Below are positions 1 to 64,000 of a stretch of DNA of 64,000 bases, piece after piece; within the stretch, counting starts at the first letter, position 1, and every line of letters starts with the position of its first letter. The translations under genes and the position numbers were made by a program. The notes under the pieces are model-generated. The model did no database searches and was not told where the DNA came from. It worked only from the letters and a program-made list of their open reading frames with translations. Source of the DNA: Haliotis rufescens (taxonomy: Eukaryota); contig NW_025963902.1 in NCBI RefSeq assembly GCF_023055435.1, positions 7,130,001 through 7,194,000 of the forward strand, read 5' to 3'.

Positions 1-39
1 GAATTCGAGTCAGACAAACCAAAAGAAACTACTTAGCTT

Positions 40-111
40 ATCGCTTATTGGTGTATCTCCGCAATGTCCCTCACGCTGTCTGTTTCCGGAAGAAAGTGTT
101 CTTATGTAAGT
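40..111 (+). promoter_or_regulatory. Candidate promoter / non-coding exon 1 and splice donor of the ZF gene
   Basis: ATTGG (reverse CCAAT), an ETS-like TTCCGGAAG and a consensus donor GTAAGT at 106-111. Equivalents lie near 11541, 34179 and 55954; it is absent from unit 4. Motif inference only. Confidence 0.35.
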
Positions 112-320
112 GAGATCGGCTTCTGACGGATACAGCCGAAGTTATTCCGCTGCATTTGACCTAGTTTCCCATAGAAGCTGTGCACATATTTCGCTAATGA
201 CCGCTGTCAAATCCGATAGTGTTCTTTTTCATTCGCATAATTAATGCATTCGGTTCCAATTCAGGAGCTACCAATGCGCCTTCATTTTAACCCATTCAAC
301 GTTTTTATTCCAAATGCTTA

Positions 321-598
321 GAGTGAGTGAGTTGGGTTCAACGCCGCTTTTAACATTATTCCAGTCATATCACGGCGTGTCAGCTTAATGTGGGAGGAAA
401 GCCCGAAGTGATGCAGGTCTCAGACGTTTACCACTTTGGTGAAACACACGAGCACGGGTATGGTGCTGACAAACCCAGAAACATAATCAGGGCGAACCGG
501 GATTCGAACCCACAATCATAGGTTTCTGGCGTGCCCAAGGGACGCAACTCTGCACAGCGAATCGCGGCGCCTTAGACGACTCGGCCACCCGTGCCCCC
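321..598 (-). mobile_element. tRNA-derived SINE family B (Leu/Ser-like head, (CTCA)n tail)
   Basis: Reverse-complement match to 4196-4478. Paralogs at ~11756-12033, ~34394-34671 and ~56169-56464. Confidence 0.85.
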
Positions 599-1078
599 TA
601 TCCGCGGTCGAATTCAGCTAACATTGTAAGTTATCATGTAAAAAAGACAGCTCTAAATATATAAAAATACATGGTCAGTTTTAATTAATGGGTTAATGTA
701 CATTTAAACGAAAACATACAAAATTACAGCTGCCATGGGATTCATTCTGCACTGAAGGCTGCGAAAACTGCTTGTGATTTGGTATGTTTGAACCTGTATG
801 TAGCGCGTAAAGCCGGGAAGTCATACACAAAGGCAACACTCAAATTTAAGTGACAGTACGGCAAAGATTACAAAATGACGTCGCGAATGATATCCATGGT
901 AGATCATTTCATAACGGCTACTTATGGTGTCTCGTTTGACAGTGATCCATTTATCCATTTAACCGCACTGACCCAATCCCTAGTTTTCTCTCCTGGAGAC
1001 CAGCCTTTGGCTGCGCTTGCGCCGCACTGATACAGGCAATTCCATAACGGCGGCCTCCATGAGACAAAGAAAAATGGC

Positions 1079-1238
1079 CTAGCCTAATAGCCTAATGGTT
1101 AAAGCGTTCGCTCGTCACGCCGAAGACCTGGGTTCGATTCCCGACATGGGTACAATGTGTGAAGCCCATTTCTTGTGTCCCCCGCCGTGATGTTGCTGGA
1201 ATATTCCAAAAAGCGGCGTAAAACCATACTGACTCACT
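1079..1238 (+). mobile_element. tRNA-derived SINE family A (Asp-like head), ~160 bp
   Basis: Box A TAGCCTAATGG, GTC anticodon-like loop, box B GGTTCGATTCC, tail GCTGGAATATT...GCGGCGTAAAAC-CTCAC. Present at the same site in all five units. Confidence 0.85.
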
Positions 1239-1306
1239 GTTTATAAATGGACTGGACTGTGACGTCGTTTGAGGGCGCTAATATAACCTTATAATGGTGT
1301 ACTTAG

Positions 1307-1606
1307 AAATCAGAAGACATGAAAAGGCACATGGCGATTCACTGTGGAATCAAGCCTCACCAGTGCACTGTTTGTAAGAAAACATTATCAGGTCATCTGC
1401 AGAAACATAATTTTTTTTTTTTATGCTGATTCACACAGGAGTCAAACCTTATCAGTGTGTAGAATGTGGGAAAGGGTTCACACAGTCAGGCAGCCTGCAG
1501 AAACACATGAATGTACACAGCAGAAGCAACCCTTATCAATGTGTAGAATGTGGGAAAGAGTTCACACAGTCAGGTGGCCTGCAGAAACACATGATGATTC
1601 ATAGTG
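1307..1606 (+). pseudogene. Intronic C2H2-ZF fragment cassette (partial finger 1, finger 2 with poly-T insertion, two further fingers)
   Basis: Near-identical to 2455-2560 and to fingers found in the unit-4/5 main exons, and frameshifted by a poly-T tract. Paralogs at ~12742-13042, ~35380-35680 and ~57177-57479. Confidence 0.85.
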
Positions 1607-1913
1607 TTTATAAATTGACTGGACTGTGACGTCACACAATTCGCGAAAAATCGCGTTGAATATGGCCGTTTGAGGGCGCTAATATAACCTTATAATGGTA
1701 TACTTAGAAATACTAAATAGTGTACGAAATGTGTCATTTTTCTGGGTACGAATATTCCACTGGTACGAAATGTCTGGTGTTTTCCCGCAGTACTAATTCG
1801 TTTGGGGTATGAAATTACCACAAACAGCTATTATCAGTGTGTTAAATGTGGGAAAAACATGAACAAAATCAGGTCTTACATCATGATCCATAACACATCA
1901 CCAACTTGTGTAT

Positions 1914-2158
1914 AGTTTGTTTGTTGTTTAACGCCGCACTCAGCAATATTCAAGCTATATGACGGCGGTCTGTAAATAATCGAGTATGGACCAGACAATC
2001 CAGTGATTAATATCATGGGCATCGATCGATCCACGCAATTGGGATCCATGACATGCATCAACCAAGTCAGCGAACCTGACCACCCGAACCCGTTAGTCGC
2101 CTTTTACGGCAAACATGGGTTGCTGAAGACCTATTATACCCCGGATCTTCACGGGTCT
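1914..2158 (-). mobile_element. SINE-like family C (no tRNA head; begins GACCCGTGAAGATCCGGGG; (CAAA)n tail)
   Basis: Homologous to 4970-5230, 7415-7657 and 9853-10050. Lies just upstream of every ZF exon acceptor. Confidence 0.8.
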
Positions 2159-2270
2159 CAGCCCTCGTTATTGTTGGTGTTCTTGTGGAAACATCTTTTG
2201 AAAATGCATTATCATGATAAAAGACAACTCTTTTGTTTTCAGTGAACACCATAACATCCACAAGTTAACA

Positions 2271-3845
2271 ATGGAAGTACAAAGCCAACCACAGAATCCT
2301 GGCTCTGTTTCTGAAACATGTGTAGTCAGTGACTGTGAGAGAGAATTGCTGGAAATTACTGACACTCAGGAAATAGGTGATCTCAAGGAACACAAAGATT
2401 GTGGTGGTCCAGAAGATCAATCAACGTCTAGTGCATGCGGGAAAACATTTATTAAATCAGAAGACATGAAAAGGCACATGGCGATTCACTGTGGAATCAA
2501 GCCTCACCAGTGCACTGTTTGTAAGAAAACATTATCAGGTCATCTGCAGAAACATATGCTGATTCACACTGGAGTCACACGTTATCAGTGTGTTGAATGT
2601 GGTAAAAGGTTTAGAGGTTCAGGACATCTGCAGGCACACATGAGGATTCACAGTGGAATTAAGCCTTATCCGTGCATTGTGTGTGAGAAGACATTTACAC
2701 AATCGGGTCAGCTGCAGTCACACATGAGGATTCACACTGGAATCAAACCTTATCAGTGTGTAGAATGTGGGAAGGAATTTACACGATCAAATTACCTGCA
2801 GATACACTTGAGGATTCACAGTGGAGTCAAGCCTAATCAGTGTAATATATGTGAGAAAACATTGACACGATTAAGTACTCTGAAGAATCACATCAGGATT
2901 CACACTGGAATCAAACTTTATCAGTGTGTTGAATGTGGGAAGGGATTTACACGATCAAATACCCTGCAGAAACACATGAGGATTCACAGTGGAGACAAGC
3001 CTTATCAGTGTAATGTATGTGAGAAAACATTTGCACGATCACGTACTCTGCAGGAACACATGATGATTCACAGTGGACTCAGACCTTATCAGTGTAATGT
3101 ATGTGAGAAAACATTTACACGATCAGGTACTCTGAAGAATCACATGGCGATTCACACTGGAATCAGACCTTATCAGTGTGTTGAATGTGGAAAAGAATTT
3201 ACAGTATCAAGTAACATGAAGAAACACATGAGGATTCACAGTGGAGTCAAGCCCTATCCATGTAATATATGTCAGAAATCATTTACACGATCAGGTACTC
3301 TGGAGAGGCACATGGCGATTCACAGTGGACTCAGACCGTATCAGTGTGTTGAATGTGGGAAAGCATTTAGACATTCATATCACCTGAAGACACACATGAT
3401 GATTCACAGTGGAATCAAGCCTCATCAGTGTGTTGAATGCGGGAAAACATTTGCACAATCAAGTAATCTGCAGAAACACATCAGAATTCACAGTGAAGTC
3501 AAGCCTTATCCGTGTAATATATGTCAGAAATCATTTACACGATCAGGTACCTTGGAGAGGCACATGGCGATTCACACTGGAATGAGACCTCATCAGTGTG
3601 TTGAATGCGGGAAAGCATTTGCACAATCAGGTAACCTGAAGACACACATGATGATTCACAGTGGAGTCAAGCCTTATCAGTGTGTTGTGTGTGATAAGTG
3701 GTTCACACACTCAAGTAGCCTGCAGAAACACATGACCATTCATAGTGCTAGCAAGCCGTATCAGTGTGATGTGTGTGGTAAAGCGTTTACATACTCAAAT
3801 AGCCTGAAGCGACACCTGACCATTCATAGTGGAAGCAAGCCTTAG
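2271..3845 (+). CDS. Multi-C2H2 zinc-finger protein, 17 fingers (first finger lacks its first Cys), no KRAB/SCAN/SET domain visible
   Basis: Track ORF 2214-3845. Splice acceptor ctcttttgttttcAG at 2241-2242, then acaATGG at 2271. Tandem CX2CX12HX3H fingers with TGxKPY-type linkers. Confidence 0.85.
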   Translation: MEVQSQPQNPGSVSETCVVSDCERELLEITDTQEIGDLKEHKDCGGPEDQSTSSACGKTFIKSEDMKRHMAIHCGIKPHQCTVCKKTLSGHLQKHMLIHTGVTRYQCVECGKRFRGSGHLQAHMRIHSGIKPYPCIVCEKTFTQSGQLQSHMRIHTGIKPYQCVECGKEFTRSNYLQIHLRIHSGVKPNQCNICEKTLTRLSTLKNHIRIHTGIKLYQCVECGKGFTRSNTLQKHMRIHSGDKPYQCNVCEKTFARSRTLQEHMMIHSGLRPYQCNVCEKTFTRSGTLKNHMAIHTGIRPYQCVECGKEFTVSSNMKKHMRIHSGVKPYPCNICQKSFTRSGTLERHMAIHSGLRPYQCVECGKAFRHSYHLKTHMMIHSGIKPHQCVECGKTFAQSSNLQKHIRIHSEVKPYPCNICQKSFTRSGTLERHMAIHTGMRPHQCVECGKAFAQSGNLKTHMMIHSGVKPYQCVVCDKWFTHSSSLQKHMTIHSASKPYQCDVCGKAFTYSNSLKRHLTIHSGSKP

Positions 3846-4022
3846 CAGTGTGTTCGATGTGGGAAAATGTTTTGACACTCAGGTACTCTGCATACACAAG
3901 TGATGATTCACAATGGAATCAAACCTTTACGAGTGCATTGTTTGTGAGAAAGGATTGACACACTCAGGTAATCTGCAGAAACACAAGGATTCGCCGTGGA
4001 ATCCAACTTATCAGTGTGTTCA
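3846..4022 (+). pseudogene. Two to three decayed zinc fingers in the 3' UTR
   Basis: The TAG stop sits where the linker Tyr codon would be. It is followed by CVRCGKMF*HSGTLHTQVMIH and CIVCEKGLTHSGNLQKH. Seen after every full exon. Confidence 0.75.
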
Positions 4023-4063
4023 ATGAAGCGAGGGATGTAACATCACACGTTTCATAGTTCAGG

Positions 4064-4069
4064 AATAAA
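4064..4069 (+). terminator. Candidate poly(A) signal of the ZF gene
   Basis: AATAAA ~220 nt after the stop codon, conserved in all units. Confidence 0.4.
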
Positions 4070-4195
4070 GGTTTACAAAGTTCATATTCTTGCTGCGTAG
4101 GGGATATTTAAATCCAATGCTAACTATCTCGGCCGTTAATAATCCTCTGGCCATGTAGTGACCACATGTTTACACCACGTGCTCTTGGACAGGGA

Positions 4196-4478
4196 GGGGG
4201 CACGGGTGGCCCATTGGTCTAAGGCGCCGCGATTCACTGTGCAGAGTTGCGTCCCTTGAGCTTGCCAGAAACCTATGACTGTGGGTTCGAATCCCGGTTC
4301 GCCCCAATTATGTTTCTAGGTTTGTCAGCACCATACCCGTGCTCGTGGGTTTCCCCGAAGTGGTAAACGTCTGAGACCTGCATCACTTCGGGCTTTCCTC
4401 CCACATTAAGCTGACACGCCGCGATATAACTGGAATATTGTTAAATGCGGCGTTAAACCCAACTCACTCACTCACTCT
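4196..4478 (+). mobile_element. tRNA-derived SINE family B
   Basis: GTGGCC.A.TGGTCTAAGGCGCC (box A) and GTGGGTTCGAATCCC (box B), central TTTCCTCCCAC motif, shared tail and (CTCA)n. Paralogs at ~26837, ~38272, ~48576 and ~60489. Confidence 0.85.
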
Positions 4479-4969
4479 GAAACCACCTCCGTATTGAAGG
4501 GGTGGCAGGGCTTTGCCCGTTGACCTTGAGGCCCAGAGTTTGCCTCGTGGAGGACGTAAGCAAGTTCATATTCTTGCTGCGTAGGGGATATTTAAATCCA
4601 ATGCTATCTATCTCGGTCGTTAATAATCCTCTGGCCATGTAGTGACCACATGTTTACACCACGTGCTCTTGGACAGGGATACATCAAAGGCTATCTTATC
4701 TTCCTTACATGTAGTCATACAGCAACTCTGTATGTTTCAGAGTTGACCAGTAATTAGCCTGTCCAGAACAAGACAATAAACTAACTGTCATCGTCTACAA
4801 CCCTGCTTTGACAAACAAGGTAGTTAGCCTGTTTAATTAGTGTGCTGATTGTTCTTATACACCACTAGACTCTTGGTCAAAACAAGGCAATTAACATATT
4901 TGCTGTGACCTGCAACCCGTGCCAACTTAAATTATTACTGAACCATTGTGACAAGTTCACGTTACATTA

Positions 4970-5230
4970 ACCCGTGAAGATCCGGGGTAGAATAGGTCTC
5001 CAGCAACCCGTGTTTGCCGTAAAAGGCGACTATGCTTGTCGTAAGAGGCGACAAACGGGATCGGGTGGTCAGGATTTGGTTGACGCATGTCATCGTGTCC
5101 CAATTGCGTGGATCGATGCTCATGATGTCAATCTCTGGATTGTCTGTTCCAGCCTCGATTATTTACAGACCGCCGTCATATAGCTTGTCTATTGCTGAGT
5201 GCGGCGTTAAACAACAAACAAATAAACAAA
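4970..5230 (+). mobile_element. SINE-like family C
   Basis: ACCCGTGAAGATCCGGGGTAGAATAGG...GCGGCGTTAAACAACAAACAAA. Paralogs in all units. Confidence 0.8.
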
Positions 5231-5651
5231 AAATAACCAAATTTTCAGTGAGACATTTTCCATAGAGTGTGAATAAGTTTTCATGGAACCATAAATTCTT
5301 TGTATGGATTAATGTTACACTTCAAAAGTGTATCGTACGGCTGCAAAGTACGACAACACGGGGATGCCACTTTATGCTGTGGTCTAGTGGCCGGATGCAG
5401 ATAGATATCCCTGACCGCTGACTTCATCCGGTCACCGGGCGGTCACCTGCAGGTCACCCAGGGACTCCAGCGACCTACATACATACATACATTAATATAT
5501 TGTGTCTATCAACAAGCACTACACGGTCTTGACTCTACGTCCCCTACGTCGTTACACAATACAATGGCATTTATACAAAACAGTTATTTCAATATAAAAC
5601 ACGTTATTAATTTATATATAATACTTATCACTCACTTCTGTATACAATACG

Positions 5652-5790
5652 ATGCTTGTCGTAAGAGGAGACAAACGGGATCGGATGGTAAGGCGCGCTG
5701 ACTTTATACATTGTACACATGAACGGAATCGAACCCGGGTCTTCGGCTTGACGAGCGAACCCTTTCACCACCAGGCTACCCTACCGCCCC
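5652..5790. mobile_element. Fused remnants of SINE C (+) and SINE A (-), joined by a ~0.4-kb deletion
   Basis: Units 3-5 retain both elements and their spacer (e.g. ~39729-40282). Units 1-2 join them at cgcgctga|ctttatacattg. Confidence 0.75.
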
Positions 5791-6482
5791 TTTTTGATAT
5801 TGGTGGCAATAGGTATCTCAACTAAAACTGAAGCAAATGAAATAAAGTTAATCTAAAAAAAAACGACGATTAGCAGTTGTACAATAAAACACTGCAGGGA
5901 GAATAAACCGCCAGTCGATTATTTCTTACATGAGATATCAATATTATGTTCAGCCTCTTTAAGGATGTTACTAAACCGTACAAACTTGAAATATATTTAC
6001 CCGTATTTACATAATGATGACTCCCTGAATGAAATCCGACCTCGGCAATGTCGGACAAGTCCATTTTGCGAACAGGTGGGATAAGTTTGGTATTTCCCGC
6101 ATATTCTCACATTCCTAACGTCAGTTGTCTAATACCGATTGTCATATCTCTTCCACTTTTTGATGCGATCGTTCGACCCCTGAGTTTATCTGCGTAGCCT
6201 AGCTAAGAAAATATGAATCATATATTGATGGGTTATCAATTTGAAACATCAATGCACCTTAATGAAAACTGAATAAGTTCTTTATAAACTTCATTAAAGC
6301 AAGAGATGCGAGTACAATGAATGTTACCACAAAAAAAATAAAAAAAATAGGAATATTAATACCATTACCATTTCTACTTTTTTTTTCAGTATTTGTCATA
6401 AAAACACAAATCCGCATAGAAATAGGTAATCGATGAAATAAGTTATAGAAAAACAGACCGGTCCCCTGCCTCTACCGAGGTG

Positions 6483-6644
6483 GTCGGTGGGGTAGCCTGG
6501 TGGTGAAGGGGTTCGGTCGTCACGCCCAATACCAAGGTTCTATTCCCCACATGGATACAATGTGTGAAGTTCATTTCTGGTGTCCTCCGACGTGATATTG
6601 CAGGAATAGTGCTAAAAGCGGCGTAAAACTATACTCACTCACTC
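6483..6644 (+). mobile_element. SINE family A
   Basis: GGGGTAGCCTGGTGG...GGTTCTATTCCCC...GCGGCGTAAAAC-(CTCA)n. Confidence 0.8.
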
Positions 6645-7414
6645 GCTGTTGAGGCAGAGCCCATATTAGGCACATATGTATATCGTCTCTGGTTGAAGCG
6701 AAGGACAGGATGTATTCTTAAAATAGCAACACAATCCCACCAGCGCTCGTCATAACGTGCAGGAAGCAAAGCCGGGAGGTCGCACACAGGCAGCAATCAA
6801 ATGTAAGTAATTACAAGATTACAATATTACATGGCTTCGAAGTTAGATCATTTGACAGCGTCTGCTTAGAGAAATGCGTCTCTTTTCTTTGTGATCGTGG
6901 CTTTTTATCCATTTTAACTCACTATCCCCTGTGTTTCTCTCCTGGAGACCTGGTTGTCTAGGTAGGCAGCGCGTGCGCTTCAGTGATACAGCCACGACTC
7001 AACAATGGCGGCTTCCATTCGATATGGAAACGTGGCGCACGCTTTATCAGCTGTTTATGTATTTACTACGGAAAGACGCTAGAACGGGAGCTTAGAAAAT
7101 GTCCGTGGCATCATGAATACTGTTGCAACGTGTATGTCAGGAGAATAACGTCCATTTTTACTTATATTATAAATAAAGGGAAACTACACTCTGGCTTCTA
7201 TCCGACTGCCTCACACCACCAGCTAAGGCTCATATTTTTATTCAGTAGCTGCCGTGAGTCGATCAGCTGGCTAACGCAACAGAGCGCGACAACCTCATCG
7301 GATGCCGTTATTAGGAATTCCCCTGATGGTTATAGTTTGATAAAAAATATGTCTCCCCGCAGTGAAAACATGTTCGGATTTCTGAATGCGTGGATTATAA
7401 GATGACAGATTATT

Positions 7415-7657
7415 TGGTTGTTTGTTTGTTTAACGCCGCACGCAGCAAAATTCCAGCTATATGACGGCGGTCTGTAAATAATCGAGGCTTGACCAGACAA
7501 TCCAGTGATTGACATCATAAGCATCGATCCAAGCAATTGGAATACGATGACATGCATCAACCAAGTCAGCAAGCATGACCACCCGATCCCGTTAGTCGCC
7601 TCTTACGACAAGCTTAGTTGGTTGCTAAAGAACTATTCTACCCCGGATCTTCACGGG
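7415..7657 (-). mobile_element. SINE-like family C
   Basis: Reverse match to the family C copies. Has an internal deletion relative to the unit-3 copy (~41900-42163). Confidence 0.8.
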
Positions 7658-7976
7658 CAAGGTGACATATTGATTTGGATACCATTGCTGTATTTTATAG
7701 GTTGATCTTTAATAATATCACGTTATAATATCATGTCAACAGACCTATACTATTAAAAAGAACAATTTGATTTATTTGAAGCCGTAATTATAACCCCATT
7801 TTCCCATTCCATTGGTTTTGTATACTATCGACTGTCGGATGTTGAAGGAACAAGAAGATAAAGTCATCAATATAATCAGATAGAATTAGTGGTAGAACCA
7901 CTCAGATTGTCTGACAAAGACTGCCAAATTACTCAATAACGTTCATCCCTGCCTCTAGGGGTGTAGAGGATATACA

Positions 7977-8142
7977 GTGAGTGAGTGAGTATGGTTTTAC
8001 GCCGCTTTTAGCAATATTCCAGCAATATCACGGCGGGGGACACCAGAAATGGGCTTCACACATTGTACCTATGTCGAGAATCGAACCCTGCTCTTCAGCG
8101 TGACGAGCGAACGCTTTAACCACTAGGATACCCGAACGCCCC
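7977..8142 (-). mobile_element. SINE family A with target-site duplication
   Basis: Flanked by AGAGGATAT on both sides. The (GAGT)n tail is expanded to ~14 units in unit 4 (53181-53238). Confidence 0.85.
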
Positions 8143-9391
8143 AGAGGATATGTAGCATTCAGCGGTTCCCTTTTGGCATTTCTTGTGTCTGGGGTAATTT
8201 TTCAATAGAAGACTGGGTTATAAATCCAGTCTGATGCGGTGAATGGACTACATGTTAAGTAATAACCATGGCAACACAGCAAGAGAAGAATGATCAGTTG
8301 AGTTGCTAAAAAAACATCGATCAAAGGATTAACCGATAATTTGATTGATAAATCAATGTTATCTTGCAGAGAAGATTTGTCAAAAGTTAGTGTTCATGTA
8401 TGCAGGTTTACTAAAGCAGACGAAATACACCCATAGCTGGGCGTGAAGTGCTTATGTCAAAACAACATACTTTGGTCAAAGGATTAGCCGATAGTACGTT
8501 AATTAATTGATCATTTGGATTTTTTAAAGAACCATGGACATCAAAAACATAGTTGTCACGTGTGCTATCTCAGCTGACCAATGAGACTTGACACCGATGT
8601 GAAACACCTGAAACAAACTTATGTGGTCAGTTGAGAAACGAACACGAATTGAGATACCCCAAAAGGCTCTATATATCGATATTTATCATATAATTGGTAG
8701 GTTTCTCGGCAGAATAAAGCCAACGGATAAAGACGATATCCGTTGGGGTCATACGCTGATAAAGATGCAAATATCAAAGGTCAAGTAGGGACTACTTTCA
8801 CTGTTAATAGACAAACATGGCGTCGCCCTCGTCATTCGGCGATCGAGTCAGAATTAACTGTCGGGAATCTGGAGAAACTACTGGGATAATTGCTATCACT
8901 ATGAAAAGAATAGTCTAATATACTGAAAACCAGTGTCTAACTGTGACGTAGCTAAGGCATTTTATAAGTTTTAGCAACTTTGGAGATATAAATTTCGAAA
9001 CAATTTTGCGAGGGCACGAGGCCTAGCCAAGCGGGATAAGTAGCCATATCTGTGCTTCTAGACCTCTGCGCCTTGAAACCTTCTCCACAAATTAAAATTG
9101 TGTGAGATTTGGGTGAAATATGTTTGATTTGTTACCTTGTTTCGTTTTGTCGCTGTGTGTACATCTGACTACACTTCTTAACGTTATGACGGGACAGACC
9201 GACTGTCAACAACGTATGACCGTGGCCGTGACGTCTCATAGACTAGCATCAACATTCCACGCACATGATTTGTATGTTTTGTTTCCGTAAATGCGTGGCT
9301 TGAAATTTCAAATAAACCAACATGTCGACAAACATGCTACAAAATTAACGTTTCCCGTATACTTCACCGCCTTCAGGGCGGGGAAGAATAA

Positions 9392-9543
9392 AGAGGTTAT
9401 TACGCGAGTGTGTTTGGGGATGGTAAATATCCTGTATTAGGTATAAACACTATGTATTTAGCTCGCCAAGGCTCACTAAATACAATGTTTATTCCTAATG
9501 CAGGATATTAACCATCCCCAAACACACTCGCGTGATAACCTCT
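9392..9543. mobile_element. ~150-bp near-perfect palindrome (hairpin MITE-like)
   Basis: AGAGGTTATTACGCGAGTGTGTTTGGGGATGGT... pairs with ...ACCATCCCCAAACACACTCGCGTGATAACCTCT. Second copy at ~32032-32182. Confidence 0.75.
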
Positions 9544-9852
9544 ATATATAAAAATATTAGATTGTCACAAAGACACGTGACATCGAACAAGTTTCTTTGT
9601 ACAGCTTGATATGTATGGGATGTTATAGACCATCATCTAGTCTCTAAAATGATCATATCGTACAGGGAAAAAAATAGTTGTTCAATTATCTTAACAAAAA
9701 GATAATAAAAGGGAGCCCAGAGACTCTCTTCATTTGATACTGCAGTAATCTAGACTTGCCAAACATTATAGACTTGCATGGGCTATATTTGATATATATT
9801 TGTAACAGCGTCTGAAAGACAGACTAGGGATATTATTCCTCTCTCTGGATAT

Positions 9853-10050
9853 AGACCCGTGAAGATTCCGGGGTAGAATAGGTCTTCAGCAACCGCTGAC
9901 TTAGTTGATGCATGTCATGGATCCCAATTGCGTGGATCGATGCGCATGATATTAATCACTGGATTGTCTGGTCCAGACTCGATTATTTATAGGCCGCCGT
10001 CATGTAGCTGGAATATTGCCGAGTGCGGCGTTAAACAACAAACCAACCAA
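9853..10050 (+). mobile_element. SINE-like family C, internally deleted, with TSD
   Basis: Flanked by TGGATATAG. The unit-4 copy (~54223-54465) retains the segment missing here. Confidence 0.8.
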
Positions 10051-13042
10051 CTTTGTGGATATAGGATATGTATAACTGCCTGATATTATACATATAACTT
10101 TTGTCGGTTGTAATTACGATTTTTGCATTTTGTTTTTATCCATTAACTGTAGCAGAAACCGAGGAGGCCTCAACGGTGACTGTTTTTGTTTTTTTTCATG
10201 CGTAAAACTTACCCGCCAATAACGTCCAGCTGTACAAAAGTGATTATGGTTATTATTATCTTAATTAGTAAAACTTGCAACTAAAAATACGGTATTTTGG
10301 AAAATATCATTTCTGATAAAATAAAAATTTCAGAGTACAAGTATTCCGATCATTGCATCAAAATCCTTTCAAGTTATACGTTTTGGGGGGTATTATTAAC
10401 CGAATCACGGGTAGATTGGTAGAAAATGTACAGCTGGGTGTTATTTCCGGTTTAGTTAATGGGAAAAACACACAGCAAACCTAATTTCTGCAAATAAAAA
10501 AATGTCCAGCAGAAGAGAAAAGACAATTTAAATGGTAAATCGTCAAGTCTGGAAGTAATTTATCTCAAGTTTCCTTGACCAAAAAATTTTTATCACCTGT
10601 TTACGCTGAATTCGCTGAAGGGACTTGATGTAGTTTTTTCACTGTGCATAAGATGATGTTTCTCTTAGAAGTCGTATATCAGGCCCTCCTATGAATATGA
10701 ATGAATAATGCCCTTTCCATACAGATTATCCATGATCAGCAATAATATAGTTCAGTAATGTATTTTGTATGCATTATCGATGTATTTTGATGGGAGTCGA
10801 TTGGAAAACGTATCAGTCATAGAGCTAGATAAATTACTTCGCCCATAATTTCATTCATTGTTAACGTCTTAGAACTCAATATGTTGTATTTGCCCAGTAA
10901 TTGGTGATACTATACGGCTTATAACAAAATTATGTCAGTCGACGCAAACAGTAAGGAATTCTTCTGTGGCTGATTGGCACTTAAGCAATAATATTAATTC
11001 ATATGTATTTTATCAACATACCATTACGAGATCCCGATGCGTTTGTTTTGGCTACCAAACAGTTGCCAAGTTGCTGGGATCTGTTTGGGGGTGGGCGAGA
11101 TGTCAGGCATCTTCAGCGTGGTCGGAGACCATGCCTGACTACTGCCCATTTAATAGTCTGTGATACTGACCCTGAAACAAATATATCCAAAAAAAGCCCA
11201 AGCAAGTCTATATTAGTAGGCAAGTCTAGATTACTGCAGTTTCAGGAAATGACGAGAGTATCTTTGCTCCTTTTTATTATATTTTCTATGAACAGAACTT
11301 AACAACTGTTTGACTAGATGTTAGTCTACCCATATATTTGCTATAACTGATTTAAGAAAACACGTCTTCTACTTTTAGATAACAAATTCTGATGCTCAAT
11401 GCCATGAATTTTATGCTTAAAAATGTTAAAGTCAAGAATTCGAGTCAGACAAACCAAAAGAAACTTCTTAGCTTATCGCTCATTGGTGTATCTCCGCAAT
11501 GTCCCTCACGCTGTCTGTTTCCGGAAGAAAGTGTTCTTATGTAAGTGAGATCGGCTTCTGACGGATACAGCCGAAGTTATTCCGCTGCATTTGACCTAGT
11601 TTCCCATAGAAGCTGTGCACATATTTCGCTAATGACCGCTGTCAAATCCGATAGTGTTCTTTTTCATTCGCATAATTAATGCATTCGGTTCCAATTCAGG
11701 AGCTACCAATGCGCCTTCATTTTAACCCATTCAACGTTTTTATTCCAAATGCTTAGAGTGAGTGAGTTGGGTTCAACGCCGCTTTTAACATTATTCCAGT
11801 CATATCACGGCGTGTCAGCTTAATGTGGGAGGAAAGCCAGAAGTGATGCAGGTCTCAGACGTTTACCACTTTGGTGAAACACACGAGCACGGGTATGGTG
11901 CTGACAAACCCAGAAACATAATTGGGGCGAACCGGGATTCGAACCCACAATCATAGGTTTCTGGCGTGCCCAAGGGACGCAACTCTGCACAGCGAATCGC
12001 GGCGCCTTAGACGACTCGGCCACCCGTGCCCCCTATCCGCGGTCGAATTCAGCTAACATTGTAAGTTATCATGTAAAAAAGACAGCTCTAAATATATAAA
12101 AATACATGGTCAGTTTTAATTAATGGGTTAATGTACATTTAAAACAAAACATACAAAATTACAGCTGCCATGGGATTCATTCTGCACTGAAGGCTGCGAA
12201 AACTGCTTGTGATTTGGTATGTTTGAACCTGTATGTAGCGCGCAAAGCCGGGAAGTCATACACAAAGGCAACACTCAAGTTTAAGTGACAGTACGGCAAA
12301 GATTACAAAATGACGTCGCGAATGATATCCATGGTAGATCATTTCATAACGGCTACTTATGGTGTCTCGTTTGACAGTGATCCATTTATCCATTTAACCG
12401 CACTGACCCAATCCCTAGTTTTCTCTCCTGGAGACCAGCCTTTGGCTGCGCTTGCGAAGCACTGATACAGGCAATTCCATAACGGCGGCCTCCATGAGAC
12501 AAAGAAAAATGGCCTAGCCTATTAGCCTAATGGTTAAAGCGTTCGCTCGTCACGCCGAAGACCTGGGTTCGATTCCCGACATGGGTACAATGTGTGAAGC
12601 CCATTTCTTGTGTCCCCCGCCGTGATGTTGCTGGAATATTCCAAAAAGCGGCGTAAAACCATACTGACTCACTGTTTATAAATGGACTGGACTGTGACGT
12701 CGTTTGAGGGCGCTAATATAACCTTATAATGGTGTACTTAGAAATCAGAAGACATGAAAAGGCACATGGCGATTCACTGTGGAATCAAGCCTCACTAGTG
12801 CACTGTTTGTAAGAAAACATTATCAGGTCATCTGCAGAAACATAATTTATTTTTTTTCTGCTGATTCACACAGGAGTCAAACCTTATCAGTGTGTAGAAT
12901 GTGGGAAAGGGTTCACACAGTCAGGCAGCCTGCAGAAACACATGCATGTACACAGCAGAAGCAACCCTTATCAATGTGTAGAATGTGGGAAAGAGTTCAC
13001 ACATTCAGGTGGCCTGCAGAAACACATGATGATTCATAGTGT

Positions 13043-14983
13043 TAAGACAGCCTTGTTGGGATTCCAACGACTGTCAGGCCTCGGTTTGGGGAATTAGCTA
13101 TTGGGAGCGAGCCTTGAAACAAGAGAGAAGAGAGCTGTGAGGTCCTTAGGGTTTATTCAAGCAAGTGTCATATTATTCAAGTTACATCAATTAATATATA
13201 ATAGTGACGTACAATCATAATAATGATAATAATATGCTAACACATTGTCCATCTAATAAAGGCATAATAATAAAGGCAATGTATTTAAATTGGAGTATGT
13301 ACGGTAACATTATACAACAGATGCAGTATTTACTAGAATAATAACGGTAATGCTAAATAACATTCCTTAACAGCTAAATTGAGTAGTCGTAATATTTTAA
13401 TGGAGCATGTACGGTAGACTGCGCAAACTACTAAGATGAGGAACATGACATTTACTTATGAAAAGACGGTAAACATTAATATTTGTGGTTTCAGTAATAA
13501 TTATCACAACATAATAATTTCGGCTAATACGGAAGGTAAATACTTGATCCAAATAAAGATACGAATGTACGCGGTAGAAGATATAGCTCGGTTTTAGTTA
13601 GTGTCATTATTAGTTTTAGTAGTGATTACTTTGGTGACTACGGTAATGAATCACGGCGGCTATGTTGCTATTGACTACGCGCATTTCCTACATATATACG
13701 GAGCTATACCATAACAGCTAATGGAGTGAATACGGTAATTGTATACTTGAACGGTGCGCGTTTGAATGTACGTTATTATGAAGTATAAAAGATGACTTTT
13801 ACAGTATTTAAATGACTACGGTAATGAAATTGTGGTATAGGCTGTGTTGCAGCGTATGCAACTATATGAGGGACGGGACTCTTTACAATATATTCAAATA
13901 CTTACTTGATGAAGATAAAACCTAAGAAATATGGAATGCGTTGTTATAGCCTATGCTGTAAACGCACACGGAAGGTAAAGCTGCACATATAACCTTTGAT
14001 TGGTGGACTGTCGGAAAGTATGGAATAACCAACCTAGTAATAAATCTTGCTTGAAACAGTTGTGTTAACTCTAGGAACCGTTTTGTGACTAAGCTACATG
14101 TACGCTACGCTACTGCACGGAAATATAAACTGTATATGCATCTGGCATTTTGAACAGATGATGTTAGACATAGAAGGGGAATATAATTATGGATGTCGAA
14201 ATATAGGAGAGAACTATTGGTGCCGCATATTAATGACACATAAACTGGAGGAGCCCACGACGCATTACACTTCAAATAACACTGGGAAGTTACTGTGTAT
14301 TAAACAGTAAATAATATTTATAATGAGCAGTCATTTAGAACTTGTACACAGTAGATTGAGAGTTACAATATGGCAGTACTGATTCAACTTAACTATAACA
14401 TTTTCTAGACAATAATAACAATGAAATAAGAAGTTTAGTCATAAAATAGGAATATTTAAATGTTTCTTACCTTGAAACAAGAGAGAAGAGAGCTGTGAGG
14501 TCCTTAGGGTTTATTCAAGCAAGTGTGCTGAGGACCAACACCCAAGGAGTTATATACCCCCACAGCTCTACTCTTATCACATTAACAATTACTTTGAAGT
14601 TGTAATTTCGGTCTCTGTTATCTGCCCTGGGCTGTCAAAGTTGACTAAACAAAAGCAGGTGGTAAATAGAATGGTATCAGTATTACCTAAGAAGAGTTTA
14701 TTTTAATTACAGTTTAAGATGGTGGTCAAAACCTGCGCCAGCTGGTAACAAAACATTTATCAAGAGAACAAGGGCCGGGGCGGACGTACGCGCCGACTTT
14801 ATCTATGATTACGTAATTTACTGTTCGCGTGAATGAGCTTGCCAAGGAGCAGCCGTCATGGTCGACCAGTGGCGATAAAAACGAGAAATACTGGTCTAGC
14901 GACTTTCGAATTTTAGAATTTCCTAGTTTAAGTTTAATTTGTTAAAAATATAAAAAGTGTAATGAAATATATGCACTGTAACA
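13043..14983 (-). repeat. 3' LTR (1941 bp)
   Basis: Matches 22304-24244 at offset 9261; only two substitutions noticed by eye. Confidence 0.95.
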
Positions 14984-14993
14984 ATACCCCTGT
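14984..14993 (-). other. Short polypurine-tract-like sequence
   Basis: ACAGGGGTAT immediately precedes TGTTACA of the 3' LTR on the minus strand. Confidence 0.55.
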
Positions 14994-15955
14994 GCGTCGT
15001 GGAGCTTTTGTCCTCAAAAGCCAAAAGAAAAGGATTAAAATGAAGCGAATATACATAGATAATCAGAATACAATGATACAATAGATTACGTTGGACATGA
15101 ACAAATGTGTGCATGAAGATAGTTTGATCAGTTGAAAACATAAGGCACACGATTTCCATTACAAAGATTCTGAAACATACCTACATATTAAACTACAAGA
15201 AAAATGACAATTTGAAGTAATGAACAAGCATTTCTGTGAAAAGGAAACCGGTTAACAAGAACATACATAATATGAGGAAAGGTTGTTGTGTGATGAGGGA
15301 GTTTTTAGCGTTCCCCAACAATTTGCCCTGACACTGTCAAACATTTCACATCACGCTAGGTCTACGATTTGAAAGTATCCGTTGTGAAATATTAGGATAT
15401 AGGTGGCAAAGGGGTGCTTAAAGAGTTTGTGAATGTGTGGGAAGTGAGGCACCAGAAGGCGTTTGGATATGCCAATAGGAAGGCACAGAGTGAGTGGAAG
15501 AATTGGAATTGTGGCATACTCAAGTCTTGGAGAAGACAGTTGAGATTTTGAGACAAGGATGAGAAATGCTGCCCAAGGAACAGCCAAGATTCCTAACAGA
15601 ATGGAAACATTGTAGTCTGTTAAGGTGGTGATGACAACGAGAGATTAACGGTAGTTGACGTGTACGTATCTTAGTTAGGTATTGGAGGCAAAGCGAGGTC
15701 ACTCAGGACAGGAGGCACGAATATCAGCCGAACTCAAGGATAGTGGCTCTCCATGATGGACCAAAGACAAAAAGAAACCAAAGTACAAGTCAGATGGGAT
15801 GACCATTGTTGCAGGAAAGTTGTGGCCACAACATTTCACTGCGTAGCACTTATAGAACACAAGGCAATTTGATTACCTGTAGGGGGTGGTCAGAGCTCAT
15901 CTACCTTGACAAATGATGACTTGTTGCCAGGAGGAATAGCATGGAAGGTCAAGAC

Positions 15956-18900
15956 CTATGATTTTGCAAAATATCTGTGTTTCCGTTTCCGTCTGTGACC
16001 AGATCCTGTTCTAAATGTATGGTAATCACTTATCATTTCCGCACTAAGGTTGGAGGCAGGTTCCCAGGTGCGTTGAGGGTAACCTTCCCATTCAATTAGG
16101 TAATGAGTTACTCCTGACTTCTTTTTAGCTTTGTGTATGCGTTTTACAGCATAAAGTTGATCATCTGGTTGGGCAGATGATGTGGGACTCTGTGGAATAG
16201 TGTCAGAGTTATCAGACGAGTGAGGTAGCATAATGGGATCCTCTACGGAAGTGTGCTGTGTTGTGGTAGGGTTGTCAGGATGGGAGGATGTTGACTGAGT
16301 TGGAGTTGATTGATGCTGGGCTGTTTGTGAGGCTTCTCTACGAGGATTGTCAGGCTGGGAGGCCGTCGACTGAGTGGGTGTTGCTAGATGCTGAGCTGGT
16401 TGTGCAGGTTGTCTTCGAGGGGTTGGAGGTGTATAAGTTTTAAGTCTGTTGGCATGAATGAAGGATTTATGTTCTTTGTTTGTGTTAGTGTTCAGTAGTT
16501 TGAAAGTATGGTTAAGACCGATGCGAATGATTCTGTAAGGTCCTATCCATTTCTTTGACAGTTTGGGGGAAAGGCCAGTTTTGACAGTTGGATCAGTCAT
16601 GAGAACCTGATCACCAACTGCAAATGAAGGTTCCTTGGCTCTGACATCCTGAAGATTCTTGCTTTTATCCTGAGCAGCAGACATGTTGTCCTTTGCAAGG
16701 GATTTTGCAACATTCAGATTTTTCAAGAGATCTTGAAGATGACCCTGTGCATCTTTGCCGAGGGTAGATTTAGGCAGCAAGGTTGTGTCAAAAGGAAGAT
16801 TCATTTCCTTTCCAAACAGAAGGTAGTGTGGTGAATACCCTGTAGATTGACAAGGTACATTGCGCATGGCCATCATAACACATGGAATGAGTTTGGCCCA
16901 ATTGGTCTGATCAGGGTCAGCATATGTTCGGAGAGCCTGCTCTATGACACTGTTCCTCCTTTCACACATCCCATTAGTCTGGGGGTGGTAGGACGAAGTG
17001 TAGTAGTGCTTGATATCGAGGAGTTCACAGAGAGCATTTACTAGCTTGGAAGTGAACTGCCTACCTCTGTCAGTAAGAAGAGTACGGGGAGCACCAAACC
17101 GTGAGAAAACCTCAGTGAACAGGATTGATGCAACCTCGGAGGCTTCTTGAGTGCGCATAGGGAAACCTTCTGTCCAGCGTGAGAAGGAATCAACTGCAAG
17201 GAGAACATACTTATAACCTTCCTTAGTCTCAGGCAATGGCCCGAGGATGTCAACATGGAGACGAGAGAATGTGTCCTCAATAGGCATGGGCACCATTGGT
17301 GCTGGCTTAGCATTTGTCCTTCTTTTGGAGCGTTGGCAGTCATCACAGGACTTGACATAATTCTCAATATCCTGGTATAAGCCTGGCCAGTAATACTTTG
17401 TGAGTATTGTCTGACGAGTGGCATCTCGTCCAAGGTGGCAACCACCAGCTTTGGAATCATGGTAGGCAAAAAGAAGCTCTTTGCGACAGCAGACAGGGAC
17501 AGCTAGCTGTGTTACCATAGGAGGGCGATTGTTTTTCTGACCTCGATGCTTTGCATGATAGAAGTGGTACAGAATACCATCACGTATGTCATACTCTTGA
17601 GCAAGGCCAGTTAGACCCTTGACTTGAACATCTGTATAGGTGGAAGGAATTTCACCTTTTTCAATGTAGTCCATGATTGGACAAAGGTCAGGGGATTTAC
17701 GTTGCTTTTCTGCCAAGTCTTTATCATCAAGATCAGTTCCTATAGCAAAGACCATAGGGCCTGAAGGAGGATCGTGAGGACCCGACTTGTAGACAAAGTC
17801 TACAGATATAGAGGATGTTATGTCATCTCTACTGATATCTTCTGATGAGACACTGGGTGAGTCAAGAGTGTCATTGTCAATGTTTGTATGCTTTGGAAAG
17901 TTGTTTTGTGGAGATGAGCATGATTTGGTTGAAGAGGAAGAAGACCTCAGCTGGCTGGAGGGACGAGACATGAATGGTAGTTTGGTGTGGACACTGTTGT
18001 TGGAGGATTTTGTAGCAGTGGTGACCGACTTGTTTGTCTTCTTGTCAGTAGGTGGCATGGGACTTGGATGAGCATGGCTGGCTGGTTTGTGAGATAAGGC
18101 TGTTGAGGGTGTAGACCTCATATTGCCTGCTTTTGAATAAGCATATTGGCGAGTGAAGGAAGTCGAAGGTGTAGACCTCTTGTTGCCTGTATTGGCATTG
18201 GCATAATGGTGAGAAGTGGCAGTCGAGGGTGTAGACCTCTTGTTGCCTGTATTGGGATTGGCATAATGGAGAGAAGTGGCAGTCGAGGGTGTAGACCTCA
18301 TGTTGCCTGCATTGGGATTTGCATAATGGCGAGAAGTGGCAGTCGAGGGTGTAAACCTCATGTTGCCTGTATTGGGATTGGCATAATGGAGAGAAGTGGC
18401 AGTCGAGGGAGTAGGCCTCGTGTTGCCTTGGTGATGAGGGAATGACACTTTGGGGCTGCTTGATGGTGACATCGAATGTGAAGTTGCAGTGGGTAAGAGT
18501 GGAGATGAAGCAGTGGCAGCTACTTGTTCATATGTGCGGGTTGATGAGATGGGTTCTGTTGAAATGGGTGGGGAGGGTATATCATCAGTGTTAGGTTGAT
18601 GTACTTGCTCTGCATGAGGAATGCGAGATAAGGCATCTGCATTTGTGTTGGCTTTGCCTGGCCTGTGTATGATCTCAAAATCATACTCTTGCAGCATGAG
18701 GGACCATCTACTAAGGCGACCAGAGTCATGTTTGGTTTTCTTAAGCCAAGTCAGAGCTTTGTGGTCTGTGTAAACAGAAAATGATCCATTTGCAAGGTAC
18801 ACCCTGAAGTTTTTAATACCTTCTAGGACGGCCAGGCATTCTAGATGTGTGATACCCCAATTCTTTTCAGCAGTATGGAGAGAGCGACCACCATAACATA

Positions 18901-20860
18901 TTACATGTTCTCTACCTTGAGAATCAAGTTGGCCTAAGATGTACCCTATTGCAGTTTGTGATGCATCAGTTGTGAGGATGAAGGGTTGGTTTTGGTCAGG
19001 GTATGCGAGGATAGGAGCAGATGTAAGGGCATGTTTTAGCTTTTCAAATGCCTGTTGACAATTGTATGACCATTCGAAAGATGCATCTTTTTTAAGAAGA
19101 TTGTAAAGAGGGGAGGCAATGCCCGAAAAGTTTGCTACAAATTTCCGATAATATGATGCCAAACCTAGGAAATGGCGCACGTCATGGACATTTTTAGGAG
19201 GTGGAATCTGTGTGACTGAATCTATTTTGGAAGGATCAACATGGATGCCATCTTTGCTGAAGATATGCCCTAAGTAGGTAACTTGTTTTGTCGCGAATTT
19301 ACATTTGCTGGGTTTAAGAGTGAGGCCTGCTTCACTGATCTTTTGGAATACTGCCTTGAGGTGATTCAGATGTTCAGAAAAGGTTTTAGAAAATATTATT
19401 ATGTCGTCGACATATATCAATATGTAACGCCAATTCATCTCTTTTAGTGCCTCTGAAATGGTTTGCTGAAATGCCATAGGAGCATTTTTGAGGCCGAAAG
19501 GAAGGCGATTCCATTCAAAAACACCATCAGGCGTAATGAAGGCGGACTTGTGTTTTGTATCTGGGTGGAGTGGTATTTGCCAAAAGCCACTAGCACAATC
19601 AAGGACACTAAAGATTTTGGCATGGCTGTCACCTACGGCATCAACGACATCTTCAAAACGTGGCAGAGGAAAAAATATAGGCTTAGTAACTGCATCGAGG
19701 CGTCTATAATCTACGGCAAAGCGGTAAGAGCTGTCACGTTTCTTAACCATGACAACAGGTGAGTGCCACTCAGAAGAACTAGGTTGAATGATATTGGCAT
19801 CTAACATTTCTTTTACCTGTCTTGAACATTCTTTTCTAATGGCTGCGTTTTGCCTGTAAAAAGGGAGTCTAATCGGTCTGGCATCACCTGTTTCTATTCT
19901 GTGTTGATGTAAGTGGGTGTGTCCTAATTCTGACCAATCTGAGGCAAAAACTGACCTTTGTGATTGGAGAAATGCACGTAAATGTGTTTGTTGTTCATGT
20001 GTGAGGTCTGCATCACTAAGATCAAAGTCAATGTCCTGTGAATGTGTTGTGTTAGCACTTGTAGTAGTAGGAGGATCAGAATCAGAAGTGTCAGGGAGGT
20101 CAAGGACAGATGTGGGGTCAATCTCTGAGGCTACAGCAACCACTGTTTTTGAATATAAAGTGACATGGCTGTCACTAGCATTAAGCAATCTCATGCAAGC
20201 TGATTTTGGATTGTTGGTTATAAGGCACTTAGCACCATGGAGCTGCATGTCATTTAATGCCGGAACTGGTTCAAGAAGAAAAACTTGACCTTGTTGACAA
20301 TGAGAAATTTTGATGGGAATGTCAGCTTGAGAGTGTGGAGGAATAATTACAGACTTGCATGGTCTTGCGTAGCCTCCATTGATTGATGCCAGGGAGACTG
20401 AAACAAGACCTTCATGTATGTGAAGGCATTTTGAGGGCAGGTCTATAGTGACTTTGTTTAATTCAAGGAAGTCAATGCCTAAGATGAGAGAGTGATGTAA
20501 GTTGTGAAAGACATGAAAGATTTGGGGGAGGTAGATATGCCCTATGTTAATGTCAAGAGAGACAGAGCCTAGCACAGAATGTTTTTCACCACCTACACCT
20601 ATGATTTCAGTTAGGTGAGATGGGCGTAAATGAGAGGGTTTGATGCCAACTTTATTTAAGTAGCCCATGCTGACACAGCTAACTGATGCACCTGTGTCAA
20701 CAAGAGCTGTAGTTCTCACTTGTTTCACCTTGACATGAACAGTGTTCTTTGTCAAGGGAGCCACAAGTGATACAAAGGCTGACTCTTGCCTGACCCTAGA
20801 ACGATGAGTATCAGGTATGAGTCCCTGTGGCTGTCGATATTGTGTATAGTATGCGCGCAT
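15956..20860 (-). CDS. pol: Gypsy Pol: aspartic protease, RT, RNase H, integrase with GPY/F motif and C-terminal chromodomain
   Basis: LVDTGAS; LPFGL...YVDD; LTTDAS; H...H/CDDC plus D-D-E core; KWIGPYRI; YAVKRIH...YLIEWEGY...TWEP. In frame with gag. Confidence 0.95.
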   Translation of the reverse strand: MRAYYTQYRQPQGLIPDTHRSRVRQESAFVSLVAPLTKNTVHVKVKQVRTTALVDTGASVSCVSMGYLNKVGIKPSHLRPSHLTEIIGVGGEKHSVLGSVSLDINIGHIYLPQIFHVFHNLHHSLILGIDFLELNKVTIDLPSKCLHIHEGLVSVSLASINGGYARPCKSVIIPPHSQADIPIKISHCQQGQVFLLEPVPALNDMQLHGAKCLITNNPKSACMRLLNASDSHVTLYSKTVVAVASEIDPTSVLDLPDTSDSDPPTTTSANTTHSQDIDFDLSDADLTHEQQTHLRAFLQSQRSVFASDWSELGHTHLHQHRIETGDARPIRLPFYRQNAAIRKECSRQVKEMLDANIIQPSSSEWHSPVVMVKKRDSSYRFAVDYRRLDAVTKPIFFPLPRFEDVVDAVGDSHAKIFSVLDCASGFWQIPLHPDTKHKSAFITPDGVFEWNRLPFGLKNAPMAFQQTISEALKEMNWRYILIYVDDIIIFSKTFSEHLNHLKAVFQKISEAGLTLKPSKCKFATKQVTYLGHIFSKDGIHVDPSKIDSVTQIPPPKNVHDVRHFLGLASYYRKFVANFSGIASPLYNLLKKDASFEWSYNCQQAFEKLKHALTSAPILAYPDQNQPFILTTDASQTAIGYILGQLDSQGREHVICYGGRSLHTAEKNWGITHLECLAVLEGIKNFRVYLANGSFSVYTDHKALTWLKKTKHDSGRLSRWSLMLQEYDFEIIHRPGKANTNADALSRIPHAEQVHQPNTDDIPSPPISTEPISSTRTYEQVAATASSPLLPTATSHSMSPSSSPKVSFPHHQGNTRPTPSTATSLHYANPNTGNMRFTPSTATSRHYANPNAGNMRSTPSTATSLHYANPNTGNKRSTPSTATSHHYANANTGNKRSTPSTSFTRQYAYSKAGNMRSTPSTALSHKPASHAHPSPMPPTDKKTNKSVTTATKSSNNSVHTKLPFMSRPSSQLRSSSSSTKSCSSPQNNFPKHTNIDNDTLDSPSVSSEDISRDDITSSISVDFVYKSGPHDPPSGPMVFAIGTDLDDKDLAEKQRKSPDLCPIMDYIEKGEIPSTYTDVQVKGLTGLAQEYDIRDGILYHFYHAKHRGQKNNRPPMVTQLAVPVCCRKELLFAYHDSKAGGCHLGRDATRQTILTKYYWPGLYQDIENYVKSCDDCQRSKRRTNAKPAPMVPMPIEDTFSRLHVDILGPLPETKEGYKYVLLAVDSFSRWTEGFPMRTQEASEVASILFTEVFSRFGAPRTLLTDRGRQFTSKLVNALCELLDIKHYYTSSYHPQTNGMCERRNSVIEQALRTYADPDQTNWAKLIPCVMMAMRNVPCQSTGYSPHYLLFGKEMNLPFDTTLLPKSTLGKDAQGHLQDLLKNLNVAKSLAKDNMSAAQDKSKNLQDVRAKEPSFAVGDQVLMTDPTVKTGLSPKLSKKWIGPYRIIRIGLNHTFKLLNTNTNKEHKSFIHANRLKTYTPPTPRRQPAQPAQHLATPTQSTASQPDNPRREASQTAQHQSTPTQSTSSHPDNPTTTQHTSVEDPIMLPHSSDNSDTIPQSPTSSAQPDDQLYAVKRIHKAKKKSGVTHYLIEWEGYPQRTWEPASNLSAEMISDYHTFRTGSGHRRKRKHRYFAKS
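18103..18430 (-). repeat. 60-bp (20-aa) tandem repeat, ~5 copies, between RNase H and integrase
   Basis: Repeated STATS(L/R/H)HYANPN(T/A)GN(M/K)RSTP. Confidence 0.9.
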
Positions 20861-22102
20861 GCATACTTTTGAATGGTGACCTATGCGTGAGCAATAATTA
20901 CAGACTGTATTTCTATGAGGGCAATTGTGAGGGAACCGAAAAAACTCACCACATCCGCGACATCTGCCTCGAAGGTGCTGTGGAATTGGCAGACGTTGAC
21001 TGTAGCTGGAGCTGTACGGGTAGAAGGATGGCGTCTGTTGTTGTTGCTGTGCTGTGTGGTGGGGCTGAGGTGGTGGGACTGGATACTCCTTCTGTGGTGG
21101 CTGATAGTGCTGTGGTGTTGGTTGGTATTGTTCCTGTAGTGGTTGATATTGTTCCTGCCGTATCTGGTATTGATGTTGTAGTGGTTGGTACTGCTGTGGT
21201 GTTGGTTGGTATGGTTCCCTTGGTGGCTGGTATGGTTCCTGTGGTGGCTGGTATGGTTCTTGTGGTGACTGGTATGGTTCCTGTGGTGACTGGTATGGTT
21301 CCTGTGGTGGTTAGTATGGTTCCTGTGGTGACTGGTATGGTTCCTGTGGTGGTTGGTATTGTTCCTGTGGTGACTGGTATGGATCCTGCTGTGGTTGGTA
21401 CTGCTGTGGCGACTGGTATGGATCCTCTTGTGGTTGGTATGGTTCCTGTTGTGGTTGCTGGTGGTATCTTGGTGATGGGGAGGGTGGCTGTTGCTGGACC
21501 TGGGGCTCGTGCTGCTGATGGTGGGATGAGGGAGTTGCTGATTGTACAGCACAGACCTTGTTTGTAGTGATCAGCATGGTCACCAAGTTCGTTAATTGCT
21601 CAACTTGTTGGACCAAGCTGACCTCTTCCTTGCTTGGGGCCTGCGATTGTACAGCCAGTTGGGCATGGTGACGAACCTCATCCAGGGTCAATGGCTCCTT
21701 CATATACACCCACTGCTTAATCTGTGGGAGTAGCCCATTGATTGCAATGGCTACTATCACAGATTGTGGTAAGCAGGAGTGTAACGCGGATGCTTGGACC
21801 CTGGTGATGAAGTCTCCAACGTCCTCCTGTTCCTTCTGTGTCATATCAAGAAGACTCAAATTGAAGGCTGATGAACTGCGAAATCGTTGCTGAAAGGCCG
21901 CTTTCAGCAAGTGGATGTCAAGCTGTGTGTGCGCAGGCAGGTCCCTGAACCATACTTTAGCAGCTCCGTCCAGGTAGAAGGGTAGAATTCTACAGGATTG
22001 GGTGTCTGTGTGACCATGGAGGAAGTTGAAGTTGTAGAAATCTGCCCACCAACTTTCAGCATCCTGCTGACCTGTGTATTTGGGGAGATGTATCTGTGCC
22101 AT
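20861..22102 (-). pseudogene. gag: Gypsy Gag (capsid-like domain, Q/P/Y-rich repeats, zinc knuckle) with premature TAA at 21311-21313
   Basis: ORF 21311-22102 has a retrotransposon-gag-like FYLDGAAKVWF segment. Past the TAA the frame stays open through CRGC...HNC and CNYCSRIGHHSKVC into the pol ATG. Confidence 0.88.
21070..21480 (-). repeat. 21-bp (7-aa) tandem repeat in gag
   Basis: Repeated PQEPYQ(S/P) heptads. Confidence 0.9.
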
Positions 22103-22290
22103 TACTGGGGGTTGTTGCTGGGTAAGATAAGACTGACTGTGTTGTTGCTTCTGTAGGGGACGATGGTGTCAGCAGGCATAGTGTGGTGTCAAGCTGTGGA
22201 GGTGGTGGTGGTAGTGTGGAGTCAGGTACAGGTAACGTCACAGTCTCAACTTGTAGTTCACAAGGCTGGCTCCAGGCACCGAGGATCGAA

Positions 22291-22301
22291 CGTCTCCACC
22301 A
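22291..22301 (-). other. Primer-binding site, tRNA-Ala-like
   Basis: TGGTGGAGACG two nt inside the 5' LTR, complementary to a tRNA 3' end ...TCTCCACCA of the kind typical of tRNA-Ala. The isoacceptor is inferred. Confidence 0.7.
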
Positions 22302-22303
22302 AT

Positions 22304-24244
22304 TAAGACAGCCTTGTTGGGATTCCAACGACTGTCAGGCCTCGGTTTGGGGAATTAGCTATTGGGAGCGAGCCTTGAAACAAGAGAGAAGAGAGCTGTG
22401 AGGTCCTTAGGGTTTATTCAAGCAAGTGTCATATTATTCAAGTTACATCAATTAATATATAATAGTGACGTACAATCATAATAATGATAATAATATGCTA
22501 ACACATTGTCCATCTAATAAAGGCATAATAATAAAGGCAATGTATTTAAATTGGAGTATGTACGGTAACATTATACAACAGATGCAGTATTTACTAGAAT
22601 AATAACGGTAATGCTAAATAACATTCCTTAACAGCTAAATTGAGTAGTCGTAATATTTTAATGGAGCATGTACGGTAGACTGCGCAAACTACTAAGATGA
22701 GGAACATGACATTTACTTATGAAAAGACGGTAAACATTAATATTTGTGGTTTCAGTAATAATTATCACAACATAATAATTTCGGCTAATACGGAAGGTAA
22801 ATAATTGATCCAAATAAAGATACGAATGTACGCGGTAGAAGATATAGCTCGGTTTTAGTTAGTGTCATTATTAGTTTTAGTAGTGATTACTTTGGTGACT
22901 ACGGTAATGAATCACGGCGGCTATGTTGCTATTGACTACGCGCATTTCCTACATATATACGGAGCTATACCATAACAGCTAATGGAGTGAATACGGTAAT
23001 TGTATACTTGAACGGTGCGCGTTTGAATGTACGTTATTATGAAGTATAAAAGATGACTTTTACAGTATTTAAATGACTACGGTAATGAAATTGTGGTATA
23101 GGCTGTGTTGCAGCGTATGCAACTATATGAGGGACGGGACTCTTTACAATATATTCAAATACTTACTTGATGAAGATAAAACCTAAGAAATATGGAATGC
23201 GTTGTTATAGCCTATGCTGTAAACGCACACGGAAGGTAAAGCTGCACATATAACCTTTGATTGGTGGACTGTCGGAAAGTATGGAATAACCAACCTAGTA
23301 ATAAATCTTGCTTGAAACAGTTGTGTTAACTCTAGGAACCGTTTTGTGACTAAGCTACATGTACGCTACGCTACTGCACGGAAATATAAACTGTATATGC
23401 ATCTGGCATTTTGAACAGATGATGTTAGACATAGAAGGGGAATATAATTATGGATGTCGAAATATAGGAGAGAACTATTGGTGCCGCATATTAATGACAC
23501 ATAAACTGGAGGAGCCCACGACGCATTACACTTCAAATAACACTGGGAAGTTACTGTGTATTAAACAGTAAATAATATTTATAATGAGCAGTCATTTAGA
23601 ACTTGTACACAGTAGATTGAGAGTTACAATATGGCAGTACTGATTCAACTTAACTATAACATTTTCTAGACAATAATAACAATGAAATAAGAAGTTTAGT
23701 CATAAAATAGGAATATTTAAATGTTTCTTACCTTGAAACAAGAGAGAAGAGAGCTGTGAGGTCCTTAGGGTTTATTCAAGCAAGTGTGCTGAGGACCAAC
23801 ACCCAAGGAGTTATATACCCCCACAGCTCTACTCTTATCACATTAACAATTACTTTGAAGTTGTAATTTCGGTCTCTGTTATCTGCCCTGGGCTGTCAAA
23901 GTTGACTACACAAAAGCAGGTGGTAAATAGAATGGTATCAGTATTACCTAAGAAGAGTTTATTTTAATTACAGTTTAAGATGGTGGTCAAAACCTGCGCC
24001 AGCTGGTAACAAAACATTTATCAAGAGAACAAGGGCCGGGGCGGACGTACGCGCCGACTTTATCTATGATTACGTAATTTACTGTTCGCGTGAATGAGCT
24101 TGCCAAGGAGCAGCCGTCATGGTCGACCAGTGGCGATAAAAACGAGAAATACTGGTCTAGCGACTTTCGAATTTTAGAATTTCCTAGTTTAAGTTTAATT
24201 TGTTAAAAATATAAAAAGTGTAATGAAATATATGCACTGTAACA
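22304..24244 (-). repeat. 5' LTR (1941 bp), TG...TA termini, TATATAA at 23817-23811
   Basis: Direct repeat of 13043-14983, adjacent to the PBS. Confidence 0.95.
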
Positions 24245-24911
24245 GTGTTTATAAATTGACTGGACTGTGACGTCACACAATTCGCGAAAAATCGCGTTGA
24301 ATATGGCCGTTTGAGGGCGCTAATATAACCTTATAATGGTATACTTAGAAATACTAAATAGTGTACGAAATGTGTCATTTTTCTGGGTACGAATATTCCA
24401 CTGGTACGAAATGTCTGGTGTTTTCCCGCAGTACTAATTCGTTTGGGGTATGAAATTACCACAAACAGCTATTATCAGTGTGTTAAATGTGGGAAAAACA
24501 TTAACAAAATCAGGTCTTACATCATGATCCATAACACATCACCAACTTGTGTATAGTTTGTTTGTTGTTTAACGCCGCACTCAGAAATATTCAAGCTATA
24601 TGACGGCGGTCTGTAAATAATCGAGTATGGACCAGACAATCCAGTGATTAATATCATGGGCATCGATCGATCCACGCAATTGGGATCCATGACATGCATC
24701 AACCAAGTCAGCGAACCTGACCACCCGAACCCGTTAGTCGCCTTTTACGGCAAACATGGGTTGCTGAAGACCTATTATACCCCGGATCTTCACGGGTCTC
24801 AGCCCTCGTTATTGTTGGTGTTCTTGTGGAAACATCTTTTGAAAATGCATTATCATGATAAAAGACAACTCTTTTGTTTTCAGTGAACACCATAACATCC
24901 ACAAGTTAACA

Positions 24912-26486
24912 ATGGAAGTACAAAGCCAACCACAGAATCCTGGCTCTGTTTCTGAAACATGTGTAGTCAGTGACTGTGAGAGAGAATTGCTGGAAATTAC
25001 TGACACTCAGGAAATAGGTGATCTCAAGGAACACAAAGATTGTGGTGGTCCAGAAGATCAATCAACGTCTAGTGCATGCGGGAAAACATTTATTAAATCA
25101 GAAGACATGAAAAGGCACATGGCGATTCACTGTGGAATCAAGCCTCACCAGTGCACTGTTTGTAAGAAAACATTATCAGGTCATCTGCAGAAACATATGC
25201 TGATTCACACTGGAGTCACACGTTATCAGTGTGTTGAATGTGGTAAAAGGTTTAGAGGTTCAGGACATCTGCAGGCACACATGAGGATTCACAGTGGAAT
25301 TAAGCCTTATCCGTGCATTGTGTGTGAGAAGACATTTACACAATCGGGTCAGCTGCAGTCACACATGAGGATTCACACTGGAATCAAACCTTATCAGTGT
25401 GTTGAATGTGGGAAGGAATTTACACGATCAAATTACCTGCAGATACACTTGAGGATTCACAGTGGAGTCAAGCCTAATCAGTGTAATATATGTGAGAAAA
25501 CATTGACACGATTAAGTACTCTGAAGAATCACATCAGGATTCACACTGGAATCAAACCTTATCAGTGTGTTGAATGTGGGAAGGGATTTACACGATCAAA
25601 TACCCTGCAGAAACACATGAGGATTCACAGTGGAGACAAGCCTTATCAGTGTAATGTATGTGAGAAAACATTTGCACGATCACGTACTCTGCAGGAACAC
25701 ATGATGATTCACAGTGGACTCAGACCTTATCAGTGTAATGTATGTGAGAAAACATTTACACGATCAGGTACTCTGAAGAATCACATGGCGATTCACACTG
25801 GAATCAGACCTTATCAGTGTGTTGAATGTGGAAAAGAATTTACAGTATCAAGTAACATGAAGAAACACATGAGGATTCACAGTGGAGTCAAGCCCTATCC
25901 ATGTAATATATGTCAGAAATCATTTACACGATCAGGTACTCTGGAGAGGCACATGGCGATTCACAGTGGACTCAGACCGTATCAGTGTGTTGAATGTGGG
26001 AAAGCATTTAGACATTCATATCACCTGAAGACACACATGATGATTCACAGTGGAATCAAGCCTCATCAGTGTGTTGAATGCGGGAAAACATTTGCACAAT
26101 CAAGTAATCTGCAGAAACACATCAGAATTCACAGTGAAGTCAAGCCTTATCCGTGTAATATATGTCAGAAATCATTTACACGATCAGGTACCTTGGAGAG
26201 GCACATGGCGATTCACACTGGAATGAGACCTCATCAGTGTGTTGAATGCGGGAAAGCATTTGCACAATCAGGTAACCTGAAGACACACATGATGATTCAC
26301 AGTGGAGTCAAGCCTTATCAGTGTGTTGTGTGTGATAAGTGGTTCACACACTCAAGTAGCCTGCAGAAACACATGACCATTCATAGTGCTAGCAAGCCGT
26401 ATCAGTGTGATGTGTGTTGTAAAGCGTTTACATACTCAAATAGCCTGAAGCGACACCTGACCATTCATAGTGGAAGCAAGCCTTAG
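24912..26486 (+). CDS. Multi-C2H2 zinc-finger protein, 17 fingers (unit 2)
   Basis: Differs from the unit-1 protein at ~2 residues; same acceptor and ATG. Confidence 0.85.
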   Translation: MEVQSQPQNPGSVSETCVVSDCERELLEITDTQEIGDLKEHKDCGGPEDQSTSSACGKTFIKSEDMKRHMAIHCGIKPHQCTVCKKTLSGHLQKHMLIHTGVTRYQCVECGKRFRGSGHLQAHMRIHSGIKPYPCIVCEKTFTQSGQLQSHMRIHTGIKPYQCVECGKEFTRSNYLQIHLRIHSGVKPNQCNICEKTLTRLSTLKNHIRIHTGIKPYQCVECGKGFTRSNTLQKHMRIHSGDKPYQCNVCEKTFARSRTLQEHMMIHSGLRPYQCNVCEKTFTRSGTLKNHMAIHTGIRPYQCVECGKEFTVSSNMKKHMRIHSGVKPYPCNICQKSFTRSGTLERHMAIHSGLRPYQCVECGKAFRHSYHLKTHMMIHSGIKPHQCVECGKTFAQSSNLQKHIRIHSEVKPYPCNICQKSFTRSGTLERHMAIHTGMRPHQCVECGKAFAQSGNLKTHMMIHSGVKPYQCVVCDKWFTHSSSLQKHMTIHSASKPYQCDVCCKAFTYSNSLKRHLTIHSGSKP

Positions 26487-29400
26487 CAGTGTGTTCGATG
26501 TGGGAAAATATTTTGACACTCAGGTACTCTGCATACACAAGTGATGATTCACAATGGAATCAAACCTTTACGAGTGCATTGTTTGTGAGAAAGGATTGAC
26601 ACACTCAGGTAATCTGCAGAAACACAAGGATTCGCCGTGGAATCCAACTTATCAGTGTGTTCAATGAAGCGAGGGATGTAACATCACACGTTTCATAGTT
26701 CAGGAATAAAGGTTTACAAAGTTCATATTCTTGCTGCGTAGGGGATATTTAAATCCAATGCTAACTATCTCGGCCGTTAATAATCCTCTGGCCATGTAGT
26801 GACCACATGTTTACACCACGTGCTCTTGGACAGGGAGGGGGCACGGGTGGCCCAGTGGTCTAAGGCGCCGCGATTCACTGTGCAGAGTTGCGTCCCTTGA
26901 GCTTGCCAGAAACCTATGACTGTGGGTTCGAATCCCGGTTCGCCCCAATTATGTTTCTAGGTTTGTCAGCACCATACCCGTGCTCGTGGGTTTCCCCGAA
27001 GTGGTAAACGTCTGAGACCTGCATCACTTCGGGCTTTCCTCCCACATTAAGCTGACACGCCGCGATATAACTGGAATATTGTTAAATGCGGCGTTAAACC
27101 CAACTCACTCACTCACTCTGAAACCACCTCCGTATTGAAGGGGTGGCAGGGCTTTGCCCGTTGACCTTGAGGCCCAGAGTTTGCCTCGTGGAGGACGTAA
27201 GCAAGTTCATATTCTTGCTGCGTAGGGGATATTTAAATCCAATGCTATCTATCTCGGTCGTTAATAATCCTCTGGCCATGTAGTGACCACATGTTTACAC
27301 CACGTGCTCTTGGACAGGGATACATCAAAGGCTATCTTATCTTCCTTACATGTAGTCATACAGCAACTCTGTATGTTTCAGAGTTGACCAGTAATTAGCC
27401 TGTCCAGAACAAGACAATAAACTAACTGTCATCGTCTACAACCCTGCTTTGACAAACAAGGTAGTTAGCCTGTTTAATTAGTGTGCTGATTGTTCTTATA
27501 CACCACTAGACTCTTGGTCAAAACAAGGCAATTAACATATTTGCTGTGACCTGCAACCCGTGCCAACTTAAATTATTACTGAACCATTGTGACAAGTTCA
27601 CGTAACATTAACCCGTGAAGATCCGGGGTAGAATAGGTCTCCAGCAACCCGTGTTTGCCGTAAAAGGCGACTATGCTTGTCGTAAGAGGCGACAAACGGG
27701 ATCGGGTGGTCAGGATTTGGTTGACGCATGTCATCGTGTCCCAATTGCGTGGATCGATGCTCATGATGTCAATCTCTGGATTGTCTGTTCCAGCCTCGAT
27801 TATTTAGAGCCGTCATATAGCTTGTCTATTGCTGAGTGAGGCGTTAAACAACAAACAAATAAACCAAAAATAACCAAATTTTCAGTGAGACATTTTCCAT
27901 AGAGTGTGAATAAGTTTTCATGGAACCATAAATTCTTTGTATGGATTAATGTTACACTTCAAAAGTGTATCGTACGGCTGCAAAGTACGACAACACGGGG
28001 ATGCCACTTTATGCTGTGGTCTAGTGGCCGGATGCAGATAGATATCCCTGACCGCTGACCTCATCCGGTCACCGGGCGGTCGCCTACAGGTCACCCAGGG
28101 ACCCCAGCGACCTACATACATACATACATTAATATATTGTGTCTATCAACATGCACTACACGTTCTTGACTCTACGTCCCCTACGTCGTTACACAATACA
28201 ATGGCATTTATACAAAACAGTTATTTCAATATAAAACACGTTATTAATTTATATATAATACTTATCACTCACTTCTGTATACAATACGATGCTTGTCGTA
28301 AGAGGAGACAAACGGGATCGGATGGTAAGGCGCGCTGACTTTATACATTGTACACATGAACGGAATCGAACCCGGGTCTTCGGCTTGACGAGCGAACCCT
28401 TTCACCACCAGGCTACCCTACCGCCCCTTTTTGATATTGGTGGCAATAGGTATCTCAACTAAAACTGAAGCAAATGAAATAAAGTTAATCTAAAAAAAAA
28501 CGACGATTAGCAGTTTTACAATAAAACACTGCAGGGAGAATAAACCGCCAGTCGATTATTTCTTACATGAGATATCAATATTATGTTCAGCCTCTTTAAG
28601 GATGTTACTAAACCGTACAAACTTGAAATATATTTACCCGTATTTACATAATGATGACTCCCTGAATGGAATCCGACCTCGGCAATGTCGGACAAGTCCA
28701 TTTTGCGAACAGGTGGGATAAGTTTGGTATTTCCCGCATATTCTCACATTCCTAACGTCAGTTGTCTAATACCGATTGTCATATCTCTTCCACTTTTTGA
28801 TGCGATCGTTCGACCCCTGAGTTTATCTGCGTAGCCTAGCTAAGAAAATATGAATCATATATTGATGGGTTATCAATTTGAAACATCAATGCACCTTAAT
28901 GAAAACTAAATAAGTTCTTTATAAACTTCATTAAAGCAAGAGATGCGAGTACAATGAATGTTACCACAAAAAAAAATAAAAAAAATAGGAATATTAATAC
29001 CATTACCATTTCTACTTTTTTTCCCAGTATTTGTCATAAAAACACAAATCCGCATAGAAATAGGTGTTCGATGAACTAAGTTATAGAAAAACAGACCGGT
29101 CCCCTGCCTCTACCGAGGTGGTCGGTGGGGTAGCCTGGTGGTGAAGGGGTTCGGTCGTCACGCCCAATACCAAGGTTCTATTCCCCACATGGATACAATG
29201 TGTGAAGTTCATTTCTGGTGTCCTCCGACGTGATATTGCAGGAATAGTGCTAAAAGCGGCGTAAAACTATACACACTCACTCGCTGTTGAGGCAGAGCCC
29301 ATATTAGGCACATATGTATATCGTCTCTGGTTGAAGCGAAGGACAGGATGTATTCTTAAAATAGCAACACAATCCCACCAGCGCTCGTCATAACGTGCAG

Positions 29401-32400
29401 GAAGCAAGCACGGGAGGTCGTACACAGGCAGCAATCGAATGTAAGTAATTACAAGATTACAATATTACATGGCTTCGAAGTTAGATCATTTGACAGCGTC
29501 TGCTTAGAGAAATGCGTCTCCTTTCTTTGTGATCGTGGCTATTTATCCATTTTAACTCACTATCCCCTGTGTTTCTCTCCTGGAGACCTGGTTGTCTAGG
29601 TAGGCAGCGCGTGCGCTTCAGTGATACAGCCACGACTCAACAATGGCGGCTTCCATTCGATATGGACACGTGGCGCACGCTTTATCAGCTGTTTATGTAT
29701 TTACTACGGAAAGACGCTAGAACGGGAGCTTAGAAAATGTCCGTGGCATCATGAATACTGTTGCAACGTGTATGTCAGGAGAATAACGTCCATTTTTACT
29801 TATATTATAAATAAAGGGAAACTAGACTCTGGCTTCTATCCGACTGCCTCACACCACCAGCAATGACTCATATTTTTACGCAGTAGCTGTCGTGAGTCGA
29901 TCAGCTGGCTAACGCAACAGAGCGCGACAACCTCATCGGATGCCGTTATTAGGAAATTCCCCTGATGGTTATAGTTTGATAAAAAATATGTCTCCCCGCA
30001 GTGAAAACATGTTCGGATTTCTGAATGCGTGGATTATAAGATGACAGATTATTTGGTTGTTTGTTTGTTTAACGCCGCACGCAGCAAAATTCCAGCTATA
30101 TGACGGCGGTCTGTAAATAATCGAGGCTTGACCAGACAATCCAGTGATTGACATCATAAGCATCGATCCAAGCAATTGGAATACGATGACATGCATCAAC
30201 CAAGTCAGCAACGCTGACCACCCGATCCCGTTAGTCGCCTCTTACGACAAGCTTAGTTGGTTGCTAAAGAACTATTCTACCCCGGATCTTCACGGGCAAG
30301 GTGACATATTGATTTGGATACCATTGCTGTATTTTATAGGTTGATCTTTAATAATATCACGTTATAATATCATGTCAACAGACCTATACTATTAAAAAGA
30401 ACAATTTGATTTATTTGAAGCCGTAATTAAAACCCCGTTTTCCCATTCCATTGGTTTTGTATACTATCGACTGTCGGATGTTGAAGGAACAAGAAGATAA
30501 AGTCATCAATATAATCAGATAGAATTAGTGGTAGAACCACTCAGATTGTCTGACAAAGACTGCCAAATTACTCAATAATGTTCATCCCTGCCTCTAGGGG
30601 TGTAGAGGATATACAGTGAGTGAGTGAGTATGGTTTTACGCCGCTTTTAGCAATATTCCCGCAATATCACGGCGGGGGACACCAGAAATGGGCTTCACAC
30701 ATTGTACCTATGTCGAGAATCGAACCCTGCTCTTCAGCGTGACGAGCGAACGCTTTAACCACTAGGATACCAATACGCCCCAGAGGATATGTAGCATTCA
30801 GCGGTTCCCTTTTGGCATTTCTTGTGTCTGGGGTAATTATTCAATAGAAGACTGGGTTATAAATCCAGTCTGATGCGGTGAATGGACTACATGTTAAGTA
30901 ATAACCATGGCAACACAGCAAGAGAAGAATGATCTGTTGAGTTGCTAAAAAAACATCGATCAAAGGATTAACCGATAATTTGATTGATAAATCAATGTTA
31001 TCTTGCAGAGTAGATTTGTCAAAAGTTAGTGTTCATGTATGTAGGTTTACTAAAGCAGACGAAATACACCCATAGCTGGGCGTGAAGTGCTTATGTCAAA
31101 ACAACATACTTTGGTCAAAGGATTAGCCGATAGTACGTTAATTAATTGATCATTTGGATTTTTTAAAGAACCATGGACATCAAAAACATAGTTGTCACGT
31201 GTGCTATCTCAGCTGACCAATGAGACTTGACACCGATGTGAAACACCTGAAACAAACTTATGTGGTCATTTGAGAAACGAACACGAATTGAGATACCCCA
31301 AAAGGCTCTATATATCGATATTTATCATATAATTGGTAGGTTTCTCGGCAGAATAAAGCCAACGGATAAAGACGATATCCGTTGGGGTCATACGCGGATA
31401 AAGATGCAAATACCAAAGGTCAAGTAGGGACTACTTTCACTGTTAATAGACAAACATGGCGTCGCCCTCGTCATTCGGCGATCGAGTCAGAATTAACTGT
31501 CGGGAATCTGGAGAAACTACTGGGATAATTGCTATCACTATGAAAAGAATAGTCTAATATACTGAAAACCAGTGTCTAACTGTGACGTAGCTAAGGCATT
31601 TTATAAGTTTAAACAACTTTGGAGATATAAATTTCGAAACAATTTTGCGAGGGCACGAGGCCTAGCCAAGCGGGATAAGTAGCCATATCTGTGCTTCTAG
31701 ACCTCTGCGCCTTGAAACCTTCTCCACAAATTAAAATTGTGTGAGATTTGGGCGAAATATGTTTGAATTGTTACCTTGTTTCGTTTTGTCGCTGTGTGTA
31801 CATCTGACTACACTTCTTAACGTTATGACGGGACAGACCAACTGTCAACAACGTATGACCGTGGCCGTGACGTCTCATAGACTAGCATCAACATTCCACG
31901 CACATGATTTGTATGTTTTGTTTCCGTAAATGCGTGGCTTGAAATTTCAAATAAACCAATATGTCGACAAACATGCTACAAAATTAACGTTTCCCGTATA
32001 CTTCACCGCCTTCAGGGCGGGGAAGAATAAAGAGGTTATTACGCGAGTGTGTTTGGGGATGGTAAATATCCTGTATTAGGTATAAACACTATGTATTTAG
32101 CTCGCCAAGGCTCACTAAATACAATGTTTATTCCTAATGCAGGATATTAACCATCCCCAAACACACTCGCGTGATAACCTCTATATATAAAAATATTAGA
32201 TTGTCACAAAGACACGTGACATCGAACAAGTTTCTTTGTACGGCTTGATATGTATGGGATGTTATAGACCATCATCTAGTCTCTAAAATGATCATATCGT
32301 ACAGGGAAAAAAATAGTTGTTCAATTATCTTAATAAAAAGATAATAAAAGGGAGCCCAGAGACTCTCTTCATTTGATACTGCAGTAATCTAGACTTGCCA

Positions 32401-34073
32401 AACATTATAGACTTGCATGGGCTATGTTTGATATATATTTGTAACAGCGTCTGAAAGACAGACTAGGGATATTATTCCTCTCTCTGGATATAGACCCGTG
32501 AAGATTCCGGGGTAGAAAAGGTCTTCAGCAACCGCTGATTTAGTTGATGCATGTCATGGATCCCAATTGCGTGGATCGATGCTCATGATATTAATCACTG
32601 GATTGTCTGGTCCAGACTCGATTATTTATAGGCCGCCGTCATGTAGCTGGAATATTGCCGAGTGCGGCGTTAAACAACAAACCAACCAACTTTGTGGATA
32701 TAGGATATGTATAACTGCCTGATATTATACATATAACTTTTGTCGGTTGTAATTACGATTTTTGCATTTTGTTTTTATCCATTAACTGCAGCAGAAACCG
32801 AGGAGGCCTCAACGGTGACTGTTTTTTTTTTTTTTCATGCGTAAAACTTACCCGCCAATAACGTCCAGCTGTACAAAAGTGATTATGGTTATTATTATCT
32901 TAATAAGAAAAACTTGCAACTAAAAATACGCTATTTTGGAAAATATCATTTCTGATAAAATAAAAATTTCAGAGTACAAGTATTCCGATCATTGCATCAA
33001 AATCCTTTCAAGTTATACGTTTTGGGGGGTATTATTAACCGAATCACGGGTAGATTGGTAGAAAATGTACAGCTGGGTGTTATTTCCGGTTTAGTTAATG
33101 GGAAAAACACACGGCAAACCTAATTTCTGCGAATAAAAAAATGTCCAGCAGAAGAGAAAAGACAATTTAAATGGTAAATCGTCAAGTCTGGAAGTAATTT
33201 ATCTCAAGTTTCCTTGACCAAAAAATTTTTATCACCTGTTTACGCTGAATTCGCTGAAGGGACTTGATGTAGTTTTTTCACTGTGCATAAGATGATGTTT
33301 CTCTTAGAAGTCGTATATCAGGCCCTCCTATGAATATGAATGAATAATGCCCTTTCGATACAGATTATCCATGATCAGCAATAATATAGTTCAGTAATGT
33401 ATTTTGTATGCATTATCGATGTATTTTGATGGGAGTCGATTGGAAAACGTATCAGTCATAGAGCTAGATAAATTACTTCGCCCATAATTTCATTCATTGT
33501 TAACGTCTAAGAACTCAATATGTTGTATTTGCCCAATAATTGGTGATACTATACAGCTTATAACAAAATTATGTCAGTCGACGCCAACAGTAAGGAATTC
33601 TTCTGTGGCTGATTGGCACTTAAGCAATAATATTAATTTATATGTATTTTATTAACATACCATTACGAGATCCCGATGCGTTTGTTTTGGCTACCAAAAC
33701 AGTTGCCAAGTTGCTGGGATCTGTTTGGGGATGGGCGAGGTGTCAGGCATCTTCAGCGTGGTCGGAGACCATGCCTGACTACTGCCCATTTAATAGTCTG
33801 TGATACTGACCCTGAAACAAATATATCCAAAAAGCCCAAGGAAGTCTATATTAGTAGGCAAGTCTAGATTACTGCAGTTTCAGGAAATGACGAGAGTATC
33901 TTTGCTCCTTTTTATTATATTTTCTATGAACAGAACTTAACAACTGTTTGACTAGATGTTAGTCTACCCATATATTTGCTATAACTGATTTAAGAAAACA
34001 CGTCTTCTACTTTTAGATAACAAATTTTGATGCTCAATGCCATGAATTTTATGCTTAAAAATGTTAAAGTCAA

Positions 34074-37000
34074 GAATTCGAGTCAGACAAACCAAAAGAA
34101 ACTACTTAGCTTATCGCTTATTGGTGTATCTCCGCAATGTCCCTCACGCTGTCTGTTTCCGGAAGAAAGTGTTCTTATGTAAGTGAGATCGGCTTCTGAC
34201 GGATACAGCCGAAGTTATTCCGCTGCATTTGACCTAGTTTCCCATAGAAGCTGTGCACATATTTCGCTAATGACCGCTGTCAAATCCGATAGTGTTCTTT
34301 TTCATTCGCATAATTAATGCATTCGATTCCAATTCAGGAGCTACCAATGCGCCTTCATTTTAACCCATTCAACGTTTTTATTCCAAATGCTTAGAGTGAG
34401 TGAGTTGGGTTCAACGCCACTTTTAACATTATTCCAGTCATATCACGGCGTGTCAGCTTAATGTGGGAGGAAAGCCAGAAGTGATGCAGGTCTCAGACGT
34501 TTACCACTTTGGTGAAACCCACGAGCACGGGTATGGTGCAGACAAACCCAGAAACATAATCAGGGCGAACCGGGATTCGAACCAACAATCATAGGTTCCT
34601 GGCGTGCCCAAGGGACGCAACTCTGCACAGCGAATCGCGGCGCCTTAGACGACTCGGCCACCCGTGCCCCCTATCCGCGGTCGAATTCAGCTAACATTGT
34701 AAGTTATCATGTAAAAAAGACAGCTCTAAATATATAAAAATACATGGTCAGTTTTAATTAATGGGTTGATGTACATTTAAAACAAAACATACAAAATTAC
34801 AGCTGCCATGTGATTCATTCTGCACTGAAAGCTGCGAAAACTGCTTGTGATTTGGTATGTTTGAACCTGTATGTAGCGCGCAAAGCCGGGAAGTCATACA
34901 CAAAGGCAACACTCAAATTTAAGTGACAGTACGGCAAAGATTACAAAATGACGTCGCGAATGATATCCATGGTAGATCATTTCATAACGGCTACTTATGG
35001 TGTCTCGTTTGACAGTGATCCATTTATCCATTTAACCGCACTGACCCAATCCCTAGTTTTCTCTCCTGGAGACCAGCCTTTGGCTGCGCTTGCGAAGCAC
35101 TGATACAGGCAATTCCATAACGGCGGCCTCCATGAGACAAAGAAAAATGGCCTAGCCTAATAGCCTAATGGTTAAAGCGTTCGCTCGTCACGCCGAAGAC
35201 CTGGGTTCGATTCCCGACATGGGTACAATGTGTGAAGCCCATTTCTTGTGTCCCCCGCCGTGATGTTGCTGGAATATTCCAAAAAGCGGCGTAAAACCAT
35301 ACTGACTCACTGTTTATAAATGGACTGGAATGTGACGTCATTTGAGGGCGCTAATATAACCTTATAATGGTGTACTTAGAAATCAGAAGACATGAAAAGG
35401 CACATGGCGATTCACTGTGGAATCAAGCCTCACTAGTGCACTGTTTGTAAGAAAACATTATCAGGTCATCTGCAGAAACATAATTTTTTTTTTTTTTCTG
35501 CTGATTCACACTGGAGTCAAACCTTATCAGTGTGTAGAATGTGGGAAAGGGTTCACACAGTCACGCAGCCTGCAGAAAGACATGAATGTACACAGCAGAA
35601 GCTACCCTTATCAATGTGTAGAATGTGGGAAAGAGTTCACACAGTCAGGTGGCCTGCAGAAACACATGATGATTTATAGTGTTTATAAATTGACTGGACT
35701 GTGACGTCACACAATTCGCGAAAAATCGCGTTGAATATGGCCGTTTGAGGGCGCTAATATAACCTTATAATGGTATACTTAGAAATACTAAATAGTGTAC
35801 GAAATGTGTCATTTTTCTGGGTACGAATATTCCACTGGTACGCAATGTCTGGTGTTTTCCCGCAGTACTAATTCGTTTGGGGTATGAAATTACCACAAAC
35901 AGCTATTATCAGTGTGTTAAATGTGGGAAAAACATGAACAAAATCAGGTCTTACATCATGATCCATAACACATCACCAACTTGTGTATAGTTTGTTTGTT
36001 GTTTAACGCCGCACTCAGCAATATTCCAGCTATATGACGGCGGTCTGTAAATAATCGAGTATGGACCAGACAATCCAGTGATTAATATCATGGGCATCGA
36101 TCGATCCACGCAATTGGGATCCATGACATGCATCAACCAAGTCAGCGAACCTGACCACCCGAACCCGTTAGTCGCCTTTTAAGGGTAAACATGGGTTGCT
36201 GAAGACCTATTATACCCCGGATCTTCACGGGTCTCAGCCCTCGTTATTGTTGGTGTTCTTGTGGAAACATCTTTTGAAAATGCATTATCATGATAAAAGA
36301 CAACTCTTTTGTTTTCAGTGAACACCATAACATCCACAAGTTAACAATGGAAGTACAAAGCCAACCACAGAATCCTGGCTCTGTTTCTGAAACATGTGTA
36401 GTCAGTGACTGTGAGAGAGAATTTCTGGAAATTACTGACACTCAGGAAATAGGTGATCTCAAGGAACACAAAGATTGTGGTGGTCCAGAAGATCAATCAA
36501 CGTGTAGTGCATGCGGGAAAACATTTATTAAATCAGAAGACATGAAAAGGCACATGGCGATTCACTGTGGAATCAAGCCTCACCAGTGCACTGTTTGTAA
36601 GAAAACATTATCAGGTCATCTGCAGAAACATATGCTGATTCACACTGGAGTCACACGTTATCAGTGTGTTGAATGTGGTAAAAGGTTTAGAGGTTCAGGA
36701 CATCTGCAGGCACACATGAGGATTCACAGTGGAATTAAGCCTTATCCGTGCATTGTGTGTGAGAAGACATTTACACAATCGGGTCAGCTGCAGTCACACA
36801 TGAGGATTCACACTGGAATCAAACCTTATCAGTGTGTTGAATGTGGGAAGGAATTTACACGATCAAATTACCTGCAGATACACTTGAGGATTCACAGTGG
36901 AGTCAAGCCTAATCAGTGTAATATATGTGAGAAAACATTGACACGATTAAGTACTCTGAAGAATCACATCAGGATTCACACTGGAATCAAACCTTATCAG

Positions 37001-40000
37001 TGTGTTGAATGTGGGAAGGGATTTACACGATCAAATACCCTGCAGAAACACATGAGGATTCACAGTGGAGACAAGCCTTATCAGTGTAATGTATGTGAGA
37101 AAACATTTGCACGATCACGTACTCTGCAGGAACACATGATGATTCACAGTGGACTCAGACCTTATCAGTGTAATGTATGTGAGAAAACATTTACACGATC
37201 AGGTACTCTGAAGAATCACATGGCGATTCACACTGGAATCAGACCTTATCAGTGTGTTGAATGTGGAAAAGAATTTACAGTATCAAGTAACATGAAGAAA
37301 CACATGAGGATTCACAGTGGAGTCAAGCCCTATCCGTGTAATATATGTCAGAAATCATTTACACGATCAGGTACTCTGGAGAGGCACATGGCGATTCACA
37401 GTGGACTCAGACCGTATCAGTGTGTTGAATGTGGGAAAGCATTTAGACATTCATATCACCTGAAGACACACATGATGATTCACAGTGGAATCAAGCATCA
37501 TCAGTGTGTTGAATGCGGGAAAACATTTGCACAATCAAGTAATCTGCAGAAACACATCAGAATTCACAGTGAAGTCAAGCCTTATCCGTGTAATATATGT
37601 CAGAAATCATTTACACGATCAGGTACCTTGGAGAGGCACATGGCGATTCACACTGGAATGAGACCTCATCAGTGTGTTGAATGCGGGAAAGCATTTGCAC
37701 AATCAGGTAACCTGAAGACACACATGATGATTCACAGTGGAGTCAAGCCTTATCAGTGTGTTGTGTGTGATAAGTGGTTCACACACTCAAGTAGCCTGCA
37801 GAAACACATGACCATTCACAGTGCTAGCAAGCCGTATCAGTGTGATGTGTGTGGTAAAGCGTTTACATACTCAAATAGCCTGAAGCGACACCTGACCATT
37901 CATAGTGGAAGCAAGCCTTAGCAGTGTGTTCGATGTGGGAAAATATTTTGACACTCAGGTACTCTGCATACACAAGTGATGATTCACAATGGAATGAAAC
38001 CTTTACGAGTGCATTGTTTGTGAGAAAGGATTGACACACTCAGGTAATCTGCAGAAACACAAGGATTCGCCGTGGAATCCAACTTATCAGTGTGTTCAAT
38101 GAAGCGAGGGATGTAACATCACACGTTTCATAGTTCTGGAATAAAGGTTTACAAAGTTCATATTCTTGCTGCGTAGGGGATATTTAAATCCAATGCTATC
38201 TATCTCGGCCGTTAATAATCCTCTGGCCATGTAGTGACCACATGTTTACACCACGTGCTCTTGGACAGGGAGGGGGCACGGGTGGCCCAGTGGTCTAAGG
38301 CGCCGCGATTCACTGTGCAGAGTTGCGTCCCTTGAGCTTGCCAGAAACCTATGACTGTGGGTTCGAATCCCGGTTCGCCCCAATTATGTTTCTAGGTTTG
38401 TCAGCACCATACCCGTGCTCGTGGGTTTCACCGAAGTGGTAAACGTCTGAGACCTGCATCACTTCGGGCTTTCCTCCCACATTAAGCTGACACGCCGCGA
38501 TATAACTGGAATATTGTTAAATGCGGCGTTAAACCCAACTCACTCACTCACTCTGAAACCACCTCCGTATTTAAGGGGTGGCAGGGCTTTGCCCGTTGAC
38601 CTTGAGGCCCAGAGTTTTCCTCGTGGAGGACGTAAGCAAGTTCATATTCTTGCTGCGTAGGGGATATTTAAATCCAATGCTATCTATCTCGGTCGTTAAT
38701 AATCCTCTGGCCATGTAGTGACCACATGTTTAAAACCACGTGCTCTTGGACAGGGATAAATCAAAGGCTATCTTATCTTCATTACATGTAGTCATACAGC
38801 AACTCTGTATGTTGCAGAGTTGACCAGTAATTAGCCTGTCCAGAACAAGACAATAAACTAACTGTCATCGTCTACAACACTGCTTTGACAAACAAGGTAG
38901 TTAGCCTGTTTAATTAGTGTGCTGATTGTTCTTATACACCACAAGACTCTTGGTCAAAACAAGGCAATTAACATATTTGCTGTGACCTGCAACCCGTGCC
39001 CACTTAAATTATTACTGAACCATTGTGACAAGTTCACGTAACATTAACCCGTGAAGATCCGGGGTAGAATAGGTCTCCAGCAACCCGTGCTTGCCGTAAA
39101 AGGCGACTATGCTTGTCGTAAGAGGCGACAAACGGGATCGGGTGGTCAGGATTTGGTTGACGCATGTCATTGTGTCCCAATTGCGTGGATCGATGCTCAT
39201 GATGTCAATCTCTGGATTGTCTGTTCCAGCCTCGATTATTTACAGACCGCCGTCATATAGCTTGACTATTGCTGAGTGAGGCGTTAAACAACAAACAAAT
39301 AAACAAAAAATAACCAAATTTTCAGTGAGACATTTTCCATAGAGTGTGAATAAGTTTTCATGGAACCATAAATTCTTTGTATGGATTAATGTTACACTTC
39401 AAAAGTGTATCGTACGGCTGCAAAGTACGACAACACGGGGATGCCACTTTATGCTGTGGTCTAGTGGCCGGATGCAGATAGATATCCCCGACCGCTAACC
39501 TCATCCGGTCACCGGGCGGTCACCTACAGGTCACCCAGGGACTCCAGCGACCTACATACATACATACATTAATATATTGTGTCTATCAACATGCACTACA
39601 CGTTCTTGACTCTACGTCCCCTACGTCGTTTCACAATACAATGGCATTTATACAAAACAGTTATTTCAATATAAAACACGTAATTAATTTATATATAATA
39701 CTTATCACTCACTTCTGTATACAATACGATGCTTGTCGTAAGAGGAGACAAACGGGATCGGATGGTAAGGCGCGCTGATTTGGTAGATGCATGTCATCGT
39801 GTCCCAATTGCGTAGATCGATGCTCATGATATCAATCACTGGATTGTCTGGTCAAGACTCAATTTTTTACAGACCGCCGTCATATAGCTGGAATATTGAG
39901 TGCGGCGTTAAACAACAAACAAATAAACAAACAAACGAAACTTAATATTTAAAAAAAACAATTACAATATTTATCACTACGATATATGAAGCATTTATGA

Positions 40001-43000
40001 TTTTTTAGAGGCAAGAGTTATCGGAACTAAAACAAACATAAAGCACATCAAATAAAGCTAACTGAAAATAAATAAATTCATACAGAAGATATTTATGATG
40101 TTGAAGAGCGTGAGTGTGGTTTTACGCCGCTTTTAGCAATATCCCAGCAATATCACCGCGGGGGGGGGGGGGGGGGGGGGCACAAGAAAAGGGCTTTATA
40201 CATTGTACACATGAGCGGAATCGAACCTGGGTCTTCGGCTTGACGAGCGAACCCTTTCACCACCAGGGTACCCTACCGCCCCTTTATGATATTGGTGGCA
40301 ATAGGTATCTCAACTAAAACTCAAGCAAATGAAATAAAGTTAATCTAAAAATAAACGACGATTAGCAGTTTTACAATAAAACACTGCAGGGAAAATAAAC
40401 CGCCAGTCGATTATTTCTTACATGGGATATCAATATTATGTTCAGCCTCTTTAAGGATGTTACTAAGCCGTACAAACTTTAAATATATTTACCCGTATTA
40501 ACATAATGATGACTCCCTGAATGGAATCCGACCTCGGCAATGTCGGACAAGTCCATTTTGCGAACAGGTGGGATAAGTTTGGTATTTCCCGCATATTCTC
40601 ACATTCCTAACGTCAGTTGTCTAATACCGATTGTCATATCTCTTCCACTTTTTGATGCGATCGTTCGACCCCTGAGTTTATCTGCGTAGCCTAGCTAAGA
40701 AAATATGAATCATATATTGATGGGTTTATCAATTTGAAACATCAATGCACCTTAATGAAAACTAAATAAGTTCTTTACAAACTTCATTAAAGCAAGAGAT
40801 GCGAGTACAATGAATGTTACCACAAAAAAAATAAAAAATAGGAATATCAATACCATTACCATTTCTACTTTTTTTTTCAGTATTTGTCATAAAAACACAA
40901 ATCCGCATAGAAAAAGGTGTTCGATGAACCAAGTTATAGAAAAACAGACCGGTCCCCTGCCTCTACCGAGGTGGTCGGTGGGGTAGCCTGGTGGTGAAGG
41001 GGTTCGGTCGTCACGCCCAATACCAAGGTTCTATTCCCCACATGGATACAATGTGTGAAGTTCATTTCTGGTGTCCTCCGACGTGATATTGCAGGAATAG
41101 TGCTAAAAGCGGCGTAAAACTATACTCACTCACTTGCTGTTGTGGCAGGGCCCATATTAGGTACATATGTATATTGTCTCTGGTTGAAGCGAAGGACAGG
41201 ATGTATTCTTAAAATAGTAACACAACCCCACCAGCGCTCGTCATAATGTGCAGCAAGCACAGCCGGGAGGTCGTGCACAGGCAACAACCGAATGTAAGTA
41301 ATTACAAGATTACAATATTACATGGCTTCGAAGTTAGATCATTTGACAGCGTCTGCTTAGAGAAATGCGTCTCCTTTCTTTGTGATCGTGGCTATTTATC
41401 CATTTTAACTCACTATCCCCTGTGTTTCTCTCCTGGAGACCTGGTTGTCTAGGTAGGCAGCGCGTGCGCTTCAGTGATACAGCCACGACTCAACAATGGC
41501 GGCTTCCATTCGATATGGACACGTGGCGCACGCTTTATCAGCTGTTTATGTATTTACTACGGAAAGACGCTAGAACGGGAGCTTAGAAAATGTCCGTGGC
41601 ATCATGAATACTGTTGCAACGTGTATGTCAGGAGAATAACGTCCATTTTTACTTATATTATAAATAAAGGGAAACTACACTCTGGCTTCTATCCGACTGC
41701 CTCACACCACCAGCAATGACTCATATTTTTACGCAGTAGCTGTCGTGAGTCGATCAGCTGGCTAACGCAACAGAGCGCGACAACCTCATCGGATGCCGTT
41801 ATTTGGAAATTCCCCTGATGGTTATAGTTTGATAAAAAAATGTCTCCCCGCAGTGAAAACATGTTCGGATTTCTGAATGCGTGGATTATAAGATGACAGA
41901 TTGTTTGTTTTTTTTGTTTACCGCCGCACGCAGCAAAATTCCAGCTATATGACGGCGGTCTGTAAATAATCGAGGCTGGGCCAGATAATCCAGTGATTGA
42001 CATCATGAGCATCGATCCACGCAACTGGAATACGATGACATGTATCAACCAAGTCAGCAAGGCTGACCACCCGATTCCGTTAGTCGGCTCTTACGACAAG
42101 CTTAGTCGCATTTAACAGCAAGCACGGGTTGCTGAAGAACTATTCTACCCCGGATCTTCACGGGCAAGGTGACATATTGATTTGGATACCATTGCTGTAT
42201 TTTATAGGTTGATCTTTAATAATATCACGTTATAATATCATGTCAACAGACCCATACTATTAAAAAGAACAATTTGATTTATTTGAAGCTGTAATTAAAA
42301 GCCCATTTTCCAATTCCATGGGTTTTGTATACTATCGACTGTCGGATGTTGAAGGAACAAGAAGATGAAGTCATCAATATAATCAGATAGAATTAGTGGT
42401 AGAGCCACTCAGATTGTCTGACAAAGACTGCCAAATTACTCAATAACGTTCATCCCTGCCTCTAGGGGTGTAGAGGATATACAGTGAGTGAGTATGGTTT
42501 TACGCCGGTTTTAGCAATATTCCAGCAATATCACGGCGGGGGGACACCAGGAATGGGCTTCACACATTGTACCCATGTCGAGAATTGAACCCGGGTCTTC
42601 AGCGTGACGAGCGAACGCTTTAACCACGAGGCTACCCGACCGCCCCAGAGGATATATAGCAATCAGCGGTTCCCTTTTGGCATTTCTTGTGTCTGGGGTA
42701 TTTATTCAATAGAAGACTGGGTTATAAATCCAGTCTGATGCGGTGAATGGACTACATGTTAAGTAATAACCATGGCAACACAGTAAGAGAAGAATGATCA
42801 GTTGAGTTGCTAAAAAAACATCGATCAAAGGATTAACCGATAATTTGATTGATAAATCAATGTTATCTTGCGGAGTAGATTTGTCAAAAGTTAGTGTTCA
42901 TGTACGTAGGTTTACTAAAGCAGACGAAATACATCCATATCTGGGCGTGAAGTGCTTATGTCAAAACAACATACTTTGGTCAAAGGATTAACCGATAGTA

Positions 43001-43301
43001 CGTTGATTGATTGATCATTTGGATTTTTTAAAGAACCATGGACATCATGAACATAGTTGTCACGTGTGCTATCTCAGCTGACCAATGAGACTTGACACCT
43101 ATGTGAAACACCTGAAACAAACTTACGTGGTCATTTGAGAAACGAACACGAATTGAGATACCCCAAAAGGCTCTATATATCGATATGTATCAAAATATTA
43201 GATTGTCACAAAGACCCGTGACATCGAACAAGTTTCTTTGTACAGCTTGATATGTATGGGATGTTATAGACCATCATCTAGTCTCTGAAATGATCATATC
43301 G
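34074..43301. repeat. Segmental tandem unit 3 (3'-truncated)
   Basis: Colinear with unit 1 up to the equivalent of ~9661 (gatcatatcgt), then joins the equivalent of ~881 of the next unit. Confidence 0.9.
36347..37921 (+). CDS. Multi-C2H2 zinc-finger protein, 17 fingers, finger 1 intact (unit 3)
   Basis: Same finger order as units 1-2, with CSAC instead of SSAC. Confidence 0.85.
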   Translation: MEVQSQPQNPGSVSETCVVSDCEREFLEITDTQEIGDLKEHKDCGGPEDQSTCSACGKTFIKSEDMKRHMAIHCGIKPHQCTVCKKTLSGHLQKHMLIHTGVTRYQCVECGKRFRGSGHLQAHMRIHSGIKPYPCIVCEKTFTQSGQLQSHMRIHTGIKPYQCVECGKEFTRSNYLQIHLRIHSGVKPNQCNICEKTLTRLSTLKNHIRIHTGIKPYQCVECGKGFTRSNTLQKHMRIHSGDKPYQCNVCEKTFARSRTLQEHMMIHSGLRPYQCNVCEKTFTRSGTLKNHMAIHTGIRPYQCVECGKEFTVSSNMKKHMRIHSGVKPYPCNICQKSFTRSGTLERHMAIHSGLRPYQCVECGKAFRHSYHLKTHMMIHSGIKHHQCVECGKTFAQSSNLQKHIRIHSEVKPYPCNICQKSFTRSGTLERHMAIHTGMRPHQCVECGKAFAQSGNLKTHMMIHSGVKPYQCVVCDKWFTHSSSLQKHMTIHSASKPYQCDVCGKAFTYSNSLKRHLTIHSGSKP

Positions 43302-43743
43302 TCGCGAATGATATCCATGGTAGTCATTTCATAACGGCTGCTTATGGAGTGGTGTCTCGTTTGACAGTGATCCATTTATCCATTTAACTGCACTGACCCA
43401 ATCCCTACTTTTCTCTCCTGGGGACCAGCCTTTAACTGCGCTTGCGCCGCACTGATACAGGCAATTCCATAACGGCGGCCTCCATGAGACAAAGAAAAAT
43501 GGCCTAGCCTAATAGCCTAATGGTTAAAGCGTTCGCTCGTCACGCCGAAGACCTGGGTTCGATTCCCGACATGGGTACAATGTGTAAAGCCCATTTCTTG
43601 TGTCCCCCGCCGTGATGTTGCTGGAATATTAAAAAAAGCGGCGTAAAACCATACTGACTCACTGTTTATAAATGGACTGGACTGTGACGTCGTTTGAGGG
43701 CGCTAATCTAACCTTATAATGGTGTACTTAGAAATCAGAAGAC

Positions 43744-44880
43744 ATGAAAAGGCACATGGCGATTCACTGTGGAATCAAGCCTCACAAGTGCACTGTTTGT
43801 AAGAAAACATTATCAGGTCATCTGCAGAAACATAATTTCTTTTTTTTTATCCTGATTCACACAGGAGGCAAACCTTATCAGTGTGTAGAATGTGGGAAAG
43901 GGTTCACACAGTCACGCAGCCTGCAGAAACACATGAATGTACACAGTAGAAGCAACCCTTATCAGTGTGTAGAATGTGGGAAAGGGTTCACACAGTCAGG
44001 TAGCCTGCAGAAACACATGAATGTACACAGTAGAAGCAACCCTTATCAGTGTGTAGAATGTAGGAAAGGGTTCACACAGTCAGGTAGCCTGCAGAAACAC
44101 ATGAATGTACACAGTAGAAGCAACCCTTATCAGTGTGTAGAATGTAGGAAAGGGTTCACACAGTCAGGTAGCCTGCAGAAACACATGAATGTGCACAGTA
44201 GAAGCAACCCTTATCAGTGTGTAGAATGTAGGAAAGGGTTCACACAGTCAGGTAGCCTGCAGAAACACACGAATGTACACAGTAGAAGCAACCCTTATCA
44301 GTGTGTAGAATGTAGGAAAGGGTTCACACAGTCAGGTAGCCTGCAGAAACACATGAATGTACACAGTAGAAGCAACCCTTATCAGTGTGTAGAATGTAGG
44401 AAAGGGTTCACACAGTCAGGTAGCCTGCAGAAACACGTGAATGTACACAGTAGAAGCAACCCTTATCAGTGTGTAGAATGTAGGAAATGGTTCACACAGT
44501 CAGGTAGCCTGCAGAAACACATGAATGTACACAGTAGAAGCAACCCTTATCAGTGTGTAGAATGTGGGAAAGGGTTCACACAGTCAGGTAGCCTGCAGAA
44601 ACACATGAATGTACACAGTAGAAGCAACCCTTATCAGTGTGTAGAATGTGGGAAAGGGTTCACACAATCAGGGAGCCTGCAGAAACACATGAATGTGCAC
44701 AGTAGAAGCAACCCTTATCAGTGTGTAGAATGTAGGAAAGGGTTCACACAGTCAGGTAGCCTGCAGAAAGACATGAATGTACACAGTAGAAGCAACCCTT
44801 ATCAGTGTGTAGAATGTAGGAAAGGGTTCACACAGTCAGGTAGCCTGCAGAAACACATGATGATTCATAGTGCTTATTAA
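43744..44880 (+). CDS. Open ORF of 12 near-identical 84-bp C2H2 fingers (expanded intronic cassette); coding status uncertain
   Basis: 378-aa ORF; repeat unit YQCVEC(G/R)KGFTQSGSLQKHMNVHSRSNP; the poly-T tract is in frame in this copy. Confidence 0.55.
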   Translation: MKRHMAIHCGIKPHKCTVCKKTLSGHLQKHNFFFFILIHTGGKPYQCVECGKGFTQSRSLQKHMNVHSRSNPYQCVECGKGFTQSGSLQKHMNVHSRSNPYQCVECRKGFTQSGSLQKHMNVHSRSNPYQCVECRKGFTQSGSLQKHMNVHSRSNPYQCVECRKGFTQSGSLQKHTNVHSRSNPYQCVECRKGFTQSGSLQKHMNVHSRSNPYQCVECRKGFTQSGSLQKHVNVHSRSNPYQCVECRKWFTQSGSLQKHMNVHSRSNPYQCVECGKGFTQSGSLQKHMNVHSRSNPYQCVECGKGFTQSGSLQKHMNVHSRSNPYQCVECRKGFTQSGSLQKDMNVHSRSNPYQCVECRKGFTQSGSLQKHMMIHSAY

Positions 44881-45077
44881 TGGACTGGACTGTGACGTCA
44901 CACAATTCGCGAAAAATCGCGTTGAATATAGCCATTTGAGGGCGCTAATATAACCTTTTAATGGTGTACTTAGAAATACTAAATAGTGTACGAAATTTGT
45001 CATTCTTCTGGGTACGAATATTCCACTGGTACGAAATGTCTGGTGTTTTCCCTCAGTACTAATTCGTTTGGGGTATG

Positions 45078-47809
45078 AAATTACCACAAACAGCTATTAT
45101 CAGTGTGTTAAATGTGGGAAAAACATGAACAAAATCAGGTCTTACATCATGATCCATAACACATCACCAACTTGTGTATAGTTTGTTTGTTGTTTAACGC
45201 CGCACTCAGCAATATTCCAGCTATATGACGGCGGTCTGTAAATAATCGAGTATGGACCAGACAATCCAGTGATTAATATCATGGGCATCGATCGATCCAC
45301 GCAATTGGGATCCATGACATGCATCAACCAAGTCAGCGAACCTGACCACCCGAACCCGTTAGTCGCCTTTTACGGCAAACATGGGTTGCTGAAGACCTAT
45401 TATACCCCGGATCTTCACGGGTCTCAGCCCTCGTTATTGTTGGTGTTCTTGTGGAAACATCTTTTGAAAATGCATTATCATGATAAAAGACAACTCTTTT
45501 GTTTTCAGTGAACACCATAACATCCACACGTTAACAATGGAAGTACAAAGCCAACCACAGAATCCTGGCTCTGTTTCTGAAACATGTGTAGTCAGTGATT
45601 GTGAGAGAGAATTGCTGGAAATTACTGACACTCAGGAAATAGGTGATCTCAAGGAACACAAAGATTGTGGTGGTCCAGAAGATCAGTCAACGTGTAGTGC
45701 ATGCGGGAAAACATTTATTAAATCAGAAGACATGAAAAGGCACATGGCGATTCACTGTGGAATCAAGCCTCACCAGTGCACTGTTTGTAAGAAAACATTA
45801 TCAGGTCATCTGCAGAAACATATGCTGATTCACACTGGAGTCAAACCTTATCAGTGTGTAGAATGTGGGAAAGGGTTCACACAGTCAGGTAGCCTGCAGA
45901 AACACATGATGATTCATAGTGGAATCAAGTCTCATCAGTGCTTCGTGTGTGAGAAAACATTTACATTATCATGTCATCTGCAGAAACATATGCTGATTCA
46001 CACTGGAATCAAACCTTATCAGTGTGTAGAATGTGGGAAAGGGTTCACACAGTCAGGCAGCCTGCAGAAACACATGAACGTACACAGTAGAAGCAACCCT
46101 TATCAATGTGTTGAATGTGGTAAAAGGTTTAGAGGTTCAGGACATCTGCAGGCACACATGAGGATTCACAGTGGAATTAAGCCTTATCCGTGCATTGTGT
46201 GTGAGAAAACATTTACACAATCGGGTCAGCTGCAGTCACACATGAGGATTCACACTGGAATCAAACCTTATCAGTGTGTTGAATGTGGGAAGGAATTTAC
46301 ACGATCAAATTACCTGCAGATATATTTGAGGATTCACAGTGGAGTCAAGCCTAATCAGTGTAATATATGTGAGAAAACATTGACACGATTAAGTACTCTG
46401 AAGAATCACATCAGGATTCACACTGGAATCAAACCTTATCACAAAATTACCACAAACAGCTATTATCAGTGTGTTAAATGTGGGAAAAACATGAACAAAA
46501 TCAGGTCTTACATCATGATCCATAACACATCACCAACTTGTGTATAGTTTGTTTGTTGTTTAACGCCGCACTCAGCAATATTCCAGCTATATGACGGCGG
46601 TCTGTAAATAATCGAGTATGGACCAGACAATCCAGTGATTAATATCATGGGCATCGATCGATCCACGCAATTGGGATCCATGACATGCATCAACCAAGTC
46701 AGCGAACCTGACCACCCGAACCCGTTAGTCGCCTTTTACGGCAAACATGGGTTGCTGAAGACCTATTATACCCCGGATCTTCACGGGTCTCAGCCCTCGT
46801 TATTGTTGGTGTTCTTGTGGAAACATCTTTTGAAAATGCATTATCATGATAAAAGACAACTCTTTTGTTTTCAGTGAACACCATAACATCCACACGTTAA
46901 CAATGGAAGTACAAAGCCAACCACAGAATTCTGGCTCTGTTTCTGAAACATGTGTAGTCAGTGATTGTGAGAGAGAATTGCTGGAAATTACTGACACTCA
47001 GGAAATAGGTGATCTCAAGGAACACAAAGATTGTGGTGGTCCAGAAGATCAGTCAACGTGTAGTGCATGCGGGAAAACATTTATTAAATCAGAAGACATG
47101 AAAAGGCACATGGCGATTCACTGTGGAATCAAGCCTCACCAGTACACTGTTTGTAAGAAAACATTATCAGGTCATCTGCAGAAACATATGCTGATTCACA
47201 CTGGAGTCAAACCTTATCAGTGTGTAGAATGTGGGAAAGGGTTCACACAGTCAGGTAGCCTGCAGAAACACATGATGATTCATAGTGGAATCAAGGCTCA
47301 TCAGTGCATCGTGTGTGAGAAAACATTTACATTATCATTTCATCTGCAGAAACATATGCTGATTCACACTGGAATCAAACCTTATCAGTGTGTAGAATGT
47401 GGGAAAGGGTTCACACAGTCAGGCAGCCTGCAGAAACACATGAACGTACACAGTAGAAGCAACCCTTATCAATGTGTTGAATGTGGTAAAAGGTTTAGAG
47501 GTTCAGGACATCTGCAGGCACACATGAGGATTCACAGTGGAATTAAGCCTTATCCGTGCATTGTGTGTGAGAAAACATTTACACAATCGGGTCAGCTGCA
47601 GTCACACATGAGGATTCACACTGGAATCAAACCTTATCAGTGTGTTGAATGTGGGAAGGAATTTACACGATCAAATTACCTGCAGATACACTTGAGGATT
47701 CACAGTGGAGTCAAGCCTAATCAGTGTAATATATGTGAGAAAACATTGACACGATTAAGTACTCTGAAGAATCACATCAGGATTCACACTGGAATCAAAC
47801 CTTATCAGT
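45078..47809 (+). repeat. 1366-bp tandem duplication (45078-46443 / 46444-47809)
   Basis: aaattaccacaaacagc recurs at offset 1366; SINE C, the acceptor and the first nine fingers are duplicated. Confidence 0.92.
45537..46547 (+). CDS. Truncated ZF copy: 9 fingers fused in frame to a relic finger
   Basis: Track ORF 45480-46547 ends ...HTGIKPYH|KITTNSYYQCVKCGKNMNKIRSYIMIH. Confidence 0.6.
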   Translation: MEVQSQPQNPGSVSETCVVSDCERELLEITDTQEIGDLKEHKDCGGPEDQSTCSACGKTFIKSEDMKRHMAIHCGIKPHQCTVCKKTLSGHLQKHMLIHTGVKPYQCVECGKGFTQSGSLQKHMMIHSGIKSHQCFVCEKTFTLSCHLQKHMLIHTGIKPYQCVECGKGFTQSGSLQKHMNVHSRSNPYQCVECGKRFRGSGHLQAHMRIHSGIKPYPCIVCEKTFTQSGQLQSHMRIHTGIKPYQCVECGKEFTRSNYLQIYLRIHSGVKPNQCNICEKTLTRLSTLKNHIRIHTGIKPYHKITTNSYYQCVKCGKNMNKIRSYIMIHNTSPTCV

Positions 47810-48225
47810 GTGTTGAATGTGGAAAAGAATTTACAGTATCAAGTAACATGAAGAAACACATGAGGATTCACAGTGGAGTCAGACCTTATCAGTGTAATAT
47901 ATGTCAGAAAACATTTACAGTATCAGGTACTCTGAAGAATCACATGGCGATTCACACTGGAATGAGACCTCATCAGTGTGTTGAATGCGGGAAAGCATTT
48001 GCACAATCAGGTAACCTGAAGACACACATGATGATTCACAGTGGAATCAAGCCTTATCAGTGTGTTGTGTGTGATAAGTGGTTCACACACTCAAGTAGCC
48101 TGCAGAAACACATGACCATTCACAGTGCTAGCAAGCCGTATCAGTGTGATGTGTGTGGTAAAGCGTTTACATACTCAAATAGCCTGAAGCGACACCTGAC
48201 CATTCATAGTGGAAGCAAGCCTTAG
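46903..48225 (+). CDS. Multi-C2H2 zinc-finger protein, 14 fingers (unit 4)
   Basis: Track ORF 46846-48225. Three extra N-proximal fingers, middle fingers missing relative to units 1-3, and Cys->Tyr in finger 2. Confidence 0.75.
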   Translation: MEVQSQPQNSGSVSETCVVSDCERELLEITDTQEIGDLKEHKDCGGPEDQSTCSACGKTFIKSEDMKRHMAIHCGIKPHQYTVCKKTLSGHLQKHMLIHTGVKPYQCVECGKGFTQSGSLQKHMMIHSGIKAHQCIVCEKTFTLSFHLQKHMLIHTGIKPYQCVECGKGFTQSGSLQKHMNVHSRSNPYQCVECGKRFRGSGHLQAHMRIHSGIKPYPCIVCEKTFTQSGQLQSHMRIHTGIKPYQCVECGKEFTRSNYLQIHLRIHSGVKPNQCNICEKTLTRLSTLKNHIRIHTGIKPYQCVECGKEFTVSSNMKKHMRIHSGVRPYQCNICQKTFTVSGTLKNHMAIHTGMRPHQCVECGKAFAQSGNLKTHMMIHSGIKPYQCVVCDKWFTHSSSLQKHMTIHSASKPYQCDVCGKAFTYSNSLKRHLTIHSGSKP

Positions 48226-51200
48226 CAGTGTGTTCGATGTGGGAAAATATTTTGACACTCAGGTACTCTGCATACACAAGTGATGATTCACAATGGAATG
48301 AAACCTTTACGAGTGCATTGTTTGTGAGAAAGGATTGACACACTCAGGTAATCTGCAGAAACACAAGGATTCGCCGTGGAATCCAACTTATCAGTGTGTT
48401 CAATGAAGCGAGGGATGTAACATCACACGTTTCATAGTTCTGGAATAAAGGTTTACAAAGTTCATATTCTTGCTGCGTAGGGGATATTTAAATCCAATGC
48501 TATCTATCTCGGCCGTTAATAATCCTCTGGCCATGTAGTGACCACATGTTTACACCACGTGCTCTTGGACAGGGAGGGGGCACGGGTGGCCCAGTGGTCT
48601 AAGGCGCCGCGATTCACTGTGCAGAGTTGCGTCCCTTGAGCTTGCCAGAAACCTATGACTGTGGGTTCGAATCCCGGTTCGCCCCAATTATGCTTCTAGG
48701 TTTGTCAGCACCATACCCGTGCTCGTGGGTTTCACCGAAGTGGTAAACGTCTGAGACCTGCATCACTTCGGGCTTTCCTCCCACATTAAGCTGACACGCC
48801 GCGATATAACTGGAATAGTGTTAAATGCGGCGTTAAACCCAACTCACTCACTCACTCTGAAACCACCTCCGTATTTAAGGGGTGGCAGGGCTTTGCCCGT
48901 TGACCTTGAGGCCCAGAGTTTGCCTCGTGGAGGACGTAAGCAAGTTCATATTCTTGCTGCGTAGGGGATATTTAAATCCAATGCTATCTATCTCGGTCGT
49001 TAATAATCCTCTGGCCATGTAGTGACCACATGTTTAAAACCACGTGCTCTTGGACAGGGATAAATCAAAGGCTATCTTATCTTCCTTACATGTAGTCATA
49101 CAGCAACTCTGTATGTTTCAGAGTTGACCAGTAGTTAGCCTGTCCAGAACAAGACAATAAACTAACTGTCATCGTCTACAACCCTGCTTTGACAAACAAG
49201 GTAGTTAGCCTGTTTAATTAGTGTGCTGATTGTTCTTATACACCACTAGACTCTTGGTCAAAACAAGGCAATTAACACATTCGCTGTGACCTGCAACCCG
49301 TGCCCACTTAAATTATTACTGAACCATTGTGACAAGTTCACGTAACATTAACCCGTGAAGATCCGGGGTAGAATAGGTCTCCAGCAACCCGTGCTTGCCG
49401 TAAAAGGCGACTATGCTTGTCGTAAGAGGCGACAAACGGGATCGGGTGGTCAGGATTTGGTTGACGCATGTCATCGTGTCCCAATTGCGTGGATCGATGC
49501 TCATGATGTCAATCTCTGGATTGTCTGTTCCAGCCTCGATTATTTACAGACCGCCGTCATATAGCTTGACTATTGCTGAGTGCGGCGTTAAACAACAAAC
49601 AAATAAACAAAAAATAACCAAATTTTCAGTGAGACATTTTCCATAGAGTGTGAATAAGTTTTCATGGAACCATAAATTCTTTGTATGGATTAATGTTACA
49701 CTTCAAAAGTGTATCGTACGGCTGCAAAGTACGACAACACGGGGATGCCACTTTATGCTGGGGTCTAGTGGCCGGATGCAGATAGATATCCCTGACCGCT
49801 AACCTCATCCGGTCACCGGGCGGTCACCCACAGGTCACCCAGGGACTCCAGCGACCTACATACATACATACATTAATATATTGTGTCTGTCAACATGCAC
49901 TACACGTTCTTGACTCTACGTCCCCTACGTCGTTACACAATACAATGGCATTTATACAAAACAGTTATTTCAATATAAAACACGTTATTAATTTATATAT
50001 AATACTTATCACTCACTTCTGTATACAATACGATGCTTGTCGTAAGAGGAGACAAACGGGATCGGATGGTAAGGCGCGCTGATTTGGTAGATGCATGTCA
50101 TCGTGTCCCAATTGCGTGGATCGATGCTCATGATATCAATCACTGGATTGTCTGGTAAAGACTAGATTATTTACAGACCGCCGTCATATAGCTGGAATAT
50201 TGAGTGCGGCGTTAAACAACAAACAAACAAACAAACGAAACTTAATATTTAAAAAAAACAATACAATATTTATCAATACGATATATGTAGCATTTATGAA
50301 TTTGGAGGCAAGAGTTATCGGAACTAAAACAAACATAAAGCACATCAAATAAAGCTAACTGATAGATAAATTCATACATACGATATTTATGACGTTGAAG
50401 AGCATGAGTATGTTTTACGCCGCTTTTTGCAATACCCCAGGAGGGGGGACTTTATACATTGTACACATGAACGGAATCGAACCCGGGTCTTCGGCTTGAC
50501 GATCGAACCCTTTCACCACCAGGCTACCCTACCGCCCCTTTTTGATATTGGTGACAATAGGTATCTCAACTAAAACTCAAGCAAATGAAATAAAGTTAAT
50601 CTAAAAATAAATGACGATTAGCAGTTTTACAATAAAACACTGCAGGGAGAATAAACCGCCAGTCGATTATTTCTTACATGAGATATCAATATTATGTTCA
50701 GCCTCTTTAAGGATGTTACTAAACCGTACAAACTTGAAATATATTTACCCGTATTTACATAATGATGACTCCCTGAATGGAATCCGACCTCGGCAATGTC
50801 GGACAAGTCCATTTTGCGAACAGGTGGGATAAGTTTGGTATTTCCCGCATATTCTCACATTCCTAACGTCAGTTGTCTAATACCGATTGTCATATCTCTT
50901 CCACTTTTTGATGCGATCGTTCGACCCCTGAGTTTATCTGCGTAGCCTAGCTAAGAAAATATGAATCATATATTGATGGGTTTATCAATTTGAAACATCA
51001 ATGCACCTTAATGAAAACTAAATAAGTTCTTTACAAACTTCATTAAAGCAAGAGATGCGAGTACAATGAATGTTACCACAAAAAAATAAAATAAATAGGA
51101 ATATTAATACCATTACCATTTCTACTCTTTTTTTTCAGTATTTGTCATAAAAACACAAATCCGCATAGAAATAGGTGTTCGATTAACTAAGTTATAGAAA

Positions 51201-51780
51201 AACAGACCGGTCCCCTGCCTCTACCGAGGTGGTCGGTGGGGTAGCCTGGTGGTGAAGGGGTTCGGTCGTCACGCCCAATACCAAGGTTCTATTCCCCACA
51301 TGGGTACAATGTGTGAAGTTCATTTCTGGTGTCCTCCGACGTGATATTGCAGGAATAGTGCTAAAAGCGGCGTAAAACTATACTCACTCACTCGCTGTTG
51401 AGGCAGAGCCCATATTAGGTACATATGTATATCGACTCTGGTTGAAGCGAAAGACAGGATGTATTCTTAAAATAGTAACACAACCCCACCAGCGCTCGTC
51501 ATAACGTGCAGCAAGCAAAGCCGGGAGGTCGCACACAGGCAGCAATCGAATGTAAGTATTGACAAGATTACAATATTACATGGCTTCGAAGTTACATCAT
51601 TTGACAGCGTCTGCTTAGAGAAATGCGTCTCCTTTCTTTGTGATCGTGGTTATTTATCCATTTTAACTCACTATCCCCTGTGTTTCTCTCCTGGAGACCT
51701 GGTTGTCTAGGTAGGCAGCGCGTGCGCTTCAGTGATACAGGCACGACTCAACAATGGCGGCTTCCATTCGATATGGACAC

Positions 51781-52230
51781 GGCCTCAGACCACAGTTATC
51801 CCCCCTAAGTTTTACCATGAACCGGAAGGAAAATAGGAGAATATAGTACCCAGTTGAAATGGGCTGTTCAGCCTGTGGCAATTTTTTTGGAGTGACTTGT
51901 GATAGCTTAAATGAAAGATAAGACATTGTAGTTTGCTGTCAATTTTTTGTAAGCCCCAATCTGTGAAGGTATTGATTCCAGCTTCCCATGATTTGACCCC
52001 AAGTTGAAGGCCGCTGTGTGTGTTTCGGCTCGAAACTTCCGGTGAGCATTGTTGACAGTGGTTACTGCGAAAGCAAGGTGGTGGATCCTGGACGTAAGTT
52101 TGCGTTTTAAGTGACAAGTGGCAGGTTGGTCAGCATGCAACAGGAGAACAGCCTACGACTGATAATAATTATGGTGGGCTGTCATGTCACTGTAGATAGC
52201 AAAGAAGGAAATTAATTGTGGTCTGAGGCC
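51781..52230. mobile_element. 450-bp MITE with 14-bp perfect TIR and 4-bp TSD
   Basis: GGCCTCAGACCACA...TGTGGTCTGAGGCC flanked by ACAC. The empty site ggACACgtgg is present in units 2, 3 and 5. Confidence 0.92.
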
Positions 52231-55200
52231 ACACGTGGCGCACGCTTCATCAGCTGTTTATGTATTTACTACGGAAAGACGCTAGAACGGGAGCTTAGAA
52301 AATGTCCGTGGCATCATGAATACTGTTGCAACGTGTATGTCAGGAGAATAACGTCCATTTTTACTTATATTATAAATAAAGGGAAACTACACTCTGGCTT
52401 CTATCCGACTGCCTCACACCACCAGCTAAGGCTCATATTTTTATTCAGTAGCTGCCGTGAGTCGATCAGCTGGCTAACGCAACAGAGCGCGACAACCTCA
52501 TCGGATGCCGTTATTTGGAAATTCCCCTGATGGTTATAGTTTGATAAAAAATATGTCTCCCCGCAGTGAAAACATGTTCGGATTTCTGAATGCGTGGATT
52601 ATAAGATGACAGATTATTTGGTTGTTTGTTTGTTTAACGCCGCACGCAGCAAAATTCCAGCTATATGACGGCGGTCTGTAAATAATCGAGGCTTGGCCAG
52701 ACAATCCAGTGATTGACATCATTAGCATCGATCCAAGCAATTGGAATACGATGACATGCATCAACCAAGTCAGCAAGCCTGACCACCCGATCCCGTTAGT
52801 CGCCTCTTACGACAAGCTTAGTTGGTTGCTGAAGAACTATTCTACCCCGGATCTTCACGGGCAAGGTGACATATTGATTTGGATACCATTGCTGTATTTT
52901 ATAGGTTGATCTTTAATAATATCACGTTATAATATCATGTCAACAGACCTATACTATTAAAAAGAACAATTTGATTTATTTGAAGCCGTAATTAAAACCC
53001 CATTTTCCCATTCCAGGGGTTTTGTATACTATCGACTGTCGGATGTTGAAGGAACAAGAAGATAAAGTCATCAATATAATCAGATAGAATTAGTGGTAGA
53101 ACCACTCAGATTGTCTGACAAAGACTGCCAAATTACTCAATAACGTTCATCCCTGCCTCTGGGGGTGTAGAGGATATACAGTGAGTGAGTGAGTGAGTGA
53201 GTGAGTGAGTGAGTGAGTGAGTGAGTGAGTGAGTGAGTATTGTTTTACGCCGCTTTTAGCAATATTTCAGCATTATCACGGCAGGGGGACACCAGAAATG
53301 GGCTTCACACATTGTACCCATGTCGAGAATCGAACCCGGGTCTTCAGCGTGACGAGCGAACGCTTTAACCACGAGGCTACCCTGACCGCCCCAGAGGATA
53401 TGTAGCATTCAGCGGTTCCCTTTTGGCATTTCTTGTGTCTGGGGTAATTACTCAATAGAAGACTGGGTTATAAATCCAGTCTGATGCGGTGAATGGACTA
53501 CATGTTAAGTAATAACCATGGCAACACAGTAAGAGAAGAATGATCTGTTGAGTTGCTAAAAAACATCGATCAAAGGATTAACCGATAATTTGATTGATAA
53601 ATCAATGTTATCTTGCGGAGTAGATTTGTCAAAAGTTAGTGTTCATGTACGTAGGTTTACTAAAGCAGACGAAATACACCCATATCTGGGCGTGAAGTGC
53701 TTATGTCAAAACAACATACTTTGGTCAAAGGATTAGCCGATAGTACGTTGATAGATTGATCATTTGGATTTTTTAATGAACCATGGACATCATGAACATA
53801 GTTGTCACGTGTGCTATCTCAGCTGACCAATGAGACTTGACACCTATGTGAAACACCTGAAACAAACTTACGTGGTCATTTGAGAAACGAACACGAATTA
53901 AGATACCCCAAAAGGCTCTATATATCGATATGTATCAAAATATTAGATTGTCACAAAGACACGTGACATCGAACAAGTTTCTTTGTACAGCTTGATATGT
54001 ATGGGATGTTATAGACCATTATCTAGTCTCTGAAATGATCATATCGTACAGGGAAAAAAAATAGTTGTTCAATTATCTTAACAAAAAGATAATAAAAGGG
54101 AGCCCAGAGACTCTCTTCATTTGATACTGCAGTAATCTAGACTTGCCAAACATTATAGACTTGCATTGGCTATATTTGATATGTAAGACAGACTGGGGAT
54201 ATTATTCCTCTCTCTGGATATAGACCCGTGAAGATTCCGGGGTAGAATAGGTCTTCAGCAACCCATGCTTGCCGTAAAAGGTGACTAACGGGATCGGGTG
54301 GTCTGGCCCGCTGACTTAGTTGATGCATGTCATGGATCCCAATTGCGTGGATCGATACGCATGATATTAATCACTGGATTGTCTGGTCCAGACTCGATTA
54401 TTTACAGACTGCCGTCATATAGCTGGAATATTGCTGAATGCGGCGTTAAACAACAAACCAACCTACTTTGTGGATATAGGATATGTATAACTGCCTGATA
54501 TTATACATATAACTTTTGTCGGTTGTAATTACGATTTTTGCATTTTGTTTTTATCCATTAACTGCAGCAGAAACCGAGGAGGCCTCAGCGGTGACTGGTC
54601 ATTTTTTTTTCATACGTAAAACTTACCCGCCAATAACGTCCAGCTGTACAAAAGTGATTATGGTTAATATTATCTTAATTAGTAAAACTTGCAACTAAAA
54701 ATACGGTATTTTGGAAAAATATCATTTCTGATCAAATAAAAATTTCAGAGTACAAGTATTCCGATCATTGCATCAAAATCCTTTCAAGTTATATGTTTTG
54801 GGGGGTATTATTAACCGAATCACGGGTAGATTGGTAGAAAATGTACAGCTAGGTGATATTTCCGGTTTAGTTAATGGGAAAAACACAGGGCAAACCTAAT
54901 TTCTGCAAATAAAAAAATGTCCAGCAGAAGAGAAAAGACAATTTAAATGGTAAATCGTCAAGTCTGGAAGTAATTTATCTCAAGTTTCATTGACCAAAAT
55001 TTTTTATCACCTATTTACGCTGAATTCGCTGAAGGGACTTGATGTAGTTTTTAACTGTGCAAAAGAGGATGTTTCCCTATTAAGTCGTATATCAGGCCCT
55101 CCTATGAATATGAATGAATAATGCCCCTTCCATACAGATTATCCATGATCAGCAATAATATAGTTCAGTAATGTATTTTGTATGCATTATCGATGTATTT

Positions 55201-55848
55201 TAATGGGAGTCGATTGGAAAACGTATCAGTCATAGAGCTAGATAAATTACTTCACCCATAATTTCATTCATTGTTTACGTCTAAGAACTCAATATCTTGT
55301 AATTGCCCAATAATTGGTGATACAATACGGCTTATAACAAAATTATGTCAGTCAACGCCAACAGTAAGGAATTCTTCTGTGGCTGATTGGCACTTAAGCA
55401 ATAATTTTAATTTATATGTATTTTATTAACATACCATTACGAGATCCCGATGCGTTTGTTTTGGCTACCACACAGTTGCCAAGTTGCTGGGATCTGTTTG
55501 GCGATGGGCGAGATGTCAGGCATCTTCAGCGTGGTCGGAGACCATGCCTGACTACTGCACATTTAATAATCTGTGATACTGACCCTGAAACAAATATATC
55601 CAAAAAAAGCCCAAGCAAGTCTATATTAGTAGGCAAGTCTAGATTACTGCAGTATCAGGAAATGACGAGAGTATCTTTGCTCCTTTTTATTATATTTTCT
55701 ATGAACAGAACTTAACAACTGTTCGACTAGATGTTAGTCTAGCCATATATTTGCTATAACTGATTTAAGAAAACACGTCTTCTACTTTTAGATAACAGAT
55801 TCTGATGCTCAATGCCATGAATTTTATGCTTAAAAATGTTAAAGTCAA

Positions 55849-58800
55849 GAATTCGAGTCAGACAAACCAAAAGAAACTACTTAGCTTATCGCTTATTGGT
55901 GTATCTCCGCAATGTCCCTCACGCTGTCTGTTTCCGGAAGAAAGTGTTCTTATGTAAGTGAGATCGGCTTCTGACGGATACAGCCGAAGTTATTCCGCTT
56001 CATTTGACCTAGTTTCCCATAGAAGCTGTGCACATATTTCGCTAATGACCGCTGTCAAATCCGATAGTGTTCTTTTTCATTCGCATAATTAATGCATTCG
56101 GTTCCAATTCAGGAGCTACCAATGCGCCTTCATTTTAACCCATTCAACGTTTTTATTCCAAATGCTTAGAGTGAGTGAGTGAGTGAGTGAGTTGGGTTTA
56201 ACGCCGCTTATAACATTATTCCAGTCATATCACGGCGTGTCAGCTTAAATGTGGGAGGAAAGCCCGAAGTGATGCATGCAGGTCTCAGACGTTTACCACT
56301 TTGGTGAAACCGACAAGCACGGGTATGGTGCTGACAAACCTAGAAACATAATCGGGGCGAACCGGGATTCGAACCCACAATCATAGGTTTCTTGTGTGCC
56401 CAAGGGACGCAACTCTGCACATCGAATCGCGGCGCCTTAGACGACTCGGCCACCCGTGCCCCCTATCCGCGGTCGAATTCAGCTAACATTGTAAGTAATC
56501 ATGTAAAAAAGACAGCTCTAAATATATAAAAATACATGGTCAGTTTTAATTAATGGATTGATGTACATTTAAACGAAAACATACAAAATTACAGCTGCCA
56601 TGTGATTCATTCTGCACTGAAGGCTGCGAAAACTGCTTGTGATTTGGTATGTTTGAACCTGTATGTAGCGCGCAAAGCCGGGAAGTCATACACAAAGGCA
56701 ACACTCAAATTTAAGTGACAGTACGGCAAAGATTACAAAATGACTTCGCGAATGATATCCATGGTAGATCATTTCATAACGGCTGCTTATGGAGTGGTGT
56801 CTCGTTTGACAGTGATCCATTTATCCATTTAACCGCACTGACCCAATCCCTAGTTTTCTCTCCTGGAGACCAGCCTTTGGCTCCTCTTGCGCCGCACTGA
56901 TACAGGCAATTCCATAACGGCGGCCTCCATGAGACAAAGAAAAATGGCCTAGCCTAATAGCCTAATGGTTAAAGCGTTCGCTCGTCACGCCGAAGACCTG
57001 GGTTCGATTCCCGACATGGGTACAATGTGTGAAGCCCATTTCTTGTGTCCCCCGCCGTGATGTTGCTGGAATATTCCAAAAAGCGGCGTAAAACCATACT
57101 GACTCACTGTTTATAAATGGACTGGACTGTGACGTCGTTTGAGGGCGCTAATATAACCTTATAATGGTGTACTTAGAAATCAGAAGACATGAAAAGGCAC
57201 ATGGCGATTCACTGTGGAATCAAGCCTCACCAGTGCACTGTTTGTAAGAAAACATTATCAGGTCATCTGCAGAAACATAATTTTTTTATTTTTTTATGCT
57301 GATTCACACAGGAGTCAAACCTTATCAATGTGTAGAATGTGGGAAAGGGTTCACACAGTCAGGCAGCCTGCAGAAACACATGAATGTACACAGTAGAAGC
57401 AACCCTTATAAGTGTGTAGAATGTGGGAAAGGGCTCACACAGTCAGGTAGCCTGCAGAAACACATGATGATTTATAGTGTTTATAAATTGACTGGACTGT
57501 GACGTCACACAATTCGCGAAAAATCGCGTTGAATATGGCCGTTTGAGGGCGCTAATATAACCTTATAATGGTATACTTAGAAATACTAAATAGTGTACGA
57601 AATGTGTCATTTTTCTGGGTATGAATATTCCACTGGTACGAAATGTCTGGTGTTTTCCCGCAGTACTAATTCGTTTGGGGTATGAATTTACCACAAACAG
57701 CTATTATCAGTGTGTTAAATGTGGGAAAAACATGAACAAAATCAGGTCTTACATCATGATCCATAACACATCACCAACTTGTGTATAGTTTGTTTGTTGT
57801 TTAACGCCGCACTCAGCAATATTCCAGCTATATGACGGCGGTCTGTAAATAATCGAGTATGGACCAGACAATCCAGTGATTAATATCATGGGCATCGATC
57901 GATCCACGCTATTGGGATCCATGACATGCATCAACCAAGTCAGCGAACCTGACCACCCGAACCCGTTAGTCGCCTTTTACGGCAAACATGGGTTGCTGAA
58001 GACCTATTATACCCCGGATCTTCACGGGTCTCAGCCCTCGTTATTGTTGGTGTTCTTGTGGAAACATCTTTTGAAAATGCATTATCATGATAAAAGACAA
58101 CTCTTTTGTTTTCAGTGAACACCATAACATCCACAAGTTAACAATGGAAGTACAAAGCCAACCACAGAATTCTGGTTCTGTTTCTGAAACATGTGTAGTC
58201 AGTGACTGTGAGAGAGAATTGCTGGAAATTACTGACACTCAGGAAATAGGTGATCTCAAGGAACACAAAGATTGTGGTGGTCCAGAAGATCAGTCAACGT
58301 GTAGTGGATGCGGGAAAACATTTATTAAATCAGAAGACATGAAAAGGCACATGGCGATTCACTGTGGAATCAAGCCTCACCAGTGCACTGTTTGTAAGAA
58401 AACATTATCAGGTCATCTGCAGAAACATATGCTGATTCACACTGGAGTCAAACCTTATCAGTGTGTAGAATGTGGGAAAGGGTTCACACAGTCAGGTAGC
58501 CTGCAGAAACACATGATGATTCATAGTGGAATCAAGTCTCATCAGTGCATCGTGTGTGAGAAAACATTTACATTATCATTTCATCTGCAGAAACATATGC
58601 TGATTCACACTGGAATCAAACCTTATCAGTGTGTAGAATGTGGGAAAGGGTTCACACAGTCAGGCAGCCTGCAGAAACACATGAACGTACACAGTAGAAG
58701 CAACCCTTATCAATGTGTTGAATGTGGTAAAAGGTTAAGAGGTTCAGGACATCTGCGGGCACACATGAGGATTCACACTGGAATTAAGCCTTATCCGTGC

Positions 58801-61800
58801 ATTGTGTGTGAGAAAACATTTACACAATCGGGTCAGCTGCAGTCACACATGAGGATTCACACTGGAATCAAACCTTATCAGTGTGTTGAATGTGGGAAGG
58901 AATTTACATGATCAAATTACCTGCAGATACACTTGAGGATTCACAGTGGAGTCAAGCCTAATCAGTGTAATATATGTGAGAAAACATTTACACGATTAAG
59001 TACTCTGAAGAATCACATCAGGATTCACACTGGAATCAAACCTTATCAGTGTGTTGAATGTGGGAAGGGATTTACACGATCAAATACCCTGCAGAAACAA
59101 TTGAGGATTCACAGTGGACTCAGACCTTATCAGTGTAATGTATGTGAGAAAACATTTACACGATTAAGTACTCTGAAGAATCACATGGCGATACACACTG
59201 GAATCAGACCTTATCAGTGTGTTGAATGTGGAAAAGAATTTACAGTATCAAGTAACATGAAGAAACACATGAGGATTCACAGTGGAGTCAAGCCCTATCC
59301 GTGTAATATATGTCAGAAATCATTTACACGATGTGGTACTCTGGAGAGGCACATGGCGATTCACAGTGGACTCAGACCGTATCAGTGTGTTGAATGTGGG
59401 AAAGCATTTAGACATTCATATCACCTGAAGACACACATGATGATTCACAGTGGAATCAAGCCTCATCAGTGTGTTGAATGCGGGAAAACATTTGCACAAT
59501 CAAGTAATCTGCAGAAACACATCAGAATTCACAGTGAAGTCAAGCCTTATCCGTGTAATATATGTCAGAAATCATTTACACGATCAGGTACCTTGGAGAG
59601 GCACATGGCGATTCACAGTGGACTCAGACCGTATCAGTGTGTTGAATGTAGGAAAGCATTTAGACATTCATATCACCTGAAGACACACATGATGATTCAC
59701 AGTGGAATCAAGCCTCATCAGTGTGTTGAATGCGGGAAAACATTTGCACAATCAAGTAATCTTCAGAAACACATCAGAATTCACAGTGAAGTCAAGCCTT
59801 ATCAGTGTAATATATGTGAGAAAACATTTACAGTATCAGGTACTCTGAAGAATCACATGGCGATTCACACTGGAATGAGACCTCATCAGTGTGTTGAATG
59901 CGGGAAAGCATTTGCACAATCAGGTAACCTGAAGACACACATGATGATTCACAGTGGAATCAAGCCTTATCAGTGTGTTGTGTGTGATAAGTGGTTCACA
60001 CACTCAAGTAGCCTGCAGAAACACATGACCATTCATAGTGCTAGCAAGCCGTATCAGTGTGATGTGTGTGGTAAAGCGTTTACATACTCAAATAGCCTGA
60101 AGCGACACCTGACCATTCATAGTGGAAGCAAGCCTTAGCAGTGTGTTCGATGTGGGAAAATATTTTGACACTCAGGTACTCTGCATACACAAGTGATGAT
60201 TCACAATGGAATCAAACCTTTACGAGTGCATTGTTTGTGAGAAAGGATTGACACACTCAGGTAATCTGCAGAAACACAAGGATTCGCCGTGGAATCCAAC
60301 TTATCAGTGTGTTCAATGAAGCGAGGGATGTAACATCACACGTTTCATAGTTCTGGAATAAAGGTTTACAAAGTTCATATTCTTGCTGCGTAGGGGATAT
60401 TTAAATCCAATGCTATCTATCTCGGCCGTTAATAATCCTCTGGCCATGTAGTGACCACATGTTTACACCACGTGCTCTTGGACAGGGAGGGGGCACGGGT
60501 GGCCCAGTGGTCTAAGGCGCCGCGATTCACTGTGCAGAGTTGCGCCCCTTGAGCTTGCCAGAAACCTATGACTGTGGGTTCGAATCCCGGTTCGCCCCAA
60601 TTATGTTTCTAGGTTTGTCAGCACCATACCCGTGCTCGTGGGTTTCACCGAAGTGGTAAACGCCTGAGACCTGCATCACTTCGGGCTTTCCTCCCACATT
60701 AAGCTGACACGCCGCGATATAACTGGAATATTGTTAAATGCGGCGTTAAACCCAACTCACTCACTCACTCTGAAACCACCTCCGTATTTAAGGGGTGGCA
60801 GGGCTTTGCCCGTTGACCTTGAGGCCCAGAGTTTGCCTCGTGGAGGACGTAAGCAAGTTCATATTCTTGCTGCGAAGGGGATATTTAAATCCAATGCTAT
60901 CTATCTCGGTCGTTAATAATCCTCTGGCCATGTAGTGACCACATGTTTACACCACGTGTTCTTGGACAGGGATAAATCAAAGGCTATCTTATCTTCCTTA
61001 CATGTAGTCATACAGCAACTCTGTATGTTTCAGAGTTGACCAGTAATTAGCCTGTCCAGAACAAGACAATAAACTAACTGTCATCGTCTACAACCCTGCT
61101 TTGACAAACAAGGTAGTTAGCCTGTTTAATTAGTGTGCTGATTGTTCTTATACACCACTAGACTCTTGGTCAAAAAAAGGCAATTAACATATTTGCTGTG
61201 ACCTGCAACCCGTGCCCACTTAAATTATTACTGAACCATTGTGACAAGTTCACGTAACATTAACCCGTGAAGATCCGGGGTAGAATAGGTCTCCAGCAAC
61301 CCGTGCTTGCCGTAAAAGGCGACTATGCTTGTCGTAAGAGGCGACAAACGGGATCGGGTGGTCAGGATTTGGTTGACGCATGTCATCGTGTCCCAATTGC
61401 GTGGATCGATGCTCATGATGTCAATCTCTGGATTGTCTGTTCCAGCCTCAATAATTTACAGACCGCCGTCATATAGCTGGACTATTGCTGAGTGAGGCGT
61501 TAAACAACAAACAAATAAACAAAAAATAACCACATTTTCAGTGAGACATTTTCCATTGAGTGTGAATAAGTTTTCATGGAACCATAAATTCTTTGTATGG
61601 ATTAATGTTACACTTCAAAAGTGTATCGTACGGCTGCAAAGTACGACAACACGGGGATGCCACTGTATGCTGTGGTCTAGTGGCCGGATGCAGATAGATA
61701 TCCCTGACCGCTAACCTCATCCGGTCACCGGGCGGTCACCCACAGATCACCCAGGGACTCCAGCGACCTACATACATACATACATTAATATATTGTGTCT

Positions 61801-64000
61801 ATCAACATGCACTACACGTTCTTGACTCTACGTCCCCTACGTCGTTACACAATACAATGGCATTTATACAAAACAGTTATTTCAATATAAAACACGTAAT
61901 TAATTTATATATAATACTTATCACTCACTTCTGTATACAATACGATGCTTGTCGTAAGAGGAGACAAACGGGATCGGATGGTAAGGCGCGCTGATTTGGT
62001 AGATGCATGTCATCGTGTCCCAATTGCGTGGATCGATGCTCATGATATCAATCACTGGATTGTCTGGTAAAGACTAGATTATTTACAGACCGCCGTCATA
62101 TAGCTGGAATATTGAGTGCAGCGTTAAACAACAAACAAACAAACAAACAAACAAACAAACAAACTAACAAACAAACGAAACTTAATATTTTAAAAAAACA
62201 ATACAATATTTATCAATACGATATATGTAGCATTTATGAATTTGGAGGCAAGAGTTATCGGAACTAAAACAAACATAAAGCACATCAAATAAAGCTAACT
62301 GGTAGATAAATTCATACATAAGATATTTATGATGTTGAAGAGTATGGTTTACGCCGCTTTTTGCAATACCCCGGGGTGGGGGGGGGGTTGGGTGGGGGGG
62401 GGGGGGGGGGGGGGGGGGGGCTTTATACATTGTTCACATGAACGGAATCGAACCCGGGTCTTCGGCTTGACGAGCGAACCCTTTCACCACCAGGCTACCC
62501 TACCGCCCCTTTATGATATTGGTGGCAATATGTATCTCAACTAAAACTCAAGCAAATGAAATAAAGTTAATTTAAAAATAAACGACGATTAGCAGTTGTA
62601 CAATAAAACACTGCAGGGAGAATAAACCGCCAGTCGATTATTTCTTACATGAGATATCAATATTATGTTCAGCCTCTTTAAGGATGTTACTAAACCGTAC
62701 AAACTTGAAATATATTTACCCGTATTTACATAATGATGACTCCCTGAATGGAATCCGACCTCGGCAATGTCGGACAAGTCCATTTTGCGAACAGGTGGGA
62801 TAAGTTTGGTATTTCCCGCATATTCTCACATTCCTAACGTCAGTTGTCTAATACCGATTGTCATATCTCTTCCACTTTTTGATGCGATCGTTCGACCCCT
62901 GAGTTTATCTGCGTAACCTAGCTAAGAAAATATGAATCATATATTGATGGGTTTATCAATTTGAAACATCAATGCACCTTAATGAAAACTAAATAAGTTC
63001 TTTACAAACTTCATTAAAGCAAGAGATGCGAGTACAATGAATGTTACCACAAAAAAAATAAAAATAAATAGGAATATTAATACCATTACCATTTCTACTC
63101 TTTTTTTCAGTATTTGTCATAAAAACACAAATCCGCATAGAAATAGGTGTTCGATTAACTAAGTTATAGAAAAACAGACCGGTCCCCTGCCTCTACCGAG
63201 GTGGTCGGTGGGGTAGCCTGGTGGTGAAGGGGTTCGCTCGTCACGCCCAATACCAAGGTTCTATTCCCCACATGGGTACAATGTGTGAAGTTCATTTCTG
63301 GTGTCCTCCGACGTGATATTGCAGGAATAGTGCTAAAAGCGGCGTAAAACTATACTCACTCACTCGCTGTTGAGGCAGAGCCCATATTAGGTACATATGT
63401 ATATCGTCTCTGGTTGAACGAAGGACAGGATGTTTTCTTAAAATAGCAACACAATCCCACCAGCGCTCGTCATAACGTGCAGCAAGCAAAGCCGGGAGGT
63501 CGTACACAGGCAGCAATCGAATGTAAGTATTGACAAGATTACAATATTACATGGCTTCGAAGTTACATCATTTGACAGCGTCTGCTTAGAGAAATGCGTC
63601 TCCTTTCTTTGTGATCGTGGCTATTTATCCATTTTAACTCACTATCCCCTGTGTTTCTCTCCTGGAGACCTGGTTGTCTAGGTAGGCAGCGCGTTCGCTT
63701 CAGTGATACAGCCACGACTCAACAATGGCGGCTTCCATTCGATATGGACACGTGGCGCACGCTTTATCAGCTGTTTATGTATTTACTACGGAAAGACGCT
63801 AGAACGGGAGCTTAGAAAATGTCCGTGGCATCATGAATACTGTTGCAACGTGTATGTCAGGAGAATAACGTCCATTTTTACTTATATTATAAATAAAGGG
63901 AAACTACACTCTGGCTTCTATCCGACTGCCTCACACCACCAGCTAAGGCTCATATTTTTACCCGCAGTGAAAACATGTTCGGATTTCTGAATGCGTGGAT
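55849..64000. repeat. Segmental tandem unit 5 (runs off the window end)
   Basis: Colinear with unit 1 positions 1 to ~7395. Confidence 0.92.
58144..60138 (+). pseudogene. 22-finger ZF copy interrupted by an in-frame TGA at 58909-58911 (unit 5)
   Basis: Track ORFs 58087-58911 and 58933-60138 share a frame; the paralogs have CGA (Arg) at this codon. Confidence 0.85.

What the first reader, a model, noticed from the sequence alone, without database searches (positions are those of the whole stretch)
2271..60138. KRAB-less zinc-finger gene array diversifying by whole-finger shuffling inside near-identical segmental duplicates
Seen: the flanking DNA is nearly identical across units, yet the ZF exons differ by whole 84-bp modules. 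Units 1-3 have 17 fingers. Units 4-5 add three fingers after finger 2 (QSGS, LS(C/F)H, QSGS). Unit 4 lacks the middle block and has a hybrid TVSGTLKN finger. Unit 5 repeats the RHSYH-AQSSN block to reach 22 fingers. Finger-to-finger differences concentrate in the recognition helix while linkers are homogenised. Known: this mode of evolution characterises PRDM9 and vertebrate KRAB-ZFP clusters, and the latter recognise transposons. Inference: this may be an invertebrate lineage-specific, rapidly evolving DNA-recognition repertoire, possibly for transposon surveillance, caught during birth and death.
Basis: partly seen in the sequence, partly recalled or inferred. Interest (0 to 1): 0.8.

Follow-up and report, generated by a model that had tools for sequence, protein, structure and literature searches.

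The report
Abalone zinc-finger genes shuffling whole fingers
A mollusc (apparently red abalone) carries a very young tandem array of zinc-finger genes whose flanks are about 98-99% identical but whose finger counts range from 14 to 24; this is a clear invertebrate example of a known way of evolving DNA-binding proteins, and its targets are unknown.

Summary
Five ~11.4-kb tandem units in the window, and five more just outside it, have 98.3-99.2% identical flanks. Their single coding exons hold 14, 16, 17, 22, 23 or 24 C2H2 fingers, and every length difference is a multiple of 84 bp.

- Unit 5 carries an in-frame TGA and a lost zinc ligand, so it is probably a pseudogene.
- The three "extra" fingers are ancestral. 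Units 1-3 lost them.
- The "hybrid" finger and the repeated block also occur in paralogs outside the window.
- A truncated sixth copy and a homogeneous 12-finger pseudo-array lie between units 3 and 4.

Gene model: a conserved splice acceptor lies 29 nt before ATG 2271, and a public database holds exactly that 524-aa protein. No KRAB, SET or ZAD domain is present. The protein instead starts with a ~35-aa motif found at about 70 or more gene starts in this genome and in nothing among 1.84 billion database proteins.

Selection: zinc ligands and reading frames are conserved. This array shows no excess change at DNA-contact residues (omega ~1 everywhere), but older sub-arrays of the same cluster do (about 1.4 against 0.54). 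Contigs of probable RNA runs cover the exon.

Transposon surveillance remains untested. This is a new member of a known kind.

The parts
2228..2242 (+). Splice acceptor of unit 1 (ctcttttgttttcag). Equivalent sites end at 24883, 36318, 46874 and 58115.
   Evidence: The sequence is shown. The motif TTT(T/A)TGTTTTCAG|TG(A/G)ACACC is kept in paralogs on contigs C124, C312 and C583, whose DNA further upstream is unrelated.
2271..3845 (+). Unit 1 CDS: 524 aa, a 50-aa N-terminal region plus 17 finger modules. The first finger lacks its first Cys.
   Evidence: Pfam zf-C2H2 E = 4.7e-106. The ESM Atlas holds this 524-aa sequence letter for letter and does not hold the 543-aa version from ATG 2214.
3846..4069 (+). 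Decayed fingers after the stop codon, and AATAAA 219 nt after the stop (the same offset in all five units).
   Evidence: Read directly. ZF self-similarity extends to about 4025.
24912..26486 (+). Unit 2 CDS, 524 aa, 17 modules.
   Evidence: It differs from U1 by 1 synonymous and 2 non-synonymous changes.
36347..37921 (+). Unit 3 CDS, 524 aa, 17 modules, with the first finger intact.
   Evidence: Contigs of four probable RNA runs cover 36356-38299.
45537..46547 (+). Truncated copy, 336 aa with 9 fingers followed by junk. It is a by-product of a 1,366-bp tandem duplication (45078-46441 against 46444-47807).
   Evidence: Self-BLAST shows 99.5% identity.
46903..48225 (+). Unit 4 CDS, 440 aa, 14 modules. 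Finger 2 has Tyr in place of its first Cys.
58144..60138 (+). Unit 5: 22 modules if read through. It has an in-frame TGA at 58909-58911 (CGA>TGA) and a His>Gln at a zinc ligand in finger 10. It is probably a pseudogene.
43744..44880 (+). A 5'-truncated pseudo-cassette whose QSGSLQK finger has been amplified to about 12 near-identical 84-bp copies.
   Evidence: TRF reports period 84, 11.8 copies, 97% matches at 43868-44860. Two-finger versions of the cassette lie at about 1310-1615, 12745-13040 and 35383-35690, with a one-finger remnant near 57329.
13042..24244 (-). Young Ty3/gypsy-type LTR retrotransposon with a chromodomain, inserted just after the pseudo-cassette of unit 2. It is not part of the ZNF genes. 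LTRs lie at 13042-14983 and 22303-24244.
   Evidence: The LTRs differ at 2 of 1,942 positions. The site is empty in unit 1 and a 4-bp AGTG target duplication flanks the element. Pfam finds protease, RT, RNase H, integrase and chromo domains. Observed only.

Best explanation
The window is the middle of a ~120-kb, head-to-tail sub-array of 10 full-length genes and one truncated gene. That sub-array belongs to a mollusc-specific poly-C2H2 zinc-finger family of about 70 or more genes, most of them in one same-strand cluster of about 0.8 Mb.

**Gene structure.** Each gene has one coding exon. A conserved splice acceptor lies 29 nt before the ATG, which implies an upstream non-coding exon that I did not find. 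The protein has a 50-aa acidic N-terminal region carrying the family's conserved motif M-E-V-Q-S-Q-P-Q-N-P-G-S-V-x-E-T-C-V-V-x-D-C-E-R-E-L-L-E. After it come 14-24 Krueppel-type fingers joined by T/S-G-x-K-P linkers. This is the build of a sequence-specific nucleic-acid binder with a long target.

**How it diversifies.** Change happens at three levels.
1. Unequal exchange between the ~11.4-kb units changes gene number.
2. In-register unequal exchange, slippage or conversion between 84-bp finger modules adds, deletes, duplicates and hybridises fingers without breaking the frame. The same process runs in a non-genic pseudo-cassette, so it is a mutational property of the repeat.
3. Point substitutions are filtered by selection that keeps zinc ligands and reading frames. 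Selection otherwise leaves this young array near omega 1. In older sub-arrays non-contact residues are constrained and contact residues are not.

Copies die by nonsense mutation, truncating duplication and ligand loss.

**Status of each step.** Shown: the structure, the register, the constraint pattern and family specificity. Supported but not proven: transcription. Inferred: DNA binding and the recombination mechanism. Speculative: the targets, including transposons.
For: - **Architecture and register.**. Protein lengths are 440, 496, 524, 664, 692 and 720 aa, and all differ by multiples of 28 aa.
- **Youth.** Flanks are 98.3-99.2% identical, and the start regions differ by 0.3-2.1%.
- **Extent.** There are 11 near-identical starts at C124:7.110-7.228 Mb. 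About 70 or more motif-bearing starts lie on C124 (6.45-7.26 Mb, all + strand), C312, C512 and C583.
- **Same mode elsewhere.** One older sub-array of 10 paralogs has 9 to 20 fingers with repeated blocks.
- **Hybrid modules.** U5 finger 10 has the G helix with the H linker, so breakpoints can lie inside modules and still keep register.
- **Mutational process.** The QSGS pseudo-array has 11.8 copies at 97% matches.
- **Constraint.** Zinc ligands take 1 of 65 non-synonymous changes, against about 10.3 expected (p = 1.8e-4). There are no out-of-frame indels, against about 10.8 expected from the flank indel-to-mismatch ratio (p = 2e-5). The U1-3 exons differ by 0.2-0.4%, against 1.0-1.6% in the flanks.
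- **Contact residues in older sub-arrays.** 48 N/9 S against 123 N/62 S. Ligands show 0 N/6 S.
- **Gene model.**
- **Transcription.** In four runs from three studies, contigs cover the exon and at least 350 nt after the stop. Depth is 0 on non-repeat parts of the same duplicated unit and close to 0 on the pseudo-cassette.
- **No accessory domain.**
- **Motif has no outside relative.**
Against: - **RNA evidence is weak.** The four runs are only guessed to be RNA and are kept as contigs. They show no strand, no ends and no splice joint into the exon. With 11 near-identical copies I cannot say which genes are expressed.
- **Upstream exon not located.** Comparison with distant paralogs found only repeats and about 80-190 bp of conserved sequence directly upstream of the acceptor. 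A promoter just upstream, with no intron, is therefore not strictly excluded.
- **Neutrality in this array.** Omega ~1 across non-ligand positions fits relaxed constraint on redundant new copies as well as diversifying selection.
- **Counting method.** The spanning-tree counts ignore gene conversion, and at looser thresholds they may join non-orthologous modules. Omega at contact residues in the older sub-arrays is not significantly above 1.
- **Assembly not checked.** Copy number and order were not tested against long reads.
- **Binding not measured.** No DNA binding or target is known.
Confidence: 0.8

Rival explanations
1. Transposon-surveillance repertoire. The proteins bind lineage-specific transposons and recruit silencing through the conserved N-terminal motif. 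Finger shuffling would then be driven by an arms race, as in KRAB-ZFPs and zebrafish FiNZ-ZNFs.
For: - ZNF ORF number tracks transposon number across metazoans, and molluscs reach upward of a thousand poly-ZNF ORFs. FiNZ-ZNFs repress young transposons without a KRAB domain (PMC10547256).
- The family has its own conserved N-terminal motif.
- Contact residues evolve about 2.7 times faster than other positions relative to synonymous change in older sub-arrays.
- The genome has young, apparently intact LTR elements, one of them inside this array.
Against: - No target is known and no binding motif was predicted or matched to a transposon.
- This array shows no excess change at contact residues.
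- The N-terminal region is predicted with low confidence (pLDDT 54, one possible helix) and has no known partner.
- The retroelement insertion says nothing about targeting.
- Finger gain and loss also happens in a non-genic cassette, so it needs no selective driver.
Confidence: 0.25
2. Neutral amplification. The 120-kb sub-array is a recent segmental amplification of one functional ZNF gene. Most copies are redundant, under relaxed constraint and on the way to pseudogenes, and the finger shuffling is mutational noise of an 84-bp minisatellite.
For: - Omega is about 0.96 overall, and about 1.2 at non-contact, non-ligand positions, in this array. It is 0.54 in older sub-arrays.
- One of the five in-window full-length units has a stop and a lost His. 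U1, U2 and U4 each have a lost Cys in finger 1 or 2. One copy is truncated.
- The QSGS pseudo-array shows the same instability without a gene.
Against: - Nine of 10 full-length ORFs are intact over 1.3-2.2 kb.
- There are no frameshifts where about 11 are expected.
- Ligand codons are spared (p = 1.8e-4).
- The U1-3 exons are 3-5 times less diverged than their flanks.
- The exon appears to be transcribed.
Confidence: 0.3
3. Assembly artefact. The near-identical units are mis-assembled haplotypes or over-expanded repeats.
For: The units are 98-99% identical, which is a hard case for assemblers. No long-read check could be run because the single read-laying run went to the RNA question.
Against: - Each unit has private substitutions, indels and its own finger architecture.
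- One unit alone carries an LTR element with a target-site duplication, while its neighbours have the empty site.
- The array continues outside the window with further distinct architectures.
- DNA runs of several studies hold 56-72% of the words of a 6-kb stretch.
Confidence: 0.04

Closest known systems
Vertebrate KRAB zinc-finger gene clusters (for example primate KZNFs, PMC3126818; mouse KZFP clusters, PMC5363842)
   Same: Both are tandem same-strand clusters of young paralogs with all fingers in one 3' exon. Both gain, lose and duplicate whole fingers in the 84-bp register, turn over by birth and death, and (in the older sub-arrays here) change fastest at contact residues.
   Different: There is no KRAB domain, either in the gene or as a significant match anywhere in the genome. 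No TRIM28-type partner is known. The N-terminus is an unrelated ~35-aa motif, and the coding sequence lies in a single exon.
Cyprinid FiNZ-ZNFs (Wells et al. 2023, PMC10547256)
   Same: Both are KRAB-less, lineage-restricted poly-ZNF families defined by their own short N-terminal sequence. Both are amplified into large clusters and carry signs of selection at contact residues.
   Different: The N-terminal motif is not homologous to FiNZ: a profile search of 1.84 billion proteins found nothing. The family is much smaller, about 70 or more genes against about 700. No expression timing or knock-down data exist.
PRDM9 zinc-finger minisatellite (Oliver et al. 2009, PMC2779102)
   Same: Both have a highly homogeneous 84-bp coding repeat that changes finger number and order by in-register exchange, with diversity greatest at positions -1, +2, +3 and +6.
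   Different: There is no PR/SET or KRAB-related domain. The nearest SET matches on this contig lie 1.4 Mb or more from the window. This is a multi-gene array, not a single hypervariable locus, and allelic variation was not examined.
Cephalopod C2H2 expansions (PMC12513265; PMC9068888)
   Same: Both are large, clade-specific C2H2 expansions in molluscs, partly tandem.
   Different: This is a different class (gastropod) and a different family. The papers I read do not describe finger-level shuffling among near-identical units or this N-terminal motif.

Membership tests
Krueppel-type poly-C2H2 zinc-finger proteins | Tandem C-X2-C-X12-H-X3-H fingers with a 28-aa period and TGEKP-like linkers | tested here: met
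   There are 102 canonical fingers spaced 84 bp apart. Pfam zf-C2H2 scores E = 4.7e-106 and zf-H2C2_2 scores E = 2e-131. The linker consensus is S/T-G-x-K/R-P.
KRAB-ZFP | N-terminal KRAB domain (PF01352) | tested here: not met
   The ORF and its N-terminus give no Pfam KRAB hit. A six-frame search of the whole 1.33-Gb genome scored 11 candidates and none was significant. The tool warns that this does not prove absence.
KRAB-ZFP | Repression of transposons through TRIM28/KAP1 | not testable with these tools
   No binding or functional data are available.
PRDM9-like | PR/SET domain upstream of the finger array | tested here: not met
   None of the 64 SET matches in the genome lies in C124:6.4-7.3 Mb. 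The C124 hits are at 0.03, 5.68 and 13.9 Mb. The public 524-aa model has no such domain.
ZAD-ZNF (arthropod) | N-terminal zf-AD domain (PF07776) | tested here: not met
   The genome has only three weak matches, on other contigs, and the ORF has none.
FiNZ-ZNF (cyprinid) | FiNZ N-terminal sequence | tested here: not met
   A profile of the N-terminal 50 positions found only two hits at E ~3e-4 among 1.84 billion representatives, and both were unrelated repeat proteins. Any homology to a fish N-terminal domain should have appeared. I did not compare directly with a FiNZ sequence.
Ty3/gypsy LTR retrotransposon with chromodomain (the inserted element only) | LTR pair, target-site duplication, and gag plus protease-RT-RNase H-integrase-chromodomain | tested here: met
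   The 1,942-bp LTRs differ at 2 positions and an AGTG duplication flanks the element. The Pfam domains occur in that order.

The most novel reading that the evidence does not exclude
The family-specific N-terminal motif may be an independently evolved effector module, a molluscan counterpart of KRAB or FiNZ. A sister subfamily on contig C583 has it as a tandemly repeated ~24-aa unit. If it recruits chromatin silencers, this about-70-gene family would be a separate origin of zinc-finger-based transposon control. Whole-finger shuffling in ~1%-diverged paralogs would then be its way of making new specificities.
Probability: 0.15. Interest if true: 0.75.

Novelty: new member of a known kind. Interest (0 to 1): 0.42.

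Why it matters
Large lineage-specific poly-ZNF expansions are known across animals, and a link to transposons has been proposed for all of them (PMC10547256). Functional work exists only for vertebrates.

This abalone array is an unusually clean natural experiment. Ten paralogs differ by about 1-2% in surrounding DNA yet have seven finger architectures, so individual gain, loss, duplication and hybrid events can be read directly. Mutational input can also be separated from selection: the pseudo-cassette shows the raw process, and the genes show what selection keeps.

The conserved N-terminal motif, which has no relatives outside this genome, gives a concrete handle for pull-downs or reporter repression assays. 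These could test whether molluscs have their own ZNF effector system.

The finding does not change any concept. It adds a well-resolved gastropod case and a candidate motif.

Tried and rejected
- **Upstream coding exon or accessory domain.** BLAST of the 9.9-kb intergenic stretch against 7 kb upstream of seven distant paralogs found only interspersed repeats, finger fragments and the proximal ~80-190 bp. The three other ORFs of 75 aa or more had no Pfam domain, apart from the finger cassette. Rfam found nothing in 26487-38300.\n- **The 543-aa ORF from ATG 2214 as the protein.** I rejected this. That ATG lies in the polypyrimidine tract of a conserved acceptor, and only the 524-aa form is on public record.\n- **Splice evidence from reads.** The contigs start at 36356 or later and show no joint into the exon. 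The N-terminal region search gave 5 hits, all through the fingers. The second Atlas call failed for the 543-aa form.\n- **tRNA origin of the unit's SINE-like repeats.** ARAGORN found no tRNA, so I make no such claim.\n- **An ungapped comparison of upstream sequence.** It is invalid because of indels, and I ignore it.\n- **Steps not taken.** I built no spliced or joined model because the CDS lies in one exon. The LTR element was only observed: I made no consensus and no repair.


Full report
**1. What is there**

The window is G000:C124:7130001-7194000 of a 1.33-Gb, 615-contig assembly. Self-BLAST shows tandem units of about 11.4 kb. ATG-to-ATG spacings are 11,435-11,438 bp for U1-U2-U3, once a retroelement is subtracted. 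U3 to U4 is 10,556 bp and U4 to U5 is 11,241 bp.

Long + strand ORFs full of C2H2 fingers lie at 2214-3845, 24855-26486, 36290-37921, 46846-48225 and 58087-60138. The last is split by a stop. A truncated ORF lies at 45480-46547 and a homogeneous finger ORF at 43744-44880. A regex scan finds 102 canonical fingers, all on the + strand, with 84-bp spacing inside each array. Pfam sees only C2H2-type families.

**2. Check of the observation**

I cut each exon into 84-bp modules and labelled each module by its helix.

| Copy | Module order | Modules |
|---|---|---|
| U1, U2, U3 | A B C D E F G H I J K L M K N O P | 17 |
| U4 | A B Q U Q C D E F J V N O P | 14 |
| U5 | A B Q U Q W D X F G F J Y L M K L M V N O P | 22 |
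| Truncated copy | A B Q R Q C D E F, then junk | 9 + junk |

The 1.86 kb after the stop is 98.3-99.2% identical among all five units, and U1 and U2 flanks are 98.8% identical over 7.6 kb.

I fetched the five neighbouring paralogs outside the window. They have 16, 24, 16, 22 and 23 modules. All 11 copies differ by only 0.3-2.1% over the 762 bp around the start. All protein lengths (440, 496, 524, 664, 692 and 720 aa) differ by multiples of 28 aa.

**3. Corrections**

- U5 has TGA at 58909-58911 where every other copy has CGA. Its finger 10 has Gln for the first zinc-binding His. As assembled it encodes 255 aa.
- The Q-R/U-Q block after finger 2 occurs, whole or as Q-R/e, in 7 of 10 full-length paralogs and in the truncated copy. 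B followed by Q also occurs in the pseudo-cassette upstream of every unit. U1-3 form a clade, so one 252-bp deletion in their ancestor is the simplest history.
- The TVSGTLKN finger occurs in U4, U5, L002 and L004, with a one-residue variant in L005. The K-L-M-K-L-M repeat occurs in U5, L002 and L004.
- Some breakpoints lie inside modules. U5 finger 10 joins the G helix to the H linker, and the next finger has the I backbone with an F-type helix. Register is still kept.
- The truncated copy arises from a 1,366-bp tandem duplication (99.5% identical).
- The 43.7-kb ORF is a 5'-truncated cassette whose QSGS finger has been amplified to 11.8 copies at 97% matches. This was also noted by the scan as s1-816510.
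- At least two decayed fingers follow each stop codon.

**4. Gene model**

The ATG at 2214 sits inside ctcttttgttttcag|TG, a textbook acceptor ending at 2242. The same TTT(T/A)TGTTTTCAG|TG(A/G)ACACC... motif, followed 29 nt later by a Kozak-like A(C/T)(A/G)ATGG, is kept in paralogs on C124, C312 and C583. In two of those paralogs the sequence right up to the tract is unrelated, being a SINE tail in one and an (AAT)n run in the other. Changes in the 28 nt between the acceptor and the ATG are mostly non-synonymous in the open frame, which fits a 5' UTR.

The ESM Atlas holds the 524-aa protein from ATG 2271 letter for letter and not the 543-aa form. AATAAA lies 219 nt after the stop in all five units. 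I could not locate the presumed non-coding upstream exon.

**5. Accessory domains and family**

No KRAB, SET, ZAD or other Pfam domain occurs in the ORF, its N-terminus or the other intergenic ORFs. The genome-wide KRAB search found no significant match, with the tool's caveat that this does not prove absence. SET and ZAD matches lie elsewhere.

The proteins share a conserved N-terminal motif, with M1, Q4, Q6, Q8, S12, T16, V18, D21, C22 and E28 invariant in eight diverse paralogs. A profile of it finds 124 matches in this genome. About 70 of them are full gene starts: C124:6.447-7.264 Mb (all + strand), C312:0.94-1.065 Mb, C512:2.55-2.59 Mb and C583:48.56-48.72 Mb. On C583, positions 13-35 are tandemly repeated.

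Among 1.84 billion cluster representatives the profile finds only two hits at E ~3e-4, and both are unrelated repeat proteins. The word-indexed search found nothing through the N-terminus. AlphaFold gives pLDDT 54 with one possible helix at 15-40. This looks like a short motif in a disordered acidic region, not a folded domain.

**6. Organism**

The assembly has no COX1. The inserted retroelement's RT-RNase H region is 75% identical to a Haliotis rufescens protein, and the next named relatives are bivalve proteins at 55-59%. Earlier follow-ups of this scan (for example s1-813579) call the genome red abalone. I take that as likely but only partly verified.

**7. Selection**

I clustered the 75 distinct modules of the 10 paralogs at <=6 differences and counted changes on minimum spanning trees.

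| Positions | N | S | omega |
|---|---|---|---|
| All | 65 | 17 | ~0.96 |
| Contact (-1, +2, +3, +6) | 11 | 3 | 1.05 |
| All other positions | 54 | 14 | 0.95 |

Contact positions show no enrichment (p = 0.29). The genes are nevertheless not decaying freely:
- The four zinc ligands take 1 non-synonymous change, and that one is in U5, against about 10.3 expected (p = 1.8e-4).
- There are no out-of-frame indels, against about 10.8 expected from the flank ratio of 10 gaps to 76 mismatches (p = 2e-5).
- The U1-3 exons differ by 0.2-0.4%, against 1.0-1.6% in the flanks.

I then fetched 20 paralogs from older sub-arrays of the same cluster. They show the same block-wise variation; one sub-array of 10 has 9 to 20 fingers. 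At <=6 differences per module:

| Positions | N | S | omega |
|---|---|---|---|
| Contact | 48 | 9 | 1.44 |
| Other non-ligand | 123 | 62 | 0.54 |
| Ligands | 0 | 6 | 0 |

The contrast is significant (Fisher p = 0.012), and 48 of 171 non-synonymous changes fall at contact positions against 16.7% expected (p = 1.3e-4). It holds at thresholds of 4 and 8.

The family therefore shows the classical pattern, while the very young array in the window sits near neutrality outside its structural residues. Three caveats apply. Gene conversion is ignored. Looser thresholds can link non-orthologous modules. Contact omega is not significantly above 1.

Among all module types, -1, +3 and +6 are the three most variable columns (2.59-2.68 bits; +3 ties with a hairpin column) and +2 ranks seventh at 2.05 bits. 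Hairpin positions, +9 and the middle linker residue are close behind. Linker codons mostly show low synonymous diversity.

**8. Expression**

One run search and one read-laying run were allowed. Four runs guessed to be RNA, from three studies and two species labels, have contigs that tile 36356-38299. This covers the exon and at least 350 nt after the stop, at word depths of roughly 5-400. Non-repeat parts of the same duplicated unit have depth 0, and the pseudo-cassette has 0-12.

Low-coverage DNA would cover the whole multi-copy unit evenly, so transcription of at least some members is the better reading. The runs are contigs, so strand, ends and level are unknown. No splice joint was seen.

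**9. Surroundings**

An 11.2-kb Ty3/gypsy-type element with a chromodomain lies at 13042-24244 on the minus strand, just after the pseudo-cassette of unit 2. Its LTRs differ at 2 of 1,942 positions. The site is empty in unit 1 and an AGTG duplication flanks the element. The gag and pol frames are open.

It is younger than the U1/U2 duplication, where divergence is about 1%. It interrupts no ZNF gene and is no evidence for or against transposon targeting. I only observed it.

**10. Comparison and verdict**

The array works like vertebrate KRAB-ZFP clusters, cyprinid FiNZ-ZNFs and the PRDM9 minisatellite in how it evolves. It fails the defining-domain test for each of them. It is a Krueppel-type poly-C2H2 family with its own N-terminal motif.

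Wells et al. 2023 (PMC10547256) already report very large poly-ZNF complements in molluscs and propose a metazoan-wide link to transposons. Cephalopod expansions are also described (PMC12513265). I found no paper on an abalone family.

This is a new member of a known kind. The transposon role is open.

Noticed in passing
window 13042-24244 (minus strand): A young LTR retrotransposon whose pol ORF (1,634 aa) holds a tandemly repeated Ser/Thr/Pro-rich stretch of about 20 aa (STPSTATS.HYANPN.GN, about five copies) between RNase H and integrase. The 3' end of its gag ORF (21311-22102) is low-complexity Pro/Gln-rich sequence. Low-complexity ORFs on both strands overlap 20827-21567.
   Followed up: partly
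window 43868-44860: An 84-bp repeat of 11.8 copies at 97% matches, encoding near-identical QSGSLQK fingers. It grew out of the two-finger pseudo-cassette found upstream of every unit. It has an open frame but lacks the family's acceptor, ATG and N-terminus. The scan also noted it as s1-816510.
   Followed up: partly
window 1240-1310 and 1607-1710 (and equivalents in other units): The finger pseudo-cassette is bracketed by a direct repeat of about 70-100 bp (GTTTATAAAT.GACTGGACTGTGACGTC...GAGGGCGCTAATATAACCTTATAATGGT.TACTTAGAAAT). The fragment may have been inserted or duplicated through that sequence.
   Followed up: no
G000:C583:48.56-48.72 Mb (locus L010:7101-7400): A sister subfamily, on both strands, in which the ~24-aa core of the N-terminal motif (V.DC.RELLETGDLK...) is itself tandemly repeated many times before the fingers.
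   Followed up: partly
G000:C334:5.75-5.93 Mb and G000:C57:5.36-5.51 Mb: Clusters of SET-domain matches, several of them with internal stops. One zinc-finger match (C57:5366690) lies inside the C57 cluster. This may be a PRDM-like or SET-gene tandem family.
   Followed up: no
window 34300-34700, 35100-35320, 35990-36233 and 32500-32690: Interspersed repeats with very high word depth (10^5) in all four laid runs. Copies occur in both orientations throughout the ZNF cluster. One sits inside the otherwise conserved ~190 bp upstream of the splice acceptor. ARAGORN finds no tRNA-like gene in window 1-13000, which holds copies of these repeats.
   Followed up: partly
locus L014 (G000:C124:6872327 region): A paralog whose family ATG is changed (ATAAGGAAAG in place of ATAATGGAAG), although an 883-aa frame stays open. 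It either uses another start or is a recent casualty.
   Followed up: no

Follow-up and report, generated by a model that had tools for sequence, protein, structure and literature searches.

How can an LTR retrotransposon keep an apparent intron within its own LTRs? Loss of introns is regarded as the hallmark of reverse transcription, and HUSH recognises invading elements by their lack of introns (PMC8770142). The question is raised by a minus-strand Ty3/gypsy element at 13043-24244 of the window, i.e., the whole 64,000-nt stretch of Haliotis rufescens DNA analysed here (contig NW_025963902.1, positions 7,130,001 to 7,194,000). The element lies within a tandem array of C2H2 zinc-finger genes, and its features are listed in Table 1.

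Each LTR contains the same 57-bp block twice. All four copies (23731-23787, 22373-22429, 14470-14526, and 13112-13168, minus strand) are 100% identical, and the spacing from block 1 to block 2 is 1358 nt in both LTRs. The coordinates given in a preliminary description were all found to be correct when re-verified on the sequence, and the TATATAA, placed there about 30 nt before block 1, lies at exactly that distance. Block 1 terminates in CAAG/GTAAGA, and block 2 in a pyrimidine tract followed by CAAG/GCTCGC, the acceptor being 70 nt away from the LTR end. The size of 57 bp given earlier holds for the repeat but not for the predicted exon: the 57th base is a G common to the start of the intron and exon 2, and the predicted exon is therefore 56 nt long. 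A canonical LTR has one R and a strand-transfer joint at the promoter; here, there are two copies, and the variable joint lies at block 2 (see below).

Table 1. Features of the element (positions in the window).
Feature	Position	Strand	Remark
5' LTR	22304..24244	-	1941 bp, TG...TA ends
U3 promoter part	23788..24244	-	upstream of TATA-positioned block
TATA box TATATAA	23811..23817	-	30 nt before block 1
Predicted U3:block-1 hairpin, 5' LTR DNA copy	23743..23835	-	z -4.1; RNA starting at block 1 cannot form hairpin
Block 1 (predicted first exon, from start site up to donor)	23732..23787	-	AATAAA at 23776-23771
Predicted GT-AG intron	22374..23731	-	1358 nt, 34% GC, 28 ATGs; final 56 nt = block 2; splicing inferred
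Hypervariable intron/block-2 joint	22426..22441	-	putative landing point of minus-strand strong-stop DNA
Block 2, putative functional R, copy of exon 1	22374..22429	-	supplies AATAAA (22418-22413), pyrimidine tract, acceptor AG
U5, start of predicted exon 2	22304..22373	-	70 nt
Primer-binding site TGGTGGAGA	22293..22301	-	
gag frame	21311..22102	-	263 aa, first long-frame ATG to in-frame stop in Gln/Pro-rich repeat of window copy
Remaining gag-pol frame	15956..21310	-	protease, RT, RNase H, integrase, chromodomain (Ty3/gypsy order)
Polypurine tract AGGGG	14987..14991	-	short, ahead of 3' LTR
3' LTR	13043..14983	-	layout as in 5' LTR
Predicted U3:block-1 hairpin, 3' LTR	14482..14574	-	sequence as in 5' LTR; sole place where RNA has both arms
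Block 2 of 3' LTR	13113..13168	-	AATAAA at 13157-13152; predicted RNA 3' end ~13140-13125, before acceptor AG
Target-site duplication ACAC	13039..13042	-	partner copy 24245-24248

The element is a young Ty3/gypsy element. Its LTRs are 99.9% identical (two differing positions over 1941 bp) and end in TG...TA, not TG...CA. It shares direct LTRs, a primer-binding site (PBS; presumably a match to tRNA-Ala), a polypurine tract (PPT), a 4-bp target duplication, and the pol order PR-RT-RH-IN with the mollusc lineage of Ty3/gypsy (Metaviridae) that bears an integrase chromodomain, and a chromodomain is present at its integrase C terminus (PF00385, E 1.4e-6). It is a chromodomain-bearing Ty3/gypsy element and is not assigned to the chromovirus clade, the RT tree being one without reference chromoviruses. 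In this quick tree (midpoint root), its RT groups with gypsy elements, alongside mollusc proteins. The nearest named proteins are from Haliotis, Pinctada, and Mytilus, with the closest homologue in Haliotis rufescens itself (75% over the searched region) and bivalve proteins at 53-59%. What sets the element apart from other Ty3/gypsy elements is its LTR, which reads U3-R-intron-R-U5, with a predicted start site 1.4 kb upstream of the strand-transfer R.

Some details of the window copy may be added. An in-frame stop (21311-21313) ends gag within a Gln/Pro/Tyr-rich repeat, despite the 99.9% identity of the LTRs. The idea of stop-codon read-through from gag into pol was abandoned, because sister copies have a single open frame of ~1960-2210 aa. 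A 60-nt tandem repeat (18089-18428) codes for an insert, rich in Ser and Thr, that separates RNase H from integrase, and about 970 nt of 3' non-coding sequence (15000-15955), without any frame of 100 aa, separate pol from the PPT. The AT flanks are symmetric at the PPT and the PBS, with the LTR ends at 22304-22305 and 13043-13044; the LTRs of sister families end in CA or TA.

Twenty elements were drawn from an RT search of the host genome, and their LTRs were compared with themselves. Eight families with the layout were found, with RTs 66-100% identical and LTRs that are mostly unalignable; a BLAST match was obtained in only four of the 28 pairs of LTRs among them, every one at the block. The seven families other than that of the window (RT 66-80% identical) have a near-identical repeat in the LTR, with blocks of 43-81 nt and introns of 664-1982 nt; the first copy ends in AAG/GTAAG, and the second in a pyrimidine tract and AAG/G, 30-120 nt before the LTR end. 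The repeat starts 30-31 nt after the TATA box in seven of the eight families, and 25 nt after it in one, where the match extends further upstream. A ninth family (L103) came from a motif-directed scan of metagenome contigs, and has an RT identity of 53%, a 66-nt block, the donor CAG/GTGAGA, and a 479-nt intron. It was the only one of 80 metagenome loci with the layout, and the 79 misses say little, being mostly short or distant loci (34-55% RT identity) with the presence of LTRs unchecked.

In all nine families, block 1 ends in AG/GTRAG and block 2 in a pyrimidine tract and AG, i.e., the conserved donor and acceptor of a GT-AG intron, with introns ranging from 479 to 1982 nt. Each of the nine also has a poly(A)-type hexamer, 38-68 nt ahead of the acceptor; in family B80 its sole position is in the intron, immediately ahead of block 2, and block 1 has no AATAAA. 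YTRAY occurs within 40 nt of the acceptor in two of eight families, a clear branch point being absent from that span in most. Because the repeat begins about 30 nt after the TATA box and stops at the splice junction, it may be equated with a predicted exon 1. In the quick RT tree (midpoint root), the eight families form one clade (support 99), and L103 belongs, together with bivalve proteins, to a wider group (91) that excludes family E. The duplication is absent from all five copies of family E (LTRs of 907-949 bp, RT identity 54%), and a second protein search of the genome gave no further families. One locus (F83, L096/L097) has no LTR pair, and in another (D67 C46) the 3' LTR is cut.

Pattern searches of the genome with the junctions of the window's family gave 56 block-1 and 48 block-2 matches, and none with reversed control patterns. 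Together with the layout in eight other families, these numbers are not explained by chance. Judging from these comparisons, the layout is old, kept, and family-wide, not a one-off or a chance duplication, and the earlier reading of the segment as intron-like is borne out. Intron length in family B2 (L062-L067) varies via a tandem repeat of ~123-134 nt, the splice signals being constant. The motif scan was dominated by a host minisatellite (L091:6300-7800), the unit of which includes CAAGGTAAG, a donor-like motif.

A DNA search, in which 40 of 273 candidates were scored, gave at least 28 near-full-length LTRs of 93-100% identity, including solo LTRs with target duplications. A survey of family copies and solo LTRs had been suggested in the preliminary description; the long form is the norm in it, and a form of ~583 bp without the intron is a scattered minority. 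Twelve of the 56 block-1 matches are such intron-less LTRs, the remaining 44 having been inspected in part. In a U3 tree of 31 LTRs, which is of low resolution, the eight short ones are dispersed among the long ones. In family C75, five of 30 examined loci are short and two are unclassed. Both LTRs are short in three elements (L044, L050, and L051), and the short form can therefore arise before integration. In one element (L052, G000:C1:47816800-47826700), the 5' LTR is short and the 3' LTR long, and the single block of the short LTR has a variant seen in block 2 of the long one. Tandem elements sharing LTRs, with three to four LTRs in a row, also occur in families A and C75 (L016-L018, L019/L024, and G000:C614 174-198 kb).

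The point at which the strong-stop DNA lands may be recognised by its scars. In HIV-1, the minus-strand transfer joint gains a G just upstream of the start site by cap copying, together with slips of 1-3 nt (PMC12172438). Among 22 LTRs, the 12-nt window over the intron/block-2 joint has the highest entropy of 1930 windows (2.97 bits; median 1.05), the window over the U3/block-1 joint having 0.53 bits. The joint before block 2 is of 15 types in 29 loci (three unclassifiable matches were dropped), and that before block 1 is identical in 22 of 26 loci, a constancy that selection alone could maintain at a joint sitting in the promoter; these and the following counts are of related copies, not independent events, and LTR pairs are counted twice in the pattern lists. 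Among the listed matches, the base preceding block 2 is G in 27 and C in 21 of 48, with C/G pairs on several backgrounds, and the base preceding block 1 is C in 53 and G in two of 56. Both G cases are short LTRs, in which block 1 would be the only landing site, matching their G at this position. The other families are similar: in C75, G precedes block 2 in 12 of 33 matches and C precedes block 1 in 32 of 32; in B2, G precedes block 2 in four of five; and in B80, the intron/block-2 joint varies in length. The bases before block 2 vary freely, at times copying those before block 1 (GC in L022; ACTTC in two of 33 C75 matches).

These scars, small indels and C-to-G changes at the intron/block-2 joint, make it likely that the template RNA was spliced at its 5' end and ended in block 2 of the 3' LTR. 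Strong-stop DNA ends at the start site, yet it appears joined to the intron end; the template would thus have had exon 1 directly on U5, i.e., it would have been spliced, and the RNA 3' end would have had to contain the intron and part of block 2. The packaged genome had been proposed to be unspliced, and the scars point to the opposite. Copy-specific variants common to both blocks of one LTR are found in several copies (L005, L020, L013, L057, C468 of family B2, and L188/L195 of C75). In L006, L010, and L011, variants are confined to one or the other of the two blocks, and these would need new mutation or jumps between two RNAs. Linkage (r2) is 0.06 between the 3' part of the intron and U5 and 0.11 between U3 and the 5' part of the intron, recombination being spread along the whole LTR and swamping any breakpoint at block 2.

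When 60 nt of U3 and block 1 are folded together, a long hairpin around the start site is predicted in all nine families, despite their differing sequences (z = -4.1, -5.7, -4.6, -5.5, -4.3, -4.1, -2.2, -6.3, and -4.9). Neither block 1 alone nor the intron with block 2 gives a z below -1.4 in any of them. In the hairpin, 20-44 bases of U3 are paired with block 1 or with the bases immediately before it, and the donor is clearly more paired with U3 in only two of the nine families. A test of the arm duplex in fixed narrow windows was passed by four of the nine families, the fold of the whole region being the more telling. As only the RNA of the 3' LTR has both arms, the predicted hairpin is limited to the 3' LTR copy. 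It would hide a U-rich tract needed by the poly(A) site or the acceptor, and would keep strong-stop DNA off block 1. That the LTR segment bears on the choice of poly(A) site, as suggested in the preliminary description, is likely; for the means of control, the evidence probably points more to the U3-dependent hairpin than to U1 at the donor.

Among the assembled contig sets, X1, X2, and X3 are RNA-like by guess and have no cover of the host flank, and X15 is likely DNA. The contigs of X1, X2, X3, X6, and X15 break at the repeated block, and none spans 23732-22373, the start site, or the poly(A) end. U5 is on one unbranched contig with the PBS and gag in X1, X2, and X3, at a depth matching that of gag (13.5 in X3), and the U3 and intron contigs are mostly deeper than it in these sets. 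The depths in X2 (U3 65.4, intron 60.9, U5 14.2) fit splicing, and those in X1 (U3 52.2, intron 63.7 and 50.7, U5 11.6) fit splicing or a retained 5' intron. In X2, the entire intron is covered by a single contig that also includes 30 nt of block 2. The X15 contigs are broken at the LTR end, and their depth over U5 is that of the LTRs. The pattern in X1-X3 is a weak hint of an RNA ending in block 2 of the 3' LTR, contig depth being unable to rank gene parts. The predicted RNA 3' end in Table 1 is based on spacing plus this hint. A search for retroposed copies that end in a block and bear a poly(A) tail gave no matches, an outcome that is uninformative either way.

Three small-RNA runs (X19-X21) cover the leader and gag, with reads too short to report on splicing. 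They are dominated by a 30-nt sense RNA (22266-22295, minus strand) with its 5' end inside the PBS and A as its tenth base (731 molecules in X20 and 119 in X21); antisense small RNAs beginning with U at 22146 and 22032 are also present. These small RNAs look like the products of piRNA ping-pong aimed at the primer site.

Taken together, these LTRs follow a conserved design, most probably one with a self-regenerating intron, in which the RNA would be spliced at its 5' end and the intron rebuilt in each reverse transcription. Transcription would start at block 1, 30 nt after the TATA box, and splicing of the 5' LTR intron would give cap-exon 1-U5-PBS and take out the poly(A) signal of block 2 as well as 28 upstream ATGs. 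The cap-proximal 5' intron would outcompete this signal through cap- and U1-dependent effects. In the RNA of the 3' LTR, U3 is predicted to pair with block 1 and hide the U-rich tract (and, in one or two families, the donor); the RNA would read through the intron and be cut and polyadenylated in block 2, 10-30 nt past the AATAAA. The cut would precede the acceptor AG, so that the 3' intron copy could not be spliced. Strong-stop DNA (U5 and exon 1) would then jump to block 2, as the genomic scars suggest, and the intron, block 1, and U3 would be copied after it. The product of this jump, U3-block 1-intron-block 2-U5, would be the long LTR restored, and with block 2 rewritten from block 1 in every cycle, the blocks would stay identical. 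Splicing had been expected to yield an LTR of 583 bp; a spliced RNA cut in block 2 of the 3' LTR would regenerate the long one instead, and the scars sit where this predicts. The intron-less LTRs may arise when strong-stop DNA jumps to block 1 instead, or by a block-to-block deletion. They may be handicapped, as their only R lies inside the hairpin, which may explain the recurrent loss of the intron without takeover. An old mollusc Ty3/gypsy clade as a whole may have a spliced genomic RNA, a sequence of 45-80 nt that serves as exon 1, acceptor, poly(A) signal, and transfer target, and a hairpin confined to the 3' LTR as the switch.

Other explanations of the scars and of the block identity must be weighed. 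RT often deletes direct repeats. If only the mRNA were spliced and the packaged RNA were not, RT could move within one RNA from block 2 across to block 1, leaving out the 5' intron, and then jump to the 3' block 2, which predicts the same scars and the same block identity. The depths in X1 are compatible with a retained 5' intron, and separate RNA pools are known for BARE (PMC3735527). This course of events nevertheless seems unlikely, because the extra hop would be needed in nearly every cycle, or else the scars would shift to U3/block 1, and because it does not account for the exact coincidence of repeat end and splice junction in nine families. It is hard to credit that the genomic RNA starts at a second promoter just before block 2 (giving U3-R-U5 with a long U3), block 1 starting a separate spliced mRNA. 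Cap scars at block 2 would be expected in that case too, family A has AT-rich, TATA-like runs 25-35 nt ahead of block 2, and BARE1 has separate transcript classes (PMC3735527). Two promoters, however, would provide no means of keeping block 1 equal to block 2 or of sharing copy-specific variants between them, and freely varying bases before block 2, some copying those before block 1, are what would be expected of DNA made from RNA started at block 1.

In the model of the preliminary description, the genome is unspliced and has an R or U5 of 1.4 kb, a spliced mRNA serves for protein, U1 at the donor sets the choice of poly(A) site, and selection keeps the duplication. The strong donor directly after an AATAAA agrees with it, and U1 control of LTR poly(A) sites has been shown in foamy virus (PMC3694450). 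The model predicts scars at U3/block 1, however, and they are found at intron/block 2, by which it is largely refuted; moreover, it has nothing to hold the two blocks identical while whole LTRs diverge past alignment, and block 1 of family B80 has no AATAAA. It is therefore given very little weight. The least credible possibility, to be dismissed almost entirely, is a functionless duplication by a chance template switch. Integrated copies with both LTRs short (L044, L050, and L051) do exist, but nine families of different sequences keep the TATA spacing, the donor, the acceptor, the poly(A) hexamer, and the hairpin, which refutes chance as the explanation.

Known systems share parts of the proposed self-regenerating design. 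In split-intron retroviral vectors, reverse transcription moves a splice signal from LTR to LTR and thereby creates an intron; these vectors are engineered, work once, and are not self-renewing. The HTLV-1 viral genome is unspliced. Its R-U5 'LTR intron' has, as here, a donor and an acceptor inside the LTR and is spliced in vector transcripts, but the accessible part of that report describes no duplicated exon (10.1101/2023.01.28.526022). In HIV-1, the U3-R joint is at the promoter, whereas in the mollusc element the joint is at the intron end; the G change and the slips are common to both (PMC12172438). The foamy virus LTR resembles the present one in having a donor inside both LTRs and a distinct fold in the 3' LTR that switches the use of donor and poly(A) site (PMC3694450). 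It differs in having, as far as the available part of the source describes it, a single R, with neither an acceptor-bearing R duplicate nor an intron rebuilt by strand transfer (PMC3694450). Moreover, the foamy virus fold activates the local poly(A) site, whereas here the U3-dependent fold of the 3' LTR, obtained as a prediction, would hide block 1 and let block 2 take over (PMC3694450). With the donor clearly covered in only two of nine families, the analogy appears to be a partial one.

BARE1/BARE2 are LTR retrotransposons that also have splicing and distinct classes of RNA; their spliced RNA serves as a sub-genomic message for gag, and the RNA that is packaged lacks a cap, whereas here the scars point to a capped, spliced template (PMC3735527). 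Penelope-like elements likewise retain a spliced cap-proximal intron, which is 75 bp long, lies 46 bp from the start, and is required for expression (PMC2377424). They are, however, not LTR elements, and their pseudo-LTRs are not made by reverse transcription, the available part of that paper giving no mechanism of regeneration (PMC2377424); in place of a PLE-type RT, a GIY-YIG endonuclease, and pseudo-LTRs, the present element has an integrase and true LTRs. An LTR intron rebuilt by strand transfer was not found described in the literature searched (Repbase, Dfam, most subscription journals, and supplements lay outside its scope). The replication logic is apparently undescribed so far, the element itself being of a known kind (Ty3/gypsy).

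If the proposed replication cycle is true, the LTR keeps its intron though the genomic RNA is spliced, breaking the rule of intron loss by simple geometry, and the promoter is uncoupled from R. Integrating vectors lose introns during production, and a design principle for such vectors is suggested. The annotation of long LTRs would be affected as to the positions of U3, R, and U5. With its self-renewing intron, the element may also resemble a host gene to silencing systems that target transcripts lacking introns. The cycle would further provide a route for the persistence of introns in retroelements, a question that is open for Penelope in the available part of the source (PMC2377424).

As to the host locus, the window (1-64000) consists of tandem units of ~11.4 kb, and each unit contains one C2H2 zinc-finger gene, encoded in a single frame and at most 547 aa long. 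The units are nearly identical to each other, and the element is inserted in one of them only.
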